Source of the DNA: Patescibacteria group bacterium
GTDB lineage: Bacteria; Patescibacteriota; Microgenomatia; UBA8517
Direction of reading: 5' to 3'
Assembly: GCA_041742135.1 (NCBI GenBank)
Contig: JBGSJG010000008.1
Coordinates: 232,964 to 296,963, forward strand
Length of the DNA stretch: 64,000 nt
Shown here: piece after piece, positions 1 to 64,000 of the stretch
How positions within the stretch are numbered: the first letter of the stretch is position 1
Layout of the letters: each line of letters opens with the position of its first letter
The notes under the pieces: generated by a model
Database searches by the model: none
Told to the model about the DNA's origin: nothing
Seen by the model: the letters and a program-made list of their open reading frames with translations, nothing else
Position numbers and translations under genes: made by a program

Positions 1-2
1 TC

Positions 3-863
3 TCGCACGATTCTGATTTTCTAAATTGTTTTACTGATGGCGTTTTAAATCTCGATGTCCATACTCATAAAGTCGAGCAATTCGTGGGCAATTATTATGA
101 TGTTTTGGAGCAAATCGCTGCAAAGCTTGAACGCGACAGGCGCGAAAATGCCAGAGTGGAAAAAAGCATTAAAGACCGCTTTGAAAAAATTAACAAGCTT
201 GGTGGCAAAAGTATTGCCATGAGCCAACTCGCCCGCAAGATCAGAAGCGATATCGACGAGGATCGGGAGGGAATAGTAGAAATGCGCCGAGAAGATCGCA
301 CAATTGCGGATTTCACCATAGAAACACAGGAATATGTGGGCCATATAATTAAGATCAAAGAGCCAATTGATACTCTTTTGGTTAATGGTATGAGGCTTCA
401 GATCAAAGGCCCAAACGGTATCGGCAAAAGCACTCTTCTTCGCGCGTTTTTAAATGGCCAAAAAGCTGATATTAATCCGGAAGTTCGTGTGGGTTATTAC
501 AGTCAGGATTTTTCGGAGTTAGATTTTAATCAAACCGCTTTTGAGTCTTTGTTGTCCGTGTCCCTAACAGATAAGGTCCAAGATATTTATGAAGCCGGTG
601 CAAGGTTTTTACTTTCAGGGGACATACTAAATACTAAAATTTCAGATTTGTCCGAAGGGCAAAAGGGACTGCTTTGTTATGCAAGGCTTTATTTACAAAA
701 ACCCGGGCTATTAATTTTGGACGAGCCAACAAATCACATAAACTTTAGGCATATTCCCGTCATCACCAAAGCAATTAATGAATTTGAGGGTCCCGTAATA
801 TTCGTGAGCCATTTGGCAGATTTTTACGAGAAGATTGATGAAGTGCGGGTTTTGGAATTATAA
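3..863 (+). CDS. ABC-F family ATPase, C-terminal part (second ABC domain). The 5' end is cut by the window edge; the frame is open back to position 3.
   Basis: Walker A GPNGIGKST; ABC signature LSEGQKG; Walker B LLILDEP; charged coiled linker (EQIAAKLERDRRENARVEKSIKDRFEK) typical of the ABC-F inter-domain arm. No in-frame stop upstream of the annotated Met. Confidence 0.7.
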   Translation, partial: SHDSDFLNCFTDGVLNLDVHTHKVEQFVGNYYDVLEQIAAKLERDRRENARVEKSIKDRFEKINKLGGKSIAMSQLARKIRSDIDEDREGIVEMRREDRTIADFTIETQEYVGHIIKIKEPIDTLLVNGMRLQIKGPNGIGKSTLLRAFLNGQKADINPEVRVGYYSQDFSELDFNQTAFESLLSVSLTDKVQDIYEAGARFLLSGDILNTKISDLSEGQKGLLCYARLYLQKPGLLILDEPTNHINFRHIPVITKAINEFEGPVIFVSHLADFYEKIDEVRVLEL

Positions 864-1124
864 CTTCGCCAAAAAATCCAAAATTAATTTTGCCAAATCC
901 TTCGGCTTATCCGTAATTATAAAGTGATACGAAGGTAGGGAGGCAACCTCCACATTCGGTACAAATTTATATAAAGCCGTCCCCGCGAATGCTTCGATTT
1001 CAGCATCAAGTGTGCCATAAACCATCAAGGTCGGCACAGCAACTTTCTCTACCCATTTTTTGTAAGAATAGCTAAATAAATCTCGATAAAAAGCACCGGT
1101 GGATCTGACAGGCACATTTTGCAA
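858..1124 (-). pseudogene. alpha/beta-hydrolase-like C-terminal fragment (88 aa), probably a gene remnant
   Basis: The short ORF resembles only the C-terminal end of alpha/beta hydrolases. There is no room for a full fold because it overlaps the neighbouring ORFs on both sides. Confidence 0.25.
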
Positions 1125-1994
1125 AAAGGCTTTGGCGTTTTGAGAGACAGTTTGGTAGAGAAATATAACTTAAATTACAAACCGCATATTCATGTAGACT
1201 CGGTTATCGGATGGTCGTGGTTGACATTTAAAGATTACGACTTTGAAGCAAACCTTTTAGGTATCTCACCTGCAGCAATTCCATTATTGAAAAGGCAATA
1301 TGAAAAAATATCTCAAATAAATCTTGCTGATTCTTGGGGAGTTGACTTCCATAAAGGAGTGGGAGCTACACCTGCAGACAGCAGTATGATTATGGTTAAC
1401 AAGTTTGAAGATATTTCTTTACTATCCAAGAAAATTAGTTCAAAAACAGAAATACACCAATTAGCTCAAGAATTTAGTTCATTCTCTCCAGTTGACTATA
1501 CTTTAGAAACCACACGCGCTTCAGGAGCAGCTCTAGCCGCCCTGGTTTCACTAAAAGTTTTAGGTCTGAATGGAATAAGAAGAAATTTAGCCAATTTAGT
1601 CGAACAAACAATCAAGATGAGGCAACTTATCCAAAAAACAAAAGATATGTTTGTATTAAATGATCAATCGGATGGTTTTGTCACAATGGTTGGATTAATA
1701 CCCAGTTATGGGCACATTAAAGATGCTAATGAATGTTCAAAAGGTGAGCTCGAAGAAGACAATAGATATATAAATGAGTTTTTCAAATGGGACAAAAAGA
1801 CAAGGATTGACAAAGGAATTGGAGCTGAATACTCGGTTAGTAGTAGCTACATCAAAACTGCATGCGGGATAGGTGTTGCGGCTATTAAACTATACCCAAC
1901 CTCACCACATTTTAATGAAGAAAATTCTACTGATACTATAGAAACATTAATTAACCAAAAAAAATTGTTTGATGAAAAGATTTGGCAAAGATAG
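1119..1994 (+). pseudogene. group II PLP-dependent decarboxylase, C-terminal half only (fragment starting just before the PLP-lysine region)
   Basis: DSWGVDFHKGVGATP resembles the S-x-x-x-HK PLP-lysine region of group II decarboxylases (DDC/MfnA/GAD). The N-terminal ~200 aa of the fold are missing. Confidence 0.3.
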
Positions 1995-2558
1995 TTACTT
2001 TTCGAACTTTTTCTTGGCAATCTCATAATCTTCTGGTGTGTCAATTTCAATCCAATCCGTGTCTTTAATAGTTGGGATGGCTTTAGCATTTATTTTATTT
2101 TCTCCTACTCCAACACCCCACCATTTAACTTTATCTAAATCTTTGTAGATACTATGTAAGGTCTCTTTTGTTATTAACTCGCAAACATCAGCACCCACAC
2201 CTCTTTCCTTTGAATATTCGATTATACGTCCGTCTTCCAAAACTACTTTCATCGCTTCTGGATCTTTAAAATTAAAATCTACTAAAGACATGGAATCTCT
2301 TTGTTCTTTATAGGCATCAAGTAATGGTTTTAAAGCTCCTTCACTAAGAACTAAATCAGCATCGAGCATTAAACTGTCTTCAAAACCGATTGTGTTCAAA
2401 GCTACTTTCATAGAAAGGGCATTATCTGCCTTTGTATAATTAACATTATGGATTAAAGCAACATTCTCTAATTCTAGAAATTTTTCGGCATGATGGCCTA
2501 TAACTACATATATTGGTCCAACGCCATATTCCCTTAATTGTTTTATTAATCTTTTCAC
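1995..2558 (-). pseudogene. sugar-phosphate nucleotidyltransferase (LicC/MobA-like), N-terminally truncated; GTG start, GxGxR motif absent
   Basis: The core YVVIGHHAEKF...DADLVL resembles the NTP_transferase domain. The ORF begins ~25-30 aa into the fold and an in-frame stop lies immediately upstream. Confidence 0.4.
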
Positions 2559-2825
2559 GATTGGCTTGACGAGCGCGAGTTAACCAAAGAGCAGCTAAGT
2601 GTTACGTCAATTAAAGTTGAAGGTGTAGATAAAAGAGGAATTCTTTCTGACGTGTCTACTTGGGTTTCTGATTTTAAAGGAAACATTGTGGTGCTTGAGT
2701 CCAAATCACAAAACGGTAGATTTTCAATGCTTTTAGTTGTAAAAGGGATTTGCTCTGAAAATGAAGAATCCTTAAAGCAACACTTTGTTGATGATGAGAG
2801 ATTTGAGATTTGGAAGATTGTCTAG
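2550..2825 (+). pseudogene. RelA/SpoT-family C-terminal ACT-domain remnant; no start codon
   Basis: Manual translation gives ...ELTKEQLSVTSIKVEGVDKRGILSDVSTWVSDFKGNIVVLESKSQNGRFSMLLVVKG..., which matches the ACT domain at the C terminus of (p)ppGpp synthetases. The ORF opens right after a stop and has no Met. Confidence 0.4.
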
Positions 2826-2834
2826 TTTTTATAG

Positions 2835-3027
2835 CACCAAGTAATCACATTTTACATCGGGACATCGGTTCAAATTCGTTTTAGAATTTCAATACTAAAA
2901 AAACAAACAGATCGAACATCGACTAAACAGTTCGAATCCTATCGGGGTCGCTTGCCAGTTGATGTTCGAACTTGGATAAGTCTTAATCCCACAGATTTAA
3001 TCTCATTAAATTATGTTACTGCTTAAT
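2835..3027 (+). pseudogene. C-terminal fragment paralogous to the end of the 5678..6115 protein (..ESYRGRLPVDVRTWISLNPTDLISLNYVTA*)
   Basis: Manual translation. It shares the GRLPVDVRTWIS core; 25 nt are identical at the DNA level (tgccagttgatgttcgaacttggat). No start codon. Confidence 0.4.
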
Positions 3028-3072
3028 TTTAAACCCCTGAAATTTGATGGGGAATGATTTGAAGAATAGGTC

Positions 3073-4155
3073 TCAAACAGTAAAGAATTTTGCTGCGCTG
3101 TTGGAGAAAACATCGGATTTTGCTTGCTCTGCTAGTGTCGGCTCAGGATACAGCTGGCTGATCGCATCCCGAATTGCTGTAAGTGATTCCCAATGAATGT
3201 GCACAGCTCCTAAGGCTAAGTGTTTGTATCTTTCGTGATCATCTTTATCAACCCAATGAAAGGGATATTGTGTAACAACTCTTTGCCCTTTTGTGGGATG
3301 ATCATAGAGAACGAATCTGAGTAGGTTTAATGGCTCATCGGTTCCAAACATTATTCGCTTTGTGCCAAATGTACTGAAAGCAGTTTTAAATACTTCTTTA
3401 GAAGCAATCATTGATGTATCCATTGAAATGTTTGGGTATTGGGCTAATTCCGCGTATGTTTCTTCTAAGTTAGGCATTAAAACAGCTGCTAAGCCCATAT
3501 GAGCTAAGCTTATTTTTAAGTTTGGAAATGTTCTTGCCACTTCAATCAATTCGTCTTTACATTCGGTAACAATTTTTGGTAAATGTAAAATTATCGGTGT
3601 TTCAGTTTCTTCGCTTACTCTCAATATATCGGGAGGGAAGTATTGATAAATATTCTTTGCATGGGGATTAAACATTTGATGATACATTTTCAAAGCTTTG
3701 AATTGTTTTGTTCTTAACATCGAATTTGTATAGTCGGGATCATTTGGTATTCCACATAACACGACATTGTCTGGATCTGTTACATTTTTTATTAAATATT
3801 CGTTTGCGCTTTTAATATCTATGCCTCTAAAAGGGAAGGGGAACCGTAATCTACTTAGATTTTTTCCTTCAAACATTGCCCTTTTAGCTTTGTCTGAGTC
3901 TTCGAGACTAAATTGGAGAAAAGTACTATTTAACTGACCGTACATATGATCGTCAATCTCATATACATCTCTAGAAAGCCCACAATGCGTATGGCAGTCA
4001 ATCAAAGTATCTGGAAGCCATTCTTTAAATTCCTGAACTAAAGCTGTTTCTTTCTCTGTAAAAGATAACGAGTTTTCGACATATGTTACAAATGGAATAC
4101 CTCGAGTTCTTTCTGTCATTTTGGGATTGTACCATTTTGATAGGTCAGATAACAA
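3073..4155 (-). CDS. amidohydrolase-2 family (TIM-barrel metal-dependent hydrolase)
   Basis: IDCHTHCG metal-binding motif near the N terminus and FGTDEP near the C terminus, typical of PF04909-like amidohydrolases. Confidence 0.55.
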   Translation of the reverse strand: MLSDLSKWYNPKMTERTRGIPFVTYVENSLSFTEKETALVQEFKEWLPDTLIDCHTHCGLSRDVYEIDDHMYGQLNSTFLQFSLEDSDKAKRAMFEGKNLSRLRFPFPFRGIDIKSANEYLIKNVTDPDNVVLCGIPNDPDYTNSMLRTKQFKALKMYHQMFNPHAKNIYQYFPPDILRVSEETETPIILHLPKIVTECKDELIEVARTFPNLKISLAHMGLAAVLMPNLEETYAELAQYPNISMDTSMIASKEVFKTAFSTFGTKRIMFGTDEPLNLLRFVLYDHPTKGQRVVTQYPFHWVDKDDHERYKHLALGAVHIHWESLTAIRDAISQLYPEPTLAEQAKSDVFSNSAAKFFTV

Positions 4156-4340
4156 ATGAGGCCAAAATTACAATACTTATAATGACTCCACCAAGTCATT
4201 ACCTTATAATTTTGAGGAGATTGAGAAAGGGAGGATTATATCTTCGAAGTTTCCCGAGATCGGTTTCTAAAGTTTTAAGTGATAGAAGATGGTAAAATTC
4301 AAATAGTTGTATTAAAATTTGCAGATTCCGATATACTAGT

Positions 4341-5600
4341 ATGAAAAATAAAAGAATGAGAGAAAGAGAGATACTAAATCCGGCAGAGCTTGAACAGAGA
4401 GTTGACGAACTACTCACTAGAGGGGTTGTTGACGTGATTAATAGGGAGCACTTGAGAGAGAGGATGCTTTCTGGTGATGTTTTAAGAGTGAAGTTTGGTA
4501 TAGATCCGACTGGTCCAAATATTCATATTGGAAGAGGATCCACAATTAAAAAACTTAGGGAATTTCAAGATTTAGGCCATCAGGTTGTTTTGATAATTGG
4601 TGATGCTACGGCGCAAATAGGTGATGCTTCAGATAAAGAAAGTACAAGAAAAATGCTAAGTGCAGAGGAAGTAGCTTCGAACAAAGCAAAGTACTTAGAA
4701 CAAATTGGGAGAATTATAGATATCGATAAAACAGAAATCCACCACAATAGTGAATGGACAGATCAACTTACACCCAAAGACTGGATTCGCTTGGGAAGCC
4801 TTTTTACCTTGCAGCAGATAATACAACGAGACAATTTCGCTAAAAGAATAGCAAAAGATAATCCGGTCGGATTTCATGAAGCCATGTATTCTCTACTTCA
4901 AGGTTTTGATTCTGTGAACATAGAAGCAGATGTTGAAATAGGAGGCACCGACCAACTATTCAATTTACTTGCTGGAAGAAAAATACAAGAGCATTTTGGG
5001 CAAAAGCCTCAAGATGTTATGACACTGCAACTATTAGCTGGAACCGATGGAAGAAAGATGAGCACAAGCTGGGGTAATGTGATACTGGTCAACGAACCCC
5101 CAGAAGAGAAATATGGAAAAGTAATGAGAATAGCCGACCCACTTATACCAGTGTACCTAGAAAATGCAACATTAATGCCTATGGAGAAAGTGCGTGAGAT
5201 AAGAGTGGCACTAGAAGAAGGTACAGGAAATCCTATGGATTACAAAAAAGAGCTAGCATATGAGATAGTGAGTTTTTACGATGGGGAAGAGTTGGCAAAG
5301 CAAGCACAATCAAACTTTGAGCAGGTAGTCCAAAAACAGGAAGTTCCCAATGAGATGGCCGCTATAAAAGTTTCACACGAACTAAGCGTTACGGAATTGT
5401 TTGATGTTTTAAAAGGAGCTAACTTAGTTAAGAGTAAAGCAGACGCAAAGCGATTAATGGATCAAGGCGCAATCCAAATAGGAGATTCCAAATTAAAGGT
5501 CGATGATTTGAAGACCTTGGTTGATATGCCTCAAGATTCTGAAGGGATTGTTGTAAAAGTAGGTAAACGAAGATTTGTACGCTTAGTGGTTGGAGAATAA
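4341..5600 (+). CDS. tyrS: tyrosine--tRNA ligase
   Basis: GIDPTGPNIHIGRG (HIGH-type motif), LIIGDATAQIGDAS, KMSTS (KMSKS motif) and a C-terminal S4-like domain. Confidence 0.85.
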   Translation: MKNKRMREREILNPAELEQRVDELLTRGVVDVINREHLRERMLSGDVLRVKFGIDPTGPNIHIGRGSTIKKLREFQDLGHQVVLIIGDATAQIGDASDKESTRKMLSAEEVASNKAKYLEQIGRIIDIDKTEIHHNSEWTDQLTPKDWIRLGSLFTLQQIIQRDNFAKRIAKDNPVGFHEAMYSLLQGFDSVNIEADVEIGGTDQLFNLLAGRKIQEHFGQKPQDVMTLQLLAGTDGRKMSTSWGNVILVNEPPEEKYGKVMRIADPLIPVYLENATLMPMEKVREIRVALEEGTGNPMDYKKELAYEIVSFYDGEELAKQAQSNFEQVVQKQEVPNEMAAIKVSHELSVTELFDVLKGANLVKSKADAKRLMDQGAIQIGDSKLKVDDLKTLVDMPQDSEGIVVKVGKRRFVRLVVGE

Positions 5601-5677
5601 CCAAACTAATCTTCACACGACTCCTTATTAGAGGTAGCTAATTAGCTTAACTTTAATGTTTTGTATATAATTCTAGC

Positions 5678-6115
5678 ATGCAAAAATCTTTTTGGGATAT
5701 TGTAGGTGTCAGTTCTGAAATTCAGACTATTAACGAAGATTCTATTGTAGACGCTGTCCGTGTAGCTTTTATTAGTAATAAGCATAATTTTTATACAAGC
5801 TGTTGGTTTATCGACATTAAAGAAAAGTTTAGAATATTTAGATTTCATAATATTGCATACATTGCAAAGAAAATAAGTAATGAAAAAGCCGAGAAAGAGA
5901 TTAGTAGTTCTCTAAAGGCTTTCAATAAACTTGATGGTAAAGCAGTTGGAACAAAAACAATGAGGATAGTGGTTCCTAAAAAGATTACTTCTTCAAAGGA
6001 TAGCAATAAGTGTTTCCTGATATCAGAATATTTGGGTCGCCTGCCAGTTGATGTTCGAACTTGGATTAGTCGAAACCCAACAGGTCTAATTGGCTTAAAT
6101 TATATTGCTTTATGA
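5678..6115 (+). CDS. hypothetical protein; its C terminus (GRLPVDVRTWISRNPTGLIGLNYIAL) is duplicated as a fragment at 2835-3027
   Basis: ORF only; no recognisable motif. Confidence 0.35.
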   Translation: MQKSFWDIVGVSSEIQTINEDSIVDAVRVAFISNKHNFYTSCWFIDIKEKFRIFRFHNIAYIAKKISNEKAEKEISSSLKAFNKLDGKAVGTKTMRIVVPKKITSSKDSNKCFLISEYLGRLPVDVRTWISRNPTGLIGLNYIAL

Positions 6116-6164
6116 GTTGAGTTACACTATTTAGCTTTTGCTGAGATAGTATTATAATACCCCC

Positions 6165-6611
6165 ATGAGAGCACCTTACCAAGTACTTGTCTTTCCGTAT
6201 ATAAAGAAAGATCAAGGCATTAACTACTGCATCTTTAAACGCAAAGACATGAAAGTATGGCAGGCGGTTTCAGGTGGTGGAGAAGAAGGAGAAACACCAT
6301 TGGAAGCCGCTAAAAGAGAAGCAAAAGAGGAAGCAAATATTCCTACAAAAAATAGCTTCTTCCAATTAAGCTCAACTGCAAGTATCCCCGTTGAAGCAAT
6401 CCGCGGATTTTTGTGGGGAGAAGATGTTCTTGTTATCCCTGAATATACTTTTGGTGTTGAAGTTGATGACGAGAAGATTGGCTTGAAAGACGAGCATACT
6501 GAATATAAATGGGGGACATACGAAGAAATATCGGAAAAGCTGGAATGGGATAGCAACAAAACTGCATTGTGGGAACTTAATCACCGTCTAACCAAAAACA
6601 AGCTGCAATAA
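6165..6611 (+). CDS. NUDIX hydrolase
   Basis: Nudix box GGGEEGETPLEAAKREAKEEANI. Confidence 0.75.
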   Translation: MRAPYQVLVFPYIKKDQGINYCIFKRKDMKVWQAVSGGGEEGETPLEAAKREAKEEANIPTKNSFFQLSSTASIPVEAIRGFLWGEDVLVIPEYTFGVEVDDEKIGLKDEHTEYKWGTYEEISEKLEWDSNKTALWELNHRLTKNKLQ

Positions 6612-6637
6612 GTAACCAACATATCTGGGCGATACCC

Positions 6638-7081
6638 TTATAATTCAGCTTTTCGTTCAACGTCTGCAGAAAAAGCTTTTTCAGAAGCTTTTCTTAAGAA
6701 ATTTTCGCTATCTCTAGCGAAATCCAATCGCTCGAATTCAGAAGGATTAATAAACCTTATTTCTTGCCCCTCATTACAATTAATTTGTTGACATTCATCA
6801 TACCACGCCCAGAAAATAGTCCTTTCTACTTCTAAGTTTTCGCCAATCATATAATTATCTTTTAGTAGAAAGTACAAGTCTTTAGGTCTTATCACATAAT
6901 CTGTTTCCTCTAATAGTTCCCTTGTTCCAGTTGATATAAGATCCTTATCGATGCTTTCTTCCTTACCCCCACCAACTACTCCCCATTTATCAGGCTCAAG
7001 AATACTCGGAATATTATCCCTGTGTTGTGCTAGTACGGAGCCATCCGGCTTTATTAATATAACTGCAGCATACTGTATCAT
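6638..7081 (-). CDS. NUDIX-like hydrolase (degenerate Nudix box); convergent with the previous gene
   Basis: GGGKEESIDKDLISTGTRELLEETDY. Confidence 0.5.
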   Translation of the reverse strand: MIQYAAVILIKPDGSVLAQHRDNIPSILEPDKWGVVGGGKEESIDKDLISTGTRELLEETDYVIRPKDLYFLLKDNYMIGENLEVERTIFWAWYDECQQINCNEGQEIRFINPSEFERLDFARDSENFLRKASEKAFSADVERKAEL

Positions 7082-7168
7082 AAATAAGTATTATACCGTA
7101 AATAACACAATTGTGTCGTGAACAGGAGCTAAATTTTATTTTATTATAAAAACATATATACTATAGGA

Positions 7169-8362
7169 ATGGTTGAAAATCCTTTATCTGAATTTGCTAG
7201 AAAAGATATTCCAGGTGTCTTTAATGAAGTTAATGTTCTCAGGCAACATAAAACTCGTGTTGAACACGCTTTAAATAATGACACGATTTTGCCTCCGTAC
7301 GAAATTATAATTCACCCAGCTGCTGGTTGTAATCTTCATTGTGACTGGTGTATCGGCGGGAGAGTCCTTGAAGATCAGGATGGCGAATGGAGTGATTTGC
7401 TTCCGAGCGCCCTAGTAAATCCTGACAATATGGAAAGGTTAATAACGGGAGTGGTTAATTATAAGAAAGAAGGTTTCAGGGTTGAGAATGTCTCTTTTTC
7501 AGGTATAACAGGTGAACCTCTTGTAGCCAAACAATCATTTATAAGAGCAGTCGATATCCTTAAAAACGAGGACATCAGAGTTGGCCTTTTCAGCAACGCA
7601 GTTCTTATTGATGAAGAAACAATAGAAGCCCTCTTAAAAATAGATTATATAAGTATTAGTGTTGATGCCGGTACACCCGAGACTTATGCCAATTTGAAAT
7701 ATGGAGGGATGCCTCAGGGAAGAATACTGTTCGAACGCCTTGTCAGAAACATCGATAGTCTTGTTAAGGCTCGAAATGAATCTACGGATAGCAACTTGCA
7801 GGTTAACTCGTCTTTTGTATTATACCCTGACAACTATGATGAAATATACGAAGCTGCGAATCTTTTAAAAGGGTTAGGTGTGGGAACACTTCGGATGAAA
7901 CAAGATATATCTGGTAGAAAGTTGTTGTCTCAAGAACAAAAAGAGGAAGCAAGAATACTACTTGAAAGAGTTGACGGGCTTGTTGATGGTAACTTTGAAT
8001 TTGTAAAAATTCATCAACTCGGTAGACCTTCAGACATGCAACGACTTTTCCATAGGTGTGTAATTACGGACTTAATGGCCGCAATAGGCTCTGATGGTAA
8101 TGTTTATCCATGCAACTATAATGCAACGCTCGAAGGAGTTCCGTATGGTAATGCAATAGATAGTAGTTTTGAAGAAATTTGGGAAGGTGAAAAAAGAAAA
8201 CAAGTCAAAAATCAAATTCCAAGTATTTGCCCTCCATATTGCGATCCTTTCAAAACTCGAGCGAACAACCTATTGCAGGCAGTTAGTGACTCTCAAGAAG
8301 TGCATGGTATAGAAGAAACACAGGGGTACATTCAAGAAATAATAGATACAATTGATAAATAA
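7169..8362 (+). CDS. radical SAM enzyme with C-terminal SPASM/twitch-type Cys cluster
   Basis: CNLHCDWC (CX3CX2C) and a later Cys-rich segment CNYNA...ICPPYCDP. Confidence 0.8.
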   Translation: MVENPLSEFARKDIPGVFNEVNVLRQHKTRVEHALNNDTILPPYEIIIHPAAGCNLHCDWCIGGRVLEDQDGEWSDLLPSALVNPDNMERLITGVVNYKKEGFRVENVSFSGITGEPLVAKQSFIRAVDILKNEDIRVGLFSNAVLIDEETIEALLKIDYISISVDAGTPETYANLKYGGMPQGRILFERLVRNIDSLVKARNESTDSNLQVNSSFVLYPDNYDEIYEAANLLKGLGVGTLRMKQDISGRKLLSQEQKEEARILLERVDGLVDGNFEFVKIHQLGRPSDMQRLFHRCVITDLMAAIGSDGNVYPCNYNATLEGVPYGNAIDSSFEEIWEGEKRKQVKNQIPSICPPYCDPFKTRANNLLQAVSDSQEVHGIEETQGYIQEIIDTIDK

Positions 8363-8376
8363 TTCGAAAGAATAAG

Positions 8377-9546
8377 TTGGCGTACAAATATAATCAGAAA
8401 GATTTAATCTCGATTGGAGAACCGGCTCTTGGGACTGTTTACAACCAAGAGGAGATTGATGTTGTAAATAATGTGCTTAAGAAGTCTATGGATCCCAGTG
8501 TAGGCTTCTACGCGGCAGAAGAGACTTTGAAGTTTGAACATGAATTTTCCAAATTATGCAATTCTAAATATGCGATTGCGTTAAATGGGGCTGGTGGAGC
8601 GATAGATATTGTAATTAGATCTCTCAATATCAAAGACGGAGACGAAATAATTTCCTGTTCGATTAATTTTCCAGGGACACATTTATCAATAATTGGGAAT
8701 GGTGCAAAACTTGTTTTAGCTGAGCCTGATCCTCTTACACTCAACTTAGACCCAACAGATTTAAAGGGACGCTTGACAAAAAGGACCAAAGCGGTGGTTA
8801 TCACTTATATGAATGGTCTTGCAGCTGATATGGACTCAATTAATAGCGTCATTAATAGTTCTAAGTTGTTCGGAAAGGACAAGCCAAAAGTTATTGTTGA
8901 TGCTGCAAGAGCTCTTGGTACTACTTTCAAAAGACATCACATTGGTCCAGAAGCGTGGGCAACTGTATTTAGCTTTCAATCAAAGAAAACTCTATCAACC
9001 TTAGGTGAAGGCGGTATGGTAATTACCAACGACAGTGATTTAGAGCTTGCTTTGAGGCAATTTCGATCATTTGGTAAAAACGAAAATTGGGGTAGTAATT
9101 ATAAGATGACAAAAATTCAAGCTGCTGTAGGGTCAGTACAATTGAATAAATTACCAAAATTGGTAGACAAGAGGAGAAGATTGGCAGAACAAAGGAATCA
9201 GTTTTTTTCTAAAATCCCAGAAATCTCAATTCAACAAGATACCGAATATAGTAAGAACTCATATTATTTATATACTCTGATTTTACCTCCAAATCCAAAA
9301 GGCACTAAGCGCGATAAATTGATGCAGCATCTAAAAAATGGCTATGGAGTAGGTACTGTAGTAGGTAATCCGCCAACTTATAAGTCAAATAGCTTAATTA
9401 AAAAAAGAGTTATTGCGCAGCAGTTACCTATAGCAGAAGACCTCGGGGAAAGAATTATATGTGTGAGCATACATCCACTTTTAACTAAGAAAACTAATCT
9501 GTATGTTATTGATTCGTTTTTAAAAGCATATGAAAAGGCCTTCTGA
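8377..9546 (+). CDS. DegT/DnrJ/EryC1/StrS-family PLP-dependent (sugar) aminotransferase
   Basis: The fold is recognisable along the full length, with the Lys region FSFQSKKTLS and GEGGMVITND. Confidence 0.8.
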   Translation: MAYKYNQKDLISIGEPALGTVYNQEEIDVVNNVLKKSMDPSVGFYAAEETLKFEHEFSKLCNSKYAIALNGAGGAIDIVIRSLNIKDGDEIISCSINFPGTHLSIIGNGAKLVLAEPDPLTLNLDPTDLKGRLTKRTKAVVITYMNGLAADMDSINSVINSSKLFGKDKPKVIVDAARALGTTFKRHHIGPEAWATVFSFQSKKTLSTLGEGGMVITNDSDLELALRQFRSFGKNENWGSNYKMTKIQAAVGSVQLNKLPKLVDKRRRLAEQRNQFFSKIPEISIQQDTEYSKNSYYLYTLILPPNPKGTKRDKLMQHLKNGYGVGTVVGNPPTYKSNSLIKKRVIAQQLPIAEDLGERIICVSIHPLLTKKTNLYVIDSFLKAYEKAF

Positions 9547-10534
9547 CAAAAAATTAGATAAGATTTTAAAATTCCACTACCCTAATTTCAAAGAATATAC
9601 TTTCCAGAAAAAATTAGAAAAGAACGCATTCTTGGTTAAGTCTCAAAATAAGCAGTTCGTTTTAAAAAAATACGACCAAAAAATAACAAAAGAGAGGCTT
9701 CAATTTTTCGAAGAGTTGCAAAACATGACAAACGCTTATATGCAAATCTCACCTCAGGTTTTAAAGACCAAGGATGGAAATTTAAATGTACATAGAAATA
9801 GTTTTTATTATGATTTAACTGAGTTTGTAGAGGGTGAAATGATACAAAGAGAACAAGTGAAGAATATAAGCGAATTCTTTTACAAAATTGGATTATTTGT
9901 TGGCAAGTTGCATAAATCTTTTTCAGAAATTGAAAGTAAAGGCCAAATCACTATGAATTCGTTGTTGTATACAGCACCAGAAAGTCCAAAACACCTTGTG
10001 GATCTACTAGACTCTTATTACAAAGCTCAGATTGATGACAGCTGGAAAGAAATCATTAAAGAAAAAATAACTATAGTTAATTCATATACAGATCATTTAA
10101 AGGTATTTAACGCTTTGCCAAGGAAAATCGTTCATGGGGATTTGTATTTGAAAAACCTTTTGTTTGATAAATCACAGAAAATCATTGGGTTGATTGACTT
10201 TGTTCAGGCAGGTGTATTTTTCAGATGTTACGAAGTTATAAGAGCATTGATTCAAACTAATAAATTCTTTCAGAATACAGATATTGAGGCTCGATATATC
10301 AAACAATACCTAAAAGGATATCTTCAAGGTAATTCTTTAGATGAAAGTGAAATTCATAACATGCTCGATTTCTATATTTATGTCCAGGCTTCGGATACCG
10401 CCTTTTTAGATATTGAAACCATTGTAAATGGAGGTAAAGAAATCAATGAATATGCAAAATACAGATCTAATAGTCTACACGCACTTTTTAGAAATCGCCA
10501 TTTATTAAATGAAGTAATATACAAAGCTAAATAG
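9530..10534 (+). CDS. aminoglycoside-phosphotransferase/choline-kinase-fold kinase
   Basis: HGDLYLKNLLFD...IGLIDFVQAG (Brenner and DFG-like motifs). Overlaps the upstream gene by 17 nt, suggesting an operon. Confidence 0.6.
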   Translation: MKRPSDKKLDKILKFHYPNFKEYTFQKKLEKNAFLVKSQNKQFVLKKYDQKITKERLQFFEELQNMTNAYMQISPQVLKTKDGNLNVHRNSFYYDLTEFVEGEMIQREQVKNISEFFYKIGLFVGKLHKSFSEIESKGQITMNSLLYTAPESPKHLVDLLDSYYKAQIDDSWKEIIKEKITIVNSYTDHLKVFNALPRKIVHGDLYLKNLLFDKSQKIIGLIDFVQAGVFFRCYEVIRALIQTNKFFQNTDIEARYIKQYLKGYLQGNSLDESEIHNMLDFYIYVQASDTAFLDIETIVNGGKEINEYAKYRSNSLHALFRNRHLLNEVIYKAK

Positions 10535-10536
10535 AT

Positions 10537-11505
10537 ATGGAACGTTTTCAACATAAAGACCAAGAACGAAGGAATCCTGTTGGTAATTCTTATACCTTTG
10601 ATTCAACTAAAATTAATTTAATATCATCCTGTGGGGAGACTGTAGAGTTTTGCAATGAGTATTTTGAGTTGTACGCGCAGATAGATGAAGTGACACAAGA
10701 GTGCGACTGGACCGTCGTAGAGCACATAGGCTCATCAACCGAAGGGCATCCTTGGAAAGTTGACGAAGCAAGTAAGTTGGTTACTATTCAAGGAAACGAA
10801 TCTGATAGCAGATTAACTATGAGGATCGTGAGAAGTTTAGTAATGCTCGAGGACATTAACAATGGAAAAGTCATGTTTAAGGGTGGCGCATTTACAAATA
10901 AAGATGGCCAAGGAATAGCTATTATGGGTGAAAAAAGGTCAGGGAAGACCTCATTCTTGCTGGGATATATGTTAAGGAATGACTCTCAAGCGAGATTCGT
11001 TACGAACTCGCACGTTGCATTGGGTTTTGAAAATGACCAGGTTTATGCTTACGGATATCCTATGTCGGTAGGAGTTAGGCTTAATGTACTTGAAGCAATG
11101 AAAAAGAGAGGAAATGACAAAATTACCCCAATAATTGATGACCTAAGAAGCAATTTGCAACCCGGAGGTGAGAATCGTTATTATATAGATCCCGATAAAC
11201 TTAGCCAGTATTTAAGTGGCAGAATTGCTAGCAAGACCCATCTTGATAAAATTATTATAGTTAGGAGCGTTCCGCCAAATTCTTTTTCTGGTATCAAAAA
11301 ATTAAATATAGACGAAGTAGAAGTTTATCTAAAAAGTTATTACCTCAAGCATCTACAAAGCGATGGCTGGTATAGATTATACGATGTTGATGCCAGTCAA
11401 CAAATAAATTCAATTAGAGATATGCTTGAACAAACCGATTTATATGAGCTCACTTTTAATGTTAATAGCAGTATAGACAATATAAATTTAGTAGATCAAA
11501 TCTAA
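10537..11505 (+). CDS. P-loop protein, possibly an HPr-kinase-C-like serine kinase
   Basis: GEKRSGKTSFLLGYMLRND resembles the HprK C-terminal P-loop. Confidence 0.35.
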   Translation: MERFQHKDQERRNPVGNSYTFDSTKINLISSCGETVEFCNEYFELYAQIDEVTQECDWTVVEHIGSSTEGHPWKVDEASKLVTIQGNESDSRLTMRIVRSLVMLEDINNGKVMFKGGAFTNKDGQGIAIMGEKRSGKTSFLLGYMLRNDSQARFVTNSHVALGFENDQVYAYGYPMSVGVRLNVLEAMKKRGNDKITPIIDDLRSNLQPGGENRYYIDPDKLSQYLSGRIASKTHLDKIIIVRSVPPNSFSGIKKLNIDEVEVYLKSYYLKHLQSDGWYRLYDVDASQQINSIRDMLEQTDLYELTFNVNSSIDNINLVDQI

Positions 11506-11507
11506 AC

Positions 11508-12488
11508 ATGGAAAGAGGTAATCTAAGTTGGTTTGGCGGTCCCATTTCGCACATGCATCTAAGGCTCCCAAGTGAACCTAACGATGCAGAAGGCGAAGAG
11601 AATCTACAATTTACCCACGAGACTGCCACATATTACTTAGGCAAGTTATACAGGAACCCAAATGTTAGAATTACGGATACTGCTCATGCTCTGCTTTCAT
11701 TCAGAGATCTCGACAACCTCAGAAGGCCAAATCTAGAATCAGCTGAGAGTTGGAGTAATAGAATTATTACACAGGCTTCAGTAGAAACTTTAAAAAGAGT
11801 ATCAGAAATGAAAAAACTGGCCAATAGTAATATTATCATCGGTGTAGAGGCCGATATTATAGACGATCAAGGTCATTTAAGTTTAGATGATGAATGCTTA
11901 CAAGAAATAGATTTTACAATCGCATCTTTTCACAGATTCATTTGGACAATTTTCTCGGAAAGAGTTTACTATTCTTCAGAAGAACTAATTAATATGTACC
12001 TTGGAGCATTAGATAATCCTTCAGTTCGTGTGTTAGGTCATCCTATAAGAACCTCCTCAAAATTAATCGGACCACGAAAATCTGAAGATTTCTTGCCTGT
12101 CCTCGAAAAAATGAAAGAGAAAAGAGTCGCTTACGAAATCAACCCACTTATCGACCTTTCTGATGAACAACAGAAACTAAATCTTGAGGTGATTAAAGAG
12201 TGTTCTCGAGTTGGCACTCCATTAATTTTGGGGTTTGACTTTCATAATATGGAAGACATTGATTTTCTTAAAGATATATCTCTTGATAATAATGCAATAG
12301 AAGGTTTAAGCCTTGACTATGTTTTTTCCAGAAACGCAGACGTCCATTTTGGGGTATTTAGACGATTGATCAAAAATGTAGGCATTTTGAAAGAGCTAGG
12401 AGTTGGAAAAGAGCAGATTGTAAATAGTAGCGATCAAAATTTCGATCAATGGATTAACGAACGAAAATCCTTGCATCTGCGTGATTAA
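11508..12488 (+). CDS. PHP-domain-like metal-dependent phosphoesterase (tentative)
   Basis: Scattered His/Asp motifs (ASFHRF, LGHPIR, GFDFHN). Confidence 0.3.
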   Translation: MERGNLSWFGGPISHMHLRLPSEPNDAEGEENLQFTHETATYYLGKLYRNPNVRITDTAHALLSFRDLDNLRRPNLESAESWSNRIITQASVETLKRVSEMKKLANSNIIIGVEADIIDDQGHLSLDDECLQEIDFTIASFHRFIWTIFSERVYYSSEELINMYLGALDNPSVRVLGHPIRTSSKLIGPRKSEDFLPVLEKMKEKRVAYEINPLIDLSDEQQKLNLEVIKECSRVGTPLILGFDFHNMEDIDFLKDISLDNNAIEGLSLDYVFSRNADVHFGVFRRLIKNVGILKELGVGKEQIVNSSDQNFDQWINERKSLHLRD

Positions 12489-12538
12489 ATGATTTTAAAT
12501 ATTGATCTAATAGAATAATATGGTACGAGACCTGTTAG

Positions 12539-12613
12539 GGTGGCTGATGGGACTCGAACCCACGGCCTGCTGTTCCACAAACAGCCGCTCTAACCAACTG
12601 AGCTACAGCCACC
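12539..12613 (-). tRNA. tRNA-His (anticodon GTG) with genomically encoded G-1
   Basis: Manual fold of the reverse complement: acceptor GTGGCTG/CAGCCAC, D-arm GCTC-AGTTGGTTA-GAGC, anticodon loop TTGTGGA, T-arm GTGGG-TTCGAGT-CCCAT. An extra 5' G pairs with discriminator C, which is the His hallmark. Confidence 0.85.
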
Positions 12614-12761
12614 TCGTCGCAACGCGACATGCTATCTTTCATCCCGACAAAGTCGGGATTTCATACGCTAGTCGGTTGCTCCTTTTCACAAATCATTCGA
12701 TTTGTGCAGGCATATTATACCAGTCACGCCCAATACGCGTCTAGGCAAATCAAAATGGGGA

Positions 12762-13025
12762 TTATTCTTCTTCAGGTTCTTCTTCGGCTAAAGGATAGCC
12801 TGGGGTGCCTGCGCCATCCTGGACGGATTCCTCGTCTTTATCAATTTCCTCAGCAATCTCAAAGCCGTCTTCTTCGGGATCCGGTTTGTTGCCAATCACG
12901 TTTTGAATCATTTCTTCAGTATCGCTAAACTTATCCGGGCCGCCGTCTGTATAGTCGGTGCCGTAAACATCGTCGTCTTGCTTTTTGAGCTCTTCATCAA
13001 TTTTGCTCGGCGGAATTTTAACCAT
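12762..13025 (-). CDS. small highly acidic hypothetical protein
   Basis: ORF only. Confidence 0.25.
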   Translation of the reverse strand: MVKIPPSKIDEELKKQDDDVYGTDYTDGGPDKFSDTEEMIQNVIGNKPDPEEDGFEIAEEIDKDEESVQDGAGTPGYPLAEEEPEEE

Positions 13026-13068
13026 ATGTTTATTTTAAAGAAAATCATTTATTGCGCAACCAGCAAAA

Positions 13069-14016
13069 TTGGGGGTAGAATATGCTATGATCGAAAGCTT
13101 ACCTGGATTTTTCGATCTGCTCAAGTTGTCATTTGCCCAGTACAAAGCAAATTGGACTTTTTATATTAAAATTCTCGTCCGTGGGTTTTTGTATGGCATA
13201 CTTCTGGCTGGGCTTCCTGGCATTTTGGCAGTTGCAAGCATCTTTTTTTTGCCTAGGCCAACCTCATTTATAGTTTTTGCGGTTTTGATTGTAATCACCA
13301 TAATTGGCTCAATATTTGCTCAAGTTTGGCAAATCTTAGCAATGTCCAAGACCGCAATTGAAGTTAGCGGTGGAGCGACACCTCTTAAGTCTGCAGACGT
13401 GTTTAAGTCAGTCAGGCCTTTGGTATTTGGCTATTTTCTTGTAATGATACTTCAAAGTTTTGCCAGTTTTTCTGGTTATTTGTTATTTATAATCCCTGGA
13501 GTTATTATGTCCATCTGGTTTAGCCTCGCAATCTATACATATCTGATTGACCAGAAAAAGGGAGTTTCCGCACTAATTTTAAGCCGAGACTACGTTAAGG
13601 GCTACACCGGCGGTGTGTTTTTGTATTTTTTCTTTTGGGGAATAATTTCCTACGGCCTTTTGAGTTTCCTGCCCAGCTACATTTTTGAAAAGCTTGACAT
13701 GGATTTACTTGGCGGTCTTGTGAGTCTTGTAATTACACCTGTGATTATTCCACTTAGCACAATATTTGTTCTAAATATTTACCTAGCTCTCAAAAAGATT
13801 AAGGGCCAAATTAACGTTGAATATTCTTCTGAGCGAAAAGCTAAATATTTCATTGCGGCTCTTATGCCACTTGTAGCTATTTCAATACTCGCTGCTTGGA
13901 CAATAAGCATTATGCCTAAGTTGTATAACATGTTCTTGCAAAGCCCGGCTATGGAGGAGAAATTTATGGATTATGACGAGTGGAGCGAACCCACCGAACT
14001 TGATACGTTGTCGTAA
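13069..14016 (+). CDS. polytopic membrane protein, hypothetical
   Basis: Multiple hydrophobic helices. Confidence 0.45.
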   Translation: MGVEYAMIESLPGFFDLLKLSFAQYKANWTFYIKILVRGFLYGILLAGLPGILAVASIFFLPRPTSFIVFAVLIVITIIGSIFAQVWQILAMSKTAIEVSGGATPLKSADVFKSVRPLVFGYFLVMILQSFASFSGYLLFIIPGVIMSIWFSLAIYTYLIDQKKGVSALILSRDYVKGYTGGVFLYFFFWGIISYGLLSFLPSYIFEKLDMDLLGGLVSLVITPVIIPLSTIFVLNIYLALKKIKGQINVEYSSERKAKYFIAALMPLVAISILAAWTISIMPKLYNMFLQSPAMEEKFMDYDEWSEPTELDTLS

Positions 14017-15098
14017 CCGTCTTCACGCACAAGGTCTGCTAAATCTCGATTTATTTTACCGATTAGTTGCGGGCCCTCGTAAATCATTCCAGTTATAAGC
14101 ATGACAAGCGATGCTCCTCTTTTAATTTTTTCGTACGCGTCGTGGGCATTAAACACGCCACCCACTCCAATAATTACAAGTTTGTTGCCATATTTTTTGT
14201 AGGCTCGGAAGATTAATTCATTTGAGCGAGCAAAGCATGGCTTGCCACTAAAATTACCAGCAGGAGCATTTTTTATTTCAGCTTTATCAAAAACTGGATT
14301 AGTTCTGTCTTTTTGCAGGTTTCCAATAATGATTCCAGACACTCTGTGTTTTACGATCACGTTTAGCATCTTGTCAAAATCAGAATTATTTTCACTGATT
14401 GGCATTTTTATAAATAAGGGCTTAGTAAGTTTTAGTTTGTCAATCTTTGCCAAAAGCATATTTAAATTTCGGGGAGGATAAAAAGTAATTGATTTATTGC
14501 CATGAATCAAATTGGGGCAGCTGATATTAAGCTCCCAATAGGCATGTTTAAGATTGGCTTTTTTTAGTTTTTCTAAGCAAGACACGATGTCGTCCATGCT
14601 TTCTTCCAAAGTTGTAAGTGTGGCGGAGTTGCTTCTGCCGATGCTAATTCCCAGAGGATAAGAAAAGGTTTTGCCTCTAAGCCTTGCGGCAATAACGTCT
14701 GCACCGTCGCTTTTGTAGCCTTTATTGACCAGTAACGATTTTGACTTAGGAAGCCTGCCGAGCCGTGGCTTGGGATTGCCTTCGTAGGGGATATTCGTAA
14801 CCGTGCCAACTGACTCAAAGCCAAAGCCAACGTTGGGCAAGATATCAGTCAAATTTGCGTTATAGTCAAAGCCTGCTGACAGGCCGATTGGGTTACTAAA
14901 GCTCATGCCTGCAATTTTTTGCTTAAGGATTGGGTGGCTAAATGCCAAAGTGCTATTAGTAATCTTTCTCGCTTTGCTACTTTTGCCCATTAAACTGCCA
15001 AGGCTTACCATTGTGTTGTGAACCAGTTCAGGATCGAATGAGAAAAATAGTGGCTTGGCCAGAACTTTATATAATAACCCGAAAACCTCGTATTTCAT
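13971..15098 (-). CDS. pyrD: dihydroorotate dehydrogenase (class 2-like)
   Basis: NPIGLSAGFD, ELNISCPN and GVGGV...GASLVML motifs. Confidence 0.8.
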   Translation of the reverse strand: MKYEVFGLLYKVLAKPLFFSFDPELVHNTMVSLGSLMGKSSKARKITNSTLAFSHPILKQKIAGMSFSNPIGLSAGFDYNANLTDILPNVGFGFESVGTVTNIPYEGNPKPRLGRLPKSKSLLVNKGYKSDGADVIAARLRGKTFSYPLGISIGRSNSATLTTLEESMDDIVSCLEKLKKANLKHAYWELNISCPNLIHGNKSITFYPPRNLNMLLAKIDKLKLTKPLFIKMPISENNSDFDKMLNVIVKHRVSGIIIGNLQKDRTNPVFDKAEIKNAPAGNFSGKPCFARSNELIFRAYKKYGNKLVIIGVGGVFNAHDAYEKIKRGASLVMLITGMIYEGPQLIGKINRDLADLVREDGYDNVSSSVGSLHSS

Positions 15099-15134
15099 GG
15101 GCTAATTGTACTATGTTTTGTGCTAATATGAACC

Positions 15135-17258
15135 ATGACTTTGGACATTTTAAGCTCTGTGTTATTGGCCTCTTCAATTGCACGAGTATTAGCGCGATAT
15201 ATTATTGACACACTAGGGATTAATCTTTTTACAAGCACCACAATTCCGGGTTTTTCTGCTGAATTAGCAGTTGCCAAATCCTACGACATTTTGGATTTTA
15301 TTTTGACTGTTGGGCTCACTGCTACGAATTTTGTATTTTTCCGCTACGTTATTAATAACAAAAACAGGGCATTATCAGTCATTTATTTACTATTTAGCCT
15401 AATTCTTTTTACTCAGATAAATTTTGGCTTTTATAGTTTTAATGTAATTATGGTGTTAATGGCGGCGTTTTATGCATCTCTCCTCGCTATTACAAAGCTT
15501 AAAATAAAACTTGAATTATCGGAGTTTAATCAAACTACTTGGCACACTCTTTCCAACGGAATACTTGTCGGCATTTATCTATTAATCCTCATTAACAACT
15601 TTACTACCACCTTGTTTCCTCTTTTGGCTTTGGTTTTGGTGCCGATGGTCTATGTGTTTATTGGGCCCTTGGGGAATATTAGAAGAAGTCCGGGGCATCT
15701 TATCCTGTCGCTCGCGATTTTTGTTCCTACAAATTCAGCTCTCTTGCTTTTACTAGGAGCTGTTTCGGGCGTTTTGGCCTTTTTACTTCGCAATAAGAAT
15801 CTCTTTGCAAAAACATCTTTTCTTTACCCCGTTATTTTTGTAGTTATCGCGGCTTATAACCCACTTTATTTTTTGGGGCATTTGGACTCGGTGGAAGAGG
15901 GCTTTTGGCTTGGCTGGCTTTCGGGTCTTCAGGACGGAAAGGTTTTGTACCGCGACATTGCGGCGTATCACCCGCCAATGATTGTTTGGATTATTAATGC
16001 GGCTCAAAGCGTAATCGGCGCGAGTATCGAAAACACCCGACTAGTTCTTCATATTCTTCAAGTAGTGGGCATGGTAATGTATTACGCGCTTGTTTCGCGG
16101 GTTTTGGATAAAAAGCTTAGTCGGTTTGTTGTCCTTTTGGTTGCACTAAGCCTCACGGCCATCATGGTCCGAAACAACGTTGAGTTTCGTCTTGGAGTGG
16201 GGCTATTAAGCCTCGCACTTTTGCCCATGCCGCTTCTTGCTGGTGCTGTTGCCGCACTTAGTGCACTTACTAGCGTTGAAGTTGGAGTTTCAGCTGCAGC
16301 TGCCACTTTAGCTGTGCTTATGCTTTCTAGCAAAAGATTACCAAATGTCAGCAAGTATTTGTTGGGTGTAAGCATCGTAGCTCTGCCTGTTGCGATTTAT
16401 TTTTTAGCCCGTGGAGCGCTTTTGCCGGCAATAACGCAAATAACTTTTTATGCAAAAGCTTTTTCCGAAGGTTACTTTAACTTGCCGATAGACCGAGGAA
16501 CTACTTCTGCCTTCATTCATTGGCATTTTGTTAATCAGTATGTGAGCGCTTATCCGTTTTATTGGGAGCTGGCTCGTGGAGCGATTTTGGTAGCTCTTTG
16601 TTTTATAGTAAGTAAATTTAAGCCACAGGATCTTCAAAACAAACACAAAATCGCCCTGGCACTTGCAATATTTGGCCTGTTAGTTTTCCGCTCTGCAATG
16701 GGCAGGTCGGATTATTATCATCTGTTGTTTCCGCTTTTGGTCGCGTTGCCACTACTTTTTTACACGCTTGAAACTATTAATAAAAAATATCTTGTGCCAA
16801 TATTCTCGATCTTGTTGGTTTTTGTATTTTTTAGAAACATAGTCCATGCTAGTTTTATTGAAGCCAAGCTCTATGGCCTTCAAACTTACGGGCGAATAGT
16901 CGGGGAAACAGAGCAAGTCTTAACTCCTAGCCAAAGAGATCTTGTTGAATACTTAAAAAACAACACAAATGCCGATCAACCTTTGTTTGTTTTTCCTTGG
17001 AATCCAGAAGTGTATTTTTTGAGTGATCGTCCTAATGCAACCGCACATTACACGCCCTATGGTTTTTTTGACGAGACATATCAAAAAGAAATGGTTGCAC
17101 AAATTGAAAGTACGAAGCCTGTTATAATTTATAACCCCGAGATGAAGTTTGCCAATCTTGCCCCCGGAGCACTCGAAATTGTGAATTCATACATCTTAAG
17201 CACATACTCCGAAGTCACAAGCTTTGGGGATTATAAAATATGGACACCAAAAGATTGA
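15135..17258 (+). CDS. large polytopic membrane protein (707 aa, >12 TM), hypothetical
   Basis: Hydrophobicity pattern only. Confidence 0.45.
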   Translation: MTLDILSSVLLASSIARVLARYIIDTLGINLFTSTTIPGFSAELAVAKSYDILDFILTVGLTATNFVFFRYVINNKNRALSVIYLLFSLILFTQINFGFYSFNVIMVLMAAFYASLLAITKLKIKLELSEFNQTTWHTLSNGILVGIYLLILINNFTTTLFPLLALVLVPMVYVFIGPLGNIRRSPGHLILSLAIFVPTNSALLLLLGAVSGVLAFLLRNKNLFAKTSFLYPVIFVVIAAYNPLYFLGHLDSVEEGFWLGWLSGLQDGKVLYRDIAAYHPPMIVWIINAAQSVIGASIENTRLVLHILQVVGMVMYYALVSRVLDKKLSRFVVLLVALSLTAIMVRNNVEFRLGVGLLSLALLPMPLLAGAVAALSALTSVEVGVSAAAATLAVLMLSSKRLPNVSKYLLGVSIVALPVAIYFLARGALLPAITQITFYAKAFSEGYFNLPIDRGTTSAFIHWHFVNQYVSAYPFYWELARGAILVALCFIVSKFKPQDLQNKHKIALALAIFGLLVFRSAMGRSDYYHLLFPLLVALPLLFYTLETINKKYLVPIFSILLVFVFFRNIVHASFIEAKLYGLQTYGRIVGETEQVLTPSQRDLVEYLKNNTNADQPLFVFPWNPEVYFLSDRPNATAHYTPYGFFDETYQKEMVAQIESTKPVIIYNPEMKFANLAPGALEIVNSYILSTYSEVTSFGDYKIWTPKD

Positions 17259-19891
17259 CCCCTTGGGCGCTCTCCACTGACGACACCTTAAGGATTTTTA
17301 AAACTAGTACATCCGGATTAAGTTCTGCTGACGCAAATGGAAGACAAAGCGAACACGGACTAAACGCACTTCCAAGAGAAAAAGAAGAATCTGCAGTATT
17401 GAAATTTCTTAAGACTTTTTTGGATCCGCTAACTGCAATACTTATTGCTGCGGCAGTAATAAGCGCAGCAGCAGGAGTATTTGAGCACAACTCCGAAAAC
17501 ATCAACAATGCCATGCTGCTTCTGGGGATCGTTATTTTTATGGCTGGCGTGTCTTTTTTTACAGATCGCCAAGCCAGCCGCGCTCTCTCGAAACTTAAGG
17601 ATCTGCAAAAATCCTATGCCAGAGTTTACAGGGACGCAAAAAAAATTGAAGTAGAGTCAGAAAATTTAGTAGTCGGTGACATAGTTCATTTGAATGAAGG
17701 GGATAAAGTGCCCGCTGACGGCAGAATAATCGAGTGCGATCGGGGAGAGGCCAACGAAATGCTTTTAACGGGCGAGTCTGCCTCTGTTGTTAAAAGCACA
17801 GACACACTAAAGGCTTCCTGCCACTTAGCGGAGCGCACTAACATGGTATTTGCAGGCTCGCATCTTGAATCTGGTAATTTAGAATTTGTTGTGACGGCTA
17901 TAGGCACTAAAACAGAACTTGGGAAAATTTGGCAAGAACTACAAAATACAGATGAAGCCGAGACACCACTACAAGCTCAGCTGAATAAACTAGGTAAGGC
18001 GCTTATGGCAGGCACGTTGGTTGTTTGTGTTCTTATAATTGCCGTTTATATTTATCGGGGCCAGCCAATACTCGAAGCCTTGGTTCTCGCGGTAGCTTTG
18101 GCCATCGCATTTATTCCAGAAGCCTTGGGTGCGGTTATCACAATTTCACTGGCGCTTGGCGTGCGCGAAATGGTAAAGCACAAAGCCATAATAAAGCGTC
18201 TTCGTGCGGCCGAAGGGTTGGGGTCTGTTGGTGTCGTGTGTACCGACAAAACGGGGACAATTACTTTTGGGAAGATGACCGCAACTCATATCTGGACTGC
18301 ACAGGGTAAGGCACGCGAAATTAATGGGGATAAATTTACGCAAAACCCGGAGATAAATAGACTCATGCGAGTAGCACATTTATGCAATGACTTGGGAAAC
18401 CCCACGGAAAAAGCTCTTGGAGAGCTGGCTGCGTTTGTAGGATTTGAGATAACTGCAGATAGCCGTCGCACACGAGTTCACGAGTTGGCTTTTACTTCCG
18501 ATCGCAAAATGATGACTGTAGTACATGATCTTTCGAGCGAGCCGGCACTATCGGTACTTGTTAAAGGTGCACCCGATCGACTAATCGATCTAAGCACCCA
18601 CTACTTAAATGGCGACAAAAAAATTCGGCTTAATGTAGCAGTCAGACAAGATATCTTGGCGGCGATTAATAAATTTGAAGAAAAAGGTTATCGAGTTTTG
18701 GCCTTTGCCGATCGCGAACTGCCTTATAAATATGATGCAAAAAGAATTGAAGAGAGGCTTACTTTTGTTGGGCTCGTTGCACTAAGTGATCCTGTGCGGC
18801 CAGAAGTTAAGCTTACTGTGGCCAAAATGAAAAAAGCAGGAATTAGCGCAGTTATGATTACAGGGGACAGTCCGTTGACGGCTCTGGCAATTGCAAAAGA
18901 CGCTGGGATAGTGCCTCAAAGCGCTACGAGTAGTGCGGTACTTCTGGGAGCGGAGATCGATGAGCTTTTGAGTGTCGGTATTGAGAACTTGTCACACGAA
19001 ACTATAACTCGTATTTCGAAAACTCGCGTCTTTGCGCGCACCAGCCCAAGCAACAAAATTAACATCGTGCGAGTTTTTCAAAAGGCTGGAATGCTTGTAG
19101 CCATGAGTGGAGATGGAGTTAATGATGCGCCTTCCTTAAAGCAGGCAGACGTAGGCATTGCTATGAGTAACGGGACCGAGATTACCAAAGAAACTGCAGA
19201 TGTTATTTTGACTGGCTCCTATAGCGCAATTGCTGAGGCGGTGGAGGTTGGCCGCACAATTTTGCACCGTACTCGCCTTTATACACACGCTCTACTGTCC
19301 ACAAATGGTGCCGAGGTCTTGCTTTTTGTGGTAGCTGTTCTCGCAGGCTGGCCGGCTCCATTGACTGCGATCCAGCTTCTTTTGATAAATGTATTGGGGG
19401 ACGCGTGGCTTAGTATAGCTCTAGCCACCGAGAAGGCAGACCGTGGCATTATGAGTGAGCCTCCGCGGCGCAAAACGGATAACATCATCACCCGCTACAT
19501 GTTTACCAGCATTGGTATCCAAAGCATTATTACTACAAGTATTTTGGCTGTGGTTTTTGTCCTAAGCGGCCAATACGCTCAAGCGTTGGGTCTTGATGCA
19601 AAGTCCACGTTGGTACTTCAGCAGTCAGCAGTTTTTAGCACATTTATGGTCCAAAAGATCTTAAGATCAAGTTTTACCGCGCGGTCCTTGAAATTTAATA
19701 TCTGGCAGATTGCAGTATTTTCAAATCAGTGGTCCGTGCTTGCCGCTCTGGCAACTGTAGGGTTGGCATTTTTGGGCCTGTCGCTTCCTGTATTTGGTAT
19801 GACTGCGTTACCTCTGGCTCTTTTGCCTCTGCTTCTTTTGGGACTAATTCCGCCTGTGTCTGAAGAATTACTTAAATTCACTAGGCGCTGA
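17240..19891 (+). CDS. P-type cation-transporting ATPase (type II-like)
   Basis: CTDKTGTIT (phosphorylation site), PEAL, MITGD, GDGVNDAPSLK. Confidence 0.9.
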   Translation: MDTKRLTPWALSTDDTLRIFKTSTSGLSSADANGRQSEHGLNALPREKEESAVLKFLKTFLDPLTAILIAAAVISAAAGVFEHNSENINNAMLLLGIVIFMAGVSFFTDRQASRALSKLKDLQKSYARVYRDAKKIEVESENLVVGDIVHLNEGDKVPADGRIIECDRGEANEMLLTGESASVVKSTDTLKASCHLAERTNMVFAGSHLESGNLEFVVTAIGTKTELGKIWQELQNTDEAETPLQAQLNKLGKALMAGTLVVCVLIIAVYIYRGQPILEALVLAVALAIAFIPEALGAVITISLALGVREMVKHKAIIKRLRAAEGLGSVGVVCTDKTGTITFGKMTATHIWTAQGKAREINGDKFTQNPEINRLMRVAHLCNDLGNPTEKALGELAAFVGFEITADSRRTRVHELAFTSDRKMMTVVHDLSSEPALSVLVKGAPDRLIDLSTHYLNGDKKIRLNVAVRQDILAAINKFEEKGYRVLAFADRELPYKYDAKRIEERLTFVGLVALSDPVRPEVKLTVAKMKKAGISAVMITGDSPLTALAIAKDAGIVPQSATSSAVLLGAEIDELLSVGIENLSHETITRISKTRVFARTSPSNKINIVRVFQKAGMLVAMSGDGVNDAPSLKQADVGIAMSNGTEITKETADVILTGSYSAIAEAVEVGRTILHRTRLYTHALLSTNGAEVLLFVVAVLAGWPAPLTAIQLLLINVLGDAWLSIALATEKADRGIMSEPPRRKTDNIITRYMFTSIGIQSIITTSILAVVFVLSGQYAQALGLDAKSTLVLQQSAVFSTFMVQKILRSSFTARSLKFNIWQIAVFSNQWSVLAALATVGLAFLGLSLPVFGMTALPLALLPLLLLGLIPPVSEELLKFTRR

Positions 19892-20279
19892 AATGTTCGT
19901 GAGCGGGTAACGATACGGTGCTCGAACCTATTTAGCCTGGATGACTATATCAAACCAGATCTAGTTTTACAATTTAACGTTCTTAAAGAGCAGATGAACA
20001 TTGATTCTTTTGCTACCTTTAACTAACCCGCTTGCAACATTTTACTTCTTCGATGCTTGTTTGTACAAGGTTATTACTGTTAATTAGTGTCATTTGCTTA
20101 CAAGACACTTCTGATATATTGTATAATACTTATTACCTTAATTAAAGAGATTTCTTAATTGTAGGAATTATCTAGCCTGTCCCTTGAGGATTCTGATCTC
20201 GCAAAAAAGATTAAGTAGAGTTATAGTTCAAGCAACTAATATGAGTAGTCCAAGTAAAAAGAAAAATCCACAATCTAAA

Positions 20280-20546
20280 ATGACTGTTTTTGGGACCGCG
20301 CCAGTAAGTTCCAAAGGGCAGATTGTTATTCCGGCTAAACTACGAAAAGCACAAGACATAAAGGCTGGAGATACTCTTATTTTTACAGGTAATCCTGACG
20401 CTGGCCACTTCCATGTGCTCAGTGCAAATTCTTTCAAGGGCTTTACCGAAGACTTAAATAATCTTATTTTCAACGGAAATCAAAAGTTATCCGGCGAGCA
20501 AAAGAAGAGCGAAAAAGCTTCATCGAAACAAAAATCGAAAAGCTAA
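20280..20546 (+). CDS. AbrB/MazE/SpoVT-type DNA-binding protein at the left edge of the phage-like module; the ORF is open from 20184
   Basis: SSKGQIVIPAKLRKAQDIKAGDTL swapped-hairpin motif. Confidence 0.45.
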   Translation: MTVFGTAPVSSKGQIVIPAKLRKAQDIKAGDTLIFTGNPDAGHFHVLSANSFKGFTEDLNNLIFNGNQKLSGEQKKSEKASSKQKSKS

Positions 20547-20774
20547 ATCGACCAATATAGTGGCGACAGCTACTGCCACACTGACTTTCACTGCAATTGT
20601 ATTTACTTTGATTTTTAGATCATTTACGTCGTCTTGGATATGATGGAGATGGTTGTCTTTTATCTCTTTTAATTCCTTCCCAACAAACTTAAAGCCACCA
20701 TCCACCCGTTCTTCGAGTTTGGCTACTCGTTCATGCATCTGTACTGTATTTTCGTTAGCTTTTTGCATAGACAT
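20520..20774 (-). CDS. XhlA-like lysis-associated protein (coiled coil plus C-terminal TM)
   Basis: Architecture and its position next to the holin and endolysin. Confidence 0.35.
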   Translation of the reverse strand: MSMQKANENTVQMHERVAKLEERVDGGFKFVGKELKEIKDNHLHHIQDDVNDLKIKVNTIAVKVSVAVAVATILVDLAFRFLFR

Positions 20775-21046
20775 TAAAATGGTAGTTTGTCGATTGTGCT
20801 GTCCTTATCTTCAGTTCCAAAGGTGTCACGCAGTAATTTGCCGACAGAGTTAATTCCAGCAATTCCCCCTGATAAAAAGAATGGAAGGACAAGGCTGTTG
20901 AGAAATTTATCCCAATTTGTCAGTGCCTCGGGTTGTGCATTAACTAGCACCATAGAGCCGGTAAATAGAAATGCTGAAAGAAAGATGCGACCGAATCGCC
21001 ACAAGACTTTTTTCCATTCTGGATATTCATTGTTCATACTGATCAC
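20774..21046 (-). CDS. holin-like two-TM protein
   Basis: Size, two TM helices, adjacency to the endolysin. Confidence 0.4.
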   Translation of the reverse strand: MISMNNEYPEWKKVLWRFGRIFLSAFLFTGSMVLVNAQPEALTNWDKFLNSLVLPFFLSGGIAGINSVGKLLRDTFGTEDKDSTIDKLPF

Positions 21047-22109
21047 CTCCTTTATTCCTTATTAATGTTCCTAAATATTGAAATGCGAGAGAAAAAATAA
21101 TTTGCGGTGTTGGCTGAAGCGGTAGTTTGTCTTTTTGGCAGGTTTCAAACTTACTTTTAAATTCCTGAGCTTCGTTTAACGCTCGACCCTTGGCTTTATT
21201 TACCTCATCAAGCTCGTCTTCCAGTACCCCTATGCGAGCCTGAGCCAACGGTAGGGCATCTGAACCGTTTTTGAGCTGCTTATTTAGAGCGTCAATTAGG
21301 GATTTATAGTACTTTTCTTTATCTAGCAGTGACTTTTCCAGCCTGCTTACATGCTCAACCCTGTTTTCAATTTCCTGGTTAGCCTTGTCCAATTCTGATT
21401 GTTTATCATTTAGCTTGTTAGATAGGTCAGTTTCACGACTTTTATACCCTCCGATAACACTTTTAATTCTGTCACTGGGGGTAGTATTGGAGTCGTCATT
21501 TATCTCAAGTATCTTTAATGCTTCTGGCCACTTTGTAGCTGAGGCGACAATTTGTTCATATTTAATTCGCCATTCTGGAGTGTTCGGGATCAAACATCCT
21601 TCAGGGGTTGAAGTTGTACCTTTTTCTTTTTTGTATTTTCTCAATTCATCAAAAAACTCTTGAGGGTTGATGGCACCAAAATAACCATTGCTATAGTTGT
21701 CGCTGACAAACTTTCCATTTTGTAGCTGCCCACGCTTTACAGTGAGGTGAAGGTGACTCCCTGTGCTGTTGCCAGTGTTGTCACTGACAGCCATCTCATC
21801 GCCTTCATTTTTGTTTTCAAAATGCTCGATTGACTTACAGTGAGCGTATGTGAGCTTATAAGTGTTATAAAGCCGAACAATGACTTCAAAGTACAACCCA
21901 AAACCGTCGTTACCTTCATTGCCTTGGGCATAAAACTGTGACTTCCAGGAGGAAAAAATATATCTAAAACCTTGAGGAGTATCTGGAAACTTGGTTTTTA
22001 AATCCCAGCCATTATGCCCTTTAAGTCCAAAACGGGCATAGGCTTCTGGATTTCCTCCAAATCCTTGAGTAAGTTCAAATGGTTCTATTGGTCGAATAAT
22101 GTCAGACAT
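21027..22109 (-). CDS. M23 (LytM) peptidase-domain endolysin with C-terminal coiled-coil region
   Basis: GHNGWDL (HxxxD) and GNSTGSHLHLTV (HxH). Confidence 0.75.
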   Translation of the reverse strand: MSDIIRPIEPFELTQGFGGNPEAYARFGLKGHNGWDLKTKFPDTPQGFRYIFSSWKSQFYAQGNEGNDGFGLYFEVIVRLYNTYKLTYAHCKSIEHFENKNEGDEMAVSDNTGNSTGSHLHLTVKRGQLQNGKFVSDNYSNGYFGAINPQEFFDELRKYKKEKGTTSTPEGCLIPNTPEWRIKYEQIVASATKWPEALKILEINDDSNTTPSDRIKSVIGGYKSRETDLSNKLNDKQSELDKANQEIENRVEHVSRLEKSLLDKEKYYKSLIDALNKQLKNGSDALPLAQARIGVLEDELDEVNKAKGRALNEAQEFKSKFETCQKDKLPLQPTPQIIFSLAFQYLGTLIRNKGGDQYEQ

Positions 22110-22113
22110 ATGG

Positions 22114-25100
22114 TTATCGGTAAATCAAACTCTTTATACTTTGATTGTCCGTGGAACCTGGCGTTTGTTTCAATGGATTAAGTGTTGATCCCTGTCCATT
22201 ACTTTCACCATCTTGGGGAACTCCACCAGGAAGGGTTGTCTTTAGTAAACGCTGCAAGTCCGTTGCGCTAAAAGTAACACTGCTCTGGAATAAAGCGGCT
22301 TCTTTTGGGTCATCTTTCATTAACAGCGGAACCACTTGGGGGATGAGTTTTTCGGCTTCTTCGTTCCAACGCAAAGCCATCTGTTGAGCGCCTTGAAGGT
22401 CGCCAGCCTCTATCAGCTTTTTCATTTGCAAACGAGTCGTATTGTATCCAACTTCAGTATCGTATTTAATGTCCCAGGCTATTCGTTGCTTCTCACCACC
22501 GTGGGTTCTGTAAAAACGATCCATTGTTAGCCCAAGAACATCTGCAGGGCTCAACAGCTCGCGTGCCAGGCTTCCTGTAAGCCCATAAATGGCGTGAGTA
22601 AGCTTCATCGGGCTTACACCAAGTGCACGGCCGATTGTGATGGCTAAATCAGGCGTTCTGCTGTCATATTGTTCCGATGGTGCTACTTTATCCAATCTTC
22701 TGGGAACAACGGGAAAGCCTGTAAAGAAGTTGGTATTGGTCGCTATCTCTAGCGGGGTGCGAATAATTGGAGGGAGAGCTCCTGAGAAAAATGCTTGTGC
22801 AGATAACTCGCCGTCACGAGTGAATGGAACCGGCGCGAGCTGGCTCATCCATTCCAAACCAAGTTTAAATAAGTTCTGTGGCTCCTGTTTTCTGACATAT
22901 TCAAAGGCATACATTAAGGGATTAAAGAAGATTGCTCCGATATCGCCCTTTGGTATTTGAACAACTTTAGGCACACGGTTGCCTTCTTCGTCTTTGTCTT
23001 CACCGACAATAACGATGAAATAGGTGTCTTTTGCCCATTGAGGAATATCATCCCAGAGTTCTTCGTGGTTCATCACGTTATAAAAATAGGTTGCAATTCC
23101 AGGCAGGACTGTCAGTGCCATAGCCCGAGCAGCAGTTCGAACAGGATTATCTTTTAGCACTCGGCCGACATTTAGCAAACCCTGCCATCGAGCATTCACG
23201 AATGGGACCCACATATTGATCAAACGAGCTTCTACTCCAGATTTAGCAAAATCGACCGTGACATTTCGGGCTTCAAAGGCTGCCTCTAAAGGAGTAGCTC
23301 CTTTACTGATGGCTTTTTTGTATATTCCAAGTCGAGGAGCAAGTTCTATTGCCTCAGAAAAGTTACCAATCAGCTCAAACGGATTAATGACGGCTTTGGT
23401 TCTCTCCATCCATTTTGGACGAAATAATTGTTCCGATGCTGTTGCCAATCCCTTGCTGGATTCGATGTAACCACCGTACCCGCCTTGATTTCTCATAAAT
23501 TCGTCATAGGCTTTGGATTCCCATTTAAATGCTGAGCGGAACCCATCTTTAAATCCTGAAAGCCAAACAGCAGGATTGAAGCCATACTTTGATACTAGTG
23601 TGGCTGTTTGATAGTCACGAACGGCATTAGATAGGGTGAACGGGAAATAGAGCGTTGTAGTTCCTGCTTTAAATGCTTTTGAAGATAGCATGACTAGCTT
23701 GCCCATCAAGCCAGCTTGAGCTGGACTCATGGCATGCATTGCTTCCGATAAATCTTTTGGCACCGCCCAACGTGTAACTTTGCCGCCAATAAAAACGCTG
23801 ACAGACTCCCATTCCTGCGGAGCATTTTCTCCTTCGGGTAAATATCGTATTAAACCTCTGGTAGCATCAGGATGTGTTTTCCTTAAATCAACGAGTTTAA
23901 GTGCAACCTTGTTTCTCTCCACCAGACTTACAGCTTTTGTTAGATTATCGATAATTGAAATAAATGGATCACGGATGATTTTGTCAGTTCCCTCCAAAGC
24001 GCTAACTACTCCTTGTTTGCTAACAGAAAACGTTTCTGAGCCGATGACCATTTTATCGGCTTCTTCCAGGGTGGGAATAAATTCTAAAACATGGAATGGT
24101 AGCCAATTTTTATTCTTTTCTACAACGGCATTAAAGGCTTTGTTGCTCAAAATACCAACATCTCTCATCGGCTCTAAAATTGCCTTAATCGCCCAATTCT
24201 GCATACCGTTACCAACTTGTTCAAACGTCTGGAAAGACTTATCACCCACCTTATTTTTCAATTCTTTAAGAGCTTCTTCTGCTGTGTGTTGAGTCACTCC
24301 AAGAGGGTTTTCGATTCCTCTTGCAGCTCTTTCTGAGGTTCTTTGCGCCAAAATATAGCGGGTAAAGTCTGCCCTCATTTTTCTCACTGGCTGGATGATT
24401 CCGTAGAGATCTCGAAAGTTACCTTCCACGATGCCAAAGCGACCGGCATACATTCTGGCTCCTACATACGGACTCGAGTTTATATCGATGGGTTTTCCTT
24501 GGAGTTTGCTCACTTTGTTTTCAAACTCACGAATAGGAGCGAATCGATCAGTAAAAAGACGGGGAAAGACTTCCATTGCCTTTTTTGCTTTATCTAGCAA
24601 ATTGGCAGCTGGTGACAATTTACCAACCATAGCATCAATTTGTTTTAAAGCGCTTCCGTCAGGTGGTGGGCTATCTGATCCGATAGGAATTTCTTGAGGA
24701 GGTCTGGGTGGAGTGCCGGGTGGTGCTGATACAAGCTCATCAGCTCTTTGAGTCTCTGGGGCAACAACGTTCCCATTTCTTCGTTCCTGGAATACCGGCT
24801 CATTGGAAACTTCCTTAGGATCAGGGGCACGCTCAGCTTGCTGCAACTCAACTTCTTCCGATTTTTTATATTTTTCTCTGATTTCGGCTGCTTTTACTGC
24901 GACTTTCTCATCTTTAGATAACTTTTCCATTAGACCTAAAGCTTCAGCGTCTTGAGGTTGATTTGTTACTGAATTAATAGTCGGTGTTTGATCTCTGAAA
25001 GCTTTATCGTATCCACGGCGAAAAGTTTCCAGAGACCCTTCTTTGTCAGAGTAAACCTTGGTTACTCTTACGTCTTTGGGGTTGAGGGCAACCAATAAAT

Positions 25101-27126
25101 CAGCTTCACCGGCCGCTTTAAGAACTACGGAGTCATATCCCGCTTTTCTGAGAGCAGCATCTACCAACAATCTTGCTGTTTTATCTTTTATATAGGTGTC
25201 TATACTCTGATCAAGGTTGGTTTTACCAAGTACTTTATGTATAAACTTGCCCCATTCACCAGCGCCAAAACCCATAAACTTCTGTGGCAGGTCAATAATG
25301 AATGGCTTCTTTGGTGTAAATTCAGTCTCAATGATTGCCAAGTTTGCGCCCATTCCAGATGGATCAGCACGTTTACCATAAAAAAGAGCACCAGACATCG
25401 CACCTTTATTTCCTGGTTGTAAATAAACCCCTTCGCCATATTTTCTTCCGCCAGAGGCACTAAAAGTCTCGGCTTCTGGAACTTTGAATCCAGTTTTTTG
25501 AATGATGTCTGCAATTGCTCTGGTGGTACCGTGATAAGAAATTACTGGTTTGTTTGGCACAATATCACCGGCTTGTTTTGCTAAAGCCAAACCTCGCTCA
25601 TAGCCCTCCTGAAGTATCTGCTTCCCCGATTCAATGCTGGAATATCTTTTCTTTATCCATTCAGGGATACGTTCAAATGTTTCATCAATTGTTTGTCGCA
25701 ATTCTGGCTGAGTTGTTTGCTTACTTGTTGAAGCTGCAGGTTTGGAAGGTGTGACGTCTATCTTGTTTTCCATGGCCACCGTCACTAAGTCGGCATCAGT
25801 CAATTCAGCAACTTTACCTAATCTGGTTTTTGCACTTTGACCGCCAAGACTGGTAACGATTTCATTTCTCTGGGCATCATTTAATGTGGCTCTAATGGAT
25901 AACCCTGCAGGCATATTTCTGACTGCTCGCACCACAATTGCACGCTTATTCGGGACATCTCTCCAAAGTTGGTAGTACAGATCCTGAAACTCCTGTCTGA
26001 ATGTCTTACCTGTATATCCCGTTGGATTACTTACCTTTGATAAAAACTCGTAGGCACGATTGGCAGTATTCCATGCTTGATTAAACTGTCCCATCTCTTG
26101 AGGAGTTTGCTTGGCTTGAGCTGGAAATTGCTTGGTAATATTAACCACCTTGCTTTTCCAAGCTTGTTTGATTTCTAGAGCGGTAGCTTTTTCATTAACT
26201 CCCAAGTATTCCAACGCTTGATTCTTGGTAATTTTTAACTGCTCGCCGGCTATTTTTTCAATTTGTTTTTCAGCAGCTGATTTGTTTGGAAGATATTTAG
26301 CTACGGCGAAATTAAGCGAATGTAATCCCATCATTGCAGCTGTATTTTTGAGAGCGTCCTCACTCGATTCACCCTTTATAAGCGAAGTTACATAAGTGGC
26401 TGGTCCGATAATGGCGGAGGATTTTATAAACGAGGGCTTCATTCCGGCAATGGAAAACGCACCTCCAAGAGCAAAATCGCTTACAAAATCTTTTGAACGT
26501 TGCTGTGCATCTTTGTGCGCTTCTTCTTTCTGTAGTTGAGTTAACCCTGCGAATGTCAGCCCATTTGAGAGAACACTAAAAGTTTTCGGAGCAATTGTTG
26601 CTACTCTACCTAAAAGAGGCACTCCTTTAAGGGCACCTTGCACCAGTCCGCCTCCAACTACAAAGGTACCAATGGTTCCCAAGACGTTAAACTCAACCTC
26701 AGTCATTTTTCCGGCCATTTCTTCAACGTCATTGGCGTATTTGATTTCCGGATCCCACCAGCCAAAAGTTAGTGCTTGTGCCAATCCATCTCCGGCACCC
26801 TTGAGTGCACCAATTGTTGCTTTAGGAAGGCGTTCAAGCACGTCTGTATCACGCGCCCCGAAACCAAGAGTTTGTGCCGTGGCTTCAACATAAATGTTCT
26901 TGAATGGCTTATATGACCCAACGGTTGGTCCTGGAATAGAGAACTCACTTTGTTCAGGTTTTAGCTTTTCTAGTGGGGTCAGAATATCTTCAATTTTCTG
27001 AGAGCCTATTTTCGCCACTTTACCAACAGTCTTTTGAGACTTACCAAACAAATCACCAATTGTCTGTCCGGTCGCTTGGATAGATGAGGTGATATTGGTT
27101 TTGAGATTACTTAGAAAGTTGTCCAT
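22114..27126 (-). CDS. giant (1670 aa) virion internal / ejection-type protein with a central ADP-ribosyltransferase-like segment
   Basis: N-terminal Gly-rich hydrophobic stretches. A central ISYHGTTR ... FSASGG ... IIETEF segment carries an R / S-x-S / E-x-E arrangement. The position matches the T7 core-protein slot. Confidence 0.55.
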   Translation of the reverse strand: MDNFLSNLKTNITSSIQATGQTIGDLFGKSQKTVGKVAKIGSQKIEDILTPLEKLKPEQSEFSIPGPTVGSYKPFKNIYVEATAQTLGFGARDTDVLERLPKATIGALKGAGDGLAQALTFGWWDPEIKYANDVEEMAGKMTEVEFNVLGTIGTFVVGGGLVQGALKGVPLLGRVATIAPKTFSVLSNGLTFAGLTQLQKEEAHKDAQQRSKDFVSDFALGGAFSIAGMKPSFIKSSAIIGPATYVTSLIKGESSEDALKNTAAMMGLHSLNFAVAKYLPNKSAAEKQIEKIAGEQLKITKNQALEYLGVNEKATALEIKQAWKSKVVNITKQFPAQAKQTPQEMGQFNQAWNTANRAYEFLSKVSNPTGYTGKTFRQEFQDLYYQLWRDVPNKRAIVVRAVRNMPAGLSIRATLNDAQRNEIVTSLGGQSAKTRLGKVAELTDADLVTVAMENKIDVTPSKPAASTSKQTTQPELRQTIDETFERIPEWIKKRYSSIESGKQILQEGYERGLALAKQAGDIVPNKPVISYHGTTRAIADIIQKTGFKVPEAETFSASGGRKYGEGVYLQPGNKGAMSGALFYGKRADPSGMGANLAIIETEFTPKKPFIIDLPQKFMGFGAGEWGKFIHKVLGKTNLDQSIDTYIKDKTARLLVDAALRKAGYDSVVLKAAGEADLLVALNPKDVRVTKVYSDKEGSLETFRRGYDKAFRDQTPTINSVTNQPQDAEALGLMEKLSKDEKVAVKAAEIREKYKKSEEVELQQAERAPDPKEVSNEPVFQERRNGNVVAPETQRADELVSAPPGTPPRPPQEIPIGSDSPPPDGSALKQIDAMVGKLSPAANLLDKAKKAMEVFPRLFTDRFAPIREFENKVSKLQGKPIDINSSPYVGARMYAGRFGIVEGNFRDLYGIIQPVRKMRADFTRYILAQRTSERAARGIENPLGVTQHTAEEALKELKNKVGDKSFQTFEQVGNGMQNWAIKAILEPMRDVGILSNKAFNAVVEKNKNWLPFHVLEFIPTLEEADKMVIGSETFSVSKQGVVSALEGTDKIIRDPFISIIDNLTKAVSLVERNKVALKLVDLRKTHPDATRGLIRYLPEGENAPQEWESVSVFIGGKVTRWAVPKDLSEAMHAMSPAQAGLMGKLVMLSSKAFKAGTTTLYFPFTLSNAVRDYQTATLVSKYGFNPAVWLSGFKDGFRSAFKWESKAYDEFMRNQGGYGGYIESSKGLATASEQLFRPKWMERTKAVINPFELIGNFSEAIELAPRLGIYKKAISKGATPLEAAFEARNVTVDFAKSGVEARLINMWVPFVNARWQGLLNVGRVLKDNPVRTAARAMALTVLPGIATYFYNVMNHEELWDDIPQWAKDTYFIVIVGEDKDEEGNRVPKVVQIPKGDIGAIFFNPLMYAFEYVRKQEPQNLFKLGLEWMSQLAPVPFTRDGELSAQAFFSGALPPIIRTPLEIATNTNFFTGFPVVPRRLDKVAPSEQYDSRTPDLAITIGRALGVSPMKLTHAIYGLTGSLARELLSPADVLGLTMDRFYRTHGGEKQRIAWDIKYDTEVGYNTTRLQMKKLIEAGDLQGAQQMALRWNEEAEKLIPQVVPLLMKDDPKEAALFQSSVTFSATDLQRLLKTTLPGGVPQDGESNGQGSTLNPLKQTPGSTDNQSIKSLIYR

Positions 27127-27131
27127 AATTT

Positions 27132-28202
27132 TTATACTCCAGGCGTAAATAAGCGTCTTAAGAAACCCATTACTCCAGGCTGATTTTTAAGTTGCCATTC
27201 TTCATCGATAATGCTTGATGCGTTTTTACCTTTATCTGTACTGACACTTGAAAGATTTGTCTTTAATTGATCCGGAGTAAAGCCTTGCTTCCAAGCGGAA
27301 CGTATTTCAGTACGTAGATCGCCTTCATTTACAGTTGTACCTGTTGATTCTTCAGAGGGTTGCTCGTATAAACTGGTAGTTCCCAATGATGGATCAAAGA
27401 AGCCTATGACGTTCCCAAAGGCATCTTTGACTTGCTGTTTGGCATAAGTACTGCTTGAACCACCGGCTTTTGACCGATTAGTCTGGGCTTCATAGAGCTT
27501 TAGTTCAAACTCTTTTTCCCAGCGATCCTCCTCTTTAGCTGCCGATAGCTCAGACGACCTTACTTGGTTGTAGGTGTTGACCAATCCACCCAAAAATTGA
27601 AGATCATAACGAAGATTGTTTAACTTAGCTTCCTTACCCTGGGTTTCCAAAGCAACCTTGCGAGTTATTTCACCAAGGCGGGCATTATAGTCCTCAGCTT
27701 TAGCATTTCTCTCCTGAATGAAATTGTTGATTTTTGCATTAGCTAGCCTTTGCACCTCACCCGACTCTCCGGTTATAGTGGCTGCCGAGTAACCGGGATT
27801 TTTTCTTATTTTGCTGACTGATTCATCACGAACATTTTTCTCAGCAGCAATGTCAGTGTCTAGAGTAGAGATAGTATCTTTGAGTGTGTCTAATTTTGCT
27901 TTGCTGTATTCCTCGTCATATCGCTTTGTTTGATATCCTTCCAAGTCACCAGAAAGATCCTGAGCTTGTTTATAGGTGTTCTGAAACTTAGTGTTGAGTG
28001 TTCCAATATCAAAACCCAGAATCTTATCTGAGCCACCGCCTAATTCAGAAAGTCCTGTACTAAGATTTGAAATAGATTGTTGCTTTGTTGGTTCATCACC
28101 ATCAGACCAGACATCTTTACCTGAAGAGTCAGTACCCCACCAGCGAAGAGCCTTGTCTTGATTGGGTTGCCAGTACCAGCCGCCGTATTGTTTGTCTGCC
28201 AT
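27132..28202 (-). CDS. hypothetical phage structural protein (coiled-coil rich)
   Basis: Synteny. Confidence 0.35.
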   Translation of the reverse strand: MADKQYGGWYWQPNQDKALRWWGTDSSGKDVWSDGDEPTKQQSISNLSTGLSELGGGSDKILGFDIGTLNTKFQNTYKQAQDLSGDLEGYQTKRYDEEYSKAKLDTLKDTISTLDTDIAAEKNVRDESVSKIRKNPGYSAATITGESGEVQRLANAKINNFIQERNAKAEDYNARLGEITRKVALETQGKEAKLNNLRYDLQFLGGLVNTYNQVRSSELSAAKEEDRWEKEFELKLYEAQTNRSKAGGSSSTYAKQQVKDAFGNVIGFFDPSLGTTSLYEQPSEESTGTTVNEGDLRTEIRSAWKQGFTPDQLKTNLSSVSTDKGKNASSIIDEEWQLKNQPGVMGFLRRLFTPGV

Positions 28203-28448
28203 TTACGACACACCTCCTTTCTGGTCACCAGATTTGCTTGGAACTATCTGATTAATTCTTCCGGTACCAAGGTCAAATGTGTATTCGGTATTAGCATCCA
28301 AGCCATACTTGAAATACTTATTTACCAACCAGCGATCTTTTTGTGCTTCTAAAGCTTGGACCACTAGTTTGTATTGATTGATCATCTGCATCCTGGCCTG
28401 CAGTTCATCAAGATCTGATTTGTCGAGTTTTTTAGTTTTTTTGAACAT
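28203..28448 (-). CDS. small hypothetical phage protein
   Basis: ORF in the structural operon. Confidence 0.3.
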   Translation of the reverse strand: MFKKTKKLDKSDLDELQARMQMINQYKLVVQALEAQKDRWLVNKYFKYGLDANTEYTFDLGTGRINQIVPSKSGDQKGGVS

Positions 28449-29763
28449 ATGACTTAATCTCCTCTCTGCCCAACATAGAGACGAACCTTCGCCGGTAATC
28501 GGCTATTTCTTCCTCTATATTTGGACCGCCACGTTTCCTCATAAGGCTTACCTGGTGTTCAAGATATTTCTGCTTGAAAACTGTTTCGTCTTCACCGCTT
28601 TGTTTGAGTAATGGTTCACCTTCCGGTTCAAAGTCGAAATCAAAGTACCCATCACGAACGGTATAGACGCAGAAATCAAACGCTACGTTAGATACACCAA
28701 TGAGCAACTCTTTTACTAAGAGGTACTCATTTGTCAGTTCTGAGATATACAAACCGTTACAATCGGCTCGGGGAGTCAAGTATGCAGTGATATTTCGGGG
28801 ATCGCTGACCGCTATAAAGTGGTCTGGGAAGTCAATTCGTGTCTGTCCGTTACTGAGATTTGCTGTTCCTCGATAAACGAGGAGAACTTCTGCTGCCTCA
28901 ATCCCAGTATACACCAATCTATGGCCCTTTTTCCGGGGGTGCGGGATAGAGAAATTCGAAGTACCTGTTTTATTAATGTTTCCGGCCACATTTAGAGCTT
29001 CAAGGCCAGACATCAGGATATTGACCGAGTTGAAGTAGCCTGTACCACCATAAATTCTCTCAGCACTCATCTGACCTGCATTCACTTTGCCGGCGTTTAA
29101 ATCATTAACTTCTGCATTGGTGACTGCCAAGTCCTGAATTTTAGCCGTGCTGATGGCTGCGTTTGCAATCCGAGAGTTGCCGACCTCTAGAGCACCTATC
29201 TTTGCGTTAGTGATTGAAGCATCTGCGATCTCGGCATTCGTTACAGCTGCATCCTGGATTTTGGCTGTACTAATAGCGGCATTTGCTATTCGAGAGTTGC
29301 CGACTTCCAAAGCGCCAATCTTTGCATTGGTAATAGCTGCATCGGCGATCTCAGCGTTTGTGATGGCTGCCGTTTGAATTTTTGCTGTTGATATGGCTGC
29401 GTTGGCTATGCGAGAGTTGGTAATCTGCGCCAGGCCTATATGAGCTGTGAGAATAATGGCTTCTTCGATCTGAGCGGAGAGAGTGATAACGGACCCTGCT
29501 TTATAAACTTTTGCGGCAGTAATGGCATCATCTTTTATTTTTTGAGTTGCTACAGCGGCATCTGCCAATTTTTGTTCAGTGACAGAAAAGTCACTCAGCT
29601 CTGTATCGCTCACGGCACCTGGTTTTATATTGACGCTGTCAACTGAATTTGGAGCTAGCAGGGGGGAATCAACCCCATTATGGCCATGTGGCACGACCTC
29701 AGGAAATGGTTGATCCTGAACTTTCTTGTTTTCTAGTACTTTATCTATTTGTTTGGTTAGCAT
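28432..29763 (-). CDS. tail fibre protein with internal 41-aa tandem repeats
   Basis: NSRIANAAISTAKIQ.AA.TNAEIADA.ITNAKIGALEVG is repeated ~2.5 times; the position matches the fibre slot. Confidence 0.55.
   Translation of the reverse strand: MLTKQIDKVLENKKVQDQPFPEVVPHGHNGVDSPLLAPNSVDSVNIKPGAVSDTELSDFSVTEQKLADAAVATQKIKDDAITAAKVYKAGSVITLSAQIEEAIILTAHIGLAQITNSRIANAAISTAKIQTAAITNAEIADAAITNAKIGALEVGNSRIANAAISTAKIQDAAVTNAEIADASITNAKIGALEVGNSRIANAAISTAKIQDLAVTNAEVNDLNAGKVNAGQMSAERIYGGTGYFNSVNILMSGLEALNVAGNINKTGTSNFSIPHPRKKGHRLVYTGIEAAEVLLVYRGTANLSNGQTRIDFPDHFIAVSDPRNITAYLTPRADCNGLYISELTNEYLLVKELLIGVSNVAFDFCVYTVRDGYFDFDFEPEGEPLLKQSGEDETVFKQKYLEHQVSLMRKRGGPNIEEEIADYRRRFVSMLGREEIKSYVQKN
29150..29440. 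repeat. 123-bp-period tandem repeat (~2.4 copies) inside the tail-fibre gene
   Basis: Direct comparison: gcgtttgcaatccgagagttgccgacctctagagcacc... / gcatttgctattcgagagttgccgacttccaaagcgcc... / gcgttggctatgcgagagttgg... Confidence 0.8.
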
Positions 29764-29767
29764 AGTT

Positions 29768-31213
29768 TTATAAAATTCCTAATGGATCGAAATAAGTGGT
29801 TGCCGAAATAATCTCTGGAGTATCATTGCCATTCGGGTGTAAATTCATTGCCAACTCATATTCTTCGCCCGCTCCCGGATCTTCTTCATCACCGCCGGTT
29901 TCGATAGTGAATATGGCTTTTGATTTTCCTTCTTTATCAAAAAGTTCAGCTCCGTCCTGCATGGTGGCTTTTTGCCAATCTGCTTGCTGATTTACTTTGA
30001 AGAAAATTTCAACACTGCAATCTTGAGGCAGAGGTTTAGTCACTAGCTTAATGTGGCGAAATCCTTTTTGAGTAAATGACTCCCCACCATCAAAGACCAG
30101 TCCTTCAAATCGTGCTTCAGCCTTGTTATCAGCATCGACAACATCCACACCAAATTCTGAACCGTTTTTCCAGGAACAGTGGAGCTTGTCTTCATACATG
30201 GTTAAAGCTCCCAGCAGGACGTTTTCAAGCTGACCGTGTGAAGGCACATACTCCAGATTTAATGCATAAGGATCATTTTTGTTAAGCCGACCGTATGAGT
30301 AAATGCCGCATTTATCACTGCCATTAACCCCAAGTAAGGGCAGACCGCCCATGATAGTCACACCGCCTGGATTAACCCAACCATACTCACCAGGAAGCTT
30401 TTTTATCCTTAACAAACTTGAGGTATCCCAGAAATAAAGACCTCCTCTGACTCCGGCTTGAATCAATAAGAACTCGCCTTGTAGAAGAGCGTTAATACCG
30501 CGCTCGGCTACCATTCGCCTTTGGATCCAGGAAGGTTGAATTTTGTCCCATGTCCACAGCCACCCTTCTTCTACTTTGTCGCCTTTAGTTGATCCGAATA
30601 TCACTAGTTGATCCAAACCGAATAAACACTTATTTCTGTGGCCGAGGGGAAGATCGATAGCATCCAGGTTAAAGCCACCTTCGTAATCGACCATCGCCAA
30701 GTCCTTTGAATCACAGATGAGTAAAACTCCAAGCGCTTCGCTCATGGTGTGCCAACTGGGATCCCCATCCAAAGTCTGCCAGTCGTGTTCTACGTCTGTT
30801 GACCAATCACCTGAGAGTTTTATTCTGCTTACTTTGGTTTCGGTTACCCAATAAAGGTATGGAACGTAATTATCCGCTCCATCGTTATTCGTATACTCAG
30901 CAGCTCCAGTGATGCTACCGTTTGAATCGGTGTAAACCAGCTCCCAAGCTCCGCTACCGCCTTGTTTTCTATAAATGCGGCCACTATCACCAAAACCATA
31001 TAAATTGCCGTTAGAAGCGGGTACAAAAAAGAGAATAAGGTCAGTAACTACCGTATCGCTGTCTAAATCTTCTTTGAGGCGTTGATTACATTTCAGTAAA
31101 TTTTCTTCACCACGAATATTTAGTCCGTAGCCAAAACGGAAAGATTCCCTAACACCTTGGTAGGGATCATCTGCTATTCCGCCTCTAAATCCTTGTATTC
31201 TGTATGCATTCAT
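29768..31213 (-). CDS. phage structural protein (tail tubular / nozzle-like), hypothetical
   Basis: Synteny, size (481 aa), Gly/Trp-rich. Confidence 0.4.
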   Translation of the reverse strand: MNAYRIQGFRGGIADDPYQGVRESFRFGYGLNIRGEENLLKCNQRLKEDLDSDTVVTDLILFFVPASNGNLYGFGDSGRIYRKQGGSGAWELVYTDSNGSITGAAEYTNNDGADNYVPYLYWVTETKVSRIKLSGDWSTDVEHDWQTLDGDPSWHTMSEALGVLLICDSKDLAMVDYEGGFNLDAIDLPLGHRNKCLFGLDQLVIFGSTKGDKVEEGWLWTWDKIQPSWIQRRMVAERGINALLQGEFLLIQAGVRGGLYFWDTSSLLRIKKLPGEYGWVNPGGVTIMGGLPLLGVNGSDKCGIYSYGRLNKNDPYALNLEYVPSHGQLENVLLGALTMYEDKLHCSWKNGSEFGVDVVDADNKAEARFEGLVFDGGESFTQKGFRHIKLVTKPLPQDCSVEIFFKVNQQADWQKATMQDGAELFDKEGKSKAIFTIETGGDEEDPGAGEEYELAMNLHPNGNDTPEIISATTYFDPLGIL

Positions 31214-31219
31214 AATGTT

Positions 31220-31924
31220 TTATGACCATCTGATATTTTTGGCTTGGCCAACAAAGACGCTCGATGGTTCTTCGTCTTCACGGTCTTTTAGCTGTTGCAG
31301 TAGAGCATGTGCCTCAACAACTTCTTTTTCGCCATCATTTTTTCTACCTGGAGCTTTAGCTAGACAGGTACCTAGTGCCAGCTTGAGGACTGGCTCATCC
31401 ATTTCTTCTGGGGTAATCGGCTCGTCAGTTTCTTCAACCAGCCTTACCGGTCGGCGTTTATAAAACAGGTCAATCACTTTCTCTGCGGTATCGGCGACAG
31501 GATCTAAAAAGTATTGATCTCCAATAACGGCATAGACTTTTTGCCAGCGCCAGTCTGTATGGGTTGAAGGATGCACAACATCTAGAGAAGGGTGGAATGT
31601 GGGCGCAATCTTGTTGTCAGATTTTCGGCTCAGATACTGATTTTCCGTAGCCTTGTGGTACTCCTCACCGTCTAAGGAGAGAAAAACCATTCCGCCAGGC
31701 TTATAATCAAATGGTAAGAAGTAAGACTCTTTCCCAGATCCATCTGGGTTGAGTTCTGTTAACTGAGTAGCGTGTTTACTAAGAAACTTCCACCGCGCAA
31801 AGTTACAGGCACGAATAATTGCTTTATTGATCCAACGGTCTTTATCTGAATCCTTCCAGAACCCGCTTACTTTTGAGGCGGTAATTCTGGCGTTTAAGTC
31901 TTGTCTAAATTCTTGTAATTGCAT
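31220..31924 (-). CDS. hypothetical phage protein; the likely start is the internal Met (the ORF is open to 31999 but then overlaps the upstream gene by 64 nt)
   Basis: ORF plus synteny. Confidence 0.35.
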   Translation of the reverse strand: MQLQEFRQDLNARITASKVSGFWKDSDKDRWINKAIIRACNFARWKFLSKHATQLTELNPDGSGKESYFLPFDYKPGGMVFLSLDGEEYHKATENQYLSRKSDNKIAPTFHPSLDVVHPSTHTDWRWQKVYAVIGDQYFLDPVADTAEKVIDLFYKRRPVRLVEETDEPITPEEMDEPVLKLALGTCLAKAPGRKNDGEKEVVEAHALLQQLKDREDEEPSSVFVGQAKNIRWS

Positions 31925-31935
31925 AGTTTTGATTT

Positions 31936-33600
31936 CTACTGGAGATTTCCAGTTGCTCGATAATGTTGAACATATGGCAACAGAGCATTCCCGGGACAAT
32001 CCGTTGCCGATTCAGGCACTTCTCCGTGACCCAAAACACGTTCTTTTGGAATACTTCGCTCTTGTCTTAAGTTGTCTAAGACGGCCTGAAGAGTTGCTAG
32101 TTGTGAGGAGGTGGGAGTCTCATTGCTATGAAAATTTCCGCACAGAACTACGCCTAGGGACCGGTAATTCATCTTGTTACTGCCACAGTGAGCTCCAATA
32201 ACGTTGTCTGGTCTTCCTAGTATCAGGACTCCATCACCATCAAGTGCTCCAGCAATCCATTTGTGATAGCCAACATCATCCCATCCGTAGCCAATATGAG
32301 CTTTTTTAATAGTTTGAAAGTAGGTGTTATCTCTAGGTGTGGCAGAGTGGTGGACGATAATAAACTCTGGATAATTAGCTTTGTTGTAAACTTCAACGTC
32401 TTTGTCGAGTGTTGTCACTCTGCGTTCACCAGTCCAGGCAACTACTAGCTGAGGAGCGTATTTACCGGAGTCTTGGTTATAGTCCCAGATATACTTTGTA
32501 TTACCATGCCCTGAAAAATAGTTTTCTAAAACAATTCCCAATTTGCTTCCTGCCCAGCCGGGACGGTCAACAATCTCTTGGACAACTTCTTTCAGCTCTG
32601 GAGATTCATACACACTTTCCGCCGTCCAATGATCTCCTATCAGTACTCCTGCTTCTGCATGACCAGTATTCCATTGTACTTTCGCACTAGTTTTATTTCT
32701 CAGTGATGGCTTATTTGATCCGTCCGTGAGGAAGACTCCAGCATCATCTTCTGCTATGCCCTTAACGAGGATGTTGGCTTGGCCATTGTTTTGTATCGGG
32801 CTTGTGACCAATAGTTTTGCTGAAAGGATTTCTGCTCCCTGAGGTAAAGAAATAGGGCTAAAGATAAATCCTGCATCGTTGGCTGACTCATCTGGATCTA
32901 AGCTCCCATCATCGCCAAAGGTTGTCATGTTGTTCTGGAAGCCACTTGGATACCAAGTAGTTTTGTAATCTTCCTCGCCGTCCCGGTCGTCACCTTGAAT
33001 AAGACCAATTGTGATTTGTTCGTGCAAACCTTGAGGGAGATAGTAAATTTCCAGTTCCGCCTGATATCCATCACCTTTGCTTAAATCAAAACATGTTTTT
33101 GATTGATCTGAAGGGCTACCGTCGTCTTCAATAACAAACGCCAGTGCATTACCAGATTTCCAGCTAGATTGGGCTATAAGTTCTTCCACGACTAAGTTTA
33201 AATTAGGTGTTTGAACCCACTCGTGAACATTCCATTTTTTAATGATGTCCCAATCCACTGAATTAACGGTTTTGTTTCTTGTAGAAGGGCGGTTAGAACC
33301 ATCTGATTTGAATGGAGCAGGATCCGACTCTTTAATTCCTTTAATTTTTAAATTAACGGTAAAATCACTACCATCGCTGACTGCAGGACGCAGTCTTAAT
33401 CTGGCCAGAAAAATCTTTGAAAACTGAGGGATATCAATTCCTCTAAATCTGAAAGCGGCCGTTTGAGTGCCAGTAAAATTGCCAAAGGTTATAACGCTTG
33501 ATGAATTGCCATCTTTATTCCAAGACGAAGTACCAGCCTCTCTGCCGTCATCAGAGTTTTCTTGGGTTATTGCTTTGATCTTCAGTACTTGGTTTGTCAT
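31936..33600 (-). CDS. virion-associated peptidoglycan hydrolase: two copies of a ~125-aa repeat domain plus a C-terminal amidase_2/PGRP (T7-lysozyme-type) domain
   Basis: IIVHHSATP ... GYH ... ILGRPDNVIGAHCGSNKMNYRSLGVVLCGNF zinc-amidase motifs. The two internal repeats share the motifs DGS-RPSTRNKT ... VDWD. Confidence 0.65.
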   Translation of the reverse strand: MTNQVLKIKAITQENSDDGREAGTSSWNKDGNSSSVITFGNFTGTQTAAFRFRGIDIPQFSKIFLARLRLRPAVSDGSDFTVNLKIKGIKESDPAPFKSDGSNRPSTRNKTVNSVDWDIIKKWNVHEWVQTPNLNLVVEELIAQSSWKSGNALAFVIEDDGSPSDQSKTCFDLSKGDGYQAELEIYYLPQGLHEQITIGLIQGDDRDGEEDYKTTWYPSGFQNNMTTFGDDGSLDPDESANDAGFIFSPISLPQGAEILSAKLLVTSPIQNNGQANILVKGIAEDDAGVFLTDGSNKPSLRNKTSAKVQWNTGHAEAGVLIGDHWTAESVYESPELKEVVQEIVDRPGWAGSKLGIVLENYFSGHGNTKYIWDYNQDSGKYAPQLVVAWTGERRVTTLDKDVEVYNKANYPEFIIVHHSATPRDNTYFQTIKKAHIGYGWDDVGYHKWIAGALDGDGVLILGRPDNVIGAHCGSNKMNYRSLGVVLCGNFHSNETPTSSQLATLQAVLDNLRQERSIPKERVLGHGEVPESATDCPGNALLPYVQHYRATGNLQ

Positions 33601-33865
33601 AGTCTTTTTTGTTGTTTTTAGGTGGCACGTCTAGCTTGACGTTGATCCTGGCGTTAGCTTTAATTCCAACCAGTTTCATAATTCGTCTGATAGCTGCTAT
33701 GGTCGAGCCTTCCTTGCCAACTAATGCACCTGCATCTTGGTTATCTAAGCGAACAACTAACAAAACACCCATTTCGTCGACTTTGCGTTCAATCACGACA
33801 TTTTCTGGTTTGTCAGCGATTGCTTTGACTATTTGTTCTAGTAGAGCTACATCTTTTTCTTGCAT
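33551..33865 (-). CDS. KH-domain RNA-binding protein (KhpA/YlqC-like) inside the structural module
   Basis: ENVVIERKVDEMGVLLVVRLDNQDAGALVGKEGSTIAAIRRIMKLVG matches the KH_4/UPF0109 pattern. The 3' tail overlaps the next gene start by 50 nt. Confidence 0.55.
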   Translation of the reverse strand: MQEKDVALLEQIVKAIADKPENVVIERKVDEMGVLLVVRLDNQDAGALVGKEGSTIAAIRRIMKLVGIKANARINVKLDVPPKNNKKDYDKPSTEDQSNNPRKL

Positions 33866-33891
33866 GGCTTTTTCACCTCCTTTTCATTTAG

Positions 33892-34506
33892 TTAAGTAAC
33901 ATTTGGTTCGATCGTTAATACCAGTTCAGCTGCATTAGCAGCCCCACTGTTAAAATCCCAAATGTTTTCATACTGGTTTGCAGGACTGCTATCGTCTTCA
34001 ATCACTAGAGCAAGGGCTTTTCCGTCAAATTCAGCTTGTTGAATAAGCTCGTTGATGACTGAGGCAATATTGGGGGATTCATACCAGGTGTTTAGTACCC
34101 AATCTTCTGTAATATCCCAATCAACAGCCGCAGTTGTTTTACTTCTTGTTGACGGACGGTCACTTCCATCTCCAGCGAAAGGGCTGGGACTTGCTTCTAG
34201 GATGCCTTTGACTTTCAGAGTTGGTCTTTTGGTGGAATTAACGGCAGCCTTAACTCTCAATATGGCGCTGGTTACTTTGGCGTTATTGGGAATAAATGCT
34301 CGAAGAAATCTCAATGCTGTATCACAACTGCCGGTGTTATCGTTTCCGACACTTATTTGATTGGACCCAAAGCCATTGGGATACCAACTGGTATCGTAAT
34401 CTTCTTCACCATCATCATTGTTCCCCAAAACTTTAAGTTTTGTGACAATAATGCTGTCAAGCTTTGTATCTAGGTTTCCTGATTTTGCGCTATTAAATTT
34501 GGCCAT
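33892..34506 (-). CDS. protein consisting of a single copy of the same ~125-aa repeat domain found twice in the adjacent lysin
   Basis: GDGSDRPSTRSKTTAAVDWDITEDW ... ALALVIEDDSSP aligns with both repeats in 31936..33600. Confidence 0.5.
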   Translation of the reverse strand: MAKFNSAKSGNLDTKLDSIIVTKLKVLGNNDDGEEDYDTSWYPNGFGSNQISVGNDNTGSCDTALRFLRAFIPNNAKVTSAILRVKAAVNSTKRPTLKVKGILEASPSPFAGDGSDRPSTRSKTTAAVDWDITEDWVLNTWYESPNIASVINELIQQAEFDGKALALVIEDDSSPANQYENIWDFNSGAANAAELVLTIEPNVT

Positions 34507-34508
34507 AT

Positions 34509-34805
34509 TTATTTTTCAGTCACTATCTCCACAATTTGTCCTGCTACTGACGAGCTGACTACAATCTGGGTTGTATTTTTAATGCGCAAAGATAAGCTGT
34601 CACCAGGGTTATCCAGAATAAATGGCACATTTTTACTGTCGATATCATCGTGGGCGACTTTAATCTCCCCGGTGTTGTCGGCTTTGCTTTTAATAACAAC
34701 CTCGCAGCCTTCTCCAACTTTAATATCAGGTAGTGGATACCATTCATCCTGATTAGTCAGAGTTAGTTGAGCAGTTGTAAAGGTGGGTCTACTATTGCTG
34801 GACAT
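34509..34805 (-). CDS. hypothetical phage protein
   Basis: ORF in the operon. Confidence 0.3.
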   Translation of the reverse strand: MSSNSRPTFTTAQLTLTNQDEWYPLPDIKVGEGCEVVIKSKADNTGEIKVAHDDIDSKNVPFILDNPGDSLSLRIKNTTQIVVSSSVAGQIVEIVTEK

Positions 34806-34811
34806 ATCTTT

Positions 34812-35450
34812 TTAAAACTTTGGCTGTTCAGCCGTACTTCTAATTCCGGTTACAGATTTCTGGGTGTCAGCTCCCTCTGCAGCTCCTTTTATTTCAACTT
34901 CTTTTTTCTGCAGAGCTTTTTCTCTAGCTGCTACTTCTTTTTCTCTTTCCTCAAGAGTTCGGAATTTCTCCTGATAAATCTGATCAACGCTTTTACCACC
35001 TTTAAGATCTGTCGTTTGAACTTTCCTGAACACACTGCCGAAGTTAGGATGATTGTCTAAGTATTCGACTTCTTCCTGATCCTTAGTCTTGTAAACACCC
35101 TCATGGAATTGGATGTACTTTCCCCGGATAATTAGAACCTTGCCACCAACTTCTTTAAGGTAGGAAGGATTCATAACCAATTTCAGCTCTAAATAACGGG
35201 AAATATATACAATCTCTTTGGCTGGTTCAGCTTTTTGGGCAGTCCCTTTATTAGAAGGCTGTTCTGCGGATTGTTTGTCGGAATTGGATTCATTCGCAGG
35301 AGGTTCCTCGGCTCCAGAATCTTGAGCTTCGCTAATGCGTGCAATAAGCTCCTCTTTTTTGCCTGCTTTGGAAATGCCTAGTCGCTTAGCTTCATTCCAC
35401 AACTCAGCCATGTTCATGTCTTGTAATTGTTTTTCAGTTGTTTCTGTCAT
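34812..35450 (-). CDS. Rho_N/SAP-like N-terminal domain protein, phage-associated
   Basis: MAELWNEAKRLGISKAGKKEELIARI. Strong SD sequence GAGGTGA upstream. Confidence 0.4.
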   Translation of the reverse strand: MTETTEKQLQDMNMAELWNEAKRLGISKAGKKEELIARISEAQDSGAEEPPANESNSDKQSAEQPSNKGTAQKAEPAKEIVYISRYLELKLVMNPSYLKEVGGKVLIIRGKYIQFHEGVYKTKDQEEVEYLDNHPNFGSVFRKVQTTDLKGGKSVDQIYQEKFRTLEEREKEVAAREKALQKKEVEIKGAAEGADTQKSVTGIRSTAEQPKF

Positions 35451-35507
35451 AATTTTTCACCTCACTTTCTTTGTTGTCTGATTTAATAGAGTTCCAGACT
35501 TGAGTTT

Positions 35508-35533
35508 GAAGGGGTGATAACGCTCACCCCTTC
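35508..35533. promoter_or_regulatory. perfect 10-bp stem / 6-nt loop hairpin (GAAGGGGTGA-taacgc-TCACCCCTTC) in the gap downstream of the capsid gene
   Basis: Read directly. There is no U-tract on either strand, so it is not a canonical intrinsic terminator. Confidence 0.5.
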
Positions 35534-35621
35534 TTAGGCGACTACACTGGGTAAGAAAGTGTGTAGTGACTTCCGGTTTTTAGTTATTTCTTTCATAAGT
35601 TTTTTCAGTAATTGATCGGCT

Positions 35622-36791
35622 TTAGAGTGAACCTACGCTCATAATGGCGTGGCGTTGCTCTTGTTCCATTTGCAGACCACATTCGGTCAGGTATTCGTCA
35701 ACTTGGCTGTCTTCACCGGGATTCTGACGGTTAGTCAAAAGCTTGGTGTCACGATTTGTCAGGTAGCGGTAGGTCAAGGCTTCCATGTCCAGACCAACGG
35801 CGTAATTACCATAAGTCGTTCCGATCAATAGTGGATGCTTGATGATATGCAGAGTTCCGTGTGGGGAGTCATAAGTCACGATTCGCAGTCCATAGGCTTT
35901 CGTGGGATTAACCACTTGGAGCTTCCCTTTAGCCCAACCGTTAACCATCGAAACAACTGCTGCAGATGCGAACAGATATTTCTCGGTGTTACCGTGAGCG
36001 AAGAGGCTTTCCAGCCATGAGTCAAATTCTGACTCGGTGTCAACGTTGGCAGATGCGTAAGTGGCAATCCTTCCTAGGATACCGTTGGTAAATCGTTTCG
36101 GATGAGTTCCAGATGTAACGATTCCTTTCTTACCAAACATAAAGGTTCGCTCGATATCGACATAGTGCTCGATACCTTTTTTGCGCCTTTGGTAATCAAA
36201 GTCGTTTTCTTTCACCCAACCTTGCGTGTTTCTGGCGGTTTCTGTGATACCTACCGGAGTTCGGAAAATCTGACAGTAGTTTGCTACTTCGGCAATAGTT
36301 GTCGACTTGATATCTCGCAAGCCGGCACCTTCTTCATTGGCATTACCAATGAGCCATACGTCTCCGACTGCAGAAGCGGCCGATCCTGTTGCCCCACCTA
36401 ACTCAGCCCCGACGGTAACCGTGTTAGCGTCTACGATTGCAGTGACTTGGAAGACCCATTTTTGGGCTGAAACCAAGATAATGTCGCCAACCTGTAAATA
36501 CTGGGATTGACCAGTAATGGTTAAGTTGCCTCCATCTGGATCAACTGTGCTGGATCCTGTAAGTTGTCGTTTACCAAATTCATCTTCAAACCATTTGAAT
36601 TCTGGATCAGAAGACTCTCTTTTTTTCAGAGCTTCGCCTTCGCCGGTTGCAGGATCTTTACCTGCATTCGTCAATATCGCTACTAGAGGATATCGATTGA
36701 CATCCAAAAGCGATACGACATCCGCCACGTCATACTTGCGTGTCGCGCCGACATTTCCTGTACCTCTGATTCCTGTTGCTGATGCTGGCAT
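35622..36791 (-). CDS. putative major capsid protein
   Basis: Size (389 aa), position after the scaffold-like gene, strong SD (GGAGGTGA), hairpin downstream. Confidence 0.5.
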   Translation of the reverse strand: MPASATGIRGTGNVGATRKYDVADVVSLLDVNRYPLVAILTNAGKDPATGEGEALKKRESSDPEFKWFEDEFGKRQLTGSSTVDPDGGNLTITGQSQYLQVGDIILVSAQKWVFQVTAIVDANTVTVGAELGGATGSAASAVGDVWLIGNANEEGAGLRDIKSTTIAEVANYCQIFRTPVGITETARNTQGWVKENDFDYQRRKKGIEHYVDIERTFMFGKKGIVTSGTHPKRFTNGILGRIATYASANVDTESEFDSWLESLFAHGNTEKYLFASAAVVSMVNGWAKGKLQVVNPTKAYGLRIVTYDSPHGTLHIIKHPLLIGTTYGNYAVGLDMEALTYRYLTNRDTKLLTNRQNPGEDSQVDEYLTECGLQMEQEQRHAIMSVGSL

Positions 36792-36828
36792 AATATTTTT
36801 TCACCTCCTTTCTTAATAACGTGGGCGG

Positions 36829-37641
36829 TTAGATCCCTAACCCTCCCAAGGGGCTTTTTGACCCGCTTCCGGCGAGAGCTTTCTGGATGCGTTTTGTTTC
36901 GGCATCCGAGCCATCGGGTTGAGTCGGAGCGCCCGCTCCACTCTCAACTTGAGCTTTTGCCTTTTTCAGGCGGCTCTTTTCTTGATCTGATAATTCTTCA
37001 GATTCACCTTCATTGTTGTCCTCGGGTTCGTCAACTTTGTGCTTACCGAGGAAAGCATCGACCTGCACACAAGCCTCTTTCAAAGAGACCGTAGTGCCTT
37101 TAGCACTGGCAGCATCGATAATTGTTTGGACCATCTTTCGATAGTCTTGATCATGTAGTGGATGATCCTTCTTGGCTTCTTCTATTTCTTTTTGAACAGC
37201 CGTGCGTACTTTTTCCTGAATTTCAATGGTTCTCTTTACACCCTCGTCAATACGGGTCAGAACCCATTTGGCAAAATCTGAAGGGGTCATCTTTTGCAGT
37301 TCTTCCGCACTCGGAAGATTTAGTTCTTTATTTTCGTCTTGATTTTCCTTGCCTTCATCGTCATCTGGTTTTTCGTTTTTCTCAAGAGATTCATATTCTT
37401 TGATAATTTCCTCACGGCTCTTGCCGTGCCATCGATCTTTATCTTTGGTGTCTTTCTTTTTGTCTTTTGATTTACTTTTGTCGTTCATAGATTTATCTTT
37501 TTTGTCAGGATCTGACTCATCCTTTGGTTCCTTTTCATCTGGATTTTCATTAGATTCATCCTCAGATGACTCATCATCAGGAGCATCCATTAAGGCTTTT
37601 AATTCTTCTTGTTCTTTTTGTTTCATTTGTTCTTCGTCCAT
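36829..37641 (-). CDS. putative scaffolding protein (very acidic, Lys/Glu/Asp-rich, coiled-coil)
   Basis: Composition and position before the capsid gene. Confidence 0.45.
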   Translation of the reverse strand: MDEEQMKQKEQEELKALMDAPDDESSEDESNENPDEKEPKDESDPDKKDKSMNDKSKSKDKKKDTKDKDRWHGKSREEIIKEYESLEKNEKPDDDEGKENQDENKELNLPSAEELQKMTPSDFAKWVLTRIDEGVKRTIEIQEKVRTAVQKEIEEAKKDHPLHDQDYRKMVQTIIDAASAKGTTVSLKEACVQVDAFLGKHKVDEPEDNNEGESEELSDQEKSRLKKAKAQVESGAGAPTQPDGSDAETKRIQKALAGSGSKSPLGGLGI

Positions 37642-37645
37642 AGGT

Positions 37646-37900
37646 TTATTCCTTCCTTAAGCTTTGAGCGGTTTCATCGCGCTCTTTTATAACGCCTGCT
37701 ACCATACTCAAAACTTTTTTGTAGGCCTTGATCAGTTGTTTATGCTCAAGGTCTTCTTCTACTGGGCAATCCAGTAGATCTTTGGTTTCAATTTCAATTT
37801 CTTTACTGACCAAGTTTTCGATAATGTGCCAGCCTTCTGTCTGGGTCATTTCCCAAACTGCTCGGCCTCGCTCTAGTTTTTCGTCAATATTGTTAGCCAT
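37646..37900 (-). CDS. hypothetical phage protein
   Basis: ORF. Confidence 0.3.
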   Translation of the reverse strand: MANNIDEKLERGRAVWEMTQTEGWHIIENLVSKEIEIETKDLLDCPVEEDLEHKQLIKAYKKVLSMVAGVIKERDETAQSLRKE

Positions 37901-37902
37901 TT

Positions 37903-38235
37903 TTATAAGTTGGGATTGGCCGGAGGAGTTTCTCCCTCTGGTTGTTCCTGGTCTTCTAACCCCATACTTTTTTTCTGTGCTCCAAGGCCGCCAAGTGGTC
38001 GAACTTCGTTTTCTTTCATGTCTTGCAGAGTGGCAATTAAGCTATCTAGCACTTCCAAAAAGGTTGACTGCCCCTGGAAATATGTATTTCTGGCCACCGT
38101 AAAGAGAGAATCAACTTTGTCCCAGGTCTGAGTCTCATTTGGCTGATTTGCCTTGTTTACCTCAGGAGCCGGCTCCTTGGCTTTTTGCTCTGGCATTGAT
38201 TCTTTTTTGTTTTGATTGGTTTGGTCAGGTTCCAT
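37903..38235 (-). CDS. hypothetical phage protein
   Basis: ORF. Confidence 0.3.
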   Translation of the reverse strand: MEPDQTNQNKKESMPEQKAKEPAPEVNKANQPNETQTWDKVDSLFTVARNTYFQGQSTFLEVLDSLIATLQDMKENEVRPLGGLGAQKKSMGLEDQEQPEGETPPANPNL

Positions 38236-38244
38236 ATTTTCTCC

Positions 38245-38643
38245 TTATGTAAATGGGAACGGCCGTTGGGCGTTCCATAGTAATGCTCCGACATAAACTT
38301 CGGCGGACGGCGATGAGCCACCTGCTATAGTTACAACTGCTCGGAGATATCTTTTCCTGCGGTCAATCTGCATTTTGTACCCGGTATCTGCTGTAACCGT
38401 TATTTCCTCACCACCCACAGCTACACTTACACCACTTGAAAAGTCCGAGGCATCAGATTCCTCAATTTTTACTTTGGTTGAGGTTTGGTCACCCAAATCA
38501 CCGATTGCGATATCTACAAGTCCTGAGTCATAAGCTGGTCTGTTGCTGAGATATGTATCAACGCCAGTTGCTTCAGTAGTTGCCGTGATTACACCAATTG
38601 CGAGGAGAGTAGCGGTGTGAATGTTTTGATTTAGTGTTTTCAT
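38245..38643 (-). CDS. hypothetical protein with N-terminal signal-peptide-like segment
   Basis: ORF. A conserved upstream motif is shared with the portal gene. Confidence 0.35.
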   Translation of the reverse strand: MKTLNQNIHTATLLAIGVITATTEATGVDTYLSNRPAYDSGLVDIAIGDLGDQTSTKVKIEESDASDFSSGVSVAVGGEEITVTADTGYKMQIDRRKRYLRAVVTIAGGSSPSAEVYVGALLWNAQRPFPFT

Positions 38644-38712
38644 ATTTACTTCAGTTGTTTAAAAGCCAAGCAAAAAGGGCTGCAACTTCTAAACACACGC
38701 TTAATTTGCGTA

Positions 38713-38742
38713 TATTCAGAAGCCACAGCCCCGATTGTTTCG
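38713..38742 (-). promoter_or_regulatory. conserved motif (minus-strand sense GCCTAACGAAaCaATCGGGGCTGTGG) upstream of 38245..38643; also present upstream of the portal gene
   Basis: 22/24 nt are identical between the two sites, both ~40-100 nt upstream of minus-strand phage gene starts. Confidence 0.4.
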
Positions 38743-38940
38743 TTAGGCTTTACTTCGATATGAGTCCAGTCTAGTGAAGGAGAATTAAAACAGCAATAAA
38801 CTTTCTGTCAGTTTGTGGTGATATTAAAAGTTGGAACATCTTAACTATTTATGAGCCCATTGTTTTAATTTTCACCAGATTGAGCTATAATCGGCACTAT
38901 ATTTTAGAATATCGAAATATATCAATGAGGCTTAGAAATT

Positions 38941-39996
38941 ATGAAAGAAAATTTACAACATTACGAACACCATCAAAGTCATGGATCTGACGCACTACGA
39001 GTAGTTGAACAACGAATTCAATTCTTGGAGATTGATCAAAATGAAAAGCTTGGTCAACACTTTTTAATTGATGATTATTCACTCAGCAGAATGGCACAAG
39101 AAGTTGAGCCTGGAGCCAATGTAATAGAGGTTGGGGCTGGAGTGGGCCAACTTACAGAGTTGCTTACTCAGCAGGCCGATCGTGTAATATCAATTGAAAT
39201 TGATCGCAGATATGAAGCCGTGCTTCAGCAAATCCAAGCTCAACACCCAGGACTGGAAATTGTTTATGGAGATGTTCTTTCAACCAAACTAGGCGCACTA
39301 GTTCGTAAGTTAGAATCCGAAGAACATAATGTTCAGATCGTGGCTAATCTTCCATACCACATTACCGAGCCTTTTATGCAGCAAGCATCAGGACTACATA
39401 TTCCAATGAGTTTGATGGTGGGAGAGAAGTTTGCACAAACCGCAGTAATTGAAAATCCCAACGAACCTTTTTACTCTAGTCTTTCATTGCTTAGTCAATC
39501 TTTTTTTGAGGTTGAAAGAATTCTTGATGTGCCAAGAGAAGCTTTTCTTCCAGAACCACGAACGAAATCTGCTATTATGCGGTTTACTCCAAAAGGAAAT
39601 GTTAAACACTTATCCAGGCAAGATTTCATATCTCAAAGATTGTTTTTGACGATGAATAAAAGTCCTCTTGTAAAAAATGTAATCAAAGAATCTCTGATTG
39701 CTTACTCAGAAGTTTCTCGATATGGGACACGTACAAAAACAGAATCAAGCAGGCTTAGTCGCAGGACTACAAAACAAGAGCTTAAAACCTTGCTTCATCA
39801 ATACCAATTCGGTATTCGCAGTGAAGAAGATGGTAATAGTAGTGCAAACGAAATTGGATTGACACAAAATCAGGCTAAGGACATTATTGGAAACATGGGC
39901 ATATCAGAGCCTATCCTTAACAAGCCATTTTCTCAATTGAATAATAGCGAAATAAGGATTTTAGCACTTTGTTTACAGGGCTCAGGATTACGCTAG
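38941..39996 (+). CDS. rsmA: 16S rRNA (adenine-N6)-dimethyltransferase KsgA/RsmA-like, with ~80-aa C-terminal extension
   Basis: QHFLID ... IEVGAGVGQLTELL (SAM motif I) and NLPYHIT. Confidence 0.7.
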   Translation: MKENLQHYEHHQSHGSDALRVVEQRIQFLEIDQNEKLGQHFLIDDYSLSRMAQEVEPGANVIEVGAGVGQLTELLTQQADRVISIEIDRRYEAVLQQIQAQHPGLEIVYGDVLSTKLGALVRKLESEEHNVQIVANLPYHITEPFMQQASGLHIPMSLMVGEKFAQTAVIENPNEPFYSSLSLLSQSFFEVERILDVPREAFLPEPRTKSAIMRFTPKGNVKHLSRQDFISQRLFLTMNKSPLVKNVIKESLIAYSEVSRYGTRTKTESSRLSRRTTKQELKTLLHQYQFGIRSEEDGNSSANEIGLTQNQAKDIIGNMGISEPILNKPFSQLNNSEIRILALCLQGSGLR

Positions 39997-40041
39997 TTTT
40001 GAAGTTTACAGAAAACAGAGGTTTCAAAGTATAATAAATTT

Positions 40042-41004
40042 ATGGATAAAAAAACTTTTATTTCTCAAATTGAAAAATGTTCAGAATTGCACGATGTTAA
40101 ACCAGGTGTATTACTAGATTTCTTTAAATTACTACTTGAAAAAAATAATGTAACCACAGCAGAACTGGTTTATAAACTTGGCATTCCAAGAACACATCTA
40201 GGCAGGATCCTACAATTTTTTGAAGATTTTCTGCAACCAAAATCTCACCATGTTCGACTGCTGGCTCAATACAATGAACCTTTATCTCACATACTGCGTT
40301 CAGAAAATATAATTGACGAAAAAGAGTTTAGTAGCAAACTATTGAAACTGTTTTCTGAAATACAAAAAGAGCGACCACATCCCAAAAGAGAGCTTGATCA
40401 GTTTTTAGCAACAACAGAGACCATGATTAAAAGAGCTCTCTACTTGCATAAAAATAACGATGTGTATAAAAGAAAAATATTATTGCTTGGAGACGACGAT
40501 TTGACTTCTGTGGCCATAGCCCTTCTAAATACAGCCGATAATAAGATAATGGTCGCTGATATTGATAAAGATGTATTGACTAACTTACAAAGATTAGTTG
40601 AAAAATACAACCTGCCAATAAAAACAACACAAGCAGATTTTCGAACTGATGAATTAGAAAGTCTAAAAGGACAATTTGACTTGGTTTTTACAGATCCTCC
40701 TTACACAACGGATGGTATCAGTCTTTTTCTAGATAGAGCAATTAACTCCATTCGACTTAGAAATAGTTCCAGTATTTATTTTTGCTATGGCAACAGCTCT
40801 AGAGCAACTGAAAGAATATTATCTGTCCAAAAAGCTGTTCTTAATAAAGATCTTGTCTTAACTTCTATTGAAAAGAACTTCAACCAATACACGGGAGCTG
40901 ATAGTATTGGAAATGGAAGTTCACTTTATGGATGTGCTGTAACACCGTCTATTAAGCTTCCAAAGCTCAATAAAACAAAAGAAAGAATATATACACATGA
41001 ATGA
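40042..41004 (+). CDS. DUF43/BpsA-like aminopropyltransferase (putative branched-chain polyamine synthase)
   Basis: LLLGDDDLTSVA and FTDPPYT motifs. Overlaps speH by 8 nt. Confidence 0.4.
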   Translation: MDKKTFISQIEKCSELHDVKPGVLLDFFKLLLEKNNVTTAELVYKLGIPRTHLGRILQFFEDFLQPKSHHVRLLAQYNEPLSHILRSENIIDEKEFSSKLLKLFSEIQKERPHPKRELDQFLATTETMIKRALYLHKNNDVYKRKILLLGDDDLTSVAIALLNTADNKIMVADIDKDVLTNLQRLVEKYNLPIKTTQADFRTDELESLKGQFDLVFTDPPYTTDGISLFLDRAINSIRLRNSSSIYFCYGNSSRATERILSVQKAVLNKDLVLTSIEKNFNQYTGADSIGNGSSLYGCAVTPSIKLPKLNKTKERIYTHE

Positions 41005-41347
41005 CAAACGCCCATTTATCAGACATATTACTATAGAACTTTGGTCAGATTTTAATAATATTTTTGATCCTGAGACTTTTTTTGATCAATTGATTGATAA
41101 TCTAAAACTTAAAGTTGTCGATTCAAACAAACACCTATTTGAAAATGGCGGTTTGACTAAAGTATGCATTCTTTCAACTTCTCATATTGCGCTCCATACG
41201 TGGCCAGAGTTGGGCTATATCCACATTGATTTACTTTCTTGCAGGAAAGATCTTTCCGAAACTAATGTTGAAAGTGTTGCACTTACATTATTCGGCAATA
41301 AGAAAGAAATACCTAAATATGTTATTCGAAGAATCGAAGAATTATGA
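40997..41347 (+). CDS. speH: S-adenosylmethionine decarboxylase proenzyme (class 1b)
   Basis: LSTSHIALHTWPELGYIHIDLLSC (pyruvoyl-forming serine region). Confidence 0.7.
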   Translation: MNDKRPFIRHITIELWSDFNNIFDPETFFDQLIDNLKLKVVDSNKHLFENGGLTKVCILSTSHIALHTWPELGYIHIDLLSCRKDLSETNVESVALTLFGNKKEIPKYVIRRIEEL

Positions 41348-41363
41348 TACAATTCGTAGGTAA

Positions 41364-41924
41364 ATGAGTAACTTAGATAAAATCCAAAAATCTTACTTAG
41401 AAATCTTGCAAGAGTTTGGCATTACTAGCGATGAGGTTTTAGAAAACACTCCTGCCAGAGCAGCAAAAGCAATGCAAGAGTTGCTTGATGGTCACAATGA
41501 ACTTGCCAAAATTAATTGGAAAACCTTTGATATCAACGAGCCGGGTGAGTTGGTTTTGATAAAAGGCATTGCTTTTCAATCTCTTTGCGAACATCATATT
41601 CTGCCGTTCGCTGGAACTGTCTCTGTAGCTTACATTCCGAAGAATAAAGTAGTGGGACTCAGTAAAATCCCCAGATTGGTAAAAGCTGTAAGTCATCAGC
41701 TACAATTGCAGGAAAGAATGACTAATCAAATTGCGGATCTATTGCAGGAAAAACTGGATCCGAAAGGGATAGCTGTTTACGTCAAGGCTGAACATGCTTG
41801 CATGTATATGCGAGGAATTTGTTCAACCTCTGAAACTGTTACATATACATTACGAGGTGAGTTTAAAGCTGATAAACAACTCAGAGATGAGTTCTTTCAG
41901 TGCATAGAAAGTGAGCGAAAATGA
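41364..41924 (+). CDS. folE: GTP cyclohydrolase I
   Basis: CEHHILPFAGTVSVAYIP and VKAEHACMYMRG. Confidence 0.85.
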   Translation: MSNLDKIQKSYLEILQEFGITSDEVLENTPARAAKAMQELLDGHNELAKINWKTFDINEPGELVLIKGIAFQSLCEHHILPFAGTVSVAYIPKNKVVGLSKIPRLVKAVSHQLQLQERMTNQIADLLQEKLDPKGIAVYVKAEHACMYMRGICSTSETVTYTLRGEFKADKQLRDEFFQCIESERK

Positions 41925-42280
41925 TTATAATGAAACAATTTACATTTGATTCTTCTCATCAGTTGATGGATTATGATGGTCCTTGTGCTAACTTGCATGG
42001 TCATACCTACAAACTTGAAATTTACGTTTCTGGCCCACTTACTAAACAAGGCTTCGTGGTTGATTTTACAATTGTGAAGAAAATTGTTCAGGAAAACGTG
42101 ATACAGATTCTTGATCACCATCACCTTAATGACATTATTGAACAACCTACCGCCGAACATATTACTCAATGGATTTGGAATCATATTGAAGAGCCAATTA
42201 GTTCTCAAGAAAAAAATCTTAAGCTTTCCAAAGTGGTCCTTTGGGAAACACCAACTAGCTGTGCAATCCTTGAGAAGTAA
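41921..42280 (+). CDS. queD: 6-carboxy-5,6,7,8-tetrahydropterin synthase
   Basis: CANLHGHTY (C-x3-HGH) and its size. Confidence 0.8.
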   Translation: MIIMKQFTFDSSHQLMDYDGPCANLHGHTYKLEIYVSGPLTKQGFVVDFTIVKKIVQENVIQILDHHHLNDIIEQPTAEHITQWIWNHIEEPISSQEKNLKLSKVVLWETPTSCAILEK

Positions 42281-43093
42281 TTATTTCAATCGAAAGATTG
42301 CCTGGCTGTAATAACCCAATAACAGCGAACTTTTCCAAATAAACAGATAACAACCCGCTAGAACCCCCTTCTTTTTTGAAGCTTGAATAATGTATTTATT
42401 TGCGCTTCCAACAATACCAGTTGGCTTGTCATGTACTCCGATTTCAACCCCAATCCTTTTACCTACACCATACCAAAAAGCACTCCGAAGATCTCGACGA
42501 GGTGTTAGTGGTGGGTGAAGAACTCTGGCTGTTGAGTCGTATGATATTTTTAATCCAGCTTTTTGAACTCTACTGTCAAATTCACTGTCTTCTAACCAAC
42601 ATAACTTGGGGTGGAAAAAATAACCTCCGATGTGAGTTTTTATTTTTTTGCTAAACAAGAGAGGTGGTGAAAAGGCACTTATCTTGTCGCTAGTATGATA
42701 TTCCCTTGAACGAGAAACCACTTTTGACAGGAAAGAGTCATGAGTAAATACAACCTTACCCTTTGATAGCAAATTCCCGTTTAAGTTTGCATACAATTTT
42801 TGAATACAGCTCTTATCAAAAATACAATCTGAATCCATAAGTAAAATTAGTTCATGGGTCGCAGCTTTAATGCCGTTATTGTAAGCACCTGCAATTGATG
42901 CTTCTTTGATTGTGCACGTTTTTATTTTCAGGTGGGATAGCTTTTTAGATCGCAATAATTTTTTAATTTCCTCCAGCACCTTTTTAGATGGTTTATTAAG
43001 CGATATGACTACCTCCACCTTTTCATCAATTGATTTTATACAATCACTAATTCTTAAATCGTCAGAAACGGGAATAACAATTGATATATTCAT
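42281..43093 (-). CDS. family-2 glycosyltransferase
   Basis: N-terminal IVIPVSDD and LMDSDC (DxD). Confidence 0.6.
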   Translation of the reverse strand: MNISIVIPVSDDLRISDCIKSIDEKVEVVISLNKPSKKVLEEIKKLLRSKKLSHLKIKTCTIKEASIAGAYNNGIKAATHELILLMDSDCIFDKSCIQKLYANLNGNLLSKGKVVFTHDSFLSKVVSRSREYHTSDKISAFSPPLLFSKKIKTHIGGYFFHPKLCWLEDSEFDSRVQKAGLKISYDSTARVLHPPLTPRRDLRSAFWYGVGKRIGVEIGVHDKPTGIVGSANKYIIQASKKKGVLAGCYLFIWKSSLLLGYYSQAIFRLK

Positions 43094-43773
43094 ATGCTTT
43101 CCTTAAGAACCATTTTTTCACACAAGTTCCAAGAATATGTCACTGACATTCCAGTTTTTTTCTCAAAAGTTTCTTCAAACTTATTTGTTTCCTTGATCGA
43201 CAGAAGCAGCTCAACCATCTTTTTTTGCCCTATCTCTTTAATCACGGTAGCAATATATTTGTAAGCAGTAAGATAGCTGTAAGCAGGAACATCATGTTTT
43301 CCAAAAGGTCGTATGTTCTGAGAAAGGTTAAAAAAACCATGTTGGTTTAGTAACTGAGAAAATTCTTTCTCTCTTTTCTGAAAACTTAAATTAGCACCAA
43401 CATATACAGCAACTCCTTCTTCAAACCAGACAGGGGCTTTTATTGTGTGGCGCCTGAAGAAAAGATGCACCATTTGATGAATTAAGCTCTCAGTTAAATC
43501 TACTAAAGTATGACCCGTCTCATCCTCTTTCCAAAGAGAAGGGTCGTATAGATAGATAGTGTCATCCTGGTTGGTTGTAACTCCGGATTTTGGACGATCC
43601 TTACCAATAAGAGTACACATGCTTTCATGATCTTTTGCCACTACCACTTTTATGTCAAGAAAGTCTTCATGGAAAAAATCTTTAATAATCTTTTTGGCTG
43701 AAAAGGTGGATTCAATTACAATCTTACTTGTTGCTACAGATATTCCAGGTTCAAATGAGACGGTGACATTCAT
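43090..43773 (-). CDS. hypothetical protein; 4-nt overlaps on both sides link it into the queC-GT2 operon
   Basis: ORF; no motif recognised. Confidence 0.35.
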   Translation of the reverse strand: MNVTVSFEPGISVATSKIVIESTFSAKKIIKDFFHEDFLDIKVVVAKDHESMCTLIGKDRPKSGVTTNQDDTIYLYDPSLWKEDETGHTLVDLTESLIHQMVHLFFRRHTIKAPVWFEEGVAVYVGANLSFQKREKEFSQLLNQHGFFNLSQNIRPFGKHDVPAYSYLTAYKYIATVIKEIGQKKMVELLLSIKETNKFEETFEKKTGMSVTYSWNLCEKMVLKESI

Positions 43774-43780
43774 TGTAATT

Positions 43781-44917
43781 TTAGTAAATCTTTACTTTCG
43801 ACAACTGCTTTAATCTAAGATTAATTTTTGCTTCATATCTATGGTATCTTGACTTGAGAAAAACTTTTAGGGAATCGGGGATGATTTCTTCGTATTGATG
43901 GAGAGCATAGAGTATGTCCAGTTTTCTCTCTATCTGTAATTTGGAAAACCGAGCAATATACCCTTTATCAATGGTCCCTTCTTTGTCTGCTAGAGGATGC
44001 GAAATATATCGATCAAGTTTTTGGCCGGCAATAATGAAGGAGATAGCTCTATTGAAACATGCCTTACAGTTACCACAATTGTTTCCCAAATAACAACTCA
44101 CTGTCTCACTTGGAGCAACACCAAAGGACTCACTCCAATGGTTTTTCCAGAAGGAAATAATCTCAGGCTTAGTATAGTCAAAAAAGGGAGTTGTTAATTC
44201 TATATTCTTGGAATATATCTTTGAGAAAATTCTGTTACAAGACGAGTAAAACCTACGGCTTTTATCAGTATTTACATAGTTTATTTCTTCTTTATGCGCA
44301 CATATAAATACAGAAATTTTTTCCTTAGTTGATTGATTGGCAATTTCTGAAGCAACTGCTGCAAATAAAAGATTTCTAGCAGGAATAATTCCCATTTTCC
44401 AACGATCCCAGCCTGCATCAACATAACTTTTCAGATTGATTTTTACTATGAGAAGTTTAATTTTCAATTTTTTGCAAAGCTTTTTAACAACGCGTAACTC
44501 ATCTGCTTCGTTTTTTTGCCCAAATCCTATCCACACGGCCAAAACCTTCATTCCTTTATCTAGTGCATACAAAGCGCCAGCGGTGCTATCAACCCCACCA
44601 CTAAAAGAAATGACGCAATCGTAGTCGTTCTTTTCTGAAGCAACTAAAGTATTACTATCACCAGTAAACTCAAAATCAAGATTAAATGTTCTTGGAGCAG
44701 CTCTTTTGTCATTAAGGACATAAGATAAGAAAGAATTTAGTGCAGGTTTTGAGAAAAATTTTTTACCATTTACTGATACTGTGTCTTTTTCCAGATATCC
44801 AGCCAAAGTTGTTAAAAGTGCAACTTTAACAAAGACACCAATGGTATCTGGATTAATACCTTCTATGTTTAGATCGCTAGTATTTATTTGTTTATTACCT
44901 ATTTTTCCGATAATCAT
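43781..44917 (-). CDS. queC: QueC-like PP-loop ATPase (7-cyano-7-deazaguanine synthase homologue) with ~100-aa N-terminal and ~80-aa C-terminal extensions
   Basis: SFSGGVDST PP-loop and a CYLGNNCGNCKAC zinc cluster. At 378 aa it is far longer than the ~220 aa expected. Confidence 0.65.
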   Translation of the reverse strand: MIIGKIGNKQINTSDLNIEGINPDTIGVFVKVALLTTLAGYLEKDTVSVNGKKFFSKPALNSFLSYVLNDKRAAPRTFNLDFEFTGDSNTLVASEKNDYDCVISFSGGVDSTAGALYALDKGMKVLAVWIGFGQKNEADELRVVKKLCKKLKIKLLIVKINLKSYVDAGWDRWKMGIIPARNLLFAAVASEIANQSTKEKISVFICAHKEEINYVNTDKSRRFYSSCNRIFSKIYSKNIELTTPFFDYTKPEIISFWKNHWSESFGVAPSETVSCYLGNNCGNCKACFNRAISFIIAGQKLDRYISHPLADKEGTIDKGYIARFSKLQIERKLDILYALHQYEEIIPDSLKVFLKSRYHRYEAKINLRLKQLSKVKIY

Positions 44918-46638
44918 ATTGTTCTTCCTTTTTCAACCCAATAACTTCCAATAGCCAGGCAGTCTATTTCGCTTGTATACAGCGTTTTTATTGCTTGCTC
45001 GGGAGTAGTAACTATTGGTTCACCCCCAATGTTAAAGGATGTATCCAGTACGATTGGTATGCCAGTAAGTTTGTTAAATTCTTCAATCAGTCGATAGTAT
45101 AAAGGACTATTATGTTTATAGACCGATTGATAACGTGCTGTTCCATCTACATGCACAATAGCAGGAACCTCGGCTCTTTTATTTTTCGTGACGTAATGGG
45201 TTAGAAGCATAAAAGGACTATCGCAAGCATCATCAAAGTATTCTTTAGCTCTATTACCGATGACGCTTGGAGCAAGCGGTCGCCACTGCTCACGAGACTT
45301 TATAACATTCAATGTTCTATGCATTTCAGAGATAGAGGGATTTGCAACAATACTTCTAGAACCTAGTGCTCTGGGACCAATTTCCATTCTTCCTTGAAAC
45401 CATCCAACTATTTTCCCGTCAGCGACAGCTCGAGCAGTTTTAAGTGCGATGTCAGAAACCTGGGTGTGAGGAATTTTCAATCTTTGAAGTTCTTCTTCAA
45501 TTTCTTCGTCAGAGTAGCTTACTCCCCAATATGAGTGATCCATTTTGGGAAAACCAGCCTCACCATTTTCGTAGGCAACCTCAAGAGCTGCCCCTAAACT
45601 CACACCAGCATCATTCGCTGCTGGCTGAATATAGAGGGAGTCGGCATATTTTTCAGTCAAAATTCTTCCATTAGCTATACAGTTAAGTGCAACCCCGCCA
45701 GAATAGGCTACATTCCTGTTGCCAGTTTTCTGCACCAATACCGATACCAGATGTAAAACCGTATTTTCTAAGGCTTTTTGTACAGATGCCGCAAAGTCTT
45801 TGGAGAACTGAGAAAGAAGAAGTTCTTCTTGCACTTTTCCTGTTTTTTTAGAGAAAGAGAACTTTTTATCTATTTTTTCTTTCGGAAAACGTTTTGAGAA
45901 ACTATTAAGCCAAAATTCTTGAATAGGTTTTTGTTTATCTAATTGTCCTTTTTGTTCAACAGAATCTAATCCCACGATAGAATATCCAGTATTGTCCAGC
46001 ACTATTTCTGGGAATTCATAGACTGGTTTTCCGTGAGCTGCTAACCCCATTAATTTCCCGGCATCAGATGACCTCAAACCAATAAATGTGCATGCAGCTT
46101 CAATAAAATATCCAAGTGAATATTCGATAGGGAATGTCTTAAAGAATTCAATTTGGCCACCATCAGAATATCCCAATGCTCCGCTTCCAAATTCTCCCTG
46201 ACCATCAAGTACTAATATCGAAGATTTATCGAAACCTGAAACGCGAAAAGCGCTAGCGGCGTGAGCAATGTGATGGGGTACGTATTGAATTTTGGGTAGA
46301 CGTTTTAAATCATTAATCTCTGATAAATTAAAGGGGAATAATTCTTTTAATAAGCCCTTATCATTTGGAAACGGATACTTTAATCCGGCAGCTTTATATA
46401 GCCCTGGCTTATCCCAACCATAGACCACAACATCAATATCCCCAATGGTAAGATTGTGTTGTTCAAGGCAGTATTTAATTGCATGAATTGGAAAAACATC
46501 AAAAGCATAGCGTTTCCGAATAAAACGCTCTTCTTCAACAAACGAAAGAATTTGGTTATCCTTGATCAAACATGCTGAAGCGTCATGACCTTGTGTTTTC
46601 CAACCATTGACCCCTAATATAGTTAGATTTTTCTTCAT
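44914..46638 (-). CDS. NodU/CmcH/TobZ-family carbamoyltransferase
   Basis: N-terminal Kae1/YgjD-like region (GHDASACL, VPHHIAHAASAF) and C-terminal YrdC-like region. Confidence 0.8.
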   Translation of the reverse strand: MKKNLTILGVNGWKTQGHDASACLIKDNQILSFVEEERFIRKRYAFDVFPIHAIKYCLEQHNLTIGDIDVVVYGWDKPGLYKAAGLKYPFPNDKGLLKELFPFNLSEINDLKRLPKIQYVPHHIAHAASAFRVSGFDKSSILVLDGQGEFGSGALGYSDGGQIEFFKTFPIEYSLGYFIEAACTFIGLRSSDAGKLMGLAAHGKPVYEFPEIVLDNTGYSIVGLDSVEQKGQLDKQKPIQEFWLNSFSKRFPKEKIDKKFSFSKKTGKVQEELLLSQFSKDFAASVQKALENTVLHLVSVLVQKTGNRNVAYSGGVALNCIANGRILTEKYADSLYIQPAANDAGVSLGAALEVAYENGEAGFPKMDHSYWGVSYSDEEIEEELQRLKIPHTQVSDIALKTARAVADGKIVGWFQGRMEIGPRALGSRSIVANPSISEMHRTLNVIKSREQWRPLAPSVIGNRAKEYFDDACDSPFMLLTHYVTKNKRAEVPAIVHVDGTARYQSVYKHNSPLYYRLIEEFNKLTGIPIVLDTSFNIGGEPIVTTPEQAIKTLYTSEIDCLAIGSYWVEKGRTI

Positions 46639-46650
46639 AATATTTTTGTT

Positions 46651-47508
46651 TTAAACTCCTCTTTTGGCACCCCATATTTCATTTTGTAATCTACCTAGGA
46701 GTCTATAGCCCTTCTTTTTAGCGTACTCGACTACTCTTTGGGCATTATGCCTTACTTCCTCTGCCGTAACCCCCTGCGGCATAAGAATAACTTGTTCAAC
46801 TGGAATGGCCATCCCTTTAACCCATTCATTTTCAATCTCATCTAAATCTTCATCGTGCATCACTACGAACTTGAACATTGTGTTTGCCTGTGAAAGTGCT
46901 TGAATTACTTCTGGTCTTTTACGAGCATTCTTATGGTTTTGACTATTTTTCAGTTTAGGGCTACAGTTAAATTGACATCTAGAAAGCTGTGACTCTGTGG
47001 GCATAATTGTGCCATTGGTTTCAATTTCAATGACCCAATCCTCTCCCAACTCTGTCATTAATAAGTCTATCTGGTCTTTTTGCAGGAGAGGCTCACCGCC
47101 GGTGATAACAACACGCTTTTGTACATCTGGGTTTTCAGCTCCCCACTCTTGAGAAACACGTTCTGCGGTTTTTTCTATAGACCATTGTTCGCTTTCGGTC
47201 CAAAACTCCTTACTCTTAGGGTTCCATGTATAGTAAGCATCGCACCAGACGCACCTCAAGTTGCAAACATGCAATCTCAAGAAAACAGTTGGTTCGCCCA
47301 TACTAGGACCTTCACCTTGAATAGTGTAGAAAACACTGTCTCCACTAACTCTAAAGTGTCCTTTTTCAAGTCGAACATTTTCTGGAATCCTTAAAGCAGG
47401 ATCAACCTCATTGTTATCGAAGTCAAACGCTCGCTTTAATTCCTCGTCAAAGCTTTCTTCGATCCCATCTCCAAGGAATTGTTTTATTCTTTCTGTATTT
47501 AAAGACAT
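46651..47508 (-). CDS. queE: 7-carboxy-7-deazaguanine synthase (radical SAM)
   Basis: TIQGEGPSMGEPTVFLRLHVCNLRCVWCD. Confidence 0.75.
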   Translation of the reverse strand: MSLNTERIKQFLGDGIEESFDEELKRAFDFDNNEVDPALRIPENVRLEKGHFRVSGDSVFYTIQGEGPSMGEPTVFLRLHVCNLRCVWCDAYYTWNPKSKEFWTESEQWSIEKTAERVSQEWGAENPDVQKRVVITGGEPLLQKDQIDLLMTELGEDWVIEIETNGTIMPTESQLSRCQFNCSPKLKNSQNHKNARKRPEVIQALSQANTMFKFVVMHDEDLDEIENEWVKGMAIPVEQVILMPQGVTAEEVRHNAQRVVEYAKKKGYRLLGRLQNEIWGAKRGV

Positions 47509-47584
47509 TTTTAAGCTTTCTAAATTTCGTTAAATTGATCATATTATACACAAAGTAGGTCAATATTTCTCTGGAGATTCTCTA

Positions 47585-48214
47585 TCATTCTTTGAGCAAC
47601 TCCGTATATCTTTTTATTTGAAATACCTCTGCATATTCACAACCCTCATGCAATAGACCCCTATACTGATTCAGTCCCTTGATTGCCAGATCTATACGTG
47701 ATTTATCCAATTGAGATTGATAAAGAGACAATGCTTTCATTTTTTGATTTATTTTCGATGAAATGTCTTCAGTTAAGTTGTATGTTTGCAATGGTTTGTG
47801 AACCTCGTACAACACTAATCCTTTAGCAGGTTTTTTTGTGAGTTGATTATATCTCCAGAATGACTCAATAATTAGCTGATACGCTATCTTGTGTTCATAG
47901 TCAGCATCATCAGCATGATTACAATAAATTAAATCAGGAGTACTAATTTTAAAAATATCTATTATTTTCTTAATATTTTGTGCAGACACTTTAAAAGATT
48001 GGTCTTTCAATCGAAGAAAATAATGCTCTTTGACTCCCATGAATTTGCAGACTTCTTTCGCCTCTTTTTCCCTCAAATCTTCAATACTATCTCCTGAAGA
48101 TAAATATAAGACATCCACTTCATGATGTGCTTCCACAGCCTTGGCCATTAAACCACCAGCACCAATAATTTCATCATCGGGGTGTGGAGCTACAACTAAT
48201 ATTTTCTTTTTCAT
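47585..48214 (-). CDS. PIG-L/LmbE-family N-acetyl-sugar deacetylase
   Basis: VVAPHPDDEIIGAGG. Confidence 0.75.
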   Translation of the reverse strand: MKKKILVVAPHPDDEIIGAGGLMAKAVEAHHEVDVLYLSSGDSIEDLREKEAKEVCKFMGVKEHYFLRLKDQSFKVSAQNIKKIIDIFKISTPDLIYCNHADDADYEHKIAYQLIIESFWRYNQLTKKPAKGLVLYEVHKPLQTYNLTEDISSKINQKMKALSLYQSQLDKSRIDLAIKGLNQYRGLLHEGCEYAEVFQIKRYTELLKE

Positions 48215-48250
48215 AAAGTATCTTCTTGAACTATAATACCATTAATAACT

Positions 48251-49255
48251 ATGAACCCAAAAGAAACTTTGACCAGAAAAAACCCTGACATTCACCTCCG
48301 ACAAGCTGTTCAGAGATGGGATCTTGCTGGGATAATAAGCATGGACGATTATACCAGTCGTGGGGCTCATGGTGGAGTTGTGAAAATAACTACAACTAAA
48401 GGTGATTTTGCTTTAAAAAGATATGATTCTTATACTAGTGAGAAAATTCCATTTTTTAATAATGTCTATAATTGTTTGTTAAAAAATGGTTTTGATGATT
48501 TTCCAGTGCCAGTCAGTACTAAAAAAAATGAACCTTATTTCAAAGACGAAGCCGACAATGCTTGGGAACTTGTTCCTTGGGTAGATGGTACTAGCCTGTC
48601 AAGTCTCGAGCTAAATAATAAATTAGTTAAGGGTGCGTCGACATTCATTGCAAATTTTCATCTGTATTGTAGAGATTTTAATATCGATTCATCGAGCGTT
48701 CTCGATAAAAGTCACTCTACGGTATGGATACCCGAAATGTTACATCGAAGAGAATTGATTGGGCGGTCGCTGGAAGGTGGGTTTGCTAACCAAGAAGTTG
48801 AACATCTTGTCACAGAACTTTTTCAACTTTCCGCTAAAATTATTCCACGGCTGACCTCAATTAGGTTCTCAAAACTTGAAGAAGGTCTACCATCTTGTGT
48901 CATACACGCAGATCTATCATTCGATCACATCTTAGCAGACGAAAGTGGTTACAAGTTAATCGACTTCGATAGAATGAGAATAGGAAAAAGAATAGTCGAT
49001 ATAGAACGGTTAATATCTGAGAGCTCAAAAAAAACTCCACAACTTGGTGAAACCGCACTAGCATCTTATCAAGAGATTTCAAGTCTAACTGCTAACGAAC
49101 AGAGTGTGTTGCCTATTTTCATTGCTTACCAACGAACGAGGCGAGCTTATTGGAGAGCTGAGAGGTTAGTCAATAATCCTGAACTATTTCAAAATGAAGG
49201 CGAAGAGTTTCGTAAGGAGTTATTGTCGGCAGTGTCTCATCTTAGTAATTTTTAA
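48251..49255 (+). CDS. APH/CotS-type small-molecule kinase
   Basis: VIHADLSFDHIL...LIDFD. Confidence 0.5.
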   Translation: MNPKETLTRKNPDIHLRQAVQRWDLAGIISMDDYTSRGAHGGVVKITTTKGDFALKRYDSYTSEKIPFFNNVYNCLLKNGFDDFPVPVSTKKNEPYFKDEADNAWELVPWVDGTSLSSLELNNKLVKGASTFIANFHLYCRDFNIDSSSVLDKSHSTVWIPEMLHRRELIGRSLEGGFANQEVEHLVTELFQLSAKIIPRLTSIRFSKLEEGLPSCVIHADLSFDHILADESGYKLIDFDRMRIGKRIVDIERLISESSKKTPQLGETALASYQEISSLTANEQSVLPIFIAYQRTRRAYWRAERLVNNPELFQNEGEEFRKELLSAVSHLSNF

Positions 49256-49264
49256 GGGCAAAAT

Positions 49265-49963
49265 ATGAAAGAAAGATCATTTACAAAACAATTTCGGGGA
49301 GATAGAGCAGAAAAGCGTTATCAAAACGAACTTGATGCGCACCTGCTTTTTCCAGACCTAATACCAGCAGTTCTCAGTACCGATGAAGAATTATTAGAAA
49401 TTACTTTTGAACACATTTCAGGCGATTCTACTGAATGCAGTAATGAATTTTTGTTTGCTGTTGGGACAGCATTGGCAAACATTCACAAAAGCCACCAAAG
49501 TTTTTCAGAATGGAAAAATTCAAATTTAATCGAAAGATATAAATCATTTAGTGATAAGTATCTTGTAGAGTTAGTTGACCATTTACTTGATGATGTGCCA
49601 AAACCACTATACGGTTTTACCCATGGAGATTATCGGCGTAGAAATATCCTTGCATTGCCCGATACGATTAAAGTTGTTGATTGGGAATTTTTTGGGATCA
49701 ATTTTGTATACTGGGATCTAGCAATTTTTGCAGGCGATTATGTGCACCAAAAATTTCACAATCTCCAAACTAATAGCCTTAAACCATTCTGGGAAGGATA
49801 TCTTGCTGGCAATGAGCTTACAAAGGAAGAGTTAATACTTTGTAAAACACTAGGGGGTCTTGACATTATTGCTGACCCATCTTGCTACAACCAGGAGAAA
49901 AGCCCCCAGAACCAAAAGAATTATTTCTTGACTTTAATGAGACAGAAAAACAGTATTTATTAG
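49265..49963 (+). CDS. short APH-type kinase-like protein
   Basis: GFTHGDYRRRNIL ... VVDWEF. Confidence 0.4.
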   Translation: MKERSFTKQFRGDRAEKRYQNELDAHLLFPDLIPAVLSTDEELLEITFEHISGDSTECSNEFLFAVGTALANIHKSHQSFSEWKNSNLIERYKSFSDKYLVELVDHLLDDVPKPLYGFTHGDYRRRNILALPDTIKVVDWEFFGINFVYWDLAIFAGDYVHQKFHNLQTNSLKPFWEGYLAGNELTKEELILCKTLGGLDIIADPSCYNQEKSPQNQKNYFLTLMRQKNSIY

Positions 49964-49998
49964 ATCATGAAAATTACATGTAGCTGATAGTTTTAAAT

Positions 49999-50916
49999 AT
50001 GAAATATAAAATTCTTGTAACAGGCGGGGCTGGATTTATTGGATCACACATTGTTGATGCTTATATTGAAGCTGGACATCATGTAGCAGTAGTCGATGAT
50101 TTTTCAACAGGGTTTCATAGAAACTTAAATCCTCAGGCCACTATTTTTGAAGGTAATATCCAAGACAAATGGTTTATTAGAGAAGTTTTTAACCACTTTG
50201 TTCCAAACATTGTAAATCACCATGCCGCACAAATTTCTGTTGAAAAGTCTGTAGAAAATCCTTTATTAGATAATAAAATTAATGTTGAGGGTACTCTAAA
50301 TCTTTTAGAGGCAAGTAAACAAAAAATTCAAAAGTTCATCTTTGCCTCATCTGGTGGGGCTGTATATGGGAATCAATCTGGTGCATCTGATGAAGAAACT
50401 TGCCCCAATCCAATTTCTCCATATGGAATTTCTAAGCTAGCTTGTGAACAATATCTTAATTTCTATTCCGAGCAGTATTCACTAAAAATTCAAATCCTAA
50501 GATATTCTAATGTGTATGGTGACAGGCAAAATGCGCTTGGTGAGGCAGGGGTAATTACTAAGTTTTTTCATCAGTTTCAAAATGGCGTTCAACCGATCAT
50601 ATATGGAGATGGCAACAATACAAGAGACTTTGTTTTTGTTAGAGATGTTGCAAGTGCAAATTTGTTAGCTTTGCACAATGACAAAGAAGGCGTCTGGAAT
50701 ATTAGTTCAAATACTGAAACGAGTGTTAATGATTTATATGACCAAATATCAATCTTAGTAAACACTAGATTGCCAAAGACTCATGGACCTGCTCGAAGCA
50801 GCGAAGTAAAAAGTAGCAAACTTGATAATACTAAAGCAATTAATGAACTGGGCTGGACTCCAAAATTTAACCTTCATTCAGGACTAAAAACATTACTAGA
50901 TTCAGAAAACATTTAA
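49999..50916 (+). CDS. NAD-dependent sugar epimerase/dehydratase (SDR)
   Basis: VTGGAGFIGSH Rossmann motif; the YxxxK region is present. Confidence 0.85.
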   Translation: MKYKILVTGGAGFIGSHIVDAYIEAGHHVAVVDDFSTGFHRNLNPQATIFEGNIQDKWFIREVFNHFVPNIVNHHAAQISVEKSVENPLLDNKINVEGTLNLLEASKQKIQKFIFASSGGAVYGNQSGASDEETCPNPISPYGISKLACEQYLNFYSEQYSLKIQILRYSNVYGDRQNALGEAGVITKFFHQFQNGVQPIIYGDGNNTRDFVFVRDVASANLLALHNDKEGVWNISSNTETSVNDLYDQISILVNTRLPKTHGPARSSEVKSSKLDNTKAINELGWTPKFNLHSGLKTLLDSENI

Positions 50917-50929
50917 ACCAAGTTAATAA

Positions 50930-52837
50930 CTAACTAGTGAGCATCTTTCCCAAACCCGGGATTTTCCCCACTAGCTCCCGAATTTTGTTTTTACTCGCTA
51001 GAGGTGGCTCATTGGCCGTATTTGCAGACAAAGTGCCATTAGGAGGCGACACAGGGGCGACCACTGCCTCTTTTGGAGGCACTTCTTCAGCTTCTTCCTG
51101 CTTTTCCGGTATTTCTGGACCAAGCAGGATGTTAACGTATTGATCTAAGTCTAGTTCTTCCAGAACCATTTTCTGCAGAGCTCGCTTTCGGATAAGCCAT
51201 CGTTTTACATCTGCTGGGCTGTTTGGGTCTGGTTTATCCTGTGCGATAAACTTGTCATATAAAAGTAAGATCTGATTTAGTCGTGCTTGTTTGTCAGGCG
51301 GAATCACTGGTTCGACTTCAACAATTGCATCTACGTGGACTTTTTTATCCTCTGATTTGAATTCCTTGAAGTTCACACTGTTACCTACGATACGGTACAG
51401 TTTGTCCTCACTTAAGAACTCACGATTCAGTTGAATAAGGATATTGGCTACTGTAGTCAAGGCATTGGAAATGTTCTGAGCGTTTATGCTTAATCGCAAA
51501 TTACTTTGACCCAACAGCATTGCTACTTTGCCAAGTGGCTCGCTCGATGACCTTGGGAGACCCTGCAGATACTCGCCTAACGCTAAAGTTCTGGAGATCT
51601 CGTCCCTGAGGAGTTTGTCTTCATTAAGTCCCATTAAGCTGATTTCTGGCGGCCGTTCGATCACCACATCATCCATTTTCCTGAGTTCCCACACGGCACC
51701 TGGCGAGAAGATGATGTCATTTTTAGTTATTCCAGTGTCTTTACGAATTTTGACCACTGGATCAAGCATCAATATCACATCATCCATTCGTTGGTTGCGA
51801 AGATCAGCAATCTCCATAATTGTGCTTTCAACTGGCTCAACATGACCTGTTGCCCAGAACTCCCACAGCAGTGACATATCGGGGAGGTCTACATAAATAT
51901 GCCCATTGTTAATATCCAGGTAAGGATTTTCGTCATCTCTGATTACTACTTCACCGTTGGCTATCACTACCAATTCGTCTTCTTCGTAGTCCCAGCACTC
52001 CCACAACTCCAATTGCTTTTCCTGATCGTTTTTAACAGGTAGGACTTTTTGTTCTCCCGTATCAGCTTTTTTTAGATCACCGTCAATCTGAGACATTTTC
52101 TTTGTATTGATCTCATAGCGCTCTTTTTTCCAATCTTCCACATTCTTAGGTTCACAATATTCAATATTTTTATAAATGTTGTTTTCACCTCGGTTTTCTT
52201 CCTCCTTGGTGATTTTTTCTTTTGTCTTAACTATCCTATGTATCAGCCAAGGGCAACCTTCCTGAAGGTCTTCTGTTTCCGGAGCTGGTAGAAAATCCCA
52301 CAAGTCACAGAGAATCATTGTTGGATCGTCGTACAACGTTTTGAACGTGCCGTCTGACTTTTTCCTGCTTTTAACTTTCCATGCTAACTTAACTATTCCA
52401 TTTCCATACAACACAGAAGATTCGATCCAATTGGGGAGTTTCTTGGCTAACTCAATAATATCGAAGTCGTAATTCACCAGGTCATCCCAGGAGGATAAGG
52501 ATTTGGACTCTACATCACGTTTGTCTCTTGGGATCACTCGGGTTTTGCGCTTAGCTGTTGCTAGACGTGAGACAACCGTTTTGACGATCTCAAAAGCAAT
52601 CGGCGGCATTAGCCGAGTGTTGTAGGCGTAATTTTGTTTATGTTGATAGGCCCGATATAGTCTGTACATTCTGAGCCACTTGGCTTGGTACGGCTCGCGA
52701 AACTCTTTTGCACGCTTAAATCTGGCCTTCCATTTTTTGAGAAGTTCTTCGTCACGTTCAGAAGGTGTGTATCTTTTCTGAGGTGTGATCTTTGTTTCTT
52801 TAACTTTAGGCTTTGACATAGTGGTGTTGACCAACAA
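50930..52837 (-). CDS. phage portal (head-tail connector) protein, T7 gp8-like; TTG start, or ATG at 52819
   Basis: The segment RPPEISLMGLNEDKL parallels T7 gp8 RPEDISFLQLEKQ; the N-terminal basic/aromatic region and size (635 aa) fit a portal. Confidence 0.55.
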   Translation of the reverse strand: MLVNTTMSKPKVKETKITPQKRYTPSERDEELLKKWKARFKRAKEFREPYQAKWLRMYRLYRAYQHKQNYAYNTRLMPPIAFEIVKTVVSRLATAKRKTRVIPRDKRDVESKSLSSWDDLVNYDFDIIELAKKLPNWIESSVLYGNGIVKLAWKVKSRKKSDGTFKTLYDDPTMILCDLWDFLPAPETEDLQEGCPWLIHRIVKTKEKITKEEENRGENNIYKNIEYCEPKNVEDWKKERYEINTKKMSQIDGDLKKADTGEQKVLPVKNDQEKQLELWECWDYEEDELVVIANGEVVIRDDENPYLDINNGHIYVDLPDMSLLWEFWATGHVEPVESTIMEIADLRNQRMDDVILMLDPVVKIRKDTGITKNDIIFSPGAVWELRKMDDVVIERPPEISLMGLNEDKLLRDEISRTLALGEYLQGLPRSSSEPLGKVAMLLGQSNLRLSINAQNISNALTTVANILIQLNREFLSEDKLYRIVGNSVNFKEFKSEDKKVHVDAIVEVEPVIPPDKQARLNQILLLYDKFIAQDKPDPNSPADVKRWLIRKRALQKMVLEELDLDQYVNILLGPEIPEKQEEAEEVPPKEAVVAPVSPPNGTLSANTANEPPLASKNKIRELVGKIPGLGKMLTS

Positions 52838-52876
52838 AAATGGGGCTTAGGTTCGTCTACTTATGGAAAATAGAGA

Positions 52877-52900
52877 AACCCAAGCCCCGATAGATTCGTT
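52877..52900 (-). promoter_or_regulatory. second copy of the conserved motif (minus sense GCCTAACGAAtCtATCGGGGCTTGGG), ~40 nt upstream of the portal start
   Basis: Matches the 38713-38742 site. Confidence 0.4.
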
Positions 52901-52989
52901 AGGCGGATTTATTTATGCTTTAAGGCTATAAAATAGTAGGGGGAAACGCTAGTTTATTGCTGTCAGAAGCTGTAACTTTGAGGGATTTA

Positions 52990-55401
52990 TCAAAACATTC
53001 GTCTGGTTTTTGTTTCGATCTTCACTTTCCAAACTTCCATAATAAATTTATTTACGTCTTCTTCTGTGATCAGAGGTAACAAATCATCATCTGCACGATC
53101 CATAATCGGTATGTGTCCGTAACGACTTCTTTTCTTTTCTACAAGTCCATGCACTTCCATCATTAGTTGATCATAACTTGGCGAAATTAATTTCCCTTTT
53201 TCTGGCGGACCTTCTGGGTACCATTTTTTTCGATACGCATCTTCAAAAGTTTTTATATAAATTTTCAATTCGTCTACAATCTCTTTCTTACCTAATTTCA
53301 GCGCCAGCACTCCAATGTAGCAAGCTCTTTCCATTATTCTTGGTTCTGTAAAGCCATAACTATCACCTTCGCCTAAAGTCAACATTTTAATAGCAAAGTT
53401 GTAGAGAATTTTTATTGCATCTTTGGCAGTTTGATCTAAATCTTGCTGAATGGCTTTTATACCTATTTTTGATACCGCCTCGATTAAAGAGTCAAACGAA
53501 TTGTTATCTTTGATCTTTTTAAGGTCGTGAGTAAACCACTCTGTTTGGAAGATATACCAACCAATTTGTTTTGTTAATTCCTCTTTGTCACCTGCCCATT
53601 TTTCGTTTTTGGTTAAGTCGACCAATAAACAACCCACATCGGAAATAATCTCACCAAAGGTACTGACTAAAATGTGATTAGCTGTTTTCATTTTTTCTGA
53701 AAGGTACCGTAGAGTTGATCTTAACTCTTCTGTAGTAGTAAAGAATGCTTCCTTCCAGTCCTTGATTTCTTCTTCAGTTTTTGCATTCGTGGCTGCTCTA
53801 GCTGTTTGGAAAATCATCGAGGACATTGCTGTGAATGGGTTAGCTAAGTTTGTTTGAATTGAGAAGCTGTTATCAAGGGAACCTGTCACCATAGAAACAT
53901 ATGCATAAAAAATAATATTCCTCAGATGCTCCCATAAAGACCTTAGTTCCATCTCCAAGTTAAAGTATTTTGTCGCTATCAGTTGAGAGAGAATTGAGGT
54001 GTAAGTATTGATTACCTGTCCCAAAACTACGTTATATTTATTTGTTAGGGCACTCATGGCAATTTTGTCGAGCATGTCATAAATTGATATGAACTCGTGG
54101 TGGAGATTCTGTTTTATTACGATTGGGATTATTTCTTCATATGCTAATATTCCTTGGAACAAAGCCTCCTGATGGTTAAATTTAATAGCGCTCTCAAGCA
54201 GTTGGTTTAAGTAGCCTCTACATTGCTCCATTATTGGGCTTTCTACTTTGCGTTTGGTCAGGTAGTTGATCTCGCTGGCTGACTTACATAACTGCACAAA
54301 AATAGAAATTACTCGAGTAACCCCTTCATTGTCATTTTCTCTCATGTAATTCTCACCGACGGCCACCAATCTTTCGAGTGGAGGAGTTAAGAAAGCACGA
54401 GAGTCACTCGTGGTTGCTAAGATGAATCCGGCAGGCAATACAAACGAGGAATCTTTTCTAGTCTGAAAATACTTTTGAAGGATATTGGTTATTACCTGCA
54501 GAACACCCAGAGCCGAGCTTCGTTCATTGGAGGCCACCAACTTTCCATGGTAATCAAAAAGATAGTTGAGTCTACTGTTGATGTACGCAAACTCTGGTTT
54601 TAAGTATTGGAACGAGGTTGCCAAGGCTTCCTCTTTGGTAACCTTTTTATCAAGCTTTGGCTGTCTAATCAGAACGTCAGCAATTTCCTGAGCTCGTTTG
54701 TGAGTGAAATCTAACTTGGCGAAGGCTTGCTTAGAGGCAATTTTTAATACATTGTTTGGGTCAAGCCGGTCCCTGACCCTTTGATAGAAGACAAATGTTA
54801 GGTAAAAAACAAAGCCAATTAAGAATAACGCCAATTGGAAAGAGAACACTGTAAGTCCCAGATTGAGTTTGCCAAACAGTAGTGCAAAAGAGAAGACCGC
54901 TAAGGAACAACTGCTAATGAGAAAAAATATCACATCGTGCAACCAATCTCTTGCAGCAGTCTCATAAAAGCCCACCGGAATACGCTCTGCGGCATTGCCC
55001 ATTAGAAGGATACTAAGCGAAAAGATAATCGCCAAGATTCCACCGATCATGGCCGCTACTGCTGTGAAGAAGGTGATGGCATCACTCCTAGCAAATGCCG
55101 GATCAATAAACTGCCCGAGTAAAAAAATAGAGCCGATCAGAAGTAAGAAATAAATCAGAGAACCAATAAGCATTTTCTTGGCATTAAGAAAATGGAAGAC
55201 TCGAAATCTGAAGTACGTTTTTACCGTTAATCTGCCTAGGTAAAAATAAAAGATAGCAGTTTTTTTAAGTAAGGAAACCTTTTTAATTACCTTTCTACGC
55301 CAAGAGAGAAGGATTTTCTTTGCAGTTTGAAGAGTTTCCGGGCTGAAGTATTCTTTCAACCCCTTTTTTCGTTTTTTAGTCTTTTTATTATTTGCACCCA
55401 T
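52990..55401 (-). CDS. 803-aa protein: N-terminal 4-5 TM segment plus large alpha-helical cytoplasmic domain. It starts 21 nt after res and may be co-operonic with the Type III R-M.
   Basis: Hydropathy; no catalytic motif recognised. Confidence 0.4.
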   Translation of the reverse strand: MGANNKKTKKRKKGLKEYFSPETLQTAKKILLSWRRKVIKKVSLLKKTAIFYFYLGRLTVKTYFRFRVFHFLNAKKMLIGSLIYFLLLIGSIFLLGQFIDPAFARSDAITFFTAVAAMIGGILAIIFSLSILLMGNAAERIPVGFYETAARDWLHDVIFFLISSCSLAVFSFALLFGKLNLGLTVFSFQLALFLIGFVFYLTFVFYQRVRDRLDPNNVLKIASKQAFAKLDFTHKRAQEIADVLIRQPKLDKKVTKEEALATSFQYLKPEFAYINSRLNYLFDYHGKLVASNERSSALGVLQVITNILQKYFQTRKDSSFVLPAGFILATTSDSRAFLTPPLERLVAVGENYMRENDNEGVTRVISIFVQLCKSASEINYLTKRKVESPIMEQCRGYLNQLLESAIKFNHQEALFQGILAYEEIIPIVIKQNLHHEFISIYDMLDKIAMSALTNKYNVVLGQVINTYTSILSQLIATKYFNLEMELRSLWEHLRNIIFYAYVSMVTGSLDNSFSIQTNLANPFTAMSSMIFQTARAATNAKTEEEIKDWKEAFFTTTEELRSTLRYLSEKMKTANHILVSTFGEIISDVGCLLVDLTKNEKWAGDKEELTKQIGWYIFQTEWFTHDLKKIKDNNSFDSLIEAVSKIGIKAIQQDLDQTAKDAIKILYNFAIKMLTLGEGDSYGFTEPRIMERACYIGVLALKLGKKEIVDELKIYIKTFEDAYRKKWYPEGPPEKGKLISPSYDQLMMEVHGLVEKKRSRYGHIPIMDRADDDLLPLITEEDVNKFIMEVWKVKIETKTRRMF

Positions 55402-55422
55402 ATCTGCCTATTTAACAGCCGC

Positions 55423-57729
55423 TCAAAATTTGAATGCGCTGCTCAAAATTGCATTAAAGCTGTTCTCGCTGTTAACAGCTGTGTGGGGCAGAAGTTTGTA
55501 TATCCATTTTTTCTTCGTAGCGTTTGTAGCGATTTTGCACCATTCTTCTGCCTGCTTTGCTTTTTCCAATACCTCTGGATCTCTTTTGTCGAGCTTACTT
55601 TTATCTTTAACCTCAACTAAATAATAAGCGTCTTTATGTTCAACAATAAAATCTGGATTGTAGTTACCATAAATGTATCTGATCGGCAGTTGTCCATTTC
55701 TTAGTCTCAACCAGCTCACTACCGATTTATCTCTATCGAGTGAGTCTGCCAATAATTTCTCTTGAGCAGAATCAAAGTCATAGGCAGGATATACGCTTTT
55801 CTTATACCCCTCAATAATATTCCCTCTGGATTCAGACTCATTGACCTCATCTTTATTCAAAGGCACAGCAGATTTTTTAACCGTTTTGAAATATGGCTCA
55901 AACTCTAATTCCTCGTCGAGAACTCTATATTCAATTTTAGTCTGCTCTTGAATTTTTTCTCTTAGTTGAGGCAACACATCGTTTAAAATGGTTTGTTCGT
56001 GAAGTTTGACCAATTTTGACAATTCCTTACCTTTTGCTGGCAGTTGATCAAGATAATGTTTAATTATTTTTTGCAGTGTAGCTTTAAAAGAGACATCAAA
56101 TTCGCTCATCTCCAGAATTATTAATCTGACCATTCTGTTAATTGGATCAATTCCTTCTTTAATTTCAATATCGCCAGCTTCTTCTGTTTCCTGAGAGACA
56201 ATATCGGCTTTAACAAGTTTGGGGGTAATCTTCTTAAGTTCTTCTAGTCGCAGTTCTATAGGAAAGAACTCCAGTTTATTACTAGATTTTACCTTTGCCT
56301 CCACCACGGGGATACTAATCAAAAGTTTTTTGTCTTCAACAGGCTTAATTTCAACAGTTTTAAGCCCCTCTTTCTTTTCAGCTTTCTTAACTCCTAATCC
56401 TTCAGCGACTTCATGAGCGACCGAAACTACTCTAGAAAAGTTGTCATGCGAAATAATGTCCAAAGAGTCTAACTCCTCAACGCCTGTAAGCTCACCAAAA
56501 GGTAATCTCAAACCCCTACCAATTGTCTGTTCAATTAAAGTCTTGCTTATTGATGCTCTAAAGGGAATTATCGTATAAACGTTTTTAACATCCCAGCCTT
56601 CTTTGAGTTTGTCTACATGAATAACAATTTCATTTTTATTGACAGGGTAGGGTTCTTCCAAACGAAGAAGTTGGTTAATGGAATCAACCTCACTTTCGCT
56701 TGTCACAAGCAAGGTTTTGTTTTTATAATAACCTTCAAAAAAATCATCACTCTCAATCAAACTTTTTACATCTTTTGCATGCTGAATACTTTTTGTTGTA
56801 AGCAGGGTAATTGGGAGAACAAATGGTAGCTTGTTATTTTTACAATACTCCTCAATCAAGGCCTTCTTTTCTTGATGTCTTCTAATACCATCCTCAAGTT
56901 TGACCATCTCAAGATCGCCTTTGTAGGTATAATCATCGCTTCTGGCAATAACATAGGGCACCTTGATATACCCTCCTTTTGCGCCATTACCATTGCCTAG
57001 GCTCTCCAAAGCCTTCTTAGAGTCGTTTATGGCGTCTCCAAGCGTGTATGAGTAGACAATATTCTCACTGATTGGGGTAGCAGTAAATTCTAATCCGAGT
57101 TCTGGTTTTAGGTGGTTGATTGCTTTTATAGACTTGAGGCCACGATACCGATGACTCTCGTCCATCATTATCACAAGATCTTTTTGCTGGAGAAGTTCAG
57201 CAAAGCTGGATCCCAATGTCTCTTGAAACTTGTGAAATTTAAACTCAACGTCAGTTCGCTCGTTGAATATTTTTTGAATGTTAAACACATATATATTTAG
57301 CGATTCAAAAAGTTGATTGGCAAAATTAGAATACTCATAGTTTTCGCCGGTTATTAGATTGAACAATGGAAAATCGGTTAAACCTTCGAAAACATATTTT
57401 TTGCTTCCCGGGGTAAAGTTTTCAATCGTTTTTGTGTAGATTGTTTCACCCGGGGTAAGTATAAAAAAGTCCTTCAGACCTTTCGTTTCATATAGGTAAG
57501 CAATCATTGCTGCCATGAGCCTGGTTTTACCCACACCTGTAGCCAGAGCGAAGGTAAAGGAAGGAAACTCAGTATCAAACTTAATGTTTCCCACCAATTT
57601 GACTTCAATATCTTCTATGCTTTCCTTACCCAATTTAACATTCGAAAGTAATGTGTCTAGCTTTATCAGTGAAAGCTCTTGTGGTTTTCTTAAACTTAAT
57701 TCTTTAGTGGTTTTATCGATTATCTTCAT
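55423..57729 (-). CDS. res: Type III restriction enzyme Res subunit (SF2 helicase plus C-terminal PD-(D/E)xK)
   Basis: ATGVGKTRL (motif I), IMMDESHRY (DExH), C-terminal NPDFIVEH...LVEVKDK. Overlaps mod by 4 nt. Confidence 0.75.
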   Translation of the reverse strand: MKIIDKTTKELSLRKPQELSLIKLDTLLSNVKLGKESIEDIEVKLVGNIKFDTEFPSFTFALATGVGKTRLMAAMIAYLYETKGLKDFFILTPGETIYTKTIENFTPGSKKYVFEGLTDFPLFNLITGENYEYSNFANQLFESLNIYVFNIQKIFNERTDVEFKFHKFQETLGSSFAELLQQKDLVIMMDESHRYRGLKSIKAINHLKPELGLEFTATPISENIVYSYTLGDAINDSKKALESLGNGNGAKGGYIKVPYVIARSDDYTYKGDLEMVKLEDGIRRHQEKKALIEEYCKNNKLPFVLPITLLTTKSIQHAKDVKSLIESDDFFEGYYKNKTLLVTSESEVDSINQLLRLEEPYPVNKNEIVIHVDKLKEGWDVKNVYTIIPFRASISKTLIEQTIGRGLRLPFGELTGVEELDSLDIISHDNFSRVVSVAHEVAEGLGVKKAEKKEGLKTVEIKPVEDKKLLISIPVVEAKVKSSNKLEFFPIELRLEELKKITPKLVKADIVSQETEEAGDIEIKEGIDPINRMVRLIILEMSEFDVSFKATLQKIIKHYLDQLPAKGKELSKLVKLHEQTILNDVLPQLREKIQEQTKIEYRVLDEELEFEPYFKTVKKSAVPLNKDEVNESESRGNIIEGYKKSVYPAYDFDSAQEKLLADSLDRDKSVVSWLRLRNGQLPIRYIYGNYNPDFIVEHKDAYYLVEVKDKSKLDKRDPEVLEKAKQAEEWCKIATNATKKKWIYKLLPHTAVNSENSFNAILSSAFKF

Positions 57730-59423
57730 ACTTTAAATTTCCTTAATAATACATCTGGAACTCTTTTAACTTCTATATTATCTGGTAATTTTAAATTTTT
57801 GGAAATAGTTTTTGCATAGATGACAATATAGTCAGCCTCGACGCCCACTTCATTTTCTAGAACTCTCACATAGTCCTGAGTAACGTATTGCTCAGTAACA
57901 TGAGCTATAGTTCTCCCAGCAATTCCGTGTAGCCCATTGTCAGGGTGTAACAATTTAAATCCTTCAACTTTTAGTACTGCTCTAATCAAAGGACCATTGA
58001 ACATCTTGGGGTTGAGAACTGTTAGTTTAAGGTCATTATCTTGAACGAATAAGCTCTCGCCAAGTTCAAAATACTTGAACCCACTGCCACCGTTCCAACG
58101 TGCTGTTTTAGTGATTCCGCTTTTATCTTTACCAAGGACAATTTTTTCTAATCGAGGAGTAATATGTGTCTCTGCGTGTCCACCTATTTCTACCATGACC
58201 CATTTTCTGCCCATTTTATGTGCGACTGCACCAGTTGTTCCAGATCCCGCAAAGCTATCCAATACCCAATCACCCTTTTCTGTCGCTAGGTCAATGATGC
58301 GTCTTAGGAGGGTTTCTGGTTTTTTACCTCTCCTGAAGTCTACCGATCCTTCGTTGGCCAAATCAGCTTTGGGAATCTCAGCATGACCCCAGAAATCAGT
58401 CATTTTGTTTTCTTTGACAATACCTTCTTCAGTTTTAGAAGCAGAATCTTTTAACCAAGCAAATAGCTCTTTATTTAAGTAGTAATTTGTAACTTCTTGA
58501 CCCTTATATCTGCCTCTACTCGGGATATAATCTACCGAATACAAATTTTTATCCATTCTCGAAATTAATTCGTGTTGAAATGAATTTTCTTTTTGAGGGT
58601 TGGTTGTTCTGAAGATGTTCTCGAAATTATTCTTATACTGTTCTCTAATTTCTTCTTCTCTGTCAGCAAAACTCCTTAGAGAAATGGATTCAATATCATA
58701 ATCTGAGTGTTTATAAATTTTCACCATTTCGCCGTTGGATTTCGAAGCAAACTCTCCAATTAGTTTTTTAGAACCCTTATTCTTGAGGATATATCGATAT
58801 CGTTGCATCACCTTTTTTTCCAATGGATATCTGCTAAGAGCTTGTGCTAAGTCAATTGAAGCTATATCTTTTGCAAATACCAAAACATACTCATGAGTGT
58901 TTACAAGAAACTTTCCACCCTGACCAATACCAGCACTACCTGATCTTTCATATGCTATCTGTGCCAAGAAGTTTTTTCTACCAAAAACTTCATCTAAAAT
59001 CATTCTGCAGTAATGTACTTCTGTATCGTCTAAGTGAATCCAGATAGTCCCATCTTTTTTAAGTAGTTTATGCAAGAGCGTAAGTCTATCTCGCATCATT
59101 GTCAGCCAGATTGAGTGCTCTAATCCATCATCGTAATGATCGAAGGCTTGTCCTGTGTTAAATGGAGGATCTATATAAACTAGCTTTATCTTGTTTCTAA
59201 AATCTTGAAGTAGTGCTTTGAGAGCAAGCAGGTTATCTCCCTTAACTAACATATTTTCAGAGTTTTTTTCACCAAATGATGATTTTTCAAGGAAAATACG
59301 AGGCTCTGATACTCTCGGATCTTTTTTGTCTACCCAAACGTATGTCTTTTCATTCAAGTCATAAAAGAGACTCTTGTCTTTGTTAAACCAGGTTAGTTCT
59401 AATTTTGTATCGTTTTTAGCCAT
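57726..59423 (-). CDS. mod: Type III R-M Mod subunit (beta-class N6-adenine/N4-cytosine DNA methyltransferase); the ORF is open to 59486 but the internal Met (MAKNDTKLELTWFNKDK) is the likely start
   Basis: VYIDPPFNTG (motif IV) precedes DSFAGSGTTG (motif I). Confidence 0.8.
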   Translation of the reverse strand: MAKNDTKLELTWFNKDKSLFYDLNEKTYVWVDKKDPRVSEPRIFLEKSSFGEKNSENMLVKGDNLLALKALLQDFRNKIKLVYIDPPFNTGQAFDHYDDGLEHSIWLTMMRDRLTLLHKLLKKDGTIWIHLDDTEVHYCRMILDEVFGRKNFLAQIAYERSGSAGIGQGGKFLVNTHEYVLVFAKDIASIDLAQALSRYPLEKKVMQRYRYILKNKGSKKLIGEFASKSNGEMVKIYKHSDYDIESISLRSFADREEEIREQYKNNFENIFRTTNPQKENSFQHELISRMDKNLYSVDYIPSRGRYKGQEVTNYYLNKELFAWLKDSASKTEEGIVKENKMTDFWGHAEIPKADLANEGSVDFRRGKKPETLLRRIIDLATEKGDWVLDSFAGSGTTGAVAHKMGRKWVMVEIGGHAETHITPRLEKIVLGKDKSGITKTARWNGGSGFKYFELGESLFVQDNDLKLTVLNPKMFNGPLIRAVLKVEGFKLLHPDNGLHGIAGRTIAHVTEQYVTQDYVRVLENEVGVEADYIVIYAKTISKNLKLPDNIEVKRVPDVLLRKFKV

Positions 59424-59430
59424 AATTCTT

Positions 59431-60717
59431 TTATCCCTTATTGTAAACGCTGAATTCACTACCGGATAATACAGGAGTTTTGCCAACGTACATTTTCTTC
59501 ATTTTTTTGTCAGTCAGATTAAAAGCGTGACCATTGCCAATTTTATTATTGGCAAGGGAAAGGGGACTTTTACCGAGATTTACTTGATAAGCAATTGTGT
59601 CCATAAAAGCTACCCTGCCAATCAAGTTGCCTTTTAGCACCTCGAATGCTACAAAATAGTGGTTATTGCCTTGCTTTACTTTTTGAGCAACAAAGCTGTT
59701 GTCTCCCACGCTTACAAAATCCTCGGCATTACCCGTGCCTTCTCTTATAAAATTACGAATAGGCTTTAAATTCCCTGAGAAAACATTTGAAAGAACTCCA
59801 CTTTTGTCTGCACAATAAGTAAAATATTCTAGCGCCACCTTCGCCACAAAGCGGGCAGTATTCACATCTACATCTTGAGACGCAATGAAACTCGACTTAA
59901 TTTGTTTTGGCTGCTCGTCATCATTGACTGTTTCCTTGCTTGATCCTGATTTTAACCCCAAATTCTTTAGTGCAGCTTGCACAATTTCAGATGAATCGTC
60001 TCTATCTCCAATCCAGTCTGCCGATTCAGTTCCTTCTCTAAAACTTCTTATCTTATATTGCAGCTTTTTAATTTTATTTTGGGATTTTATATTAGCCACT
60101 TCCTCTGCGAAGATGAGGGCATGGAGGTTACCTTTTTTTAACAAAAGAATGGGGTCTTTGGTAAAACCGACTTTATCTAATGCACTTTTTACTAATAGCA
60201 ACAGTGGATTGTATTCAATTGTGGTTTCGGGAGAAAAGTGGAATTTTAGGAGGCTTGAATCGTAAAGAATAACTGGACTTTGTTTACCTGTCTTTCTTAT
60301 GAGGAGAAGTCTTGCTATTAAGCCTTCAAAACTTTTTTCTGCAAAGTGTTTTTCAATTGTCTCGCCCAATTTGCTATTACATTGGTCACAAACAACATCC
60401 CCTTGAAAGAATAAATCCGGCTGAAAATTACCCATAAACTGGCTCAAAATGTGAGCCTTTTTCTTGAAAGAGTTTGGTTCTTGGCTACTGCAGTAAATGC
60501 ATTTGGGGGTTTGTCTATTCATATTTATTTTCTTATTGTTCAAGATTGCCTCAATATCTTTCGGATCATAGCGCCTGTCACCACGTTCATTCACTATAAT
60601 TGCTTTCAGCTTGCCTCGTTTATCCCAACGCCTTAACGTTTCCGAATGAACGTTTAGTATTTCGGCCGCCTGCTTGATAGTTAGCAGCTTTGGTAGCTGA
60701 TGTTTTTTCTTCGGCAT
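59431..60717 (-). CDS. HTH (excisionase/MerR-type) plus HNH/Zn-ribbon plus large unknown C-terminal domain protein, 8 nt upstream of mod
   Basis: LTIKQAAEILNVHSETLRRWDKRGKL; CIYCSS...KKAHI...CDQCN. Confidence 0.5.
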   Translation of the reverse strand: MPKKKHQLPKLLTIKQAAEILNVHSETLRRWDKRGKLKAIIVNERGDRRYDPKDIEAILNNKKINMNRQTPKCIYCSSQEPNSFKKKAHILSQFMGNFQPDLFFQGDVVCDQCNSKLGETIEKHFAEKSFEGLIARLLLIRKTGKQSPVILYDSSLLKFHFSPETTIEYNPLLLLVKSALDKVGFTKDPILLLKKGNLHALIFAEEVANIKSQNKIKKLQYKIRSFREGTESADWIGDRDDSSEIVQAALKNLGLKSGSSKETVNDDEQPKQIKSSFIASQDVDVNTARFVAKVALEYFTYCADKSGVLSNVFSGNLKPIRNFIREGTGNAEDFVSVGDNSFVAQKVKQGNNHYFVAFEVLKGNLIGRVAFMDTIAYQVNLGKSPLSLANNKIGNGHAFNLTDKKMKKMYVGKTPVLSGSEFSVYNKG

Positions 60718-60760
60718 ACCTATACAAAATTATACAAAAATAATGACTGAAATGGTATAG
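60701..60760. repeat. copy A of a duplicated promoter/5' cassette (ttcttcggcatacct-atacaaaattatacaaaaataa-tgactgaaatggtata)
   Basis: ~80% identical to 63188-63250. The minus sense contains TATAAT ~12 nt before the ATG of 59431..60717. Confidence 0.6.
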
Positions 60761-60787
60761 CAATAAGCGAAAGAGTCTTCATAAAAG

Positions 60788-62209
60788 TCATGTTTGGTTG
60801 ACTGATTTGAGTCTTTTCCATATTTCTACCATTGCTAGCGTATCTAGCCTGCAGTACTTGAGTAAATTCTTTCTAACTTGATCTTTTTGTTCTTCTGAAG
60901 CATTCCCATGCACAACCTCCCACCATCGGGTCATAGCTGTTGCCCCTTCGGCAATTTCCATATCATCGTAACTAAGCTCGGGACATAATACTGGTAAAAC
61001 TTTTTTAATAGAGGCACTGCCATGAAAGCGGTAGTCAACATAAAGACCATTTTTAAAAATATCCATTAGATCGAAAACTCGTCCATTAATACCTTCAATC
61101 TCGTTGCTGTAAACTGGTTGTAGAATGGCTAATTCTTCATTCCGCTTACATTCAAAGTGTTTGTTCCAGACGATGACTGAACCACTATCACCAATAACTT
61201 TCATTAGCGCCTCGGTAAACTGAGGGCTAGGTTCATCGACTTCAGTAGTGATAAATTCGTAGTGGCTTAATTGAGTATCCTCTGGCTTTGCCAATACGTG
61301 TAAGGAGAATTGAAAGACGATATGTTGATAGGGTGTGTAGCTGTCATGAATAGGAATAGCAGGCCCAAATGTTTCATAGTCTAAAAAGTAATGAGGGAAG
61401 GTTAGATTTCCCAACTCTCTACTTATTCCCTCTCGGTCGATTATCGCCTGTTGAGTTTTAATTGAACGTAGTTGAAGTATCTGTTTGGGGTTTAAGTCTT
61501 CCGTTTCATCAATATCTACAAGGTTTGAATAGCCTTTTTCTACCAGTTTTTCGTACTGACCTACTTTCCACCATGACAAGTCATAAATTGGGTACTCTCC
61601 TAGATTTGGGTGGCATAGTTGGAGGCAGGAGCAGTCGTTAGGTTTATAGCAGCGATTTTCTGGTGGATTATCTGCTTTTAGAACTTCTAACGCCTCGGAC
61701 CGCAATTTGAAGACTTCATCCTCAAGCTTAGCGATTACGTTTGCCATGTCTTCAACCAAGAAAAACTTTTGTAAGTCGATTTGACCATTTTTTACATAAT
61801 CTCCATTTACATGCACCAGGTATGTTTTATGAACGGGCAGTGTAGCCTTACCAATAAGATGTTGAAACGTCACATCATACTTATTCTGCTTATCAACTTT
61901 AGTACTGCTCTTTATCTCGTATAAGTCATATGTGTTATTAAGTGTGTCATGTACCAAAGCATCAATTCTGGCTTCGTAGTTGCCGTCAGTCAGGACGTAT
62001 TGAAAATCTATAGTGCTTCCAGGGGGATATTCCGCTTCAACTTTGTTTTGTAGAAATTGTTTGGCAAGACGCTCAACTTCATAACCTTGTTTTGCTATTA
62101 ATTGATCATAAGCCGAGAACTTTTTACTCTCCAGTTTGCCATTGACCTCTGCCCACAAGTGCATTGGTGAATCTAGAAATGTAAGGAAGTTGGATTTAGT
62201 TAGTATCAT
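60788..62209 (-). CDS. DUF2779-type protein: N-terminal RecB/Cas4-like PD-(D/E)xK nuclease plus C-terminal DEDD-like 3'-5' exonuclease fold
   Basis: DLYEIKSSTK; CYKPNDCSCLQLC Cys cluster; YFLDYETF. Confidence 0.55.
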   Translation of the reverse strand: MILTKSNFLTFLDSPMHLWAEVNGKLESKKFSAYDQLIAKQGYEVERLAKQFLQNKVEAEYPPGSTIDFQYVLTDGNYEARIDALVHDTLNNTYDLYEIKSSTKVDKQNKYDVTFQHLIGKATLPVHKTYLVHVNGDYVKNGQIDLQKFFLVEDMANVIAKLEDEVFKLRSEALEVLKADNPPENRCYKPNDCSCLQLCHPNLGEYPIYDLSWWKVGQYEKLVEKGYSNLVDIDETEDLNPKQILQLRSIKTQQAIIDREGISRELGNLTFPHYFLDYETFGPAIPIHDSYTPYQHIVFQFSLHVLAKPEDTQLSHYEFITTEVDEPSPQFTEALMKVIGDSGSVIVWNKHFECKRNEELAILQPVYSNEIEGINGRVFDLMDIFKNGLYVDYRFHGSASIKKVLPVLCPELSYDDMEIAEGATAMTRWWEVVHGNASEEQKDQVRKNLLKYCRLDTLAMVEIWKRLKSVNQT

Positions 62210-62229
62210 TTACTGTTATTGATTACTTT

Positions 62230-62481
62230 TTAGTCATAGGGATCAAGTCCAAAATTCTTTTTAGCTCGTTCCTCATTTGCCTTGTTCACTTCTGCAATTT
62301 CATTTCGGTTTCTTCTTTGGATTTCCTCCTCACTTTCCAGCTCCTCAGGGTAAAAGTTTTGTGGCACGCCGTTTTCCATTCTTACCTGAATTTTTTGTTC
62401 CCCGTCTTCTTCCAACTCTTTAAGAACAACTCCCTTGCCCATAACTTTATGCCTAACAACCATTCCTCTCGTAAAATTCAT
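62230..62481 (-). CDS. small (83 aa) protein, 4-nt overlap with the upstream HNH gene
   Basis: ORF; N-terminal GMVVRHKVMGKGVV is KOW/SH3-like. Confidence 0.35.
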   Translation of the reverse strand: MNFTRGMVVRHKVMGKGVVLKELEEDGEQKIQVRMENGVPQNFYPEELESEEEIQRRNRNEIAEVNKANEERAKKNFGLDPYD

Positions 62482-63167
62482 GAAGACACCTCCTCTCTCT
62501 CTTGAAGTAAAAATTCATTTAACTTACCTACTGCCATTGAGATGGCCACCTGACTTTGCCTATAAGCCTCCAGTAATCTGTTTGTAACCTCAGCAAAGGC
62601 GTTCCCCTCAGCCCTTGTGTTTGCGTACATATTAACAAAGGTATTTACTCTCCCTACTCCAGCATATGCTTTGTTGATCTCGTCTCTTAAACCATCTGGC
62701 AAGAGCAGAAGCGAGCCTTGAGCTATGGATCGGTTGTATTCGTTATCATGGAGTATACATCCTATTTTGTCCTGCCATTGAGAGCCGCTTGTGAACTGTT
62801 TTACAACCAACTCATTGTGCCCTAATTCTAGAGACATACCCTCTAACGGGCCGACATCAACATCCCTTGGGGCGGAAATAAGTGCTTCTGGATGCTTGGA
62901 GCAAGTCTCCAGCCACTGTTTCTTATGTGCAAGTAATTCTATTTTAGTGAACTTTCTTCCTCTTGGATGAGCATCGTTGTAATGATTTACCTCAGCGTGG
63001 CACTCAAAACATAGTGGTATGGCATTCTCAATATCGTCACTTCCACCATCAGCCTTATGTTCAACGTGATGAAGTTCCATTTTAACGCCACAAAATCTGT
63101 GACACACGCAGCATCTCCTGTGGCAATGAGCTAGTAGTTTTGAAACTTTATTTTTATCAAAAGCCAT
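62478..63167 (-). CDS. HNH endonuclease-domain protein with ~150-aa unknown C-terminal domain
   Basis: CHRRCCVCHRFCGVKMELHHVEHKADGGSDDIENAIPLCFECH. Confidence 0.6.
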   Translation of the reverse strand: MAFDKNKVSKLLAHCHRRCCVCHRFCGVKMELHHVEHKADGGSDDIENAIPLCFECHAEVNHYNDAHPRGRKFTKIELLAHKKQWLETCSKHPEALISAPRDVDVGPLEGMSLELGHNELVVKQFTSGSQWQDKIGCILHDNEYNRSIAQGSLLLLPDGLRDEINKAYAGVGRVNTFVNMYANTRAEGNAFAEVTNRLLEAYRQSQVAISMAVGKLNEFLLQEREEVSS

Positions 63168-63187
63168 ATTATTTATTAGTTGCCCAT

Positions 63188-63250
63188 TAGTTCTTCGGCA
63201 TACCTCTATTTAATTATACAAAAATAAAGCCTAAATTGGTATACTTGCAG
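63188..63250. repeat. copy B of the same cassette, in the divergent intergenic region. On the minus strand it carries an ATG CCG AAG AAC TAA remnant of the MPKK start.
   Basis: Direct alignment with copy A. Confidence 0.6.
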
Positions 63251-63257
63251 CACAACC

Positions 63258-64000
63258 ATGAGTGCAAAAAAAACGAATAACCATTTACCATCGCATAGTG
63301 ACAACGACTTTACAGATAAGGAGTCAGTAAGTCTTATTGAAAATATTTTAGCTCGCCACAAACGAGTAATGCCGAAGCTGTATTCGAGCGACAAATGGCC
63401 TAATATTGATGGTCATATTGAAGTCCAAGATATTAGTAATGTATTAATGGGGCGTTCATACGTGCAAGTAAAAACTTTTCCTGCCAACCATAATTTGAAA
63501 TTTGCATGCCCTGTATCTTTTCTCACAAGTTGTGAGCTAGACCCTTGTTTTTTGTTTGGTGTTGATAATCAAAATGGGAGGGTTTATTGGCTTTATTTCG
63601 ATGCTCAGGTTATAAAAGAAATTGATTTCGAAAACAATACATCCACAAAAACAATTGAATTTATTCAATCACAATACTTCGATAAGGATAAGGTTGATTA
63701 TGTTGAGGAGTGGGAAAAAATCATCAGAGATAACCAGCAAAAATTTAAGCAGTATAACGAGCTAAAAGAATCGTACGAGCTTATTCTCAGTAGTTCCAAT
63801 AGAGCCATAGGGAAAACTGATAAAAATTTTTCTAAAATTCATTTATTTCTTGATGAGTTGAACAGCGGACTCGATCACCAGTTTCGAATAGTAAAAGATA
63901 TTTTTTATCCACGAACTTGGAAAATAGGACTTGCGTACTATGACTATGAAGACACAAAGGTTGCCTACACTCCGTTTCCCATCCCAATTGATCAGAATGA
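63258..64000 (+). CDS. hypothetical protein, 3'-truncated by the window end; possible PD-(D/E)xK-like N-terminal region
   Basis: Manual translation is open from the ATG at 63258 to the window end (247 codons): MSAKKTNNHLPSH...WPNIDGHIEVQD... Confidence 0.35.
   Translation, partial: MSAKKTNNHLPSHSDNDFTDKESVSLIENILARHKRVMPKLYSSDKWPNIDGHIEVQDISNVLMGRSYVQVKTFPANHNLKFACPVSFLTSCELDPCFLFGVDNQNGRVYWLYFDAQVIKEIDFENNTSTKTIEFIQSQYFDKDKVDYVEEWEKIIRDNQQKFKQYNELKESYELILSSSNRAIGKTDKNFSKIHLFLDELNSGLDHQFRIVKDIFYPRTWKIGLAYYDYEDTKVAYTPFPIPIDQN

Follow-up and report, generated by a model that had tools for sequence, protein, structure and literature searches.

In Photorhabdus, the enzymes AdgB-E, homologues of Pur10, Pur4, Pur7 and Pur3 (a dehydrogenase, an aminotransferase, a Nudix enzyme and a phosphatase, respectively), suffice to convert GTP into 3'-amino-3'-deoxyguanosine (PMC9239236), and the Nudix enzyme Pur7 has been listed among resistance-mediating enzymes (PMC11641026). 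In other pathways, a keto-deoxy sugar is formed by a radical-SAM (rSAM) enzyme that attacks the sugar ring of a nucleoside or of a nucleotide-linked compound, and a DegT-family enzyme then takes it over; DesII (with DesI/DesV, desosamine) and BlsE (with BlsH, blasticidin S) are examples. DesII, BlsE and BtrN, the last of which belongs to butirosin 2-deoxystreptamine formation, are each partnered by a DegT-family aminotransferase in their own pathway. FomB acts on a hydroxyl that already bears a phosphate, adding a second or successive one. The same reaction is known for the HprK-related kinases of lasso-peptide clusters (PMC8498205). Here, we compare with these systems a gene cassette for which we found no covering description in the literature or in curated families.

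The window, a stretch of 64,000 nucleotides, comes from a Patescibacteria (Microgenomates-like) bacterium; its TyrRS is 70% identical to that of Ca. Woesebacteria. A sequence-only reading had singled out a five-gene group at positions 7169-12488 adjoining a tRNA-His, and ORF calls, domain searches, ARAGORN and Rfam all agreed with it. Five intact ORFs lie tightly packed on the + strand within exactly these limits, in the order rSAM enzyme (7169-8362), DegT/DnrJ/EryC1-family PLP aminotransferase (8377-9546), APH-fold small-molecule kinase (9530-10534), two-domain P-loop kinase of the PEPCK/HprK fold ('HprK-like', 10537-11505) and PHP-superfamily phosphoesterase, a predicted phosphatase (11508-12488). 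The junctions between them are, in order, 14 nt, a 17-nt overlap, 2 nt and 2 nt. All five ORFs equal their own orthologues in length; thus, none of them is a pseudogene. The tRNA-His(GTG) (12538-12612, - strand) is an adjacent landmark, with no indication of functional membership in the cassette; a search there for a tRNA-derived direct repeat marking an island boundary found none, and in the related loci examined other genes are annotated at this position (by annotation, not tRNA scan). Exporter, regulator and tailoring genes are absent from the window version.

Upstream of the operon lie two NUDIX hydrolase genes, NUDa (148 aa, 6165-6611, + strand; Pfam NUDIX, 2.9e-12) and the divergently placed NUDb (147 aa, 6638-7081, - strand; Pfam NUDIX, 8.3e-6). 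Co-occurrence was scored in 21 non-redundant related loci, each flanked by 6 kb or more of sequence. NUDa, overlooked in the sequence-only reading, is part of the conserved unit and accompanies the rSAM enzyme more faithfully than any other partner, since its orthologues (41-80% identity) lie within or adjoining the rSAM cluster in 19 of the 21 loci. Its Nudix box residues G37-G39, E40, E43, R51, E52, E55 and E56 are conserved in 40 orthologues, and among curated families it comes nearest to NudB (59 bits, under the cutoff of 103). Genes of the NUDa family are also found by themselves on plasmids of Vibrio and Bacillus, amid cassette-like genes, in the manner of resistance genes. NUDb probably belongs to the conserved unit as well; it is kept beside the cassette only in Patescibacteria-type variants, its orthologues flanking the cassette in L001-3, L005, L007 and L026 (4 of the 21 groups).

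After NUDIX, the partners found most often with the rSAM gene were the HprK-like kinase (18 of 21 loci), the APH-fold kinase (15), DegT (14) and PHP (9), and a UDP-HexNAc-type dehydrogenase (a WecC/TviB-like NDP-sugar dehydrogenase) was present in nine. The genes occur in varying order in at least four phyla, with carriers among Patescibacteria MAGs, Bacillus toyonensis/BS98 megaplasmids, Pseudomonas sp. 25 E 4 and Actinobacteria OV320 (incl. Streptomyces). With these gene families found together time and again, in dozens of loci, such a grouping far exceeds what chance would give. In Bacillus the surroundings include ABC exporters, an adenylating enzyme, a PCP and an integrase; in Pseudomonas, a P4-like AlpA/DUF927 island; and in Actinobacteria, four extra NUDIX genes, an adenosine deaminase, MFS and ABC exporters, a carbamoyltransferase and IS21. 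The core of the cassette is thus the rSAM enzyme, NUDIX, the PEPCK/HprK-fold kinase and the APH-fold kinase, usually with DegT and a phosphatase.

The call of a radical-SAM/SPASM enzyme was borne out, with both Pfam domains above cutoff (Radical_SAM, 50.1 bits against 29.5; SPASM, 36 bits against 21.5). Across 52 homologues, C54, C58 and C61 are invariant together with only four C-terminal Cys (C297, C315, C354 and C358), the C-terminal domain being of the single-cluster (twitch) type within the SPASM family, and the N-terminus carries a conserved R..D.PGRFNE motif. The best Foldseek match of the AF2 model (pLDDT 92.8) was DesII (E = 9e-14, TMq 0.63-0.65), followed by SuiB, SkfB, BlsE and anSME; the scores of the peptide maturases SuiB and SkfB nearly equalled that of DesII, and BlsE came after both, in tenth place. 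Sequence identity to DesII and BlsE is ~16%, and, unlike them, the family has the four-Cys auxiliary site and the distinctive N-terminal motif. The des and bls pathways lack the NUDIX enzyme, two kinases and phosphatase of the cassette, whereas the window operon lacks a 4,6-dehydratase or CGA synthase. Prokaryotic viperins (pVips) are likewise rSAM enzymes, possibly acting on NTPs, found with kinases, and several relatives of the cassette sit on islands or plasmids. However, the pVip match is weak (9.7e-12) and confined to the generic rSAM core, viperins have no twitch/SPASM domain, and pVip systems lack NUDIX, DegT and phosphatase; PADLOC called no defence system.

The DegT assignment was confirmed (Pfam DegT_DnrJ_EryC1, PF01041, 241.8 bits, 1.7e-71). 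The protein lies under every NCBIfam equivalog cutoff (PseC, 179 versus 423), its PLP lysine K204 is conserved, and among solved structures it comes nearest to QdtB (2.8e-43) and to a Gln-scyllo-inositol transaminase (1e-42), with BtrS/BtrR at 6.6e-22. It is missing from a third of the loci, including the closest relatives of the window (L001-L003, 89% rSAM identity), and therefore amination is not universal.

The APH-fold kinase (Pfam PF01636, 64.8 bits, 1.3e-17) conserves the catalytic H202-G-D204...N209 and D223. An earlier likeness drawn to self-resistance enzymes held for the fold but not for the family: the protein lies closest to ThrB-type homoserine kinase (3e-15) and CotS, and the APH(3') family scored only 19.8 bits against a cutoff of 205. 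The next kinase had no match in a Pfam search. It has the Walker A sequence GEKRSGKTS, with G131 and G136-K137-T138 conserved, and matched the FomB kinase weakly (8.7e-8), while its Bacillus orthologue matched TIGR04355, HprK-related kinase B (8e-8), both far under the family cutoffs. Foldseek with the AF2 model (pLDDT 84) placed ATP-PEPCK first (E = 9e-11, TMq ~0.55) and HPr kinase/phosphorylase second (E = 4e-7); therefore, the previous naming of this protein as HprK-like is valid at the fold/superfamily level only. Its two-domain architecture is nearer to ATP-PEPCK than to FomA/FomB or the lasso HprK-related kinases, and the cassette has none of the phosphonate or lasso machinery of those systems. 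By analogy with the FomA/FomB arrangement, the first phosphate could come from the APH-fold kinase. Close orthologues of the HprK-like kinase are rare: a word-filtered search of 5.8 billion clusters, blind to more distant relatives, gave only 9 matches. The PHP protein falls under the Pfam cutoff (PF02811, 22.5 bits against 26.4, 1.6e-4), and the call is backed by NCBIfam PRK09248 (2.6e-16), by the PolX PHP domain in PDB (7.6e-7) and by the conserved residues H60, E114, D116, H142, H178, D244, H246 and H280. Since other lineages replace it with a second PHP family, a HAD or a DSPc phosphatase, the phosphatase step appears to be needed.

We give about even odds to a small-molecule pathway that leads from a nucleotide-linked sugar to an amino(deoxy) nucleoside or nucleotide, or to an amino-sugar antimetabolite. 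A nucleotide-linked substrate is indicated because NUDIX and the P-loop kinase are the tightest partners of the rSAM enzyme and relatives carry the UDP-HexNAc-type dehydrogenase; the rank of DesII, a nucleotide-sugar enzyme, as top structural neighbour and of BlsE, a nucleoside enzyme, as tenth also supports it. The chemistry proposed here is conditional at every step. With its one auxiliary [4Fe-4S] cluster, the rSAM enzyme would abstract hydrogen at a sugar ring carbon, either of the ribose of an NTP/NMP or of the hexose of a UDP-HexNAc-type sugar, and oxidation or radical beta-elimination would give a keto(-deoxy) sugar, whose ketone DegT would convert to an amine by transamination. The APH-fold and FomB/HprK-like kinases would add one phosphate and then a further one, for activation, cryptic phosphorylation or self-protection; NUDIX would cut a diphosphate or triphosphate linkage and may also sanitise a toxic nucleotide pool; and PHP would take off the last phosphate and release the product. 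Both this cassette and Pur/AdgB-E are compact, and both would combine a sugar-ketone oxidant on an NTP, a DegT-family aminotransferase, a pyrophosphate-stripping small NUDIX enzyme and a monophosphatase, a likeness of function (PMC9239236, PMC11641026). They differ in the oxidant (a radical-SAM/twitch enzyme instead of a Pur10-type NAD-dependent dehydrogenase), in the phosphatase (PHP, or elsewhere HAD or DSPc), in the two dedicated kinases of the core and in the absence of DegT from part of the loci. The NDP-sugar dehydrogenase of the large-genome versions has no role in a Pur-type scheme and argues against it. The near-equal fold scores of SuiB and SkfB, the loci that lack DegT, and the want of exporter, regulator and tailoring genes in the window also count against the preferred reading.

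The same dehydrogenase, of the UDP-ManNAc/UDP-GlcNAc type (9 of 21 loci), favours a different product, an NDP-activated amino sugar for a cell-surface glycan or for protein/peptide phosphoglycosylation, for which the HprK-like kinase would phosphorylate an acceptor hydroxyl and a Pol-beta-type nucleotidyltransferase would attach the sugar. The DesII-like rSAM fold, the closeness of DegT to the NDP-sugar 3-aminotransferase QdtB, an SDR epimerase/dehydratase in one variant, and Pol-beta-type nucleotidyltransferases in the Pseudomonas locus and in L098 all fit; the Bacillus clusters have a 'nucleotidyltransferase family protein' by annotation only, with no NCBIfam match. An HPr-kinase homologue and a nucleotidyltransferase phosphoglycosylate a lasso peptide (PMC8498205). 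Yet an NDP-sugar donor would not survive a NUDIX enzyme and a phosphatase. The window cassette, like that of most loci, neither contains nor adjoins a gene for a glycosyltransferase, a flippase or a polymerase, and the plasmid and island sites near NRPS-like genes and exporters resemble secondary metabolism. No cassette protein reaches the cutoff of a curated LPS/CPS or cell-wall family; therefore, the assignment to LPS or cell-wall sugars that the sequence-only reading had set against its own proposal was not found. We consider such a donor unlikely. RiPP maturation, in which the SPASM-type rSAM enzyme and the HprK-like kinase would act on a ribosomal peptide whose gene lies elsewhere, had been offered as an alternative and is now largely refuted and extremely improbable, although SuiB, SkfB, anSME and ChlB rank high in the fold search, weak peptide-maturase matches are many in NCBIfam, and HprK-related kinases are known from lasso clusters (PMC8498205). 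All those maturase matches are far under cutoff, the co-conserved genes are NUDIX, DegT and NDP-sugar dehydrogenase, and no PqqD/RRE domain, peptidase or lasso/cyclase gene was found. The operon gaps of at most 14 nt and the 87 nt upstream leave no space for a precursor gene, and no small-ORF family is common to non-identical loci.

An aminocyclitol (2-deoxystreptamine or streptidine-type) pathway is very unlikely. In it, the rSAM enzyme would be an inosamine dehydrogenase like BtrN, DegT would take the part of BtrS/StsC, and APH would be a kinase for self-resistance or of the StsE type. Like BtrN/BtrS, the cassette pairs a single-auxiliary-cluster rSAM enzyme with DegT; the four-Cys pattern is like that of BtrN, whose twitch domain gave a weak profile match to the C-terminal domain (E = 2.8e-4). 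The second-best DegT structure and the actinobacterial carbamoyltransferase point the same way. In the streptidine pathway, steps by a dehydrogenase, a DegT enzyme, an APH-type kinase and a phosphatase alternate. However, BtrN is far shorter than the cassette enzyme (~270 aa in PDB chains; native BtrN, ~250 aa) and was not among the best 50 fold matches listed, the APH-fold kinase is not close to aminoglycoside kinases, and NUDIX and NDP-sugar dehydrogenase, partners that indicate nucleotide chemistry, have no role in cyclitol pathways. As noted before, no 2-deoxy-scyllo-inosose (DOI) synthase or precursor peptide appeared in the window ORF scan; these ORFs also lack a DHQS-like protein and an inositol-phosphate synthase, and the annotated related loci have neither of these nor a DOI synthase. 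The suggested kinship with BtrN/BtrS therefore survives as a parallel of logic and a weak twitch match, with DesII as the better structural match. A right-hand cluster, which the sequence-only reading had joined to an aminoglycoside-flavoured pathway, is an unrelated FolE/QueD/QueE-like/QueC-like 7-deazaguanine module with extra enzymes, located between the SU10-type capsid gene and the portal gene of a prophage and never co-located with the operon in related loci. Salvage, detoxification or resistance, in which an exogenous nucleoside or amino-sugar toxin would be inactivated or recycled with no synthesis, seems improbable: the rSAM enzyme and aminotransferase would be an unusual, costly route, and the Bacillus and actinobacterial versions sit inside biosynthetic-looking clusters with exporters. 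In its favour, APH-type, nucleotidyltransferase, NUDIX and phosphatase activities are classic modifying or sanitising ones, NUDa homologues are solitary on plasmids, and the window version has no exporter. Patescibacteria also rely on scavenged nucleotides.

Of the unusual aminosugar or aminocyclitol secondary pathway first proposed for this small genome, a non-housekeeping amino-'sugar' pathway was retained and the aminocyclitol specifics were not. For the preferred antimetabolite pathway, the logic resembles an O2-independent analogue of Pur10/Pur4/Pur7/Pur3 (AdgB-E), in which an rSAM enzyme may stand in place of the NAD dehydrogenase. Taken together, these results describe a rare, uncharacterised and horizontally dispersed cassette, of which the window operon and its upstream NUDIX gene(s) are the Patescibacteria version.

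Five co-directional open reading frames (ORFs) were found on the plus strand at 7169-12488. The radical SAM (rSAM) ORF (7169-8362, 397 aa), with Radical_SAM and SPASM matches above the Pfam cutoffs, is followed by ORFs for a DegT aminotransferase (8377-9546, 389 aa, TTG start; DegT 1.7e-71), an APH-fold kinase (9530-10534, 334 aa; APH 1.3e-17), an HprK-like P-loop kinase (10537-11505, 322 aa; Walker A GEKRSGKTS, no Pfam match) and a putative PHP phosphoesterase (11508-12488, 326 aa). The first two ORFs are separated by 14 nt, the second and third overlap by 17 nt, and gaps of 2 nt separate each of the last two pairs. tRNA-His(GTG) lies 3′ of the operon on the minus strand (12538-12612). The sequence-only reading, which had described a five-gene operon beside tRNA-His at exactly these positions, therefore reported a real feature. 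The GC content of the operon (0.35) equals that of its left flank. The adjoining TyrRS shares 70% identity with that of Ca. Woesebacteria RBG_16_34_12, its other named relatives being Patescibacteria as well, and the window is part of a 297-kb contig, so that the earlier remark about a small genome was reasonable. Searches around the operon for direct repeats derived from tRNA-His, or for any island boundary, found none; an Rfam scan of window 5400-13200 detected no riboswitch, with the tRNA as its sole match, and a promoter/terminator scan gave background level only. Upstream, an 81-nt direct repeat (80% identity) was observed at 2940-3020 and 6029-6109. The second copy lies at the 3′ end of an unannotated ORF (5678-6115, 145 aa, no family match) and the other lies approximately 3 kb upstream, which suggests a paralogous small gene.

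The rSAM protein belongs to the radical SAM superfamily (PF04055, 50.1 bits against a cutoff of 29.5), and its C54-X3-C58-X2-C61 motif was invariant in alignments of 20 and 52 homologues. PF13186 (SPASM) was matched at 36 bits. A full SPASM domain with two auxiliary clusters carries the seven-cysteine motif CX9-15GX4C...CX2CX5CX3C...C; in the same alignments only four C-terminal cysteines were conserved (C297-X12-G-X4-C315 ... C354-X3-C358), and assignment as a full two-cluster SPASM was rejected. Since four conserved cysteines suffice for one auxiliary cluster, we assign the C-terminal domain from its sequence to the twitch type, with a single predicted auxiliary cluster. The closest fold to the AF2 model (pLDDT 92.8) was that of DesII, a TDP-sugar deaminase/dehydrogenase (E 9e-14, TMq 0.63-0.65), followed by SuiB, SkfB, the cytosylglucuronate enzyme BlsE and anSME, and BtrN was not among the best 50 fold matches. 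The family profile matched the BtrN twitch domain weakly (E 2.8e-4); for the DesII core the value was about 1e-3. The chemistry of DesII, BlsE and BtrN is in each case a radical reaction at a carbon of a carbohydrate or cyclitol ring, and each has a DegT-family aminotransferase in its own pathway.

The operon aminotransferase is a member of the DegT/DnrJ/EryC1/StrS family (PF01041, 241.8 bits against a cutoff of 19.8), and its PLP-binding lysine K204 and D175 were conserved in 24 orthologues. Its nearest structures were QdtB (2.8e-43) and a protein labelled Gln-scyllo-inositol transaminase (1e-42), with DesI and BtrS farther away, and it fell below every curated NCBIfam equivalog cutoff, including those of PseC, LegC, ArnB, WecE and DesI. 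The APH-fold kinase falls within its fold family (PF01636, 64.8 bits) and retains the catalytic motifs, its closest families being ThrB-type homoserine kinase and CotS. It had been likened to self-resistance enzymes, a comparison that failed against the NCBIfam APH_3p model (19.8 bits against a cutoff of 205), and an assignment to the APH(3′)/APH resistance enzymes was not supported. The 322-aa kinase matched the FomB-kinase family weakly (8.7e-8); its AF2 model (pLDDT 84) was closest to ATP-dependent PEPCK (E 9e-11, TMq about 0.55) and next to HPr kinase/phosphorylase (E 4e-7), and there was neither a Pfam Hpr_kinase match nor a PTS context. Because the PEPCK fold ranked ahead of HPr kinase/phosphorylase, the name HprK-like is right at the superfamily level only: this protein probably belongs to the wider PEPCK/HprK P-loop superfamily and not to HprK proper. 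The PHP ORF scored 22.5 bits with PF02811, below the 26.4 cutoff, 2.6e-16 with NCBIfam PHP models and 7.6e-7 with the PolX PHP domain in the PDB; H60, H142, H178, D244, H246 and H280 were conserved and the canonical N-terminal HxH was not. In addition, the NUDIX gene upstream of the rSAM gene (6165-6611, plus strand) encodes an intact Nudix box and has NudB as its nearest NCBIfam family, below the cutoff. Homologues of this NUDIX protein (42-59% identity) were also found standing alone among cassette-like genes (GNAT, DUF3265, ToxN, barstar, IS elements) on Vibrio and Bacillus plasmids, for example at 9001-9438 both in L095, a Bacillus mycoides plasmid locus, and in L096, from a Vibrio navarrensis plasmid. 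This pattern is reminiscent of resistance genes and typical of protective or sanitising enzymes.

Close homologues of the HprK-like kinase were rare: a word-filtered search of 5.8 billion clusters, a method that passes over more distant relatives, gave nine matches; the contigs carrying them all share one neighbourhood, and a scan of GTDB genomes with the kinase profile found one locus only. The rSAM gave 184 matches at E<1e-5. Of 1.84 billion cluster representatives, 224 matched at E<=1e-30 and only about 20 scored above roughly 340 bits, so that the tight family is rare. Members occur in Patescibacteria and Elusimicrobia MAGs, Actinobacteria OV320, Streptomyces, Pseudomonas sp. 25 E 4 and the megaplasmids of Bacillus toyonensis/BS98, and the cassette spans at least four phyla, on plasmids and islands. 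We fetched 79 further metagenome loci and counted gene partners of the rSAM on the 21 loci that were non-redundant and had 6 kb of flank or more. An orthologue of the NUDIX gene at 6165-6611 was present in 19 of the 21, the HprK-like kinase in 18, the APH-fold kinase in 15 and DegT in 14, while a UDP-ManNAc/UDP-GlcNAc-type dehydrogenase and a PHP gene of either of two families each occurred in nine; rSAM, NUDIX, HprK-like kinase, DegT and APH were found all together in 11/21. The operon is thus a piece of a larger conserved unit that includes the NUDIX gene. A second NUDIX gene on the minus strand (6638-7081) is kept beside the cassette in Patescibacteria-type loci only.

Gene order differed between phyla (HprK-DegT-NUDIX-rSAM-APH in Bacillus, rSAM-HprK-CarbT-APH-DegT-NUDIX in Actinobacteria and HprK-DegT-rSAM-APH-NUDIX in Pseudomonas), which favours functional linkage over inherited synteny. 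The phosphatase is displaced non-orthologously: the PHP of the window gives way to a second PHP family in metagenome loci L042 and L043, to a HAD enzyme in both Bacillus and Pseudomonas, and in the related locus L098 to a DSPc domain that is fused to a Pol-beta nucleotidyltransferase. The phosphatase step thus appears to be required. The three closest relatives of the operon (L001-L003, rSAM 89% identical) lack any DegT gene, and the APH gene follows the rSAM gene after 87 nt (e.g. L001 1897-6123); amination is therefore either dispensable or encoded elsewhere in those genomes. Other arrangements were also observed. Loci L020 and L057 (e.g. L020 9658-14017) carry rSAM, NUDIX, SDR epimerase/dehydratase, nucleoside diphosphate kinase and methyltransferase genes without DegT, APH or HprK-like genes, and the nucleoside diphosphate kinase, seen in this single lineage only, hints at nucleotide chemistry. 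A 43%-identical rSAM of Streptomyces aureoversilis (L097, 8772-21314) lies in a different cluster, with an SDR epimerase, a carbamoyltransferase, a B12-binding rSAM, a PcrB-like protein and asparagine-synthase-like amidotransferases and without NUDIX, kinase or DegT genes. Furthermore, the 1.84-billion representative library contained rSAM-family domains (profile E 1e-50 to 1e-110) inside giant proteins of 1,600-6,500 aa, including P0265, P0289, P0303, P0310 and P0311.

In larger genomes the cassette has further genes around it. The Bacillus cluster, on plasmids of 280-350 kb, adjoins two ABC exporters, an adenylate-forming enzyme, a PCP, a decarboxylase, an acyl-CoA dehydrogenase, a HAD-IIB phosphatase, a nucleotidyltransferase and an integrase. 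The Actinobacteria OV320 cluster contains a NodU/TobZ-type carbamoyltransferase, four further NUDIX genes, an adenosine deaminase, MFS and MsbA-type exporters and an IS21 element; its ABC protein was considered as an ABC-F ribosome-protection factor and proved to be the MsbA-type exporter. The Pseudomonas cluster abuts a P4-like AlpA/DUF927 element. Operon DNA had no match in phage records, the operon proteins matched phages at 22% identity only, and an IMG/VR scan gave no homologue at 38% identity or more; with no close homologue in either source, the cassette is not phage-borne. PADLOC 2.0 returned only generic pVip-core and NUDIX matches and PHROGs only generic ones, with no described defence system or phage family.

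The sequence-only reading had also drawn the right-hand cluster (38941-50916) into the pathway for its aminoglycoside flavour. This cluster lies between genes for an SU10-type major capsid (35622-36791, 2.5e-42) and an SU10-type portal (50930-52837), inside a prophage, and was co-located with the cassette in no related locus, so we rejected its carbamoyltransferase, APH and LmbE genes as the second half of the pathway; actinobacterial cassettes do carry a carbamoyltransferase of their own (35% identity). The cluster contains a complete preQ0-type set (FolE, QueD/PTPS at 5e-37, a QueE-like rSAM and a QueC-like protein with an N-terminal extension) together with AdoMet decarboxylase, a BpsA-type aminopropyltransferase, GT2, an LmbE-type deacetylase, a NodU/TobZ-type carbamoyltransferase, two APH-fold kinases and a GalE-like SDR. 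We regard this cluster as a candidate phage module for 7-deazaguanine (plus further) DNA hypermodification, with no DpdA/TGT identified for it so far. The prophage-like region (21027-37641 and 50930-63167) also encodes an LPD38 ‘polyvalent’ protein (22114-27126, 1670 aa), an amidase_2 (31936-33600), an M23 peptidase, a ResIII helicase fused to an endonuclease, an N6/N4 DNA methylase, a MerR-HNH protein, a DUF2779 protein and a further HNH gene product, and GC content is raised to 0.39-0.47 over window 12-38 kb compared to 0.34-0.40 elsewhere in the window. Within its ORF 28432-29763, three tandem 120-nt repeats lie at 29111-29470, matching the reference copy at 100%, 75% and 60% identity; translated, they would give a protein repeat of 40 aa. 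A 53-nt direct repeat (60707-60759 and 63191-63243, 85% identity) lies just upstream of the minus-strand MerR-HNH and HNH genes, which may have this prophage promoter or regulatory element in common.

What the cassette makes was considered against several readings. The general idea, that a small genome carries an unusual secondary pathway of amino-sugar type, was partly right; the aminocyclitol and RiPP specifics attached to it found no support. For a BtrN-type aminocyclitol pathway, similarity to BtrN is confined to the weak twitch match, with BtrN outside the best 50 fold matches; this reading has no cyclitol-forming enzyme and leaves the NUDIX and NDP-sugar dehydrogenase genes unexplained. 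The reported absence of a 2-deoxy-scyllo-inosose synthase was borne out, as no DHQS/DOIS-like ORF was present among the window ORFs scanned. Maturation of a RiPP, proposed from the pairing of rSAM and HprK-like kinase, is not supported, there being neither space for a precursor gene nor any PqqD/RRE or peptidase domain. As the earlier reading had stated, no precursor peptide was found in a search for small intergenic ORFs in or next to the operon, and no small-ORF family was conserved between non-identical related loci.

Service to a surface glycan or phosphoglycosylation, with which the NDP-sugar dehydrogenase of some loci could be reconciled, is unlikely: when an LPS, capsule or cell-wall assignment was tested, all sugar-pathway equivalogs scored far below cutoff, the operon neighbours in the window are TyrRS, NUDIX genes, tRNA-His and PyrD, and the large-genome cassettes sit in secondary-metabolite or mobile-island contexts, not in glycan-assembly loci. 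A role in detoxification or salvage, with which the NUDIX and phosphatase genes could be reconciled, seems more improbable still. Searches of the literature for the gene combination or the Bacillus protein accessions returned nothing relevant and no curated family covers the cassette. It represents a variant, so far undescribed, of the aminonucleoside pathways and of those in which rSAM and DegT enzymes modify sugars.

In the mechanism that we propose for this variant, the rSAM would take the place of an NAD dehydrogenase and make a keto(-deoxy) sugar on a nucleotide-linked substrate, DegT would aminate the resulting ketone, the APH-fold and FomB/HprK-like kinases would add successive phosphates, and NUDIX and PHP would trim phosphates. 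FomB phosphorylates a monophosphate, a precedent for such successive phosphorylation. Another is the polyphosphorylation of lasso peptides by HPr-kinase homologues (PMC8498205). Previous work showed that AdgB-E, homologues of Pur10, Pur4, Pur7 and Pur3, convert GTP to 3′-amino-3′-deoxyguanosine in E. coli (PMC9239236), and the Nudix enzyme Pur7 is listed among resistance-mediating enzymes (PMC11641026). The operon shares with the Pur/Adg cassette the predicted function set of oxidant, DegT, small NUDIX and phosphatase, a minimal aminonucleoside cassette; however, it lacks a Pur10-type NAD-dependent dehydrogenase and has PHP instead of a Pur3-type phosphatase. By analogy, the operon probably works like the Pur/Adg aminonucleoside cassette but is no member of it. 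As to which sugar is modified, the DesII-like rSAM fold and the presence of an NDP-sugar dehydrogenase in large-genome versions point to the hexose of UDP-HexNAc; the analogy with Pur/Adg, the adenosine deaminase and the multiplicity of NUDIX genes point to the ribose of an NTP.

Tentatively, the cassette may provide an O2-independent rSAM route to a 3′- (or 2′-) amino/keto-deoxy nucleotide that, as a chain terminator or a mimic of GTP/ATP, serves as an antimetabolite against competitors, hosts or phages, the producer being shielded by NUDIX ‘sanitisers’ and by phosphorylation/dephosphorylation. The cassette itself, rSAM-twitch + NUDIX + PEPCK/HprK-fold kinase + APH-fold kinase with or without DegT and phosphatase, is discrete, testable and so far undescribed, and its culturable carriers (Bacillus toyonensis pBT001, Pseudomonas sp. 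25 E 4 and the Streptomyces-like OV320) make its function directly testable. If an amino-deoxy nucleoside or nucleotide is made, the use of an rSAM instead of an NAD dehydrogenase would be a new enzymatic solution in a pharmacologically important compound class, and the product would be a chemical weapon or defence for bacteria of the candidate phyla radiation (CPR). Should the antimetabolite route hold, it would represent a new biosynthetic class of nucleoside antibiotic, used by ultra-small Patescibacteria and also by Bacillus, Pseudomonas and Streptomyces, and would be among the few secondary-metabolite functions assigned to CPR bacteria.

Follow-up and report, generated by a model that had tools for sequence, protein, structure and literature searches.

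A probable temperate prophage in a Patescibacteria chromosome

The 64,000-nucleotide stretch of DNA analysed here (the window) very probably holds, from position 19,920 to its end at 64,000, the right-hand 44 kb of a temperate phage of short-tailed type integrated in a Patescibacteria chromosome, the host probably being Microgenomates/Woesebacteria-like. The prophage is apparently intact, with a length of ~62 kb, and we expect it to be inducible. Its backbone has two cargo slots, the first before the portal leader and the second reaching from the portal stop to a conserved hairpin. In the window, slot 1 carries the gene for an 803-aa membrane protein, a Type III restriction-modification system, a MerR-HNH protein and a DUF2779/HNH insert; slot 2 is filled by a cassette of 14 genes (12.1 kb) with a GC content like that of the host. 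The element belongs to a known kind, temperate phages with hotspots for cargo and defense genes.

Chromosomal integration with a defined junction is seen at the left end, where phage homology breaks at 19,920, 29 bp past the stop codon of a host P-type ATPase gene (19,891). The left flank consists of cellular genes (TyrRS, tRNA-His, DHODH and the P-type ATPase) on an NCBI contig of 297,332 bp. The terminal phage gene, encoding a small AbrB/MazE-fold protein, shares 84% amino acid identity with its copy in a 54-kb relative. The tRNA-His gene (12,538-12,612) was rejected as the attachment site: phage homology stops at 19,920 and the integrase of the family is of the serine type. Integrases of this type leave no long direct repeats, so the search for att direct repeats that had been proposed as a check is unsuited to this family. 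No att core was identified.

Table 1. Features of the window, in order of position.
Feature	Position	Strand	Evidence or remark
Left prophage end, att region	19920..20183	.	blastn vs L154 (54,262-bp IMG/VR contig) and L156; colinearity map
AbrB/MazE-fold small protein, terminal phage gene	20184..20546	+	PF04014 1.3e-07
s84 and s90, small lysis-type genes	20520..21046	-	hydropathy scan
360-aa M23 peptidase with coiled coil	21027..22109	-	PF01551 5.9e-05 (below cut-off); PHROG endopeptidase/endolysin
1,670-aa giant protein with LPD38 domain	22114..27126	-	PF18857 1.3e-24; phrog_9854 8e-65
Tail genes t356, t81, 443-aa tail-fibre-like protein, t481	27132..31213	-	
Head-tail adaptor, 234 aa by the gene calls of relatives	31220..31924	-	PF24175 SU10_adaptor (match on orthologues)
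554-aa protein, KH-domain protein, h204, h98, SAP-domain protein	31936..35450	-	
Major capsid protein, SU10/HK97-fold type	35622..36791	-	PF17236 SU10_MCP 2.5e-42
Scaffold candidate (270 aa) and u84, u110, u132	36829..38643	-	position conserved in all relatives
Hairpin, 25-bp, family-conserved, then T-run	38681..38727	-	just upstream of u132
Island 2, 12.1-kb cargo cassette of 14 genes	38823..50919	.	
Portal gene and ~115 bp conserved upstream sequence	50930..52935	-	629 aa, ATG at 52,819
TM803, 803-aa protein, N-terminal TM helices, accessory phage gene	52990..55401	-	
Type III restriction-modification pair, Res 768 aa and Mod 586 aa, phage-borne	55423..59486	-	PF04851, PF19778, PF01555
MerR-HTH/HNH protein, then DUF2779 protein, 83-aa ORF, HNH endonuclease	59431..63167	-	
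5' part of ~555-aa ORF; window ends inside	63258..64000	+	79% nt identity to composite relative, 18,655-19,447

Structural and lysis genes

As the first-pass annotation had described, virion and lysis genes form a contiguous module on the minus strand (~19,920 to 38,822), with GGAGG Shine-Dalgarno sequences upstream of the capsid gene, KH104 and t356. Capsid and portal are indeed structural proteins by HMM search, matching SU10_MCP, SU10_portal and PHROG families. For the capsid protein, matches extend to the PHROG "major head protein" family (2.4e-32) and to PDB entry 9in6 (5.6e-18), with a weak match to the SU10 head protein (7z45, 0.007). The portal protein matches PF23899 (SU10_portal, 4.8e-09) and PHROG portal/connector families; the Pfam portal families matched are SU10_portal and P22_portal only, with no T7 gp8-type family among them. 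PF24175 was assigned to the adaptor from a precomputed Pfam match on orthologues 93-94% identical to the window protein, and the small head-module gene u132 matches phrog_5707. The label "T7-like" had thus to be given up: portal, capsid and adaptor fall in SU10-type families and the large terminase subunit (TerL) of the family is of the GpA/lambda type. No domain of a single-subunit, T7-type RNA polymerase or of a family-A DNA polymerase was found in window ORFs or in the scanned backbone ORFs of relatives.

The order first proposed for the module is partly wrong: the tail-fibre gene comes before the giant protein gene, and an amidase protein lies between head and adaptor genes (the 554-aa protein comprises two h204-like repeats and an Amidase_2 domain). 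The fibre-like protein matches PHROG tail-fibre families (1e-19), and tail gene order is kept in >40 loci. The protein t481 might, as a guess, be the nozzle; neither it nor t356 matched PDB sequences. No tape-measure, tube or sheath match was obtained, and the set of tail genes is of the short-tailed type.

Downstream, the giant LPD38 protein (dN/dS 0.04) is a candidate internal or ejected virion protein, and the M23 protein (dN/dS 0.08) a candidate endolysin or virion-associated hydrolase. The 84-aa protein s84, earlier called XhlA-like, has the expected coiled coil and C-terminal transmembrane segment but zero HMM matches, and the likeness is one of architecture only. With two stretches of moderate hydrophobicity in a hydropathy scan, s90 is a candidate holin; neither small protein matched Pfam or PHROG.

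A family backbone shared across Patescibacteria

A pattern-limited scan of 185,579 species genomes recovered 38 loci. The 38 species-representative genomes with portal homologues (47-97% identity) mostly bear titles of Patescibacteria lineages. The contigs that carry these homologues reach 1.1 Mb, and one is a complete 901-kb Woesebacteria genome. Family members also occur as many viral contigs, including stand-alone ones of 33-60 kb, and synteny is kept in >80 loci. Near-identical DNA was not found among deposited phages, and searches for exact copies of the portal, HNH, QueC-like and DUF2779 proteins yielded at most Logan fragments of 1.9-3.9 kb. Neither circularity nor terminal repeats were detected in the 34.6-, 54.3-, 59.0- and 60.4-kb relatives. 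At ~62 kb, the prophage is half as long again as a ~41-kb relative whose capsid protein is 86% identical.

The backbone opens with a large serine integrase, a DUF3800/ImmA/XRE switch, Dcm and ParB-N4/N6 methylases and possibly TerS, followed by a GpA-type TerL, a sigma-like factor, YceG and unknown genes. Portal, small head genes, scaffold, SU10-type capsid, adaptor and tail genes come next, then the giant internal protein, M23 hydrolase/holin and the AbrB-like gene. In relatives, TerL belongs to PF05876 (GpA_ATPase type), and the serine recombinase (543 aa; PF00239, PF07508, PF13408) lies with the ImmA/XRE switch at the far end. Genes for TerL, portal and capsid are contiguous in distant relatives, with a median gap of 191 bp from TerL to portal and 2.5 kb from portal to capsid, versus 14.1 kb between portal stop and capsid start in the window. 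This confirms that the portal gene (50,930-52,819) is far from the head genes. A permuted prophage, one of the explanations first offered, does not fit, as the order and strand of portal, head, tail and lysis genes are those of the family.

Terminase and integrase predicted beyond the window

The window ORFs scanned gave no match to a terminase, DNA polymerase or integrase domain, in agreement with the initial reading. This is most likely an effect of the window edge. A 54,262-bp relative, a composite of four overlapping loci, is colinear with the window, its positions 18,655-54,142 corresponding to window positions 64,000 to 19,920. In this closest complete relative, 16.4 kb separate TerL (9,290-10,870) from the portal start (27,283) downstream of it, whereas the window has just 11.2 kb upstream of its portal. 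The first 18.6 kb of the composite, which include integrase and TerL, lack a counterpart solely because they fall past the end of the window. By projection from the composite, TerL is predicted at ~71.8-73.4 kb in window coordinates, ~8-9 kb past the end, and the integrase at ~81.0-82.6 kb, ~17-19 kb past it. The 297,332-bp contig of the window is not among the members listed for the TerL clusters (15 per cluster).

Two candidates for a terminase closer by were rejected. The open ORF at the right end of the window is a 555-aa accessory gene, which in relatives abuts the conserved backbone (F34 ... TerL ... integrase). TM803, next to the portal gene on its upstream side, had no HMM match and has multiple N-terminal transmembrane helices in a TM scan.

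The absence of TerL and integrase from the 64 kb, together with the host-like GC content of Island 2, would also be expected of a defective remnant that had lost both genes and acquired host DNA between the portal and head genes of a dead element. We regard this as improbable. All 17 structural genes and the portal gene are full length, each ORF as long as in relatives, with dN/dS of 0-0.11, and the capsid protein is 100% identical at the amino acid level across 51 sample blocks (dN = 0 at dS 0.24). Moreover, the window ends inside an ORF that directly adjoins the backbone in relatives, and relatives of 54-60 kb, on contigs spanning integrase to lysis genes, carry other cargo in the same two slots. 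Degradation, raised in the first-pass annotation, is disfavored on these grounds.

Strong purifying selection, large non-phage cargo and portal and capsid proteins conserved at 57-100% amino acid identity across CPR classes might instead point to a domesticated, GTA- or tailocin-like particle system that serves the CPR bacteria themselves; a phage-derived particle system had likewise been suggested. We consider this very unlikely, given that relatives retain a large serine recombinase, a repressor/antirepressor (ImmA/XRE) switch, TerS/TerL and lysis genes. Occurrence is sporadic at the 38 loci of the pattern-limited scan, cargo and defense islands are highly variable, flanks differ between genomes, and stand-alone viral contigs exist.

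Cargo in the two slots

The distance between portal and capsid genes is due to insertion, not decay or rearrangement, and a prophage with large cargo insertions, also among the initial proposals, is the explanation supported here. Both slots hold variable DNA in the sub-lineage of the window. Island 2 starts ≤10 bp from the portal stop codon and ends at the conserved head-operon hairpin; homology to all relatives breaks at identical bases, 38,822 and 50,920, whichever cargo the relative has. That cargo includes a DGR, VWA/AAA_5, HEPN and P-type ATPase/PadR genes, and in locus L014 a 9.2-kb island is flanked by a 91% identical portal and a 90% identical u132. The 12 kb of non-phage genes of different GC content could suggest two unrelated elements, the portal stemming from a second prophage fragment that by chance lies on the same strand 12 kb off, but we give this very little weight, as portal and head module share order and strand in every relative (including L014 and L171/L172) and the portal stop and the conserved head-operon leader are the exact points where homology is lost.

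GC content is 0.364 in Island 2 and in the left host flank, and 0.429 in the phage backbone; a value equal to that of the flank would also fit host DNA in an immobile element. The hairpin is kept in 12/12 relatives with three compensatory pairs and matched no Rfam family, the only matches being spurious ones to miRNA precursors. It may insulate the cargo from late transcription.

Based on Pfam/NCBIfam and PDB comparisons, the 14 genes encode a KsgA/Erm-like methyltransferase, a BpsA-like aminopropyltransferase, AdoMet decarboxylase, FolE, QueD, a GT2 glycosyltransferase, a HExxH peptidase-like protein, a QueC-like protein, a NodU-type carbamoyltransferase, a QueE-like radical SAM protein, a PIG-L/BshB-like deacetylase, two APH-fold kinases and an epimerase. 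They do not all lie on the plus strand, as had been stated, but run as five plus-strand, six minus-strand and three plus-strand genes. The cassette is also present as a unit in other genomic contexts (e.g., L165/L168). FolE (2.6e-60) and QueD (5.1e-37) are clear matches. The QueC-like (88.6 vs 150) and QueE-like (87.5 vs 206) proteins score under the NCBIfam cut-offs; the QueC-like protein retains the SGGxDS loop and Cys cluster. No close relatives of the carbamoyltransferase were found in JGI metagenome contigs, and no description of the cassette was found in the literature searched.

A DNA 7-deazaguanine modification module (FolE-QueD-QueE-QueC plus DpdA) is not supported because the DpdA/TGT family had zero matches in the scanned window ORFs, in the backbone of relatives or beside the cassette in L165/L168. 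We tentatively raise another reading, which we hold to be rather unlikely: Island 2 may encode the biosynthesis of an unknown 7-deazapurine conjugate, as a gene cluster mobilised by phages, its chemistry being read solely from domain content and from analogies to nucleoside and aminoglycoside clusters. FolE, QueD and the QueE-like and QueC-like proteins would supply the deazapurine core, and the BpsA-like protein and AdoMet decarboxylase the aminopropyl or polyamine groups; the GT2, carbamoyltransferase, deacetylase, kinases and epimerase would decorate it, and the KsgA/Erm-like rRNA methyltransferase could provide self-resistance. In a variant of this reading, the phage would modify its own nucleic acid independently of DpdA.

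Island 1, in slot 1, sits upstream of the conserved portal leader. TM803 has no Pfam or PHROG match; it is present in the 54-kb relative and is 94% identical at the amino acid level in L023, where the adjoining portal is only 74% identical. The Type III Res/Mod pair occurs at the equivalent place in L171/L172. The MerR-HTH/HNH protein is common to relatives, and the DUF2779/83-aa/HNH insert is window-specific.

Comparison with known phages

Among 50,697 deposited phages, the best capsid match is Roseobacter phage CRP-810 (30% amino acid identity over 98% of the protein). CRP-810-type phages are temperate with genomes of 52-68 kb, that of CRP-810 being 57.7 kb (PMC11288001). In CRP-810, ~10.5 kb separate the portal gene from the capsid gene downstream of it, and genes for internal virion proteins and a ~2,000-aa protein follow. 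However, sequence similarity is distant, and these phages infect marine Proteobacteria. CRP-810 also encodes a Prim-Pol and further replication genes that were not seen in the backbone of the window family, and its portal-capsid interval is occupied by genes for tail fibres and lysis rather than by a metabolic cassette. Escherichia phage SU10 (Kuravirus) shares the short-tailed gene set and gave rise to the Pfam families of capsid, portal and adaptor, but it is a virulent 77-kb coliphage with marginal identity (E = 0.007), whereas the window family is temperate and has a GpA-type TerL and a serine integrase. T7-like phages (Autographiviridae) share the layout of portal, scaffold, capsid, adaptor/nozzle-type tail genes, large internal protein and lysis genes; on the other hand, the window has no match to a T7-type portal, RNA polymerase or DNA polymerase, and its family has a lambda GpA-type TerL and a temperate lifestyle.

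Rapidly exchanged defense or accessory genes at fixed backbone positions are likewise found in P2/P4 hotspots (PMC13586616) and as prophage "morons". Compared with P2/P4 hotspots, phage family and host phylum differ here, one slot lies between portal and head genes and its cargo is biosynthetic, not defensive. By description, groundwater Patescibacteria prophages match in habitat and host phylum: Paceibacteria MAGs contain ~44 kb integrated tailed phages with C5-cytosine methylase and glycosyltransferase "AMGs" (PMC12455944; PMC12911398). These reports give no family-level architecture, cargo slots or 14-gene cassette.

Implications

A structural module with a distant portal gene and no terminase, at first sight an anomaly, thus becomes ordinary biology, and a fixed window can mimic gene loss. 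The analysis defines a backbone and two cargo slots for an uncultured family of temperate phages widespread in Patescibacteria. A 62-kb prophage would amount to several per cent of a ~1-Mb host genome. Through phages of this family, hosts with very limited metabolism exchange restriction-modification systems, diversity-generating retroelements, genes for metal transport and, in the present case, a complete biosynthetic cassette of 14 genes. The cassette is the most interesting lead and a concrete target for functional work: if it does encode a 7-deazapurine conjugate, a whole natural-product (possibly antibiotic) pathway would be ferried among genome-reduced CPR bacteria by temperate phages.

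Layout and integrity of the virion genes

ORF listing, composition, a tRNA scan and Pfam, PHROG and NCBIfam scans divided the window into six segments (see table). The minus-strand virion module proposed in the first-pass annotation is real. The capsid protein matches PF17236 in the Pfam scan (2.5e-42), PDB 9in6 (5.6e-18) and the SU10 head protein (0.007), the adaptor is assigned to PF24175 from the precomputed match of 93-94% identical orthologues, and the portal, also rightly recognised, matches PF23899 (4.8e-09) as well as PHROG portal families. The module further encodes a tail-fibre-like protein, a 1,670-aa LPD38 protein, a 554-aa Amidase_2 protein and an M23 peptidase, and ends in two small membrane-type proteins. 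Strong GGAGG Shine-Dalgarno motifs do lie upstream of the capsid gene and the phage genes KH104 and t356. The label "T7-like" finds no support: every hallmark match is to an SU10-type family and no T7-type family was seen.

Features of the window, with strand and GC content where determined
Feature	Position	Strand	GC	Content or basis
Cellular genes	1-12.5 kb		0.364	ABC ATPase, TyrRS, two NUDIX, radical-SAM/SPASM, DegT aminotransferase
tRNA-His	12,538-12,612			tRNA scan
Left flank of module	12.6-19.9 kb		0.427	DHODH, PMT_2 glycosyltransferase, P-type ATPase
Virion and lysis module	19.9-38.8 kb	minus	0.429	
Amidase_2 protein	31,936-33,600			554 aa
h204	33,892-34,506			204 aa
Capsid protein	35,622-36,791			PF17236
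Hairpin	38,681-38,727	minus		25-bp stem, then T-run
Island 2	38.8-50.9 kb	both	0.364	Fourteen metabolic genes
Portal gene	50.9-52.9 kb		0.428	PF23899
Accessory and defence genes	52.9-64.0 kb		0.379	
803-aa membrane protein	52,990-55,401			
DUF2779/HNH insert	60,760-63,190			Window-specific

Since the Amidase_2 protein is encoded among the head-tail genes and not in the lysis cassette, it is possibly a wall hydrolase associated with the virion. The neighbouring h204 is paralogous to its two tandem N-terminal repeats (34-40% identity).

A degraded prophage, one of the explanations first offered, is disfavoured by the state of the genes. Each structural ORF has the same length as its orthologue, and dN/dS against relatives (Nei-Gojobori) is 0-0.11 for 17 structural genes and 0.05 for the portal. 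At 95% nucleotide identity to the relative L001, the capsid gene encodes a 100% identical protein (dN = 0, dS = 0.24). The left junction is sharp: phage homology stops at 19,920, 29 bp past the stop codon of a P-type ATPase gene that is intact and lies directly outside the prophage end. Further out, GC steps from 0.364 to 0.427 exactly at the tRNA-His; the segment that begins there (12,538-19,891) equals the phage backbone in GC, yet lies outside the homology with phage contigs, and may be an older island beside the tRNA.

Predicted terminase and integrase beyond the window

HMM scans bore out the reported absence of terminase, polymerase and integrase domains from the 64-kb window. An 803-aa ORF at the expected position of TerL is a multi-pass membrane protein without an HMM match and was rejected as TerL. 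A 54,262-bp IMG/VR contig of a relative was rebuilt from four overlapping loci (L091, L172, L054 and L154), with overlaps 99.96-100% identical and an exact match in total length. The window, read from 64,000 to 19,920, is colinear with positions 18,655 to 54,142 of this composite, with two exceptions: differing versions of island 2, and the DUF2779/HNH insert. Composite positions 1-18,654 carry an integrase (15-1,646), a lysogeny switch, methylases, TerL (9,290-10,870) and backbone genes, and the window ends inside a 555-aa ORF that adjoins that backbone. By colinearity, the predicted positions in window coordinates are about 71.8-73.4 kb for TerL and about 81.0-82.6 kb for the integrase, both outside the window, which would give a prophage of about 62.7 kb. 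The source contig is 297,332 bp long, and sequencing run SRR28170473 contains fragments with 100% identity.

In a 58,954-bp relative, Pfam scans of the upstream region gave no match to a DNA polymerase. They identified, at the contig end, a large serine recombinase of 543 aa, and further DUF3800, an ImmA/IrrE peptidase and an XRE repressor, two methylases (C5 and ParB-N4/N6), TerL of the GpA type, a sigma-70-like factor and a YceG-like protein. The phage family is accordingly temperate and depends on a serine integrase.

A phage family with one gene order

The window proteins and a TerL query were mapped onto more than 150 fetched loci, which share a single order: TerL, portal, u132/u110/u84, scaffold, capsid, SAP protein, h98, h204, KH protein, amidase protein, adaptor, t481, fibre, t81, t356, giant protein and M23. 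Inside single loci the median gap is 191 bp from TerL to portal (n = 80) and 2.5 kb from portal to capsid (n = 81, maximum 8.3 kb), against 14.1 kb in the window.

An identical capsid protein (100%) occurs in 51 sample blocks from groundwater and other metagenomes. Contigs with portal homologues (56-97% identity) reach 0.9 Mb and are named by their sources as Woese-, Levy-, Paceibacterota, Moranii- and Parcubacteria, and a pattern scan of species-representative genomes gave 38 loci, some of them on chromosomes of 0.9-1.1 Mb that are complete or nearly so. In IMG/VR, the family is represented by many contigs of 33-39 kb and some of 53-62 kb. The capsid belongs to a large family, in which 2,457 cluster representatives matched at E ≤ 1e-3 and 314 at E ≤ 1e-30. 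Among phages whose capsid proteins are 86-100% identical, genome length varies from about 41 kb to about 62 kb. Titles naming Gammaproteobacteria, Pseudomonadales, Bdellovibrionales, Lentisphaerae or Anaerolineaceae are attached to several MAG records with this Patescibacteria-type phage (L013, L014, L016-L019, L024, L031, L033 and L046), of which one has "HK-STAS-PATE-16" as isolate name; mislabelling or mis-binning is the probable reason, and not a wider host range.

Even the best-matching deposited phages, Roseobacter phage CRP-810 (capsid identity 30%), Caulobacter phage Kuura and Pseudomonas 119X-like podophages, are distant. CRP-810-type phages are temperate, with genomes of 52-68 kb (PMC11288001). 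Their portal and capsid genes are also about 10.5 kb apart. This capsid lineage thus offers precedents both for the distance in the window and for a genome of about 60 kb.

Two cargo slots

In DNA comparisons, homology with every relative breaks at 38,822 on the head side and at 50,920, 10 bp beyond the portal stop, on the other, which defines island 2 as 38,823-50,919 (12,097 bp). The cargo that relatives carry between portal and head module is different: HEPN, VWA/CobT and AAA_5 together with a diversity-generating retroelement (bAvd and reverse transcriptase); a 1,404-aa HEAT protein and a methyltransferase; or PAP2, DsrE, a P-type ATPase, LMWPc and PadR. Even L015, whose portal is 97% identical to that of the window, nevertheless has different cargo in this slot. 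The retroelement is found in L001-L006 (about 5,900-7,340) and L012-L014, which are closely related and share the capsid protein at 100% identity.

The head-side boundary of the slot is a hairpin, 38 nt before the start of u132, the first head-module gene. All 12 relatives examined keep it, distant ones and loci of Woesebacteria and Daviesbacteria among them, and three of its pairs are compensatory; Rfam has no matching family. Its possible roles at the slot edge are those of a terminator, an antitermination target or a leader structure, and we infer that it would either shield the late head operon from cargo transcription or serve in antitermination.

In a second slot, upstream of the portal, homology stops at about 52,924-52,935 in most relatives, past which these carry differing defence-type genes (e.g., SNF2/PLD protein, MmeI-like enzyme, DUF4365). 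The MerR-HNH, Mod, Res and 803-aa block of the window is shared by one abundant relative, with a portal found in 48 sample blocks. The 803-aa membrane protein is 94% identical (dN/dS 0.06) in L023 (7,419-9,827), where the portals are only 74% identical, a sign that diverged phages have recently exchanged island genes.

P-type cation ATPases turn up repeatedly with this phage family, as cargo or as neighbours (composite 32,032-34,557; U34643 18,035-20,566; L035/L036/L038/L041) and are 25-33% identical to the ATPase of the window.

The island 2 cassette

Domain scans of island 2 recovered AdoMet decarboxylase, FolE, QueD, a GT2 glycosyltransferase, a HExxH peptidase-like protein, a NodU-type carbamoyltransferase, a PIG-L/BshB-like deacetylase, two APH-fold kinases and an NAD-dependent epimerase. 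A BpsA-like aminopropyltransferase matches PDB 5xnc (1.7e-24), and a KsgA/Erm-like methyltransferase, a QueC-like protein (PP-loop and Cys cluster kept) and a QueE-like radical-SAM enzyme fall below the NCBIfam cut-off. A 7-deazaguanine DNA-modification system was considered and is unsupported, because a TGT/DpdA gene is absent from the cassette and from the vicinity of its copies. Speculatively, the product might be a decorated 7-deazapurine or polyamine compound.

All 14 genes recur in the same order, at 45-85% amino acid identity, on another contig adjoining an HTH/Prim-Pol element, a non-phage context, and a 10-gene core adjoins EF-P, Lgt, LspA and aconitase genes in a chromosomal setting (copies at L165 4,009-15,986 and L168 6,765-15,463). 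Recurrence in these settings argues that the cassette is a mobile unit captured by the phage of the window. Its GC content is the same as in the left host flank.

Prophages in Patescibacteria, and cargo and defence hotspots in temperate phages, are already established (PMC12455944, PMC12911398, PMC13586616). We found no published description of the 14-gene cassette in the literature searched. The initial observation of a structural module with a distant portal and neither terminase nor integrase stands, as does cargo insertion among its proposed explanations; the layout looks odd because of two family-wide cargo slots and the window boundary. The window covers the greater part of a temperate prophage that is maintained by selection and belongs to an uncharacterised phage family of Patescibacteria. 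It is a real and essentially ordinary object, and its main points of interest are the uncharacterised cassette and the clear-cut definition of the cargo slots.

Follow-up and report, generated by a model that had tools for sequence, protein, structure and literature searches.

The window, the 64,000-nucleotide stretch of DNA analysed here, encodes a 1670-aa protein with an ADP-ribosyltransferase (ART) domain that is genuine, though divergent, and of the PARP/diphtheria-toxin (H-Y-D/E) class. The open reading frame starts with ATG and lies at 22114..27126 on the minus strand, as do all features located below; it belongs to a prophage of a Candidate Phyla Radiation (CPR, Microgenomates-like) bacterium. 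The class of the ART domain, combined with the polyvalent architecture of the protein, makes the product a new member of a described kind, the phage polyvalent proteins with an ART domain (Iyer et al. 2017). ARTs are the commonest protein-modifying domain of polyvalent proteins, and those of the H-Y-D configuration have been explicitly set apart from the Alt/VIP2 R-S-E clade (Iyer et al. 2017, PMC5512222). The finding adds nothing conceptually new, as ARTs in polyvalent proteins were already on record (PMC5512222).

The protein is laid out as a Gly-rich N-terminal region, the ART domain, a charged and Pro-rich linker, and a C-terminal module that contains LPD38. The N-terminal ~300 aa (26227..27126) matched no family and include one hydrophobic stretch at aa ~144-166. 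Residues 306-364 (26035..26211) marginally resemble a J domain (DnaJ, E=0.057; E=0.0099 for the homologue P0001). Direct reading of the sequence places FPA where the HPD motif is expected, so this stretch is probably not a functional J domain and was rejected as one. The ART domain occupies aa 526-693 (25048..25551) and is followed by the linker, aa 700-849 (24580..25029; P 11%, D+E 17%, K+R 15%). The conserved, mostly alpha-helical C-terminal module (aa 850-1670, 22117..24579) is common to giant podophage proteins, and Pfam LPD38 (PF18857) matches it at aa 1356-1529 (22540..23061) with E=1.3e-24, scoring 87.7 bits against a gathering cut-off of 27. An NCBIfam search gave nothing meaningful, and phmmer searches of PDB sequences with either the ART domain or the whole protein returned only chance-level matches (MTH1, a decarboxylase).

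Profiles, a structural model and fold matches all place an ART domain in the centre of the protein, nearly coincident with the range (~520-680) that the initial annotation had suggested for testing. When a family profile (A1) was compared with PDB sequences, PARP3 came out on top (E=9.6e-4), followed by tankyrases and PARP10/12/14/15, and the alignment pairs the HGT and GxGxY of the window protein with the His and Tyr of the PARPs. A broader profile (A4), built to align the third catalytic residue with PARPs and toxins, aligned the N-terminal half only; its sole matches were PARP12, exotoxin A, PARP15/10, diphtheria toxin and tankyrases. Neither profile had an R-S-E toxin among its matches. 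The AlphaFold (AF2) model of the domain (pLDDT 80, pTM 0.78) has seven predicted strands and a helical insert at aa ~624-661. Foldseek returned 93 PDB matches to this model at E<=1e-3, and among the best 50 of these 93 are a cyanophage A4 pre-ejectosome chain (6.4e-6), tankyrases, PARP13 and MbcT (E=2.7e-4). In BFVD, the top matches were phage proteins named 'ART-PolyVal-like domain-containing', MuF fusions and an N4-like vRNAP.

Both NAD-site motifs of the ART fold, H-G-[ST] and G-x-G-x-[YF], are present in the domain. The motif pair [YFW]HG[ST]...G.G[VILF][YF][FLM] has a single occurrence (aa 531-569) and did not arise in any of 2000 shuffles. Eukaryotic PARPs, diphtheria toxin and exotoxin A (the H-Y-E ARTs) are the best profile and fold matches, with the His, Gly, and first and second Tyr aligned, although the sequence alignment covers only the N-terminal half and TM-scores are ~0.45-0.5. 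Unlike the PARPs, the window protein has no regulatory or helical PARP domain next to its ART, and its third catalytic position differs.

Membership in the ART-PolyVal family is supported through homologues. The window copy alone falls below every Pfam threshold (PARP, E=0.17-0.2) and has no match to PF18760 (ART-PolyVal) at E<=1; tblastn with the domain found nothing in 50,697 GenBank phage records, and querying 5.8 billion proteins through a word index likewise yielded no homologue. Such a domain-only query was insufficient, and the homologues were reached with the full-length protein. No public contig turned up when the exact sequence of the window protein was looked up. BLAST ties the window copy to the homologous domains at E=1e-6. 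Of the 16 that were aligned, 12 match Pfam ART-PolyVal (best 6.7e-20), at the same place as in the window protein, and 12 match PARP. A profile that includes the window copy recovers 6764 cluster representatives, many of them giant proteins with multiple ART copies. The window copy belongs to a divergent sub-branch of five sequences, itself and P0001-P0004. It resembles ART-PolyVal (Pfam PF18760; Tox-ART-HYD2-related, PMC5512222) in fold, in its conserved H, Y and D positions and in being part of a giant phage protein with LPD38, but it differs in having extra loops (aa 579-582 and 587-597) and a longer helical insert, ALNP in place of FDP following the penultimate strand, and an E/Q column occupied by Leu, with an Asp one residue earlier. 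We found no biochemical characterisation of any ART-PolyVal member in the literature searched.

Conservation was counted over 258 near-full-length family domain copies. H532, G533, T534, Y568, Y583 and D665 are the most conserved columns of the family and are identical in the four close homologues. The NAD-binding His, H532 (YHGT, strand 1; 25531..25533), lies in a predicted strand (aa 528-535), aligns with the His of the PARP H-G-[ST] motif and of the exotoxin A YHGT, and is 96% conserved. Y568 (GEGVYL, strand 2; 25423..25425) also lies in a predicted strand (aa 567-571) and aligns with the G-x-G-x-Y-F Tyr of PARPs and exotoxin A, in a column that is 79% Y and 10% F. Y583 (25378-25380) is a second aromatic conserved in the family. 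D665 (25132..25134), part of GYD[GS] (GYDS here), sits at the N-terminus of predicted strand 5 (aa 666-671) and is 91% conserved family-wide; on our reading of Iyer et al., it probably corresponds to the 'D in strand 5' that they describe for the H-Y-D configuration.

The third catalytic position is where the window copy departs from the PARPs. The family alignment places E674-A-D676-L677 (25096..25107) here, and the canonical catalytic Glu is absent at its presumed column, where L677 stands instead (family: E 39%, Q 11%), with D676 at -1 and E674 at -3. We take this column to be the equivalent of PARP1 E988 from its resemblance to the PARP motif and not from a computed alignment, because the profile alignments end before it. 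The placement of D676 matches that in ~20 other family variants, D[STIL][YFL]xx[FL]. As the acid is shifted by one residue from the Glu column, activity could be altered or lost.

Homology and gene position suggest what the protein does. It is probably a capsid-packaged polyvalent protein that is ejected into the host, with the LPD38 module as carrier and the ART domain modifying a host macromolecule early in infection. Through its C-terminal ~820-aa module, the polyvalent protein would be carried inside the capsid of a short-tailed phage and would enter the cell together with the phage DNA. The Pro- and charge-rich linker would connect this carrier to its one divergent ART-PolyVal domain (aa ~526-693), which, once ejected, would bind NAD+ and attach one ADP-ribose unit to a macromolecule of the host, either protein or nucleic acid. 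This modification may serve to take over or disarm the host at an early stage. A packaged or injected effector fused to a carrier module, much as the initial annotation had proposed, is the best reading of the protein.

The gene lies in a prophage late operon, with head, KH-protein, amidase and tail-fibre genes upstream and a lysis-type peptidase gene downstream. This order is syntenic with two CPR phage loci (L003 and L004), both of which end in an integrase. The ART domain shares its polypeptide with LPD38, and the module that contains LPD38 (aa 850-1670) is always C-terminal in close CPR homologues. By tblastn, the module matches giant proteins of Pelagibacter, Bacillus (Page group), Vibrio VvAW1 and Planktothrix phages, all of which we take to be short-tailed; these proteins carry other N-terminal cargo, such as a methylase or RelA/SpoT. 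No ART copy is found in 76 of 113 module homologues, and about a third of the homologues collected have one, which argues that the ART is dispensable for the carrier function. Among LPD38 proteins, phi24B gp47 was detected in podovirus virions by proteomics and has been proposed as an ejection protein, and phage PTXU04 requires its LPD38 protein, PTXU04_00025, to infect efficiently. These two, together with the DarB-like protein of VvAW1 and the large polyvalent protein of Pag-Yong1, resemble the window protein in being giant podophage proteins with the LPD38 module at or near the C-terminal end, but identity over the module is ~25% and their N-terminal cargo is different (LPD1/LPD5/MuF-C peptidase, methylase-helicase, RelA/SpoT). 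The resulting picture is of a modular protein in which the LPD38 carrier at the C-terminus is conserved and the cargo (ART, methylase-helicase, RelA/SpoT) can be exchanged, and the window protein extends it to phages of CPR bacteria. The model of the C-terminal module (pLDDT 81) had no significant PDB match in Foldseek (best E=0.74), the solved ejection proteins (T7 gp14-16, A4 gp26-29) included. A weak 80-residue profile match to A4 gp26 (E=7e-4 in a search of four sequences) was not trusted as a link.

The best PDB fold match of the window ART domain is itself a chain of an ejection apparatus, from the cyanophage A4 / A-4L pre-ejectosome (PDB 9k3a; PMC12002296). We infer from sequence motifs and chain length that this chain is the outer-layer protein gp27. 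An assignment of 9k3a_B to gp28, as an unnamed alpha+beta domain, was rejected: by motif search it is gp27 that holds the ART-like segment, and a chain of 1071 residues is longer than the 1058 aa of gp28. Judged by its sequence, the solved gp27, a 1717-aa giant podophage ejection protein, appears to contain an unannotated ART-PolyVal-like segment at aa ~1423-1610. This segment reads 'SLYHGT...GSGTYFS...VGVDAL...DTTLVINPDAV' and has the same motif set as the window protein (YHGT, GSGTYF, G-x-D, D-T-T-L-V-I-N-P), including the NP variant. Outside it, however, similarity between the two proteins was undetected, and it lies near the C-terminus of gp27, whereas the ART domain of the window protein is central. 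A4 gp27 would thereby give a structural frame for how such ART domains are stored in the capsid.

The same structure bears on a different reading, in which the ART-like domain is catalytically dead and is a structural or NAD-binding remnant that aids target binding or the packing of the protein into the capsid. In A4 the pre-ejectosome is built in part from the ART-like portion of gp27, to which the authors ascribe no enzymatic role (PMC12002296). The Leu at the presumed Glu column, the extra inserts and sub-threshold Pfam scores of the window copy, and the lack of an ART in most carrier-module homologues would also fit a dead domain. We nevertheless consider it unlikely, as the NAD-site residues H, G, T, Y and Y and the Asp of GYD are all kept, and the acid D676 adjoins the Glu column, as it does in other family variants. 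Lack of the Glu need not mean lack of activity, since several human PARPs whose triad is H-Y-I/L/Y, PARP10/14/15 among them, function as mono-ARTs.

If the domain is an active enzyme, it might act on nucleic acid or NAD+ and not on protein, either by DarT/Tpt1-like ADP-ribosylation of DNA or RNA ends or as an MbcT-like NAD+ glycohydrolase/phosphorylase. There is weak similarity to Tpt1/KptA (PDB, E=0.2; PF01885, E=0.0044 for two members), MbcT is among the Foldseek matches, and A4 gp27 is positioned next to the first circle of packaged DNA (PMC12002296). PARPs, exotoxin A and diphtheria toxin, which mainly modify proteins, score best, however, and depletion of NAD+ would presumably harm a phage that is still replicating. 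An enzyme directed at nucleic acid or NAD+ and not at protein seems rather improbable on this evidence.

The least credible reading, a cholera-toxin/T4-Alt-type (R-S-E) ART in which R536 would be the Arg, FSASGG the S-x-S and IIETEF the E-x-E, is very improbable and, at the level of sequence and modelled fold, already refuted. It was the class proposed in the initial annotation, and the strings it cited do exist in the open reading frame and in the right order (ISYHGTTR, aa 529-536; FSASGG, 555-560; IIETEF, 598-603). All the profile and structure matches listed are nonetheless to the H-Y-E clade, and the columns of R536, S556/S558, E600 and E602 are unconserved across the family copies. In the model, R536 begins helix 1, FSASGG is the lowest-confidence loop (pLDDT <50) and lies off any strand, and IIETEF forms strand 3 and not the loop before the catalytic strand. 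A loose version of the pattern, R.{10,40}S.S.{25,60}E.E, occurs on average 1.06 times per shuffled copy, and 39 of 500 shuffles reach the observed count of 4; because it is expected by chance, the pattern is no evidence by itself.

With its motifs off the catalytic positions, the Alt-like hypothesis fails on its own terms, while the more general claim of an ART-fold effector, central in a giant phage late-operon protein, survives. T4 Alt is a genuine head-packaged ART that is injected with the DNA and modifies host proteins (Iyer et al. 2017, PMC5512222), and it resembles the window protein in that outline. It is, however, a myovirus protein that is not part of a polyvalent protein, its clade and catalytic residues are R-S-E and not H-Y-D/E, and profile searches detected no similarity between it and the window domain. 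Correcting the annotation from an Alt-like R-S-E to an H-Y-D/E ART alters the choice of residues to mutate and of the inhibitors or assays that apply.

Within the favoured reading of an ejected, active ART effector, it is tempting to speculate further. The window clade, in which Leu fills the Glu column, the Asp stands one residue away and ALNP and extra inserts occur, and the similar A4 gp27 segment might form a distinct capsid-packaged ART sub-type that is part of the pre-ejectosome in short-tailed phages and whose substrate or chemistry differs from those of characterised ARTs. We hold this to be a doubtful proposal. One possible target may be the leading DNA end, or a CPR-specific host factor. 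If true, no injected enzyme effector would have been identified before this one for phages that infect CPR bacteria.

The gene immediately downstream (21027..22109, minus strand) encodes a 360-aa protein with an M23-type peptidase domain, recognised by a sub-threshold Pfam match and by PHROG as a metallo-endopeptidase/endolysin. It has a long, charged C-terminal half and occupies the lysis slot of the syntenic loci.

An ADP-ribosyltransferase (ART) domain very probably lies at the centre (aa ~526-693) of the giant protein, and it very probably belongs to the H-Y-D/E class and the polyvalent-protein family. The ORF (window 22114..27126, minus strand) encodes 1670 aa from an ATG start, which confirms the ORF of the initial annotation. 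Direct searches revealed little: Pfam matched only LPD38 (PF18857, aa 1356-1529, E=1.3e-24) and, marginally, DnaJ in the whole protein, and gave only a faint PARP match for the excised centre (E=0.17, aa 528-569). In a word-indexed homologue search the domain alone found zero relatives and the full-length protein 43. For the 35 close relatives, all source names given are Candidate Phyla Radiation (CPR) lineages (Microgenomates, Woesebacteria, Daviesbacteria). Several relatives have concordant sub-threshold matches to Pfam ART-PolyVal (PF18760) and PARP directly upstream of the conserved C-terminal part, and BLAST aligns the window segment with their domains at E=1e-6 (aa 621-756 of homologue P0030). 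The alignments share [YK]HGT, GxG[VI]YL, GYD[GS] and a last hydrophobic strand followed by [DN]P. Among 16 aligned homologous domains, Pfam recognised ART-PolyVal in 12 (best 6.7e-20) and PARP in 12. Searched against all PDB sequences, their profile matched PARPs almost exclusively (best PARP3, 9.6e-4, followed by tankyrases and PARP10/12/14/15); in these alignments HGT falls on the His of the PARPs and GxGxY on their Tyr. An exhaustive search of 1.84 billion cluster representatives with the same profile returned 6764 proteins at E<=1e-3, many of them giant and with up to 14 copies each, as described for the ARTs of polyvalent proteins (Iyer et al. 2017, PMC5512222).

An AlphaFold2 model built on the 16-sequence alignment (pLDDT 80, pTM 0.78) gave 93 Foldseek matches in the PDB at E<=1e-3, the best 50 of which are one chain of the cyanophage A4 pre-ejectosome (9k3a_B, 6.4e-6), many tankyrases, PARP13 and the ART-fold toxin MbcT. 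Among the top BFVD matches were several phage proteins annotated 'ART-PolyVal-like domain-containing protein', gp26 of Phormidium phage Pf-WMP3, MuF fusions, a virion RNA polymerase of the N4-like type and a PARP-like protein of an iridovirus. The ART fold first proposed from sequence thus has the support of three independent lines: homologue family HMMs, the profile-to-PDB sequence search and the fold search.

The NAD-site residues are conserved. Across 258 aligned near-full-length domain copies from the retrieved proteins, the conserved columns are Y531 (77%), H532 (96%), G533 (91%), T534 (86%), G559, G564, G566, Y568 (79% Y, 10% F), A576, Y583 (67% Y, 24% F), P608, G663, Y664, D665 (91%), [GS]666, F/L681 and P683. 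The published ART-PolyVal active site combines a His on strand 1, a Tyr on strand 2 and an Asp on strand 5 (Iyer et al. 2017, PMC5512222). Our model places H532 in strand 1 (aa 528-535) and Y568 in strand 2 (aa 567-571); D665 of GYDS stands at the head of the fifth predicted strand (aa 666-671) and is probably the Asp that completes the configuration. We liken the family motif E[YIV]V[VA]F[DN]P to NEYIVYD of PARP1 by motif resemblance rather than by a computed alignment. The column read as equivalent to the PARP catalytic Glu holds E in 39% and Q in 11% of the family, and Leu677 in the window copy. A structural pseudoenzyme could look like this. However, PARPs with H-Y-L/I/Y triads still support mono-ADP-ribosylation, so Glu loss alone is no argument for a dead enzyme. 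The window copy also has D676 one residue before Leu677, and ~20 other family copies show such a displaced acid (e.g. GADIFLVFDP, DSYIVLDP, DTYAVFRP). We consider a pseudoenzyme unlikely and lean slightly towards a catalytically active domain.

In a sister clade (homologues P0005-P0008, ART copies at aa ~453-590), KHGT replaces YHGT and the Glu column holds Gln (LNQMVIFDP); this H-Y-Q arrangement is found in ~11% of family copies. Tandem ART copies occur in P0003 (aa 463-595 and 647-821) and P0032 (aa 623-752 and 763-855); in P0003 the canonical Glu is kept by the first copy (ETSGEAVVLNP), the second being of the window type. Such tandem copies suggest duplication and divergence of cargo.

If active, the domain would carry out NAD+-dependent mono-ADP-ribosylation of a host macromolecule. 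By analogy with the polyvalent-protein model and T4 Alt, this might serve early takeover or counter-defence. Activity directed at nucleic acid or NAD is improbable. Of the protein-modifying domains in polyvalent proteins, ARTs have been described as the most frequent (Iyer et al. 2017, PMC5512222). LPD38 has likewise been described as a phage-specific polyvalent domain, and the ART studied here adds a divergent new member, from a CPR prophage, to a known kind of system. The finding is useful for annotation, and it is a lead for biochemistry because we found no experimental work on ART-PolyVal members in the literature searched.

The cholera-toxin/T4-Alt-type (R-S-E) class of the initial annotation is almost certainly wrong. 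The strings behind it are in place (ISYHGTTR, aa 529-536; FSASGG, aa 555-560; IIETEF, aa 598-603). The loose R / S-x-S / E-x-E pattern carries no statistical weight, as it arises about once per shuffled giant protein and 39 of 500 shuffles reach the observed count. The pair YHGT...GEGVYL in the same stretch occurred in 0 of 2000 shuffles, and it is this pair that counts for the domain, not R / S-x-S / E-x-E. The proposed catalytic residues fall in columns unconserved among the 258 copies: that of R536 is mainly A, gap or S, those of S556 and S558 belong to a variable loop, that of E600 is P or E, and that of E602 is mainly Y. In the model, R536 starts helix 1, FSASGG (aa 556-559) is among just three segments with pLDDT <50, and IIETEF is mid strand 3 (aa 596-603). 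A broader 28-sequence profile matched PARP12, exotoxin A, PARP15/10, diphtheria toxin and tankyrases among PDB sequences, and cholera-toxin-type enzymes were absent from its matches.

Gly is abundant in the first ~300 aa of the protein, which include one hydrophobic stretch. Residues 306-364 (window 26035-26211, minus strand) weakly resemble a J-domain (DnaJ E=0.057; 0.0099 in homologue P0001), and on our placement FPA would stand at the expected HPD position; the equivalent pre-ART region of homologues gives weak BRX (PF08381) matches. Residues 700-849 are Pro- and charge-rich. The C-terminal module (aa 850-1670) is 53-91% identical among all close CPR homologues and is C-terminal in every one. 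With tblastn it matched several short-tailed phages, namely Vibrio phage VvAW1 ('DarB-like antirestriction', >3600 aa), Pelagibacter phages HTVC010P/034P and Page-group Bacillus phages, as well as a 'RelA/SpoT' protein of Synechococcus phage MinM2 and a 'large polyvalent protein' of Planktothrix phage Pag-Yong1. Its AlphaFold2 model is mainly alpha-helical (pLDDT 81), without a significant Foldseek match in the PDB. Only 37 of 113 module homologues have an ART copy. The picture is of a conserved carrier with exchangeable cargo.

We think it fairly probable that the giant protein is packaged in the capsid, from which it would be ejected along with the phage DNA. The 2811-aa LPD38 protein gp47 of phi24B was found in podovirus virions by proteomics; it was not seen in the reconstruction, and an ejection role was proposed for it. 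An LPD38 protein of coliphage PTXU04 is needed for efficient infection. In Anabaena phage A-4L, gp27 (1717 aa) and gp26 make up the outer layer of the pre-ejectosome, whose structure is solved; the A4 cryo-EM paper (PMC12002296) contains 'ADP-ribosyl' zero times. Residues ~1423-1610 of gp27 (KF356198, 20116-25269) read SLYHGT...GSGTYFS...VGVDAL...DTTLVINPDAV, the same ART-PolyVal-like motif set as in the giant protein, NP variant included. The chain 9k3a_B has 1071 modelled residues, more than the 1058 aa of gp28, from which we infer that it is gp27.

The giant ORF lies in a late operon on the minus strand, and it may plausibly occupy the internal-core/ejection slot of a podovirus-like module. 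The operon includes the portal (50930-52837) and the major head gene (35622-36791), followed by genes for a KH protein, a protein of 554 aa whose C-terminal part is an amidase, a tail-fibre protein (28432-29763), a protein of 356 aa and the giant protein; then come an M23-type peptidase gene and small ORFs. The surrounding genes matched no tape-measure, sheath or tube family. The 360-aa peptidase neighbour (21027-22109, minus strand) has a sub-threshold M23-type domain; its C-terminal half is long, charged and coiled-coil-like in appearance, and its tail is hydrophobic. In the syntenic loci this slot is taken by an amidase. Two related metagenomic loci have the same gene order; they also show a weak SU10-type adaptor match, and their last genes are an amidase, small ORFs and an integrase. 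Window 1-20200 holds cellular-looking plus-strand genes, among them tRNA-His (12538-12612), a PMT_2-like glycosyltransferase (15135-17258) and a P-type cation ATPase (17240-19891). These genes make the element look like a prophage beside host genes, with the late operon adjoining host DNA near 20.2-20.5 kb, a boundary at which, unlike in the two related loci, no integrase was seen. Three adjacent minus-strand genes (43781-47508) match QueC-like, Nol-like carbamoyltransferase and QueE-like radical-SAM PHROGs (E down to 1.7e-116), suggesting 7-deazaguanine-type phage DNA modification. At the opposite end of the phage region, a 768-aa helicase of ResIII/SNF2 type that ends in an endonuclease domain adjoins an N6/N4 DNA methylase (586 aa; both within 55423-59486, minus strand), a pair that looks like type III-like restriction-modification.
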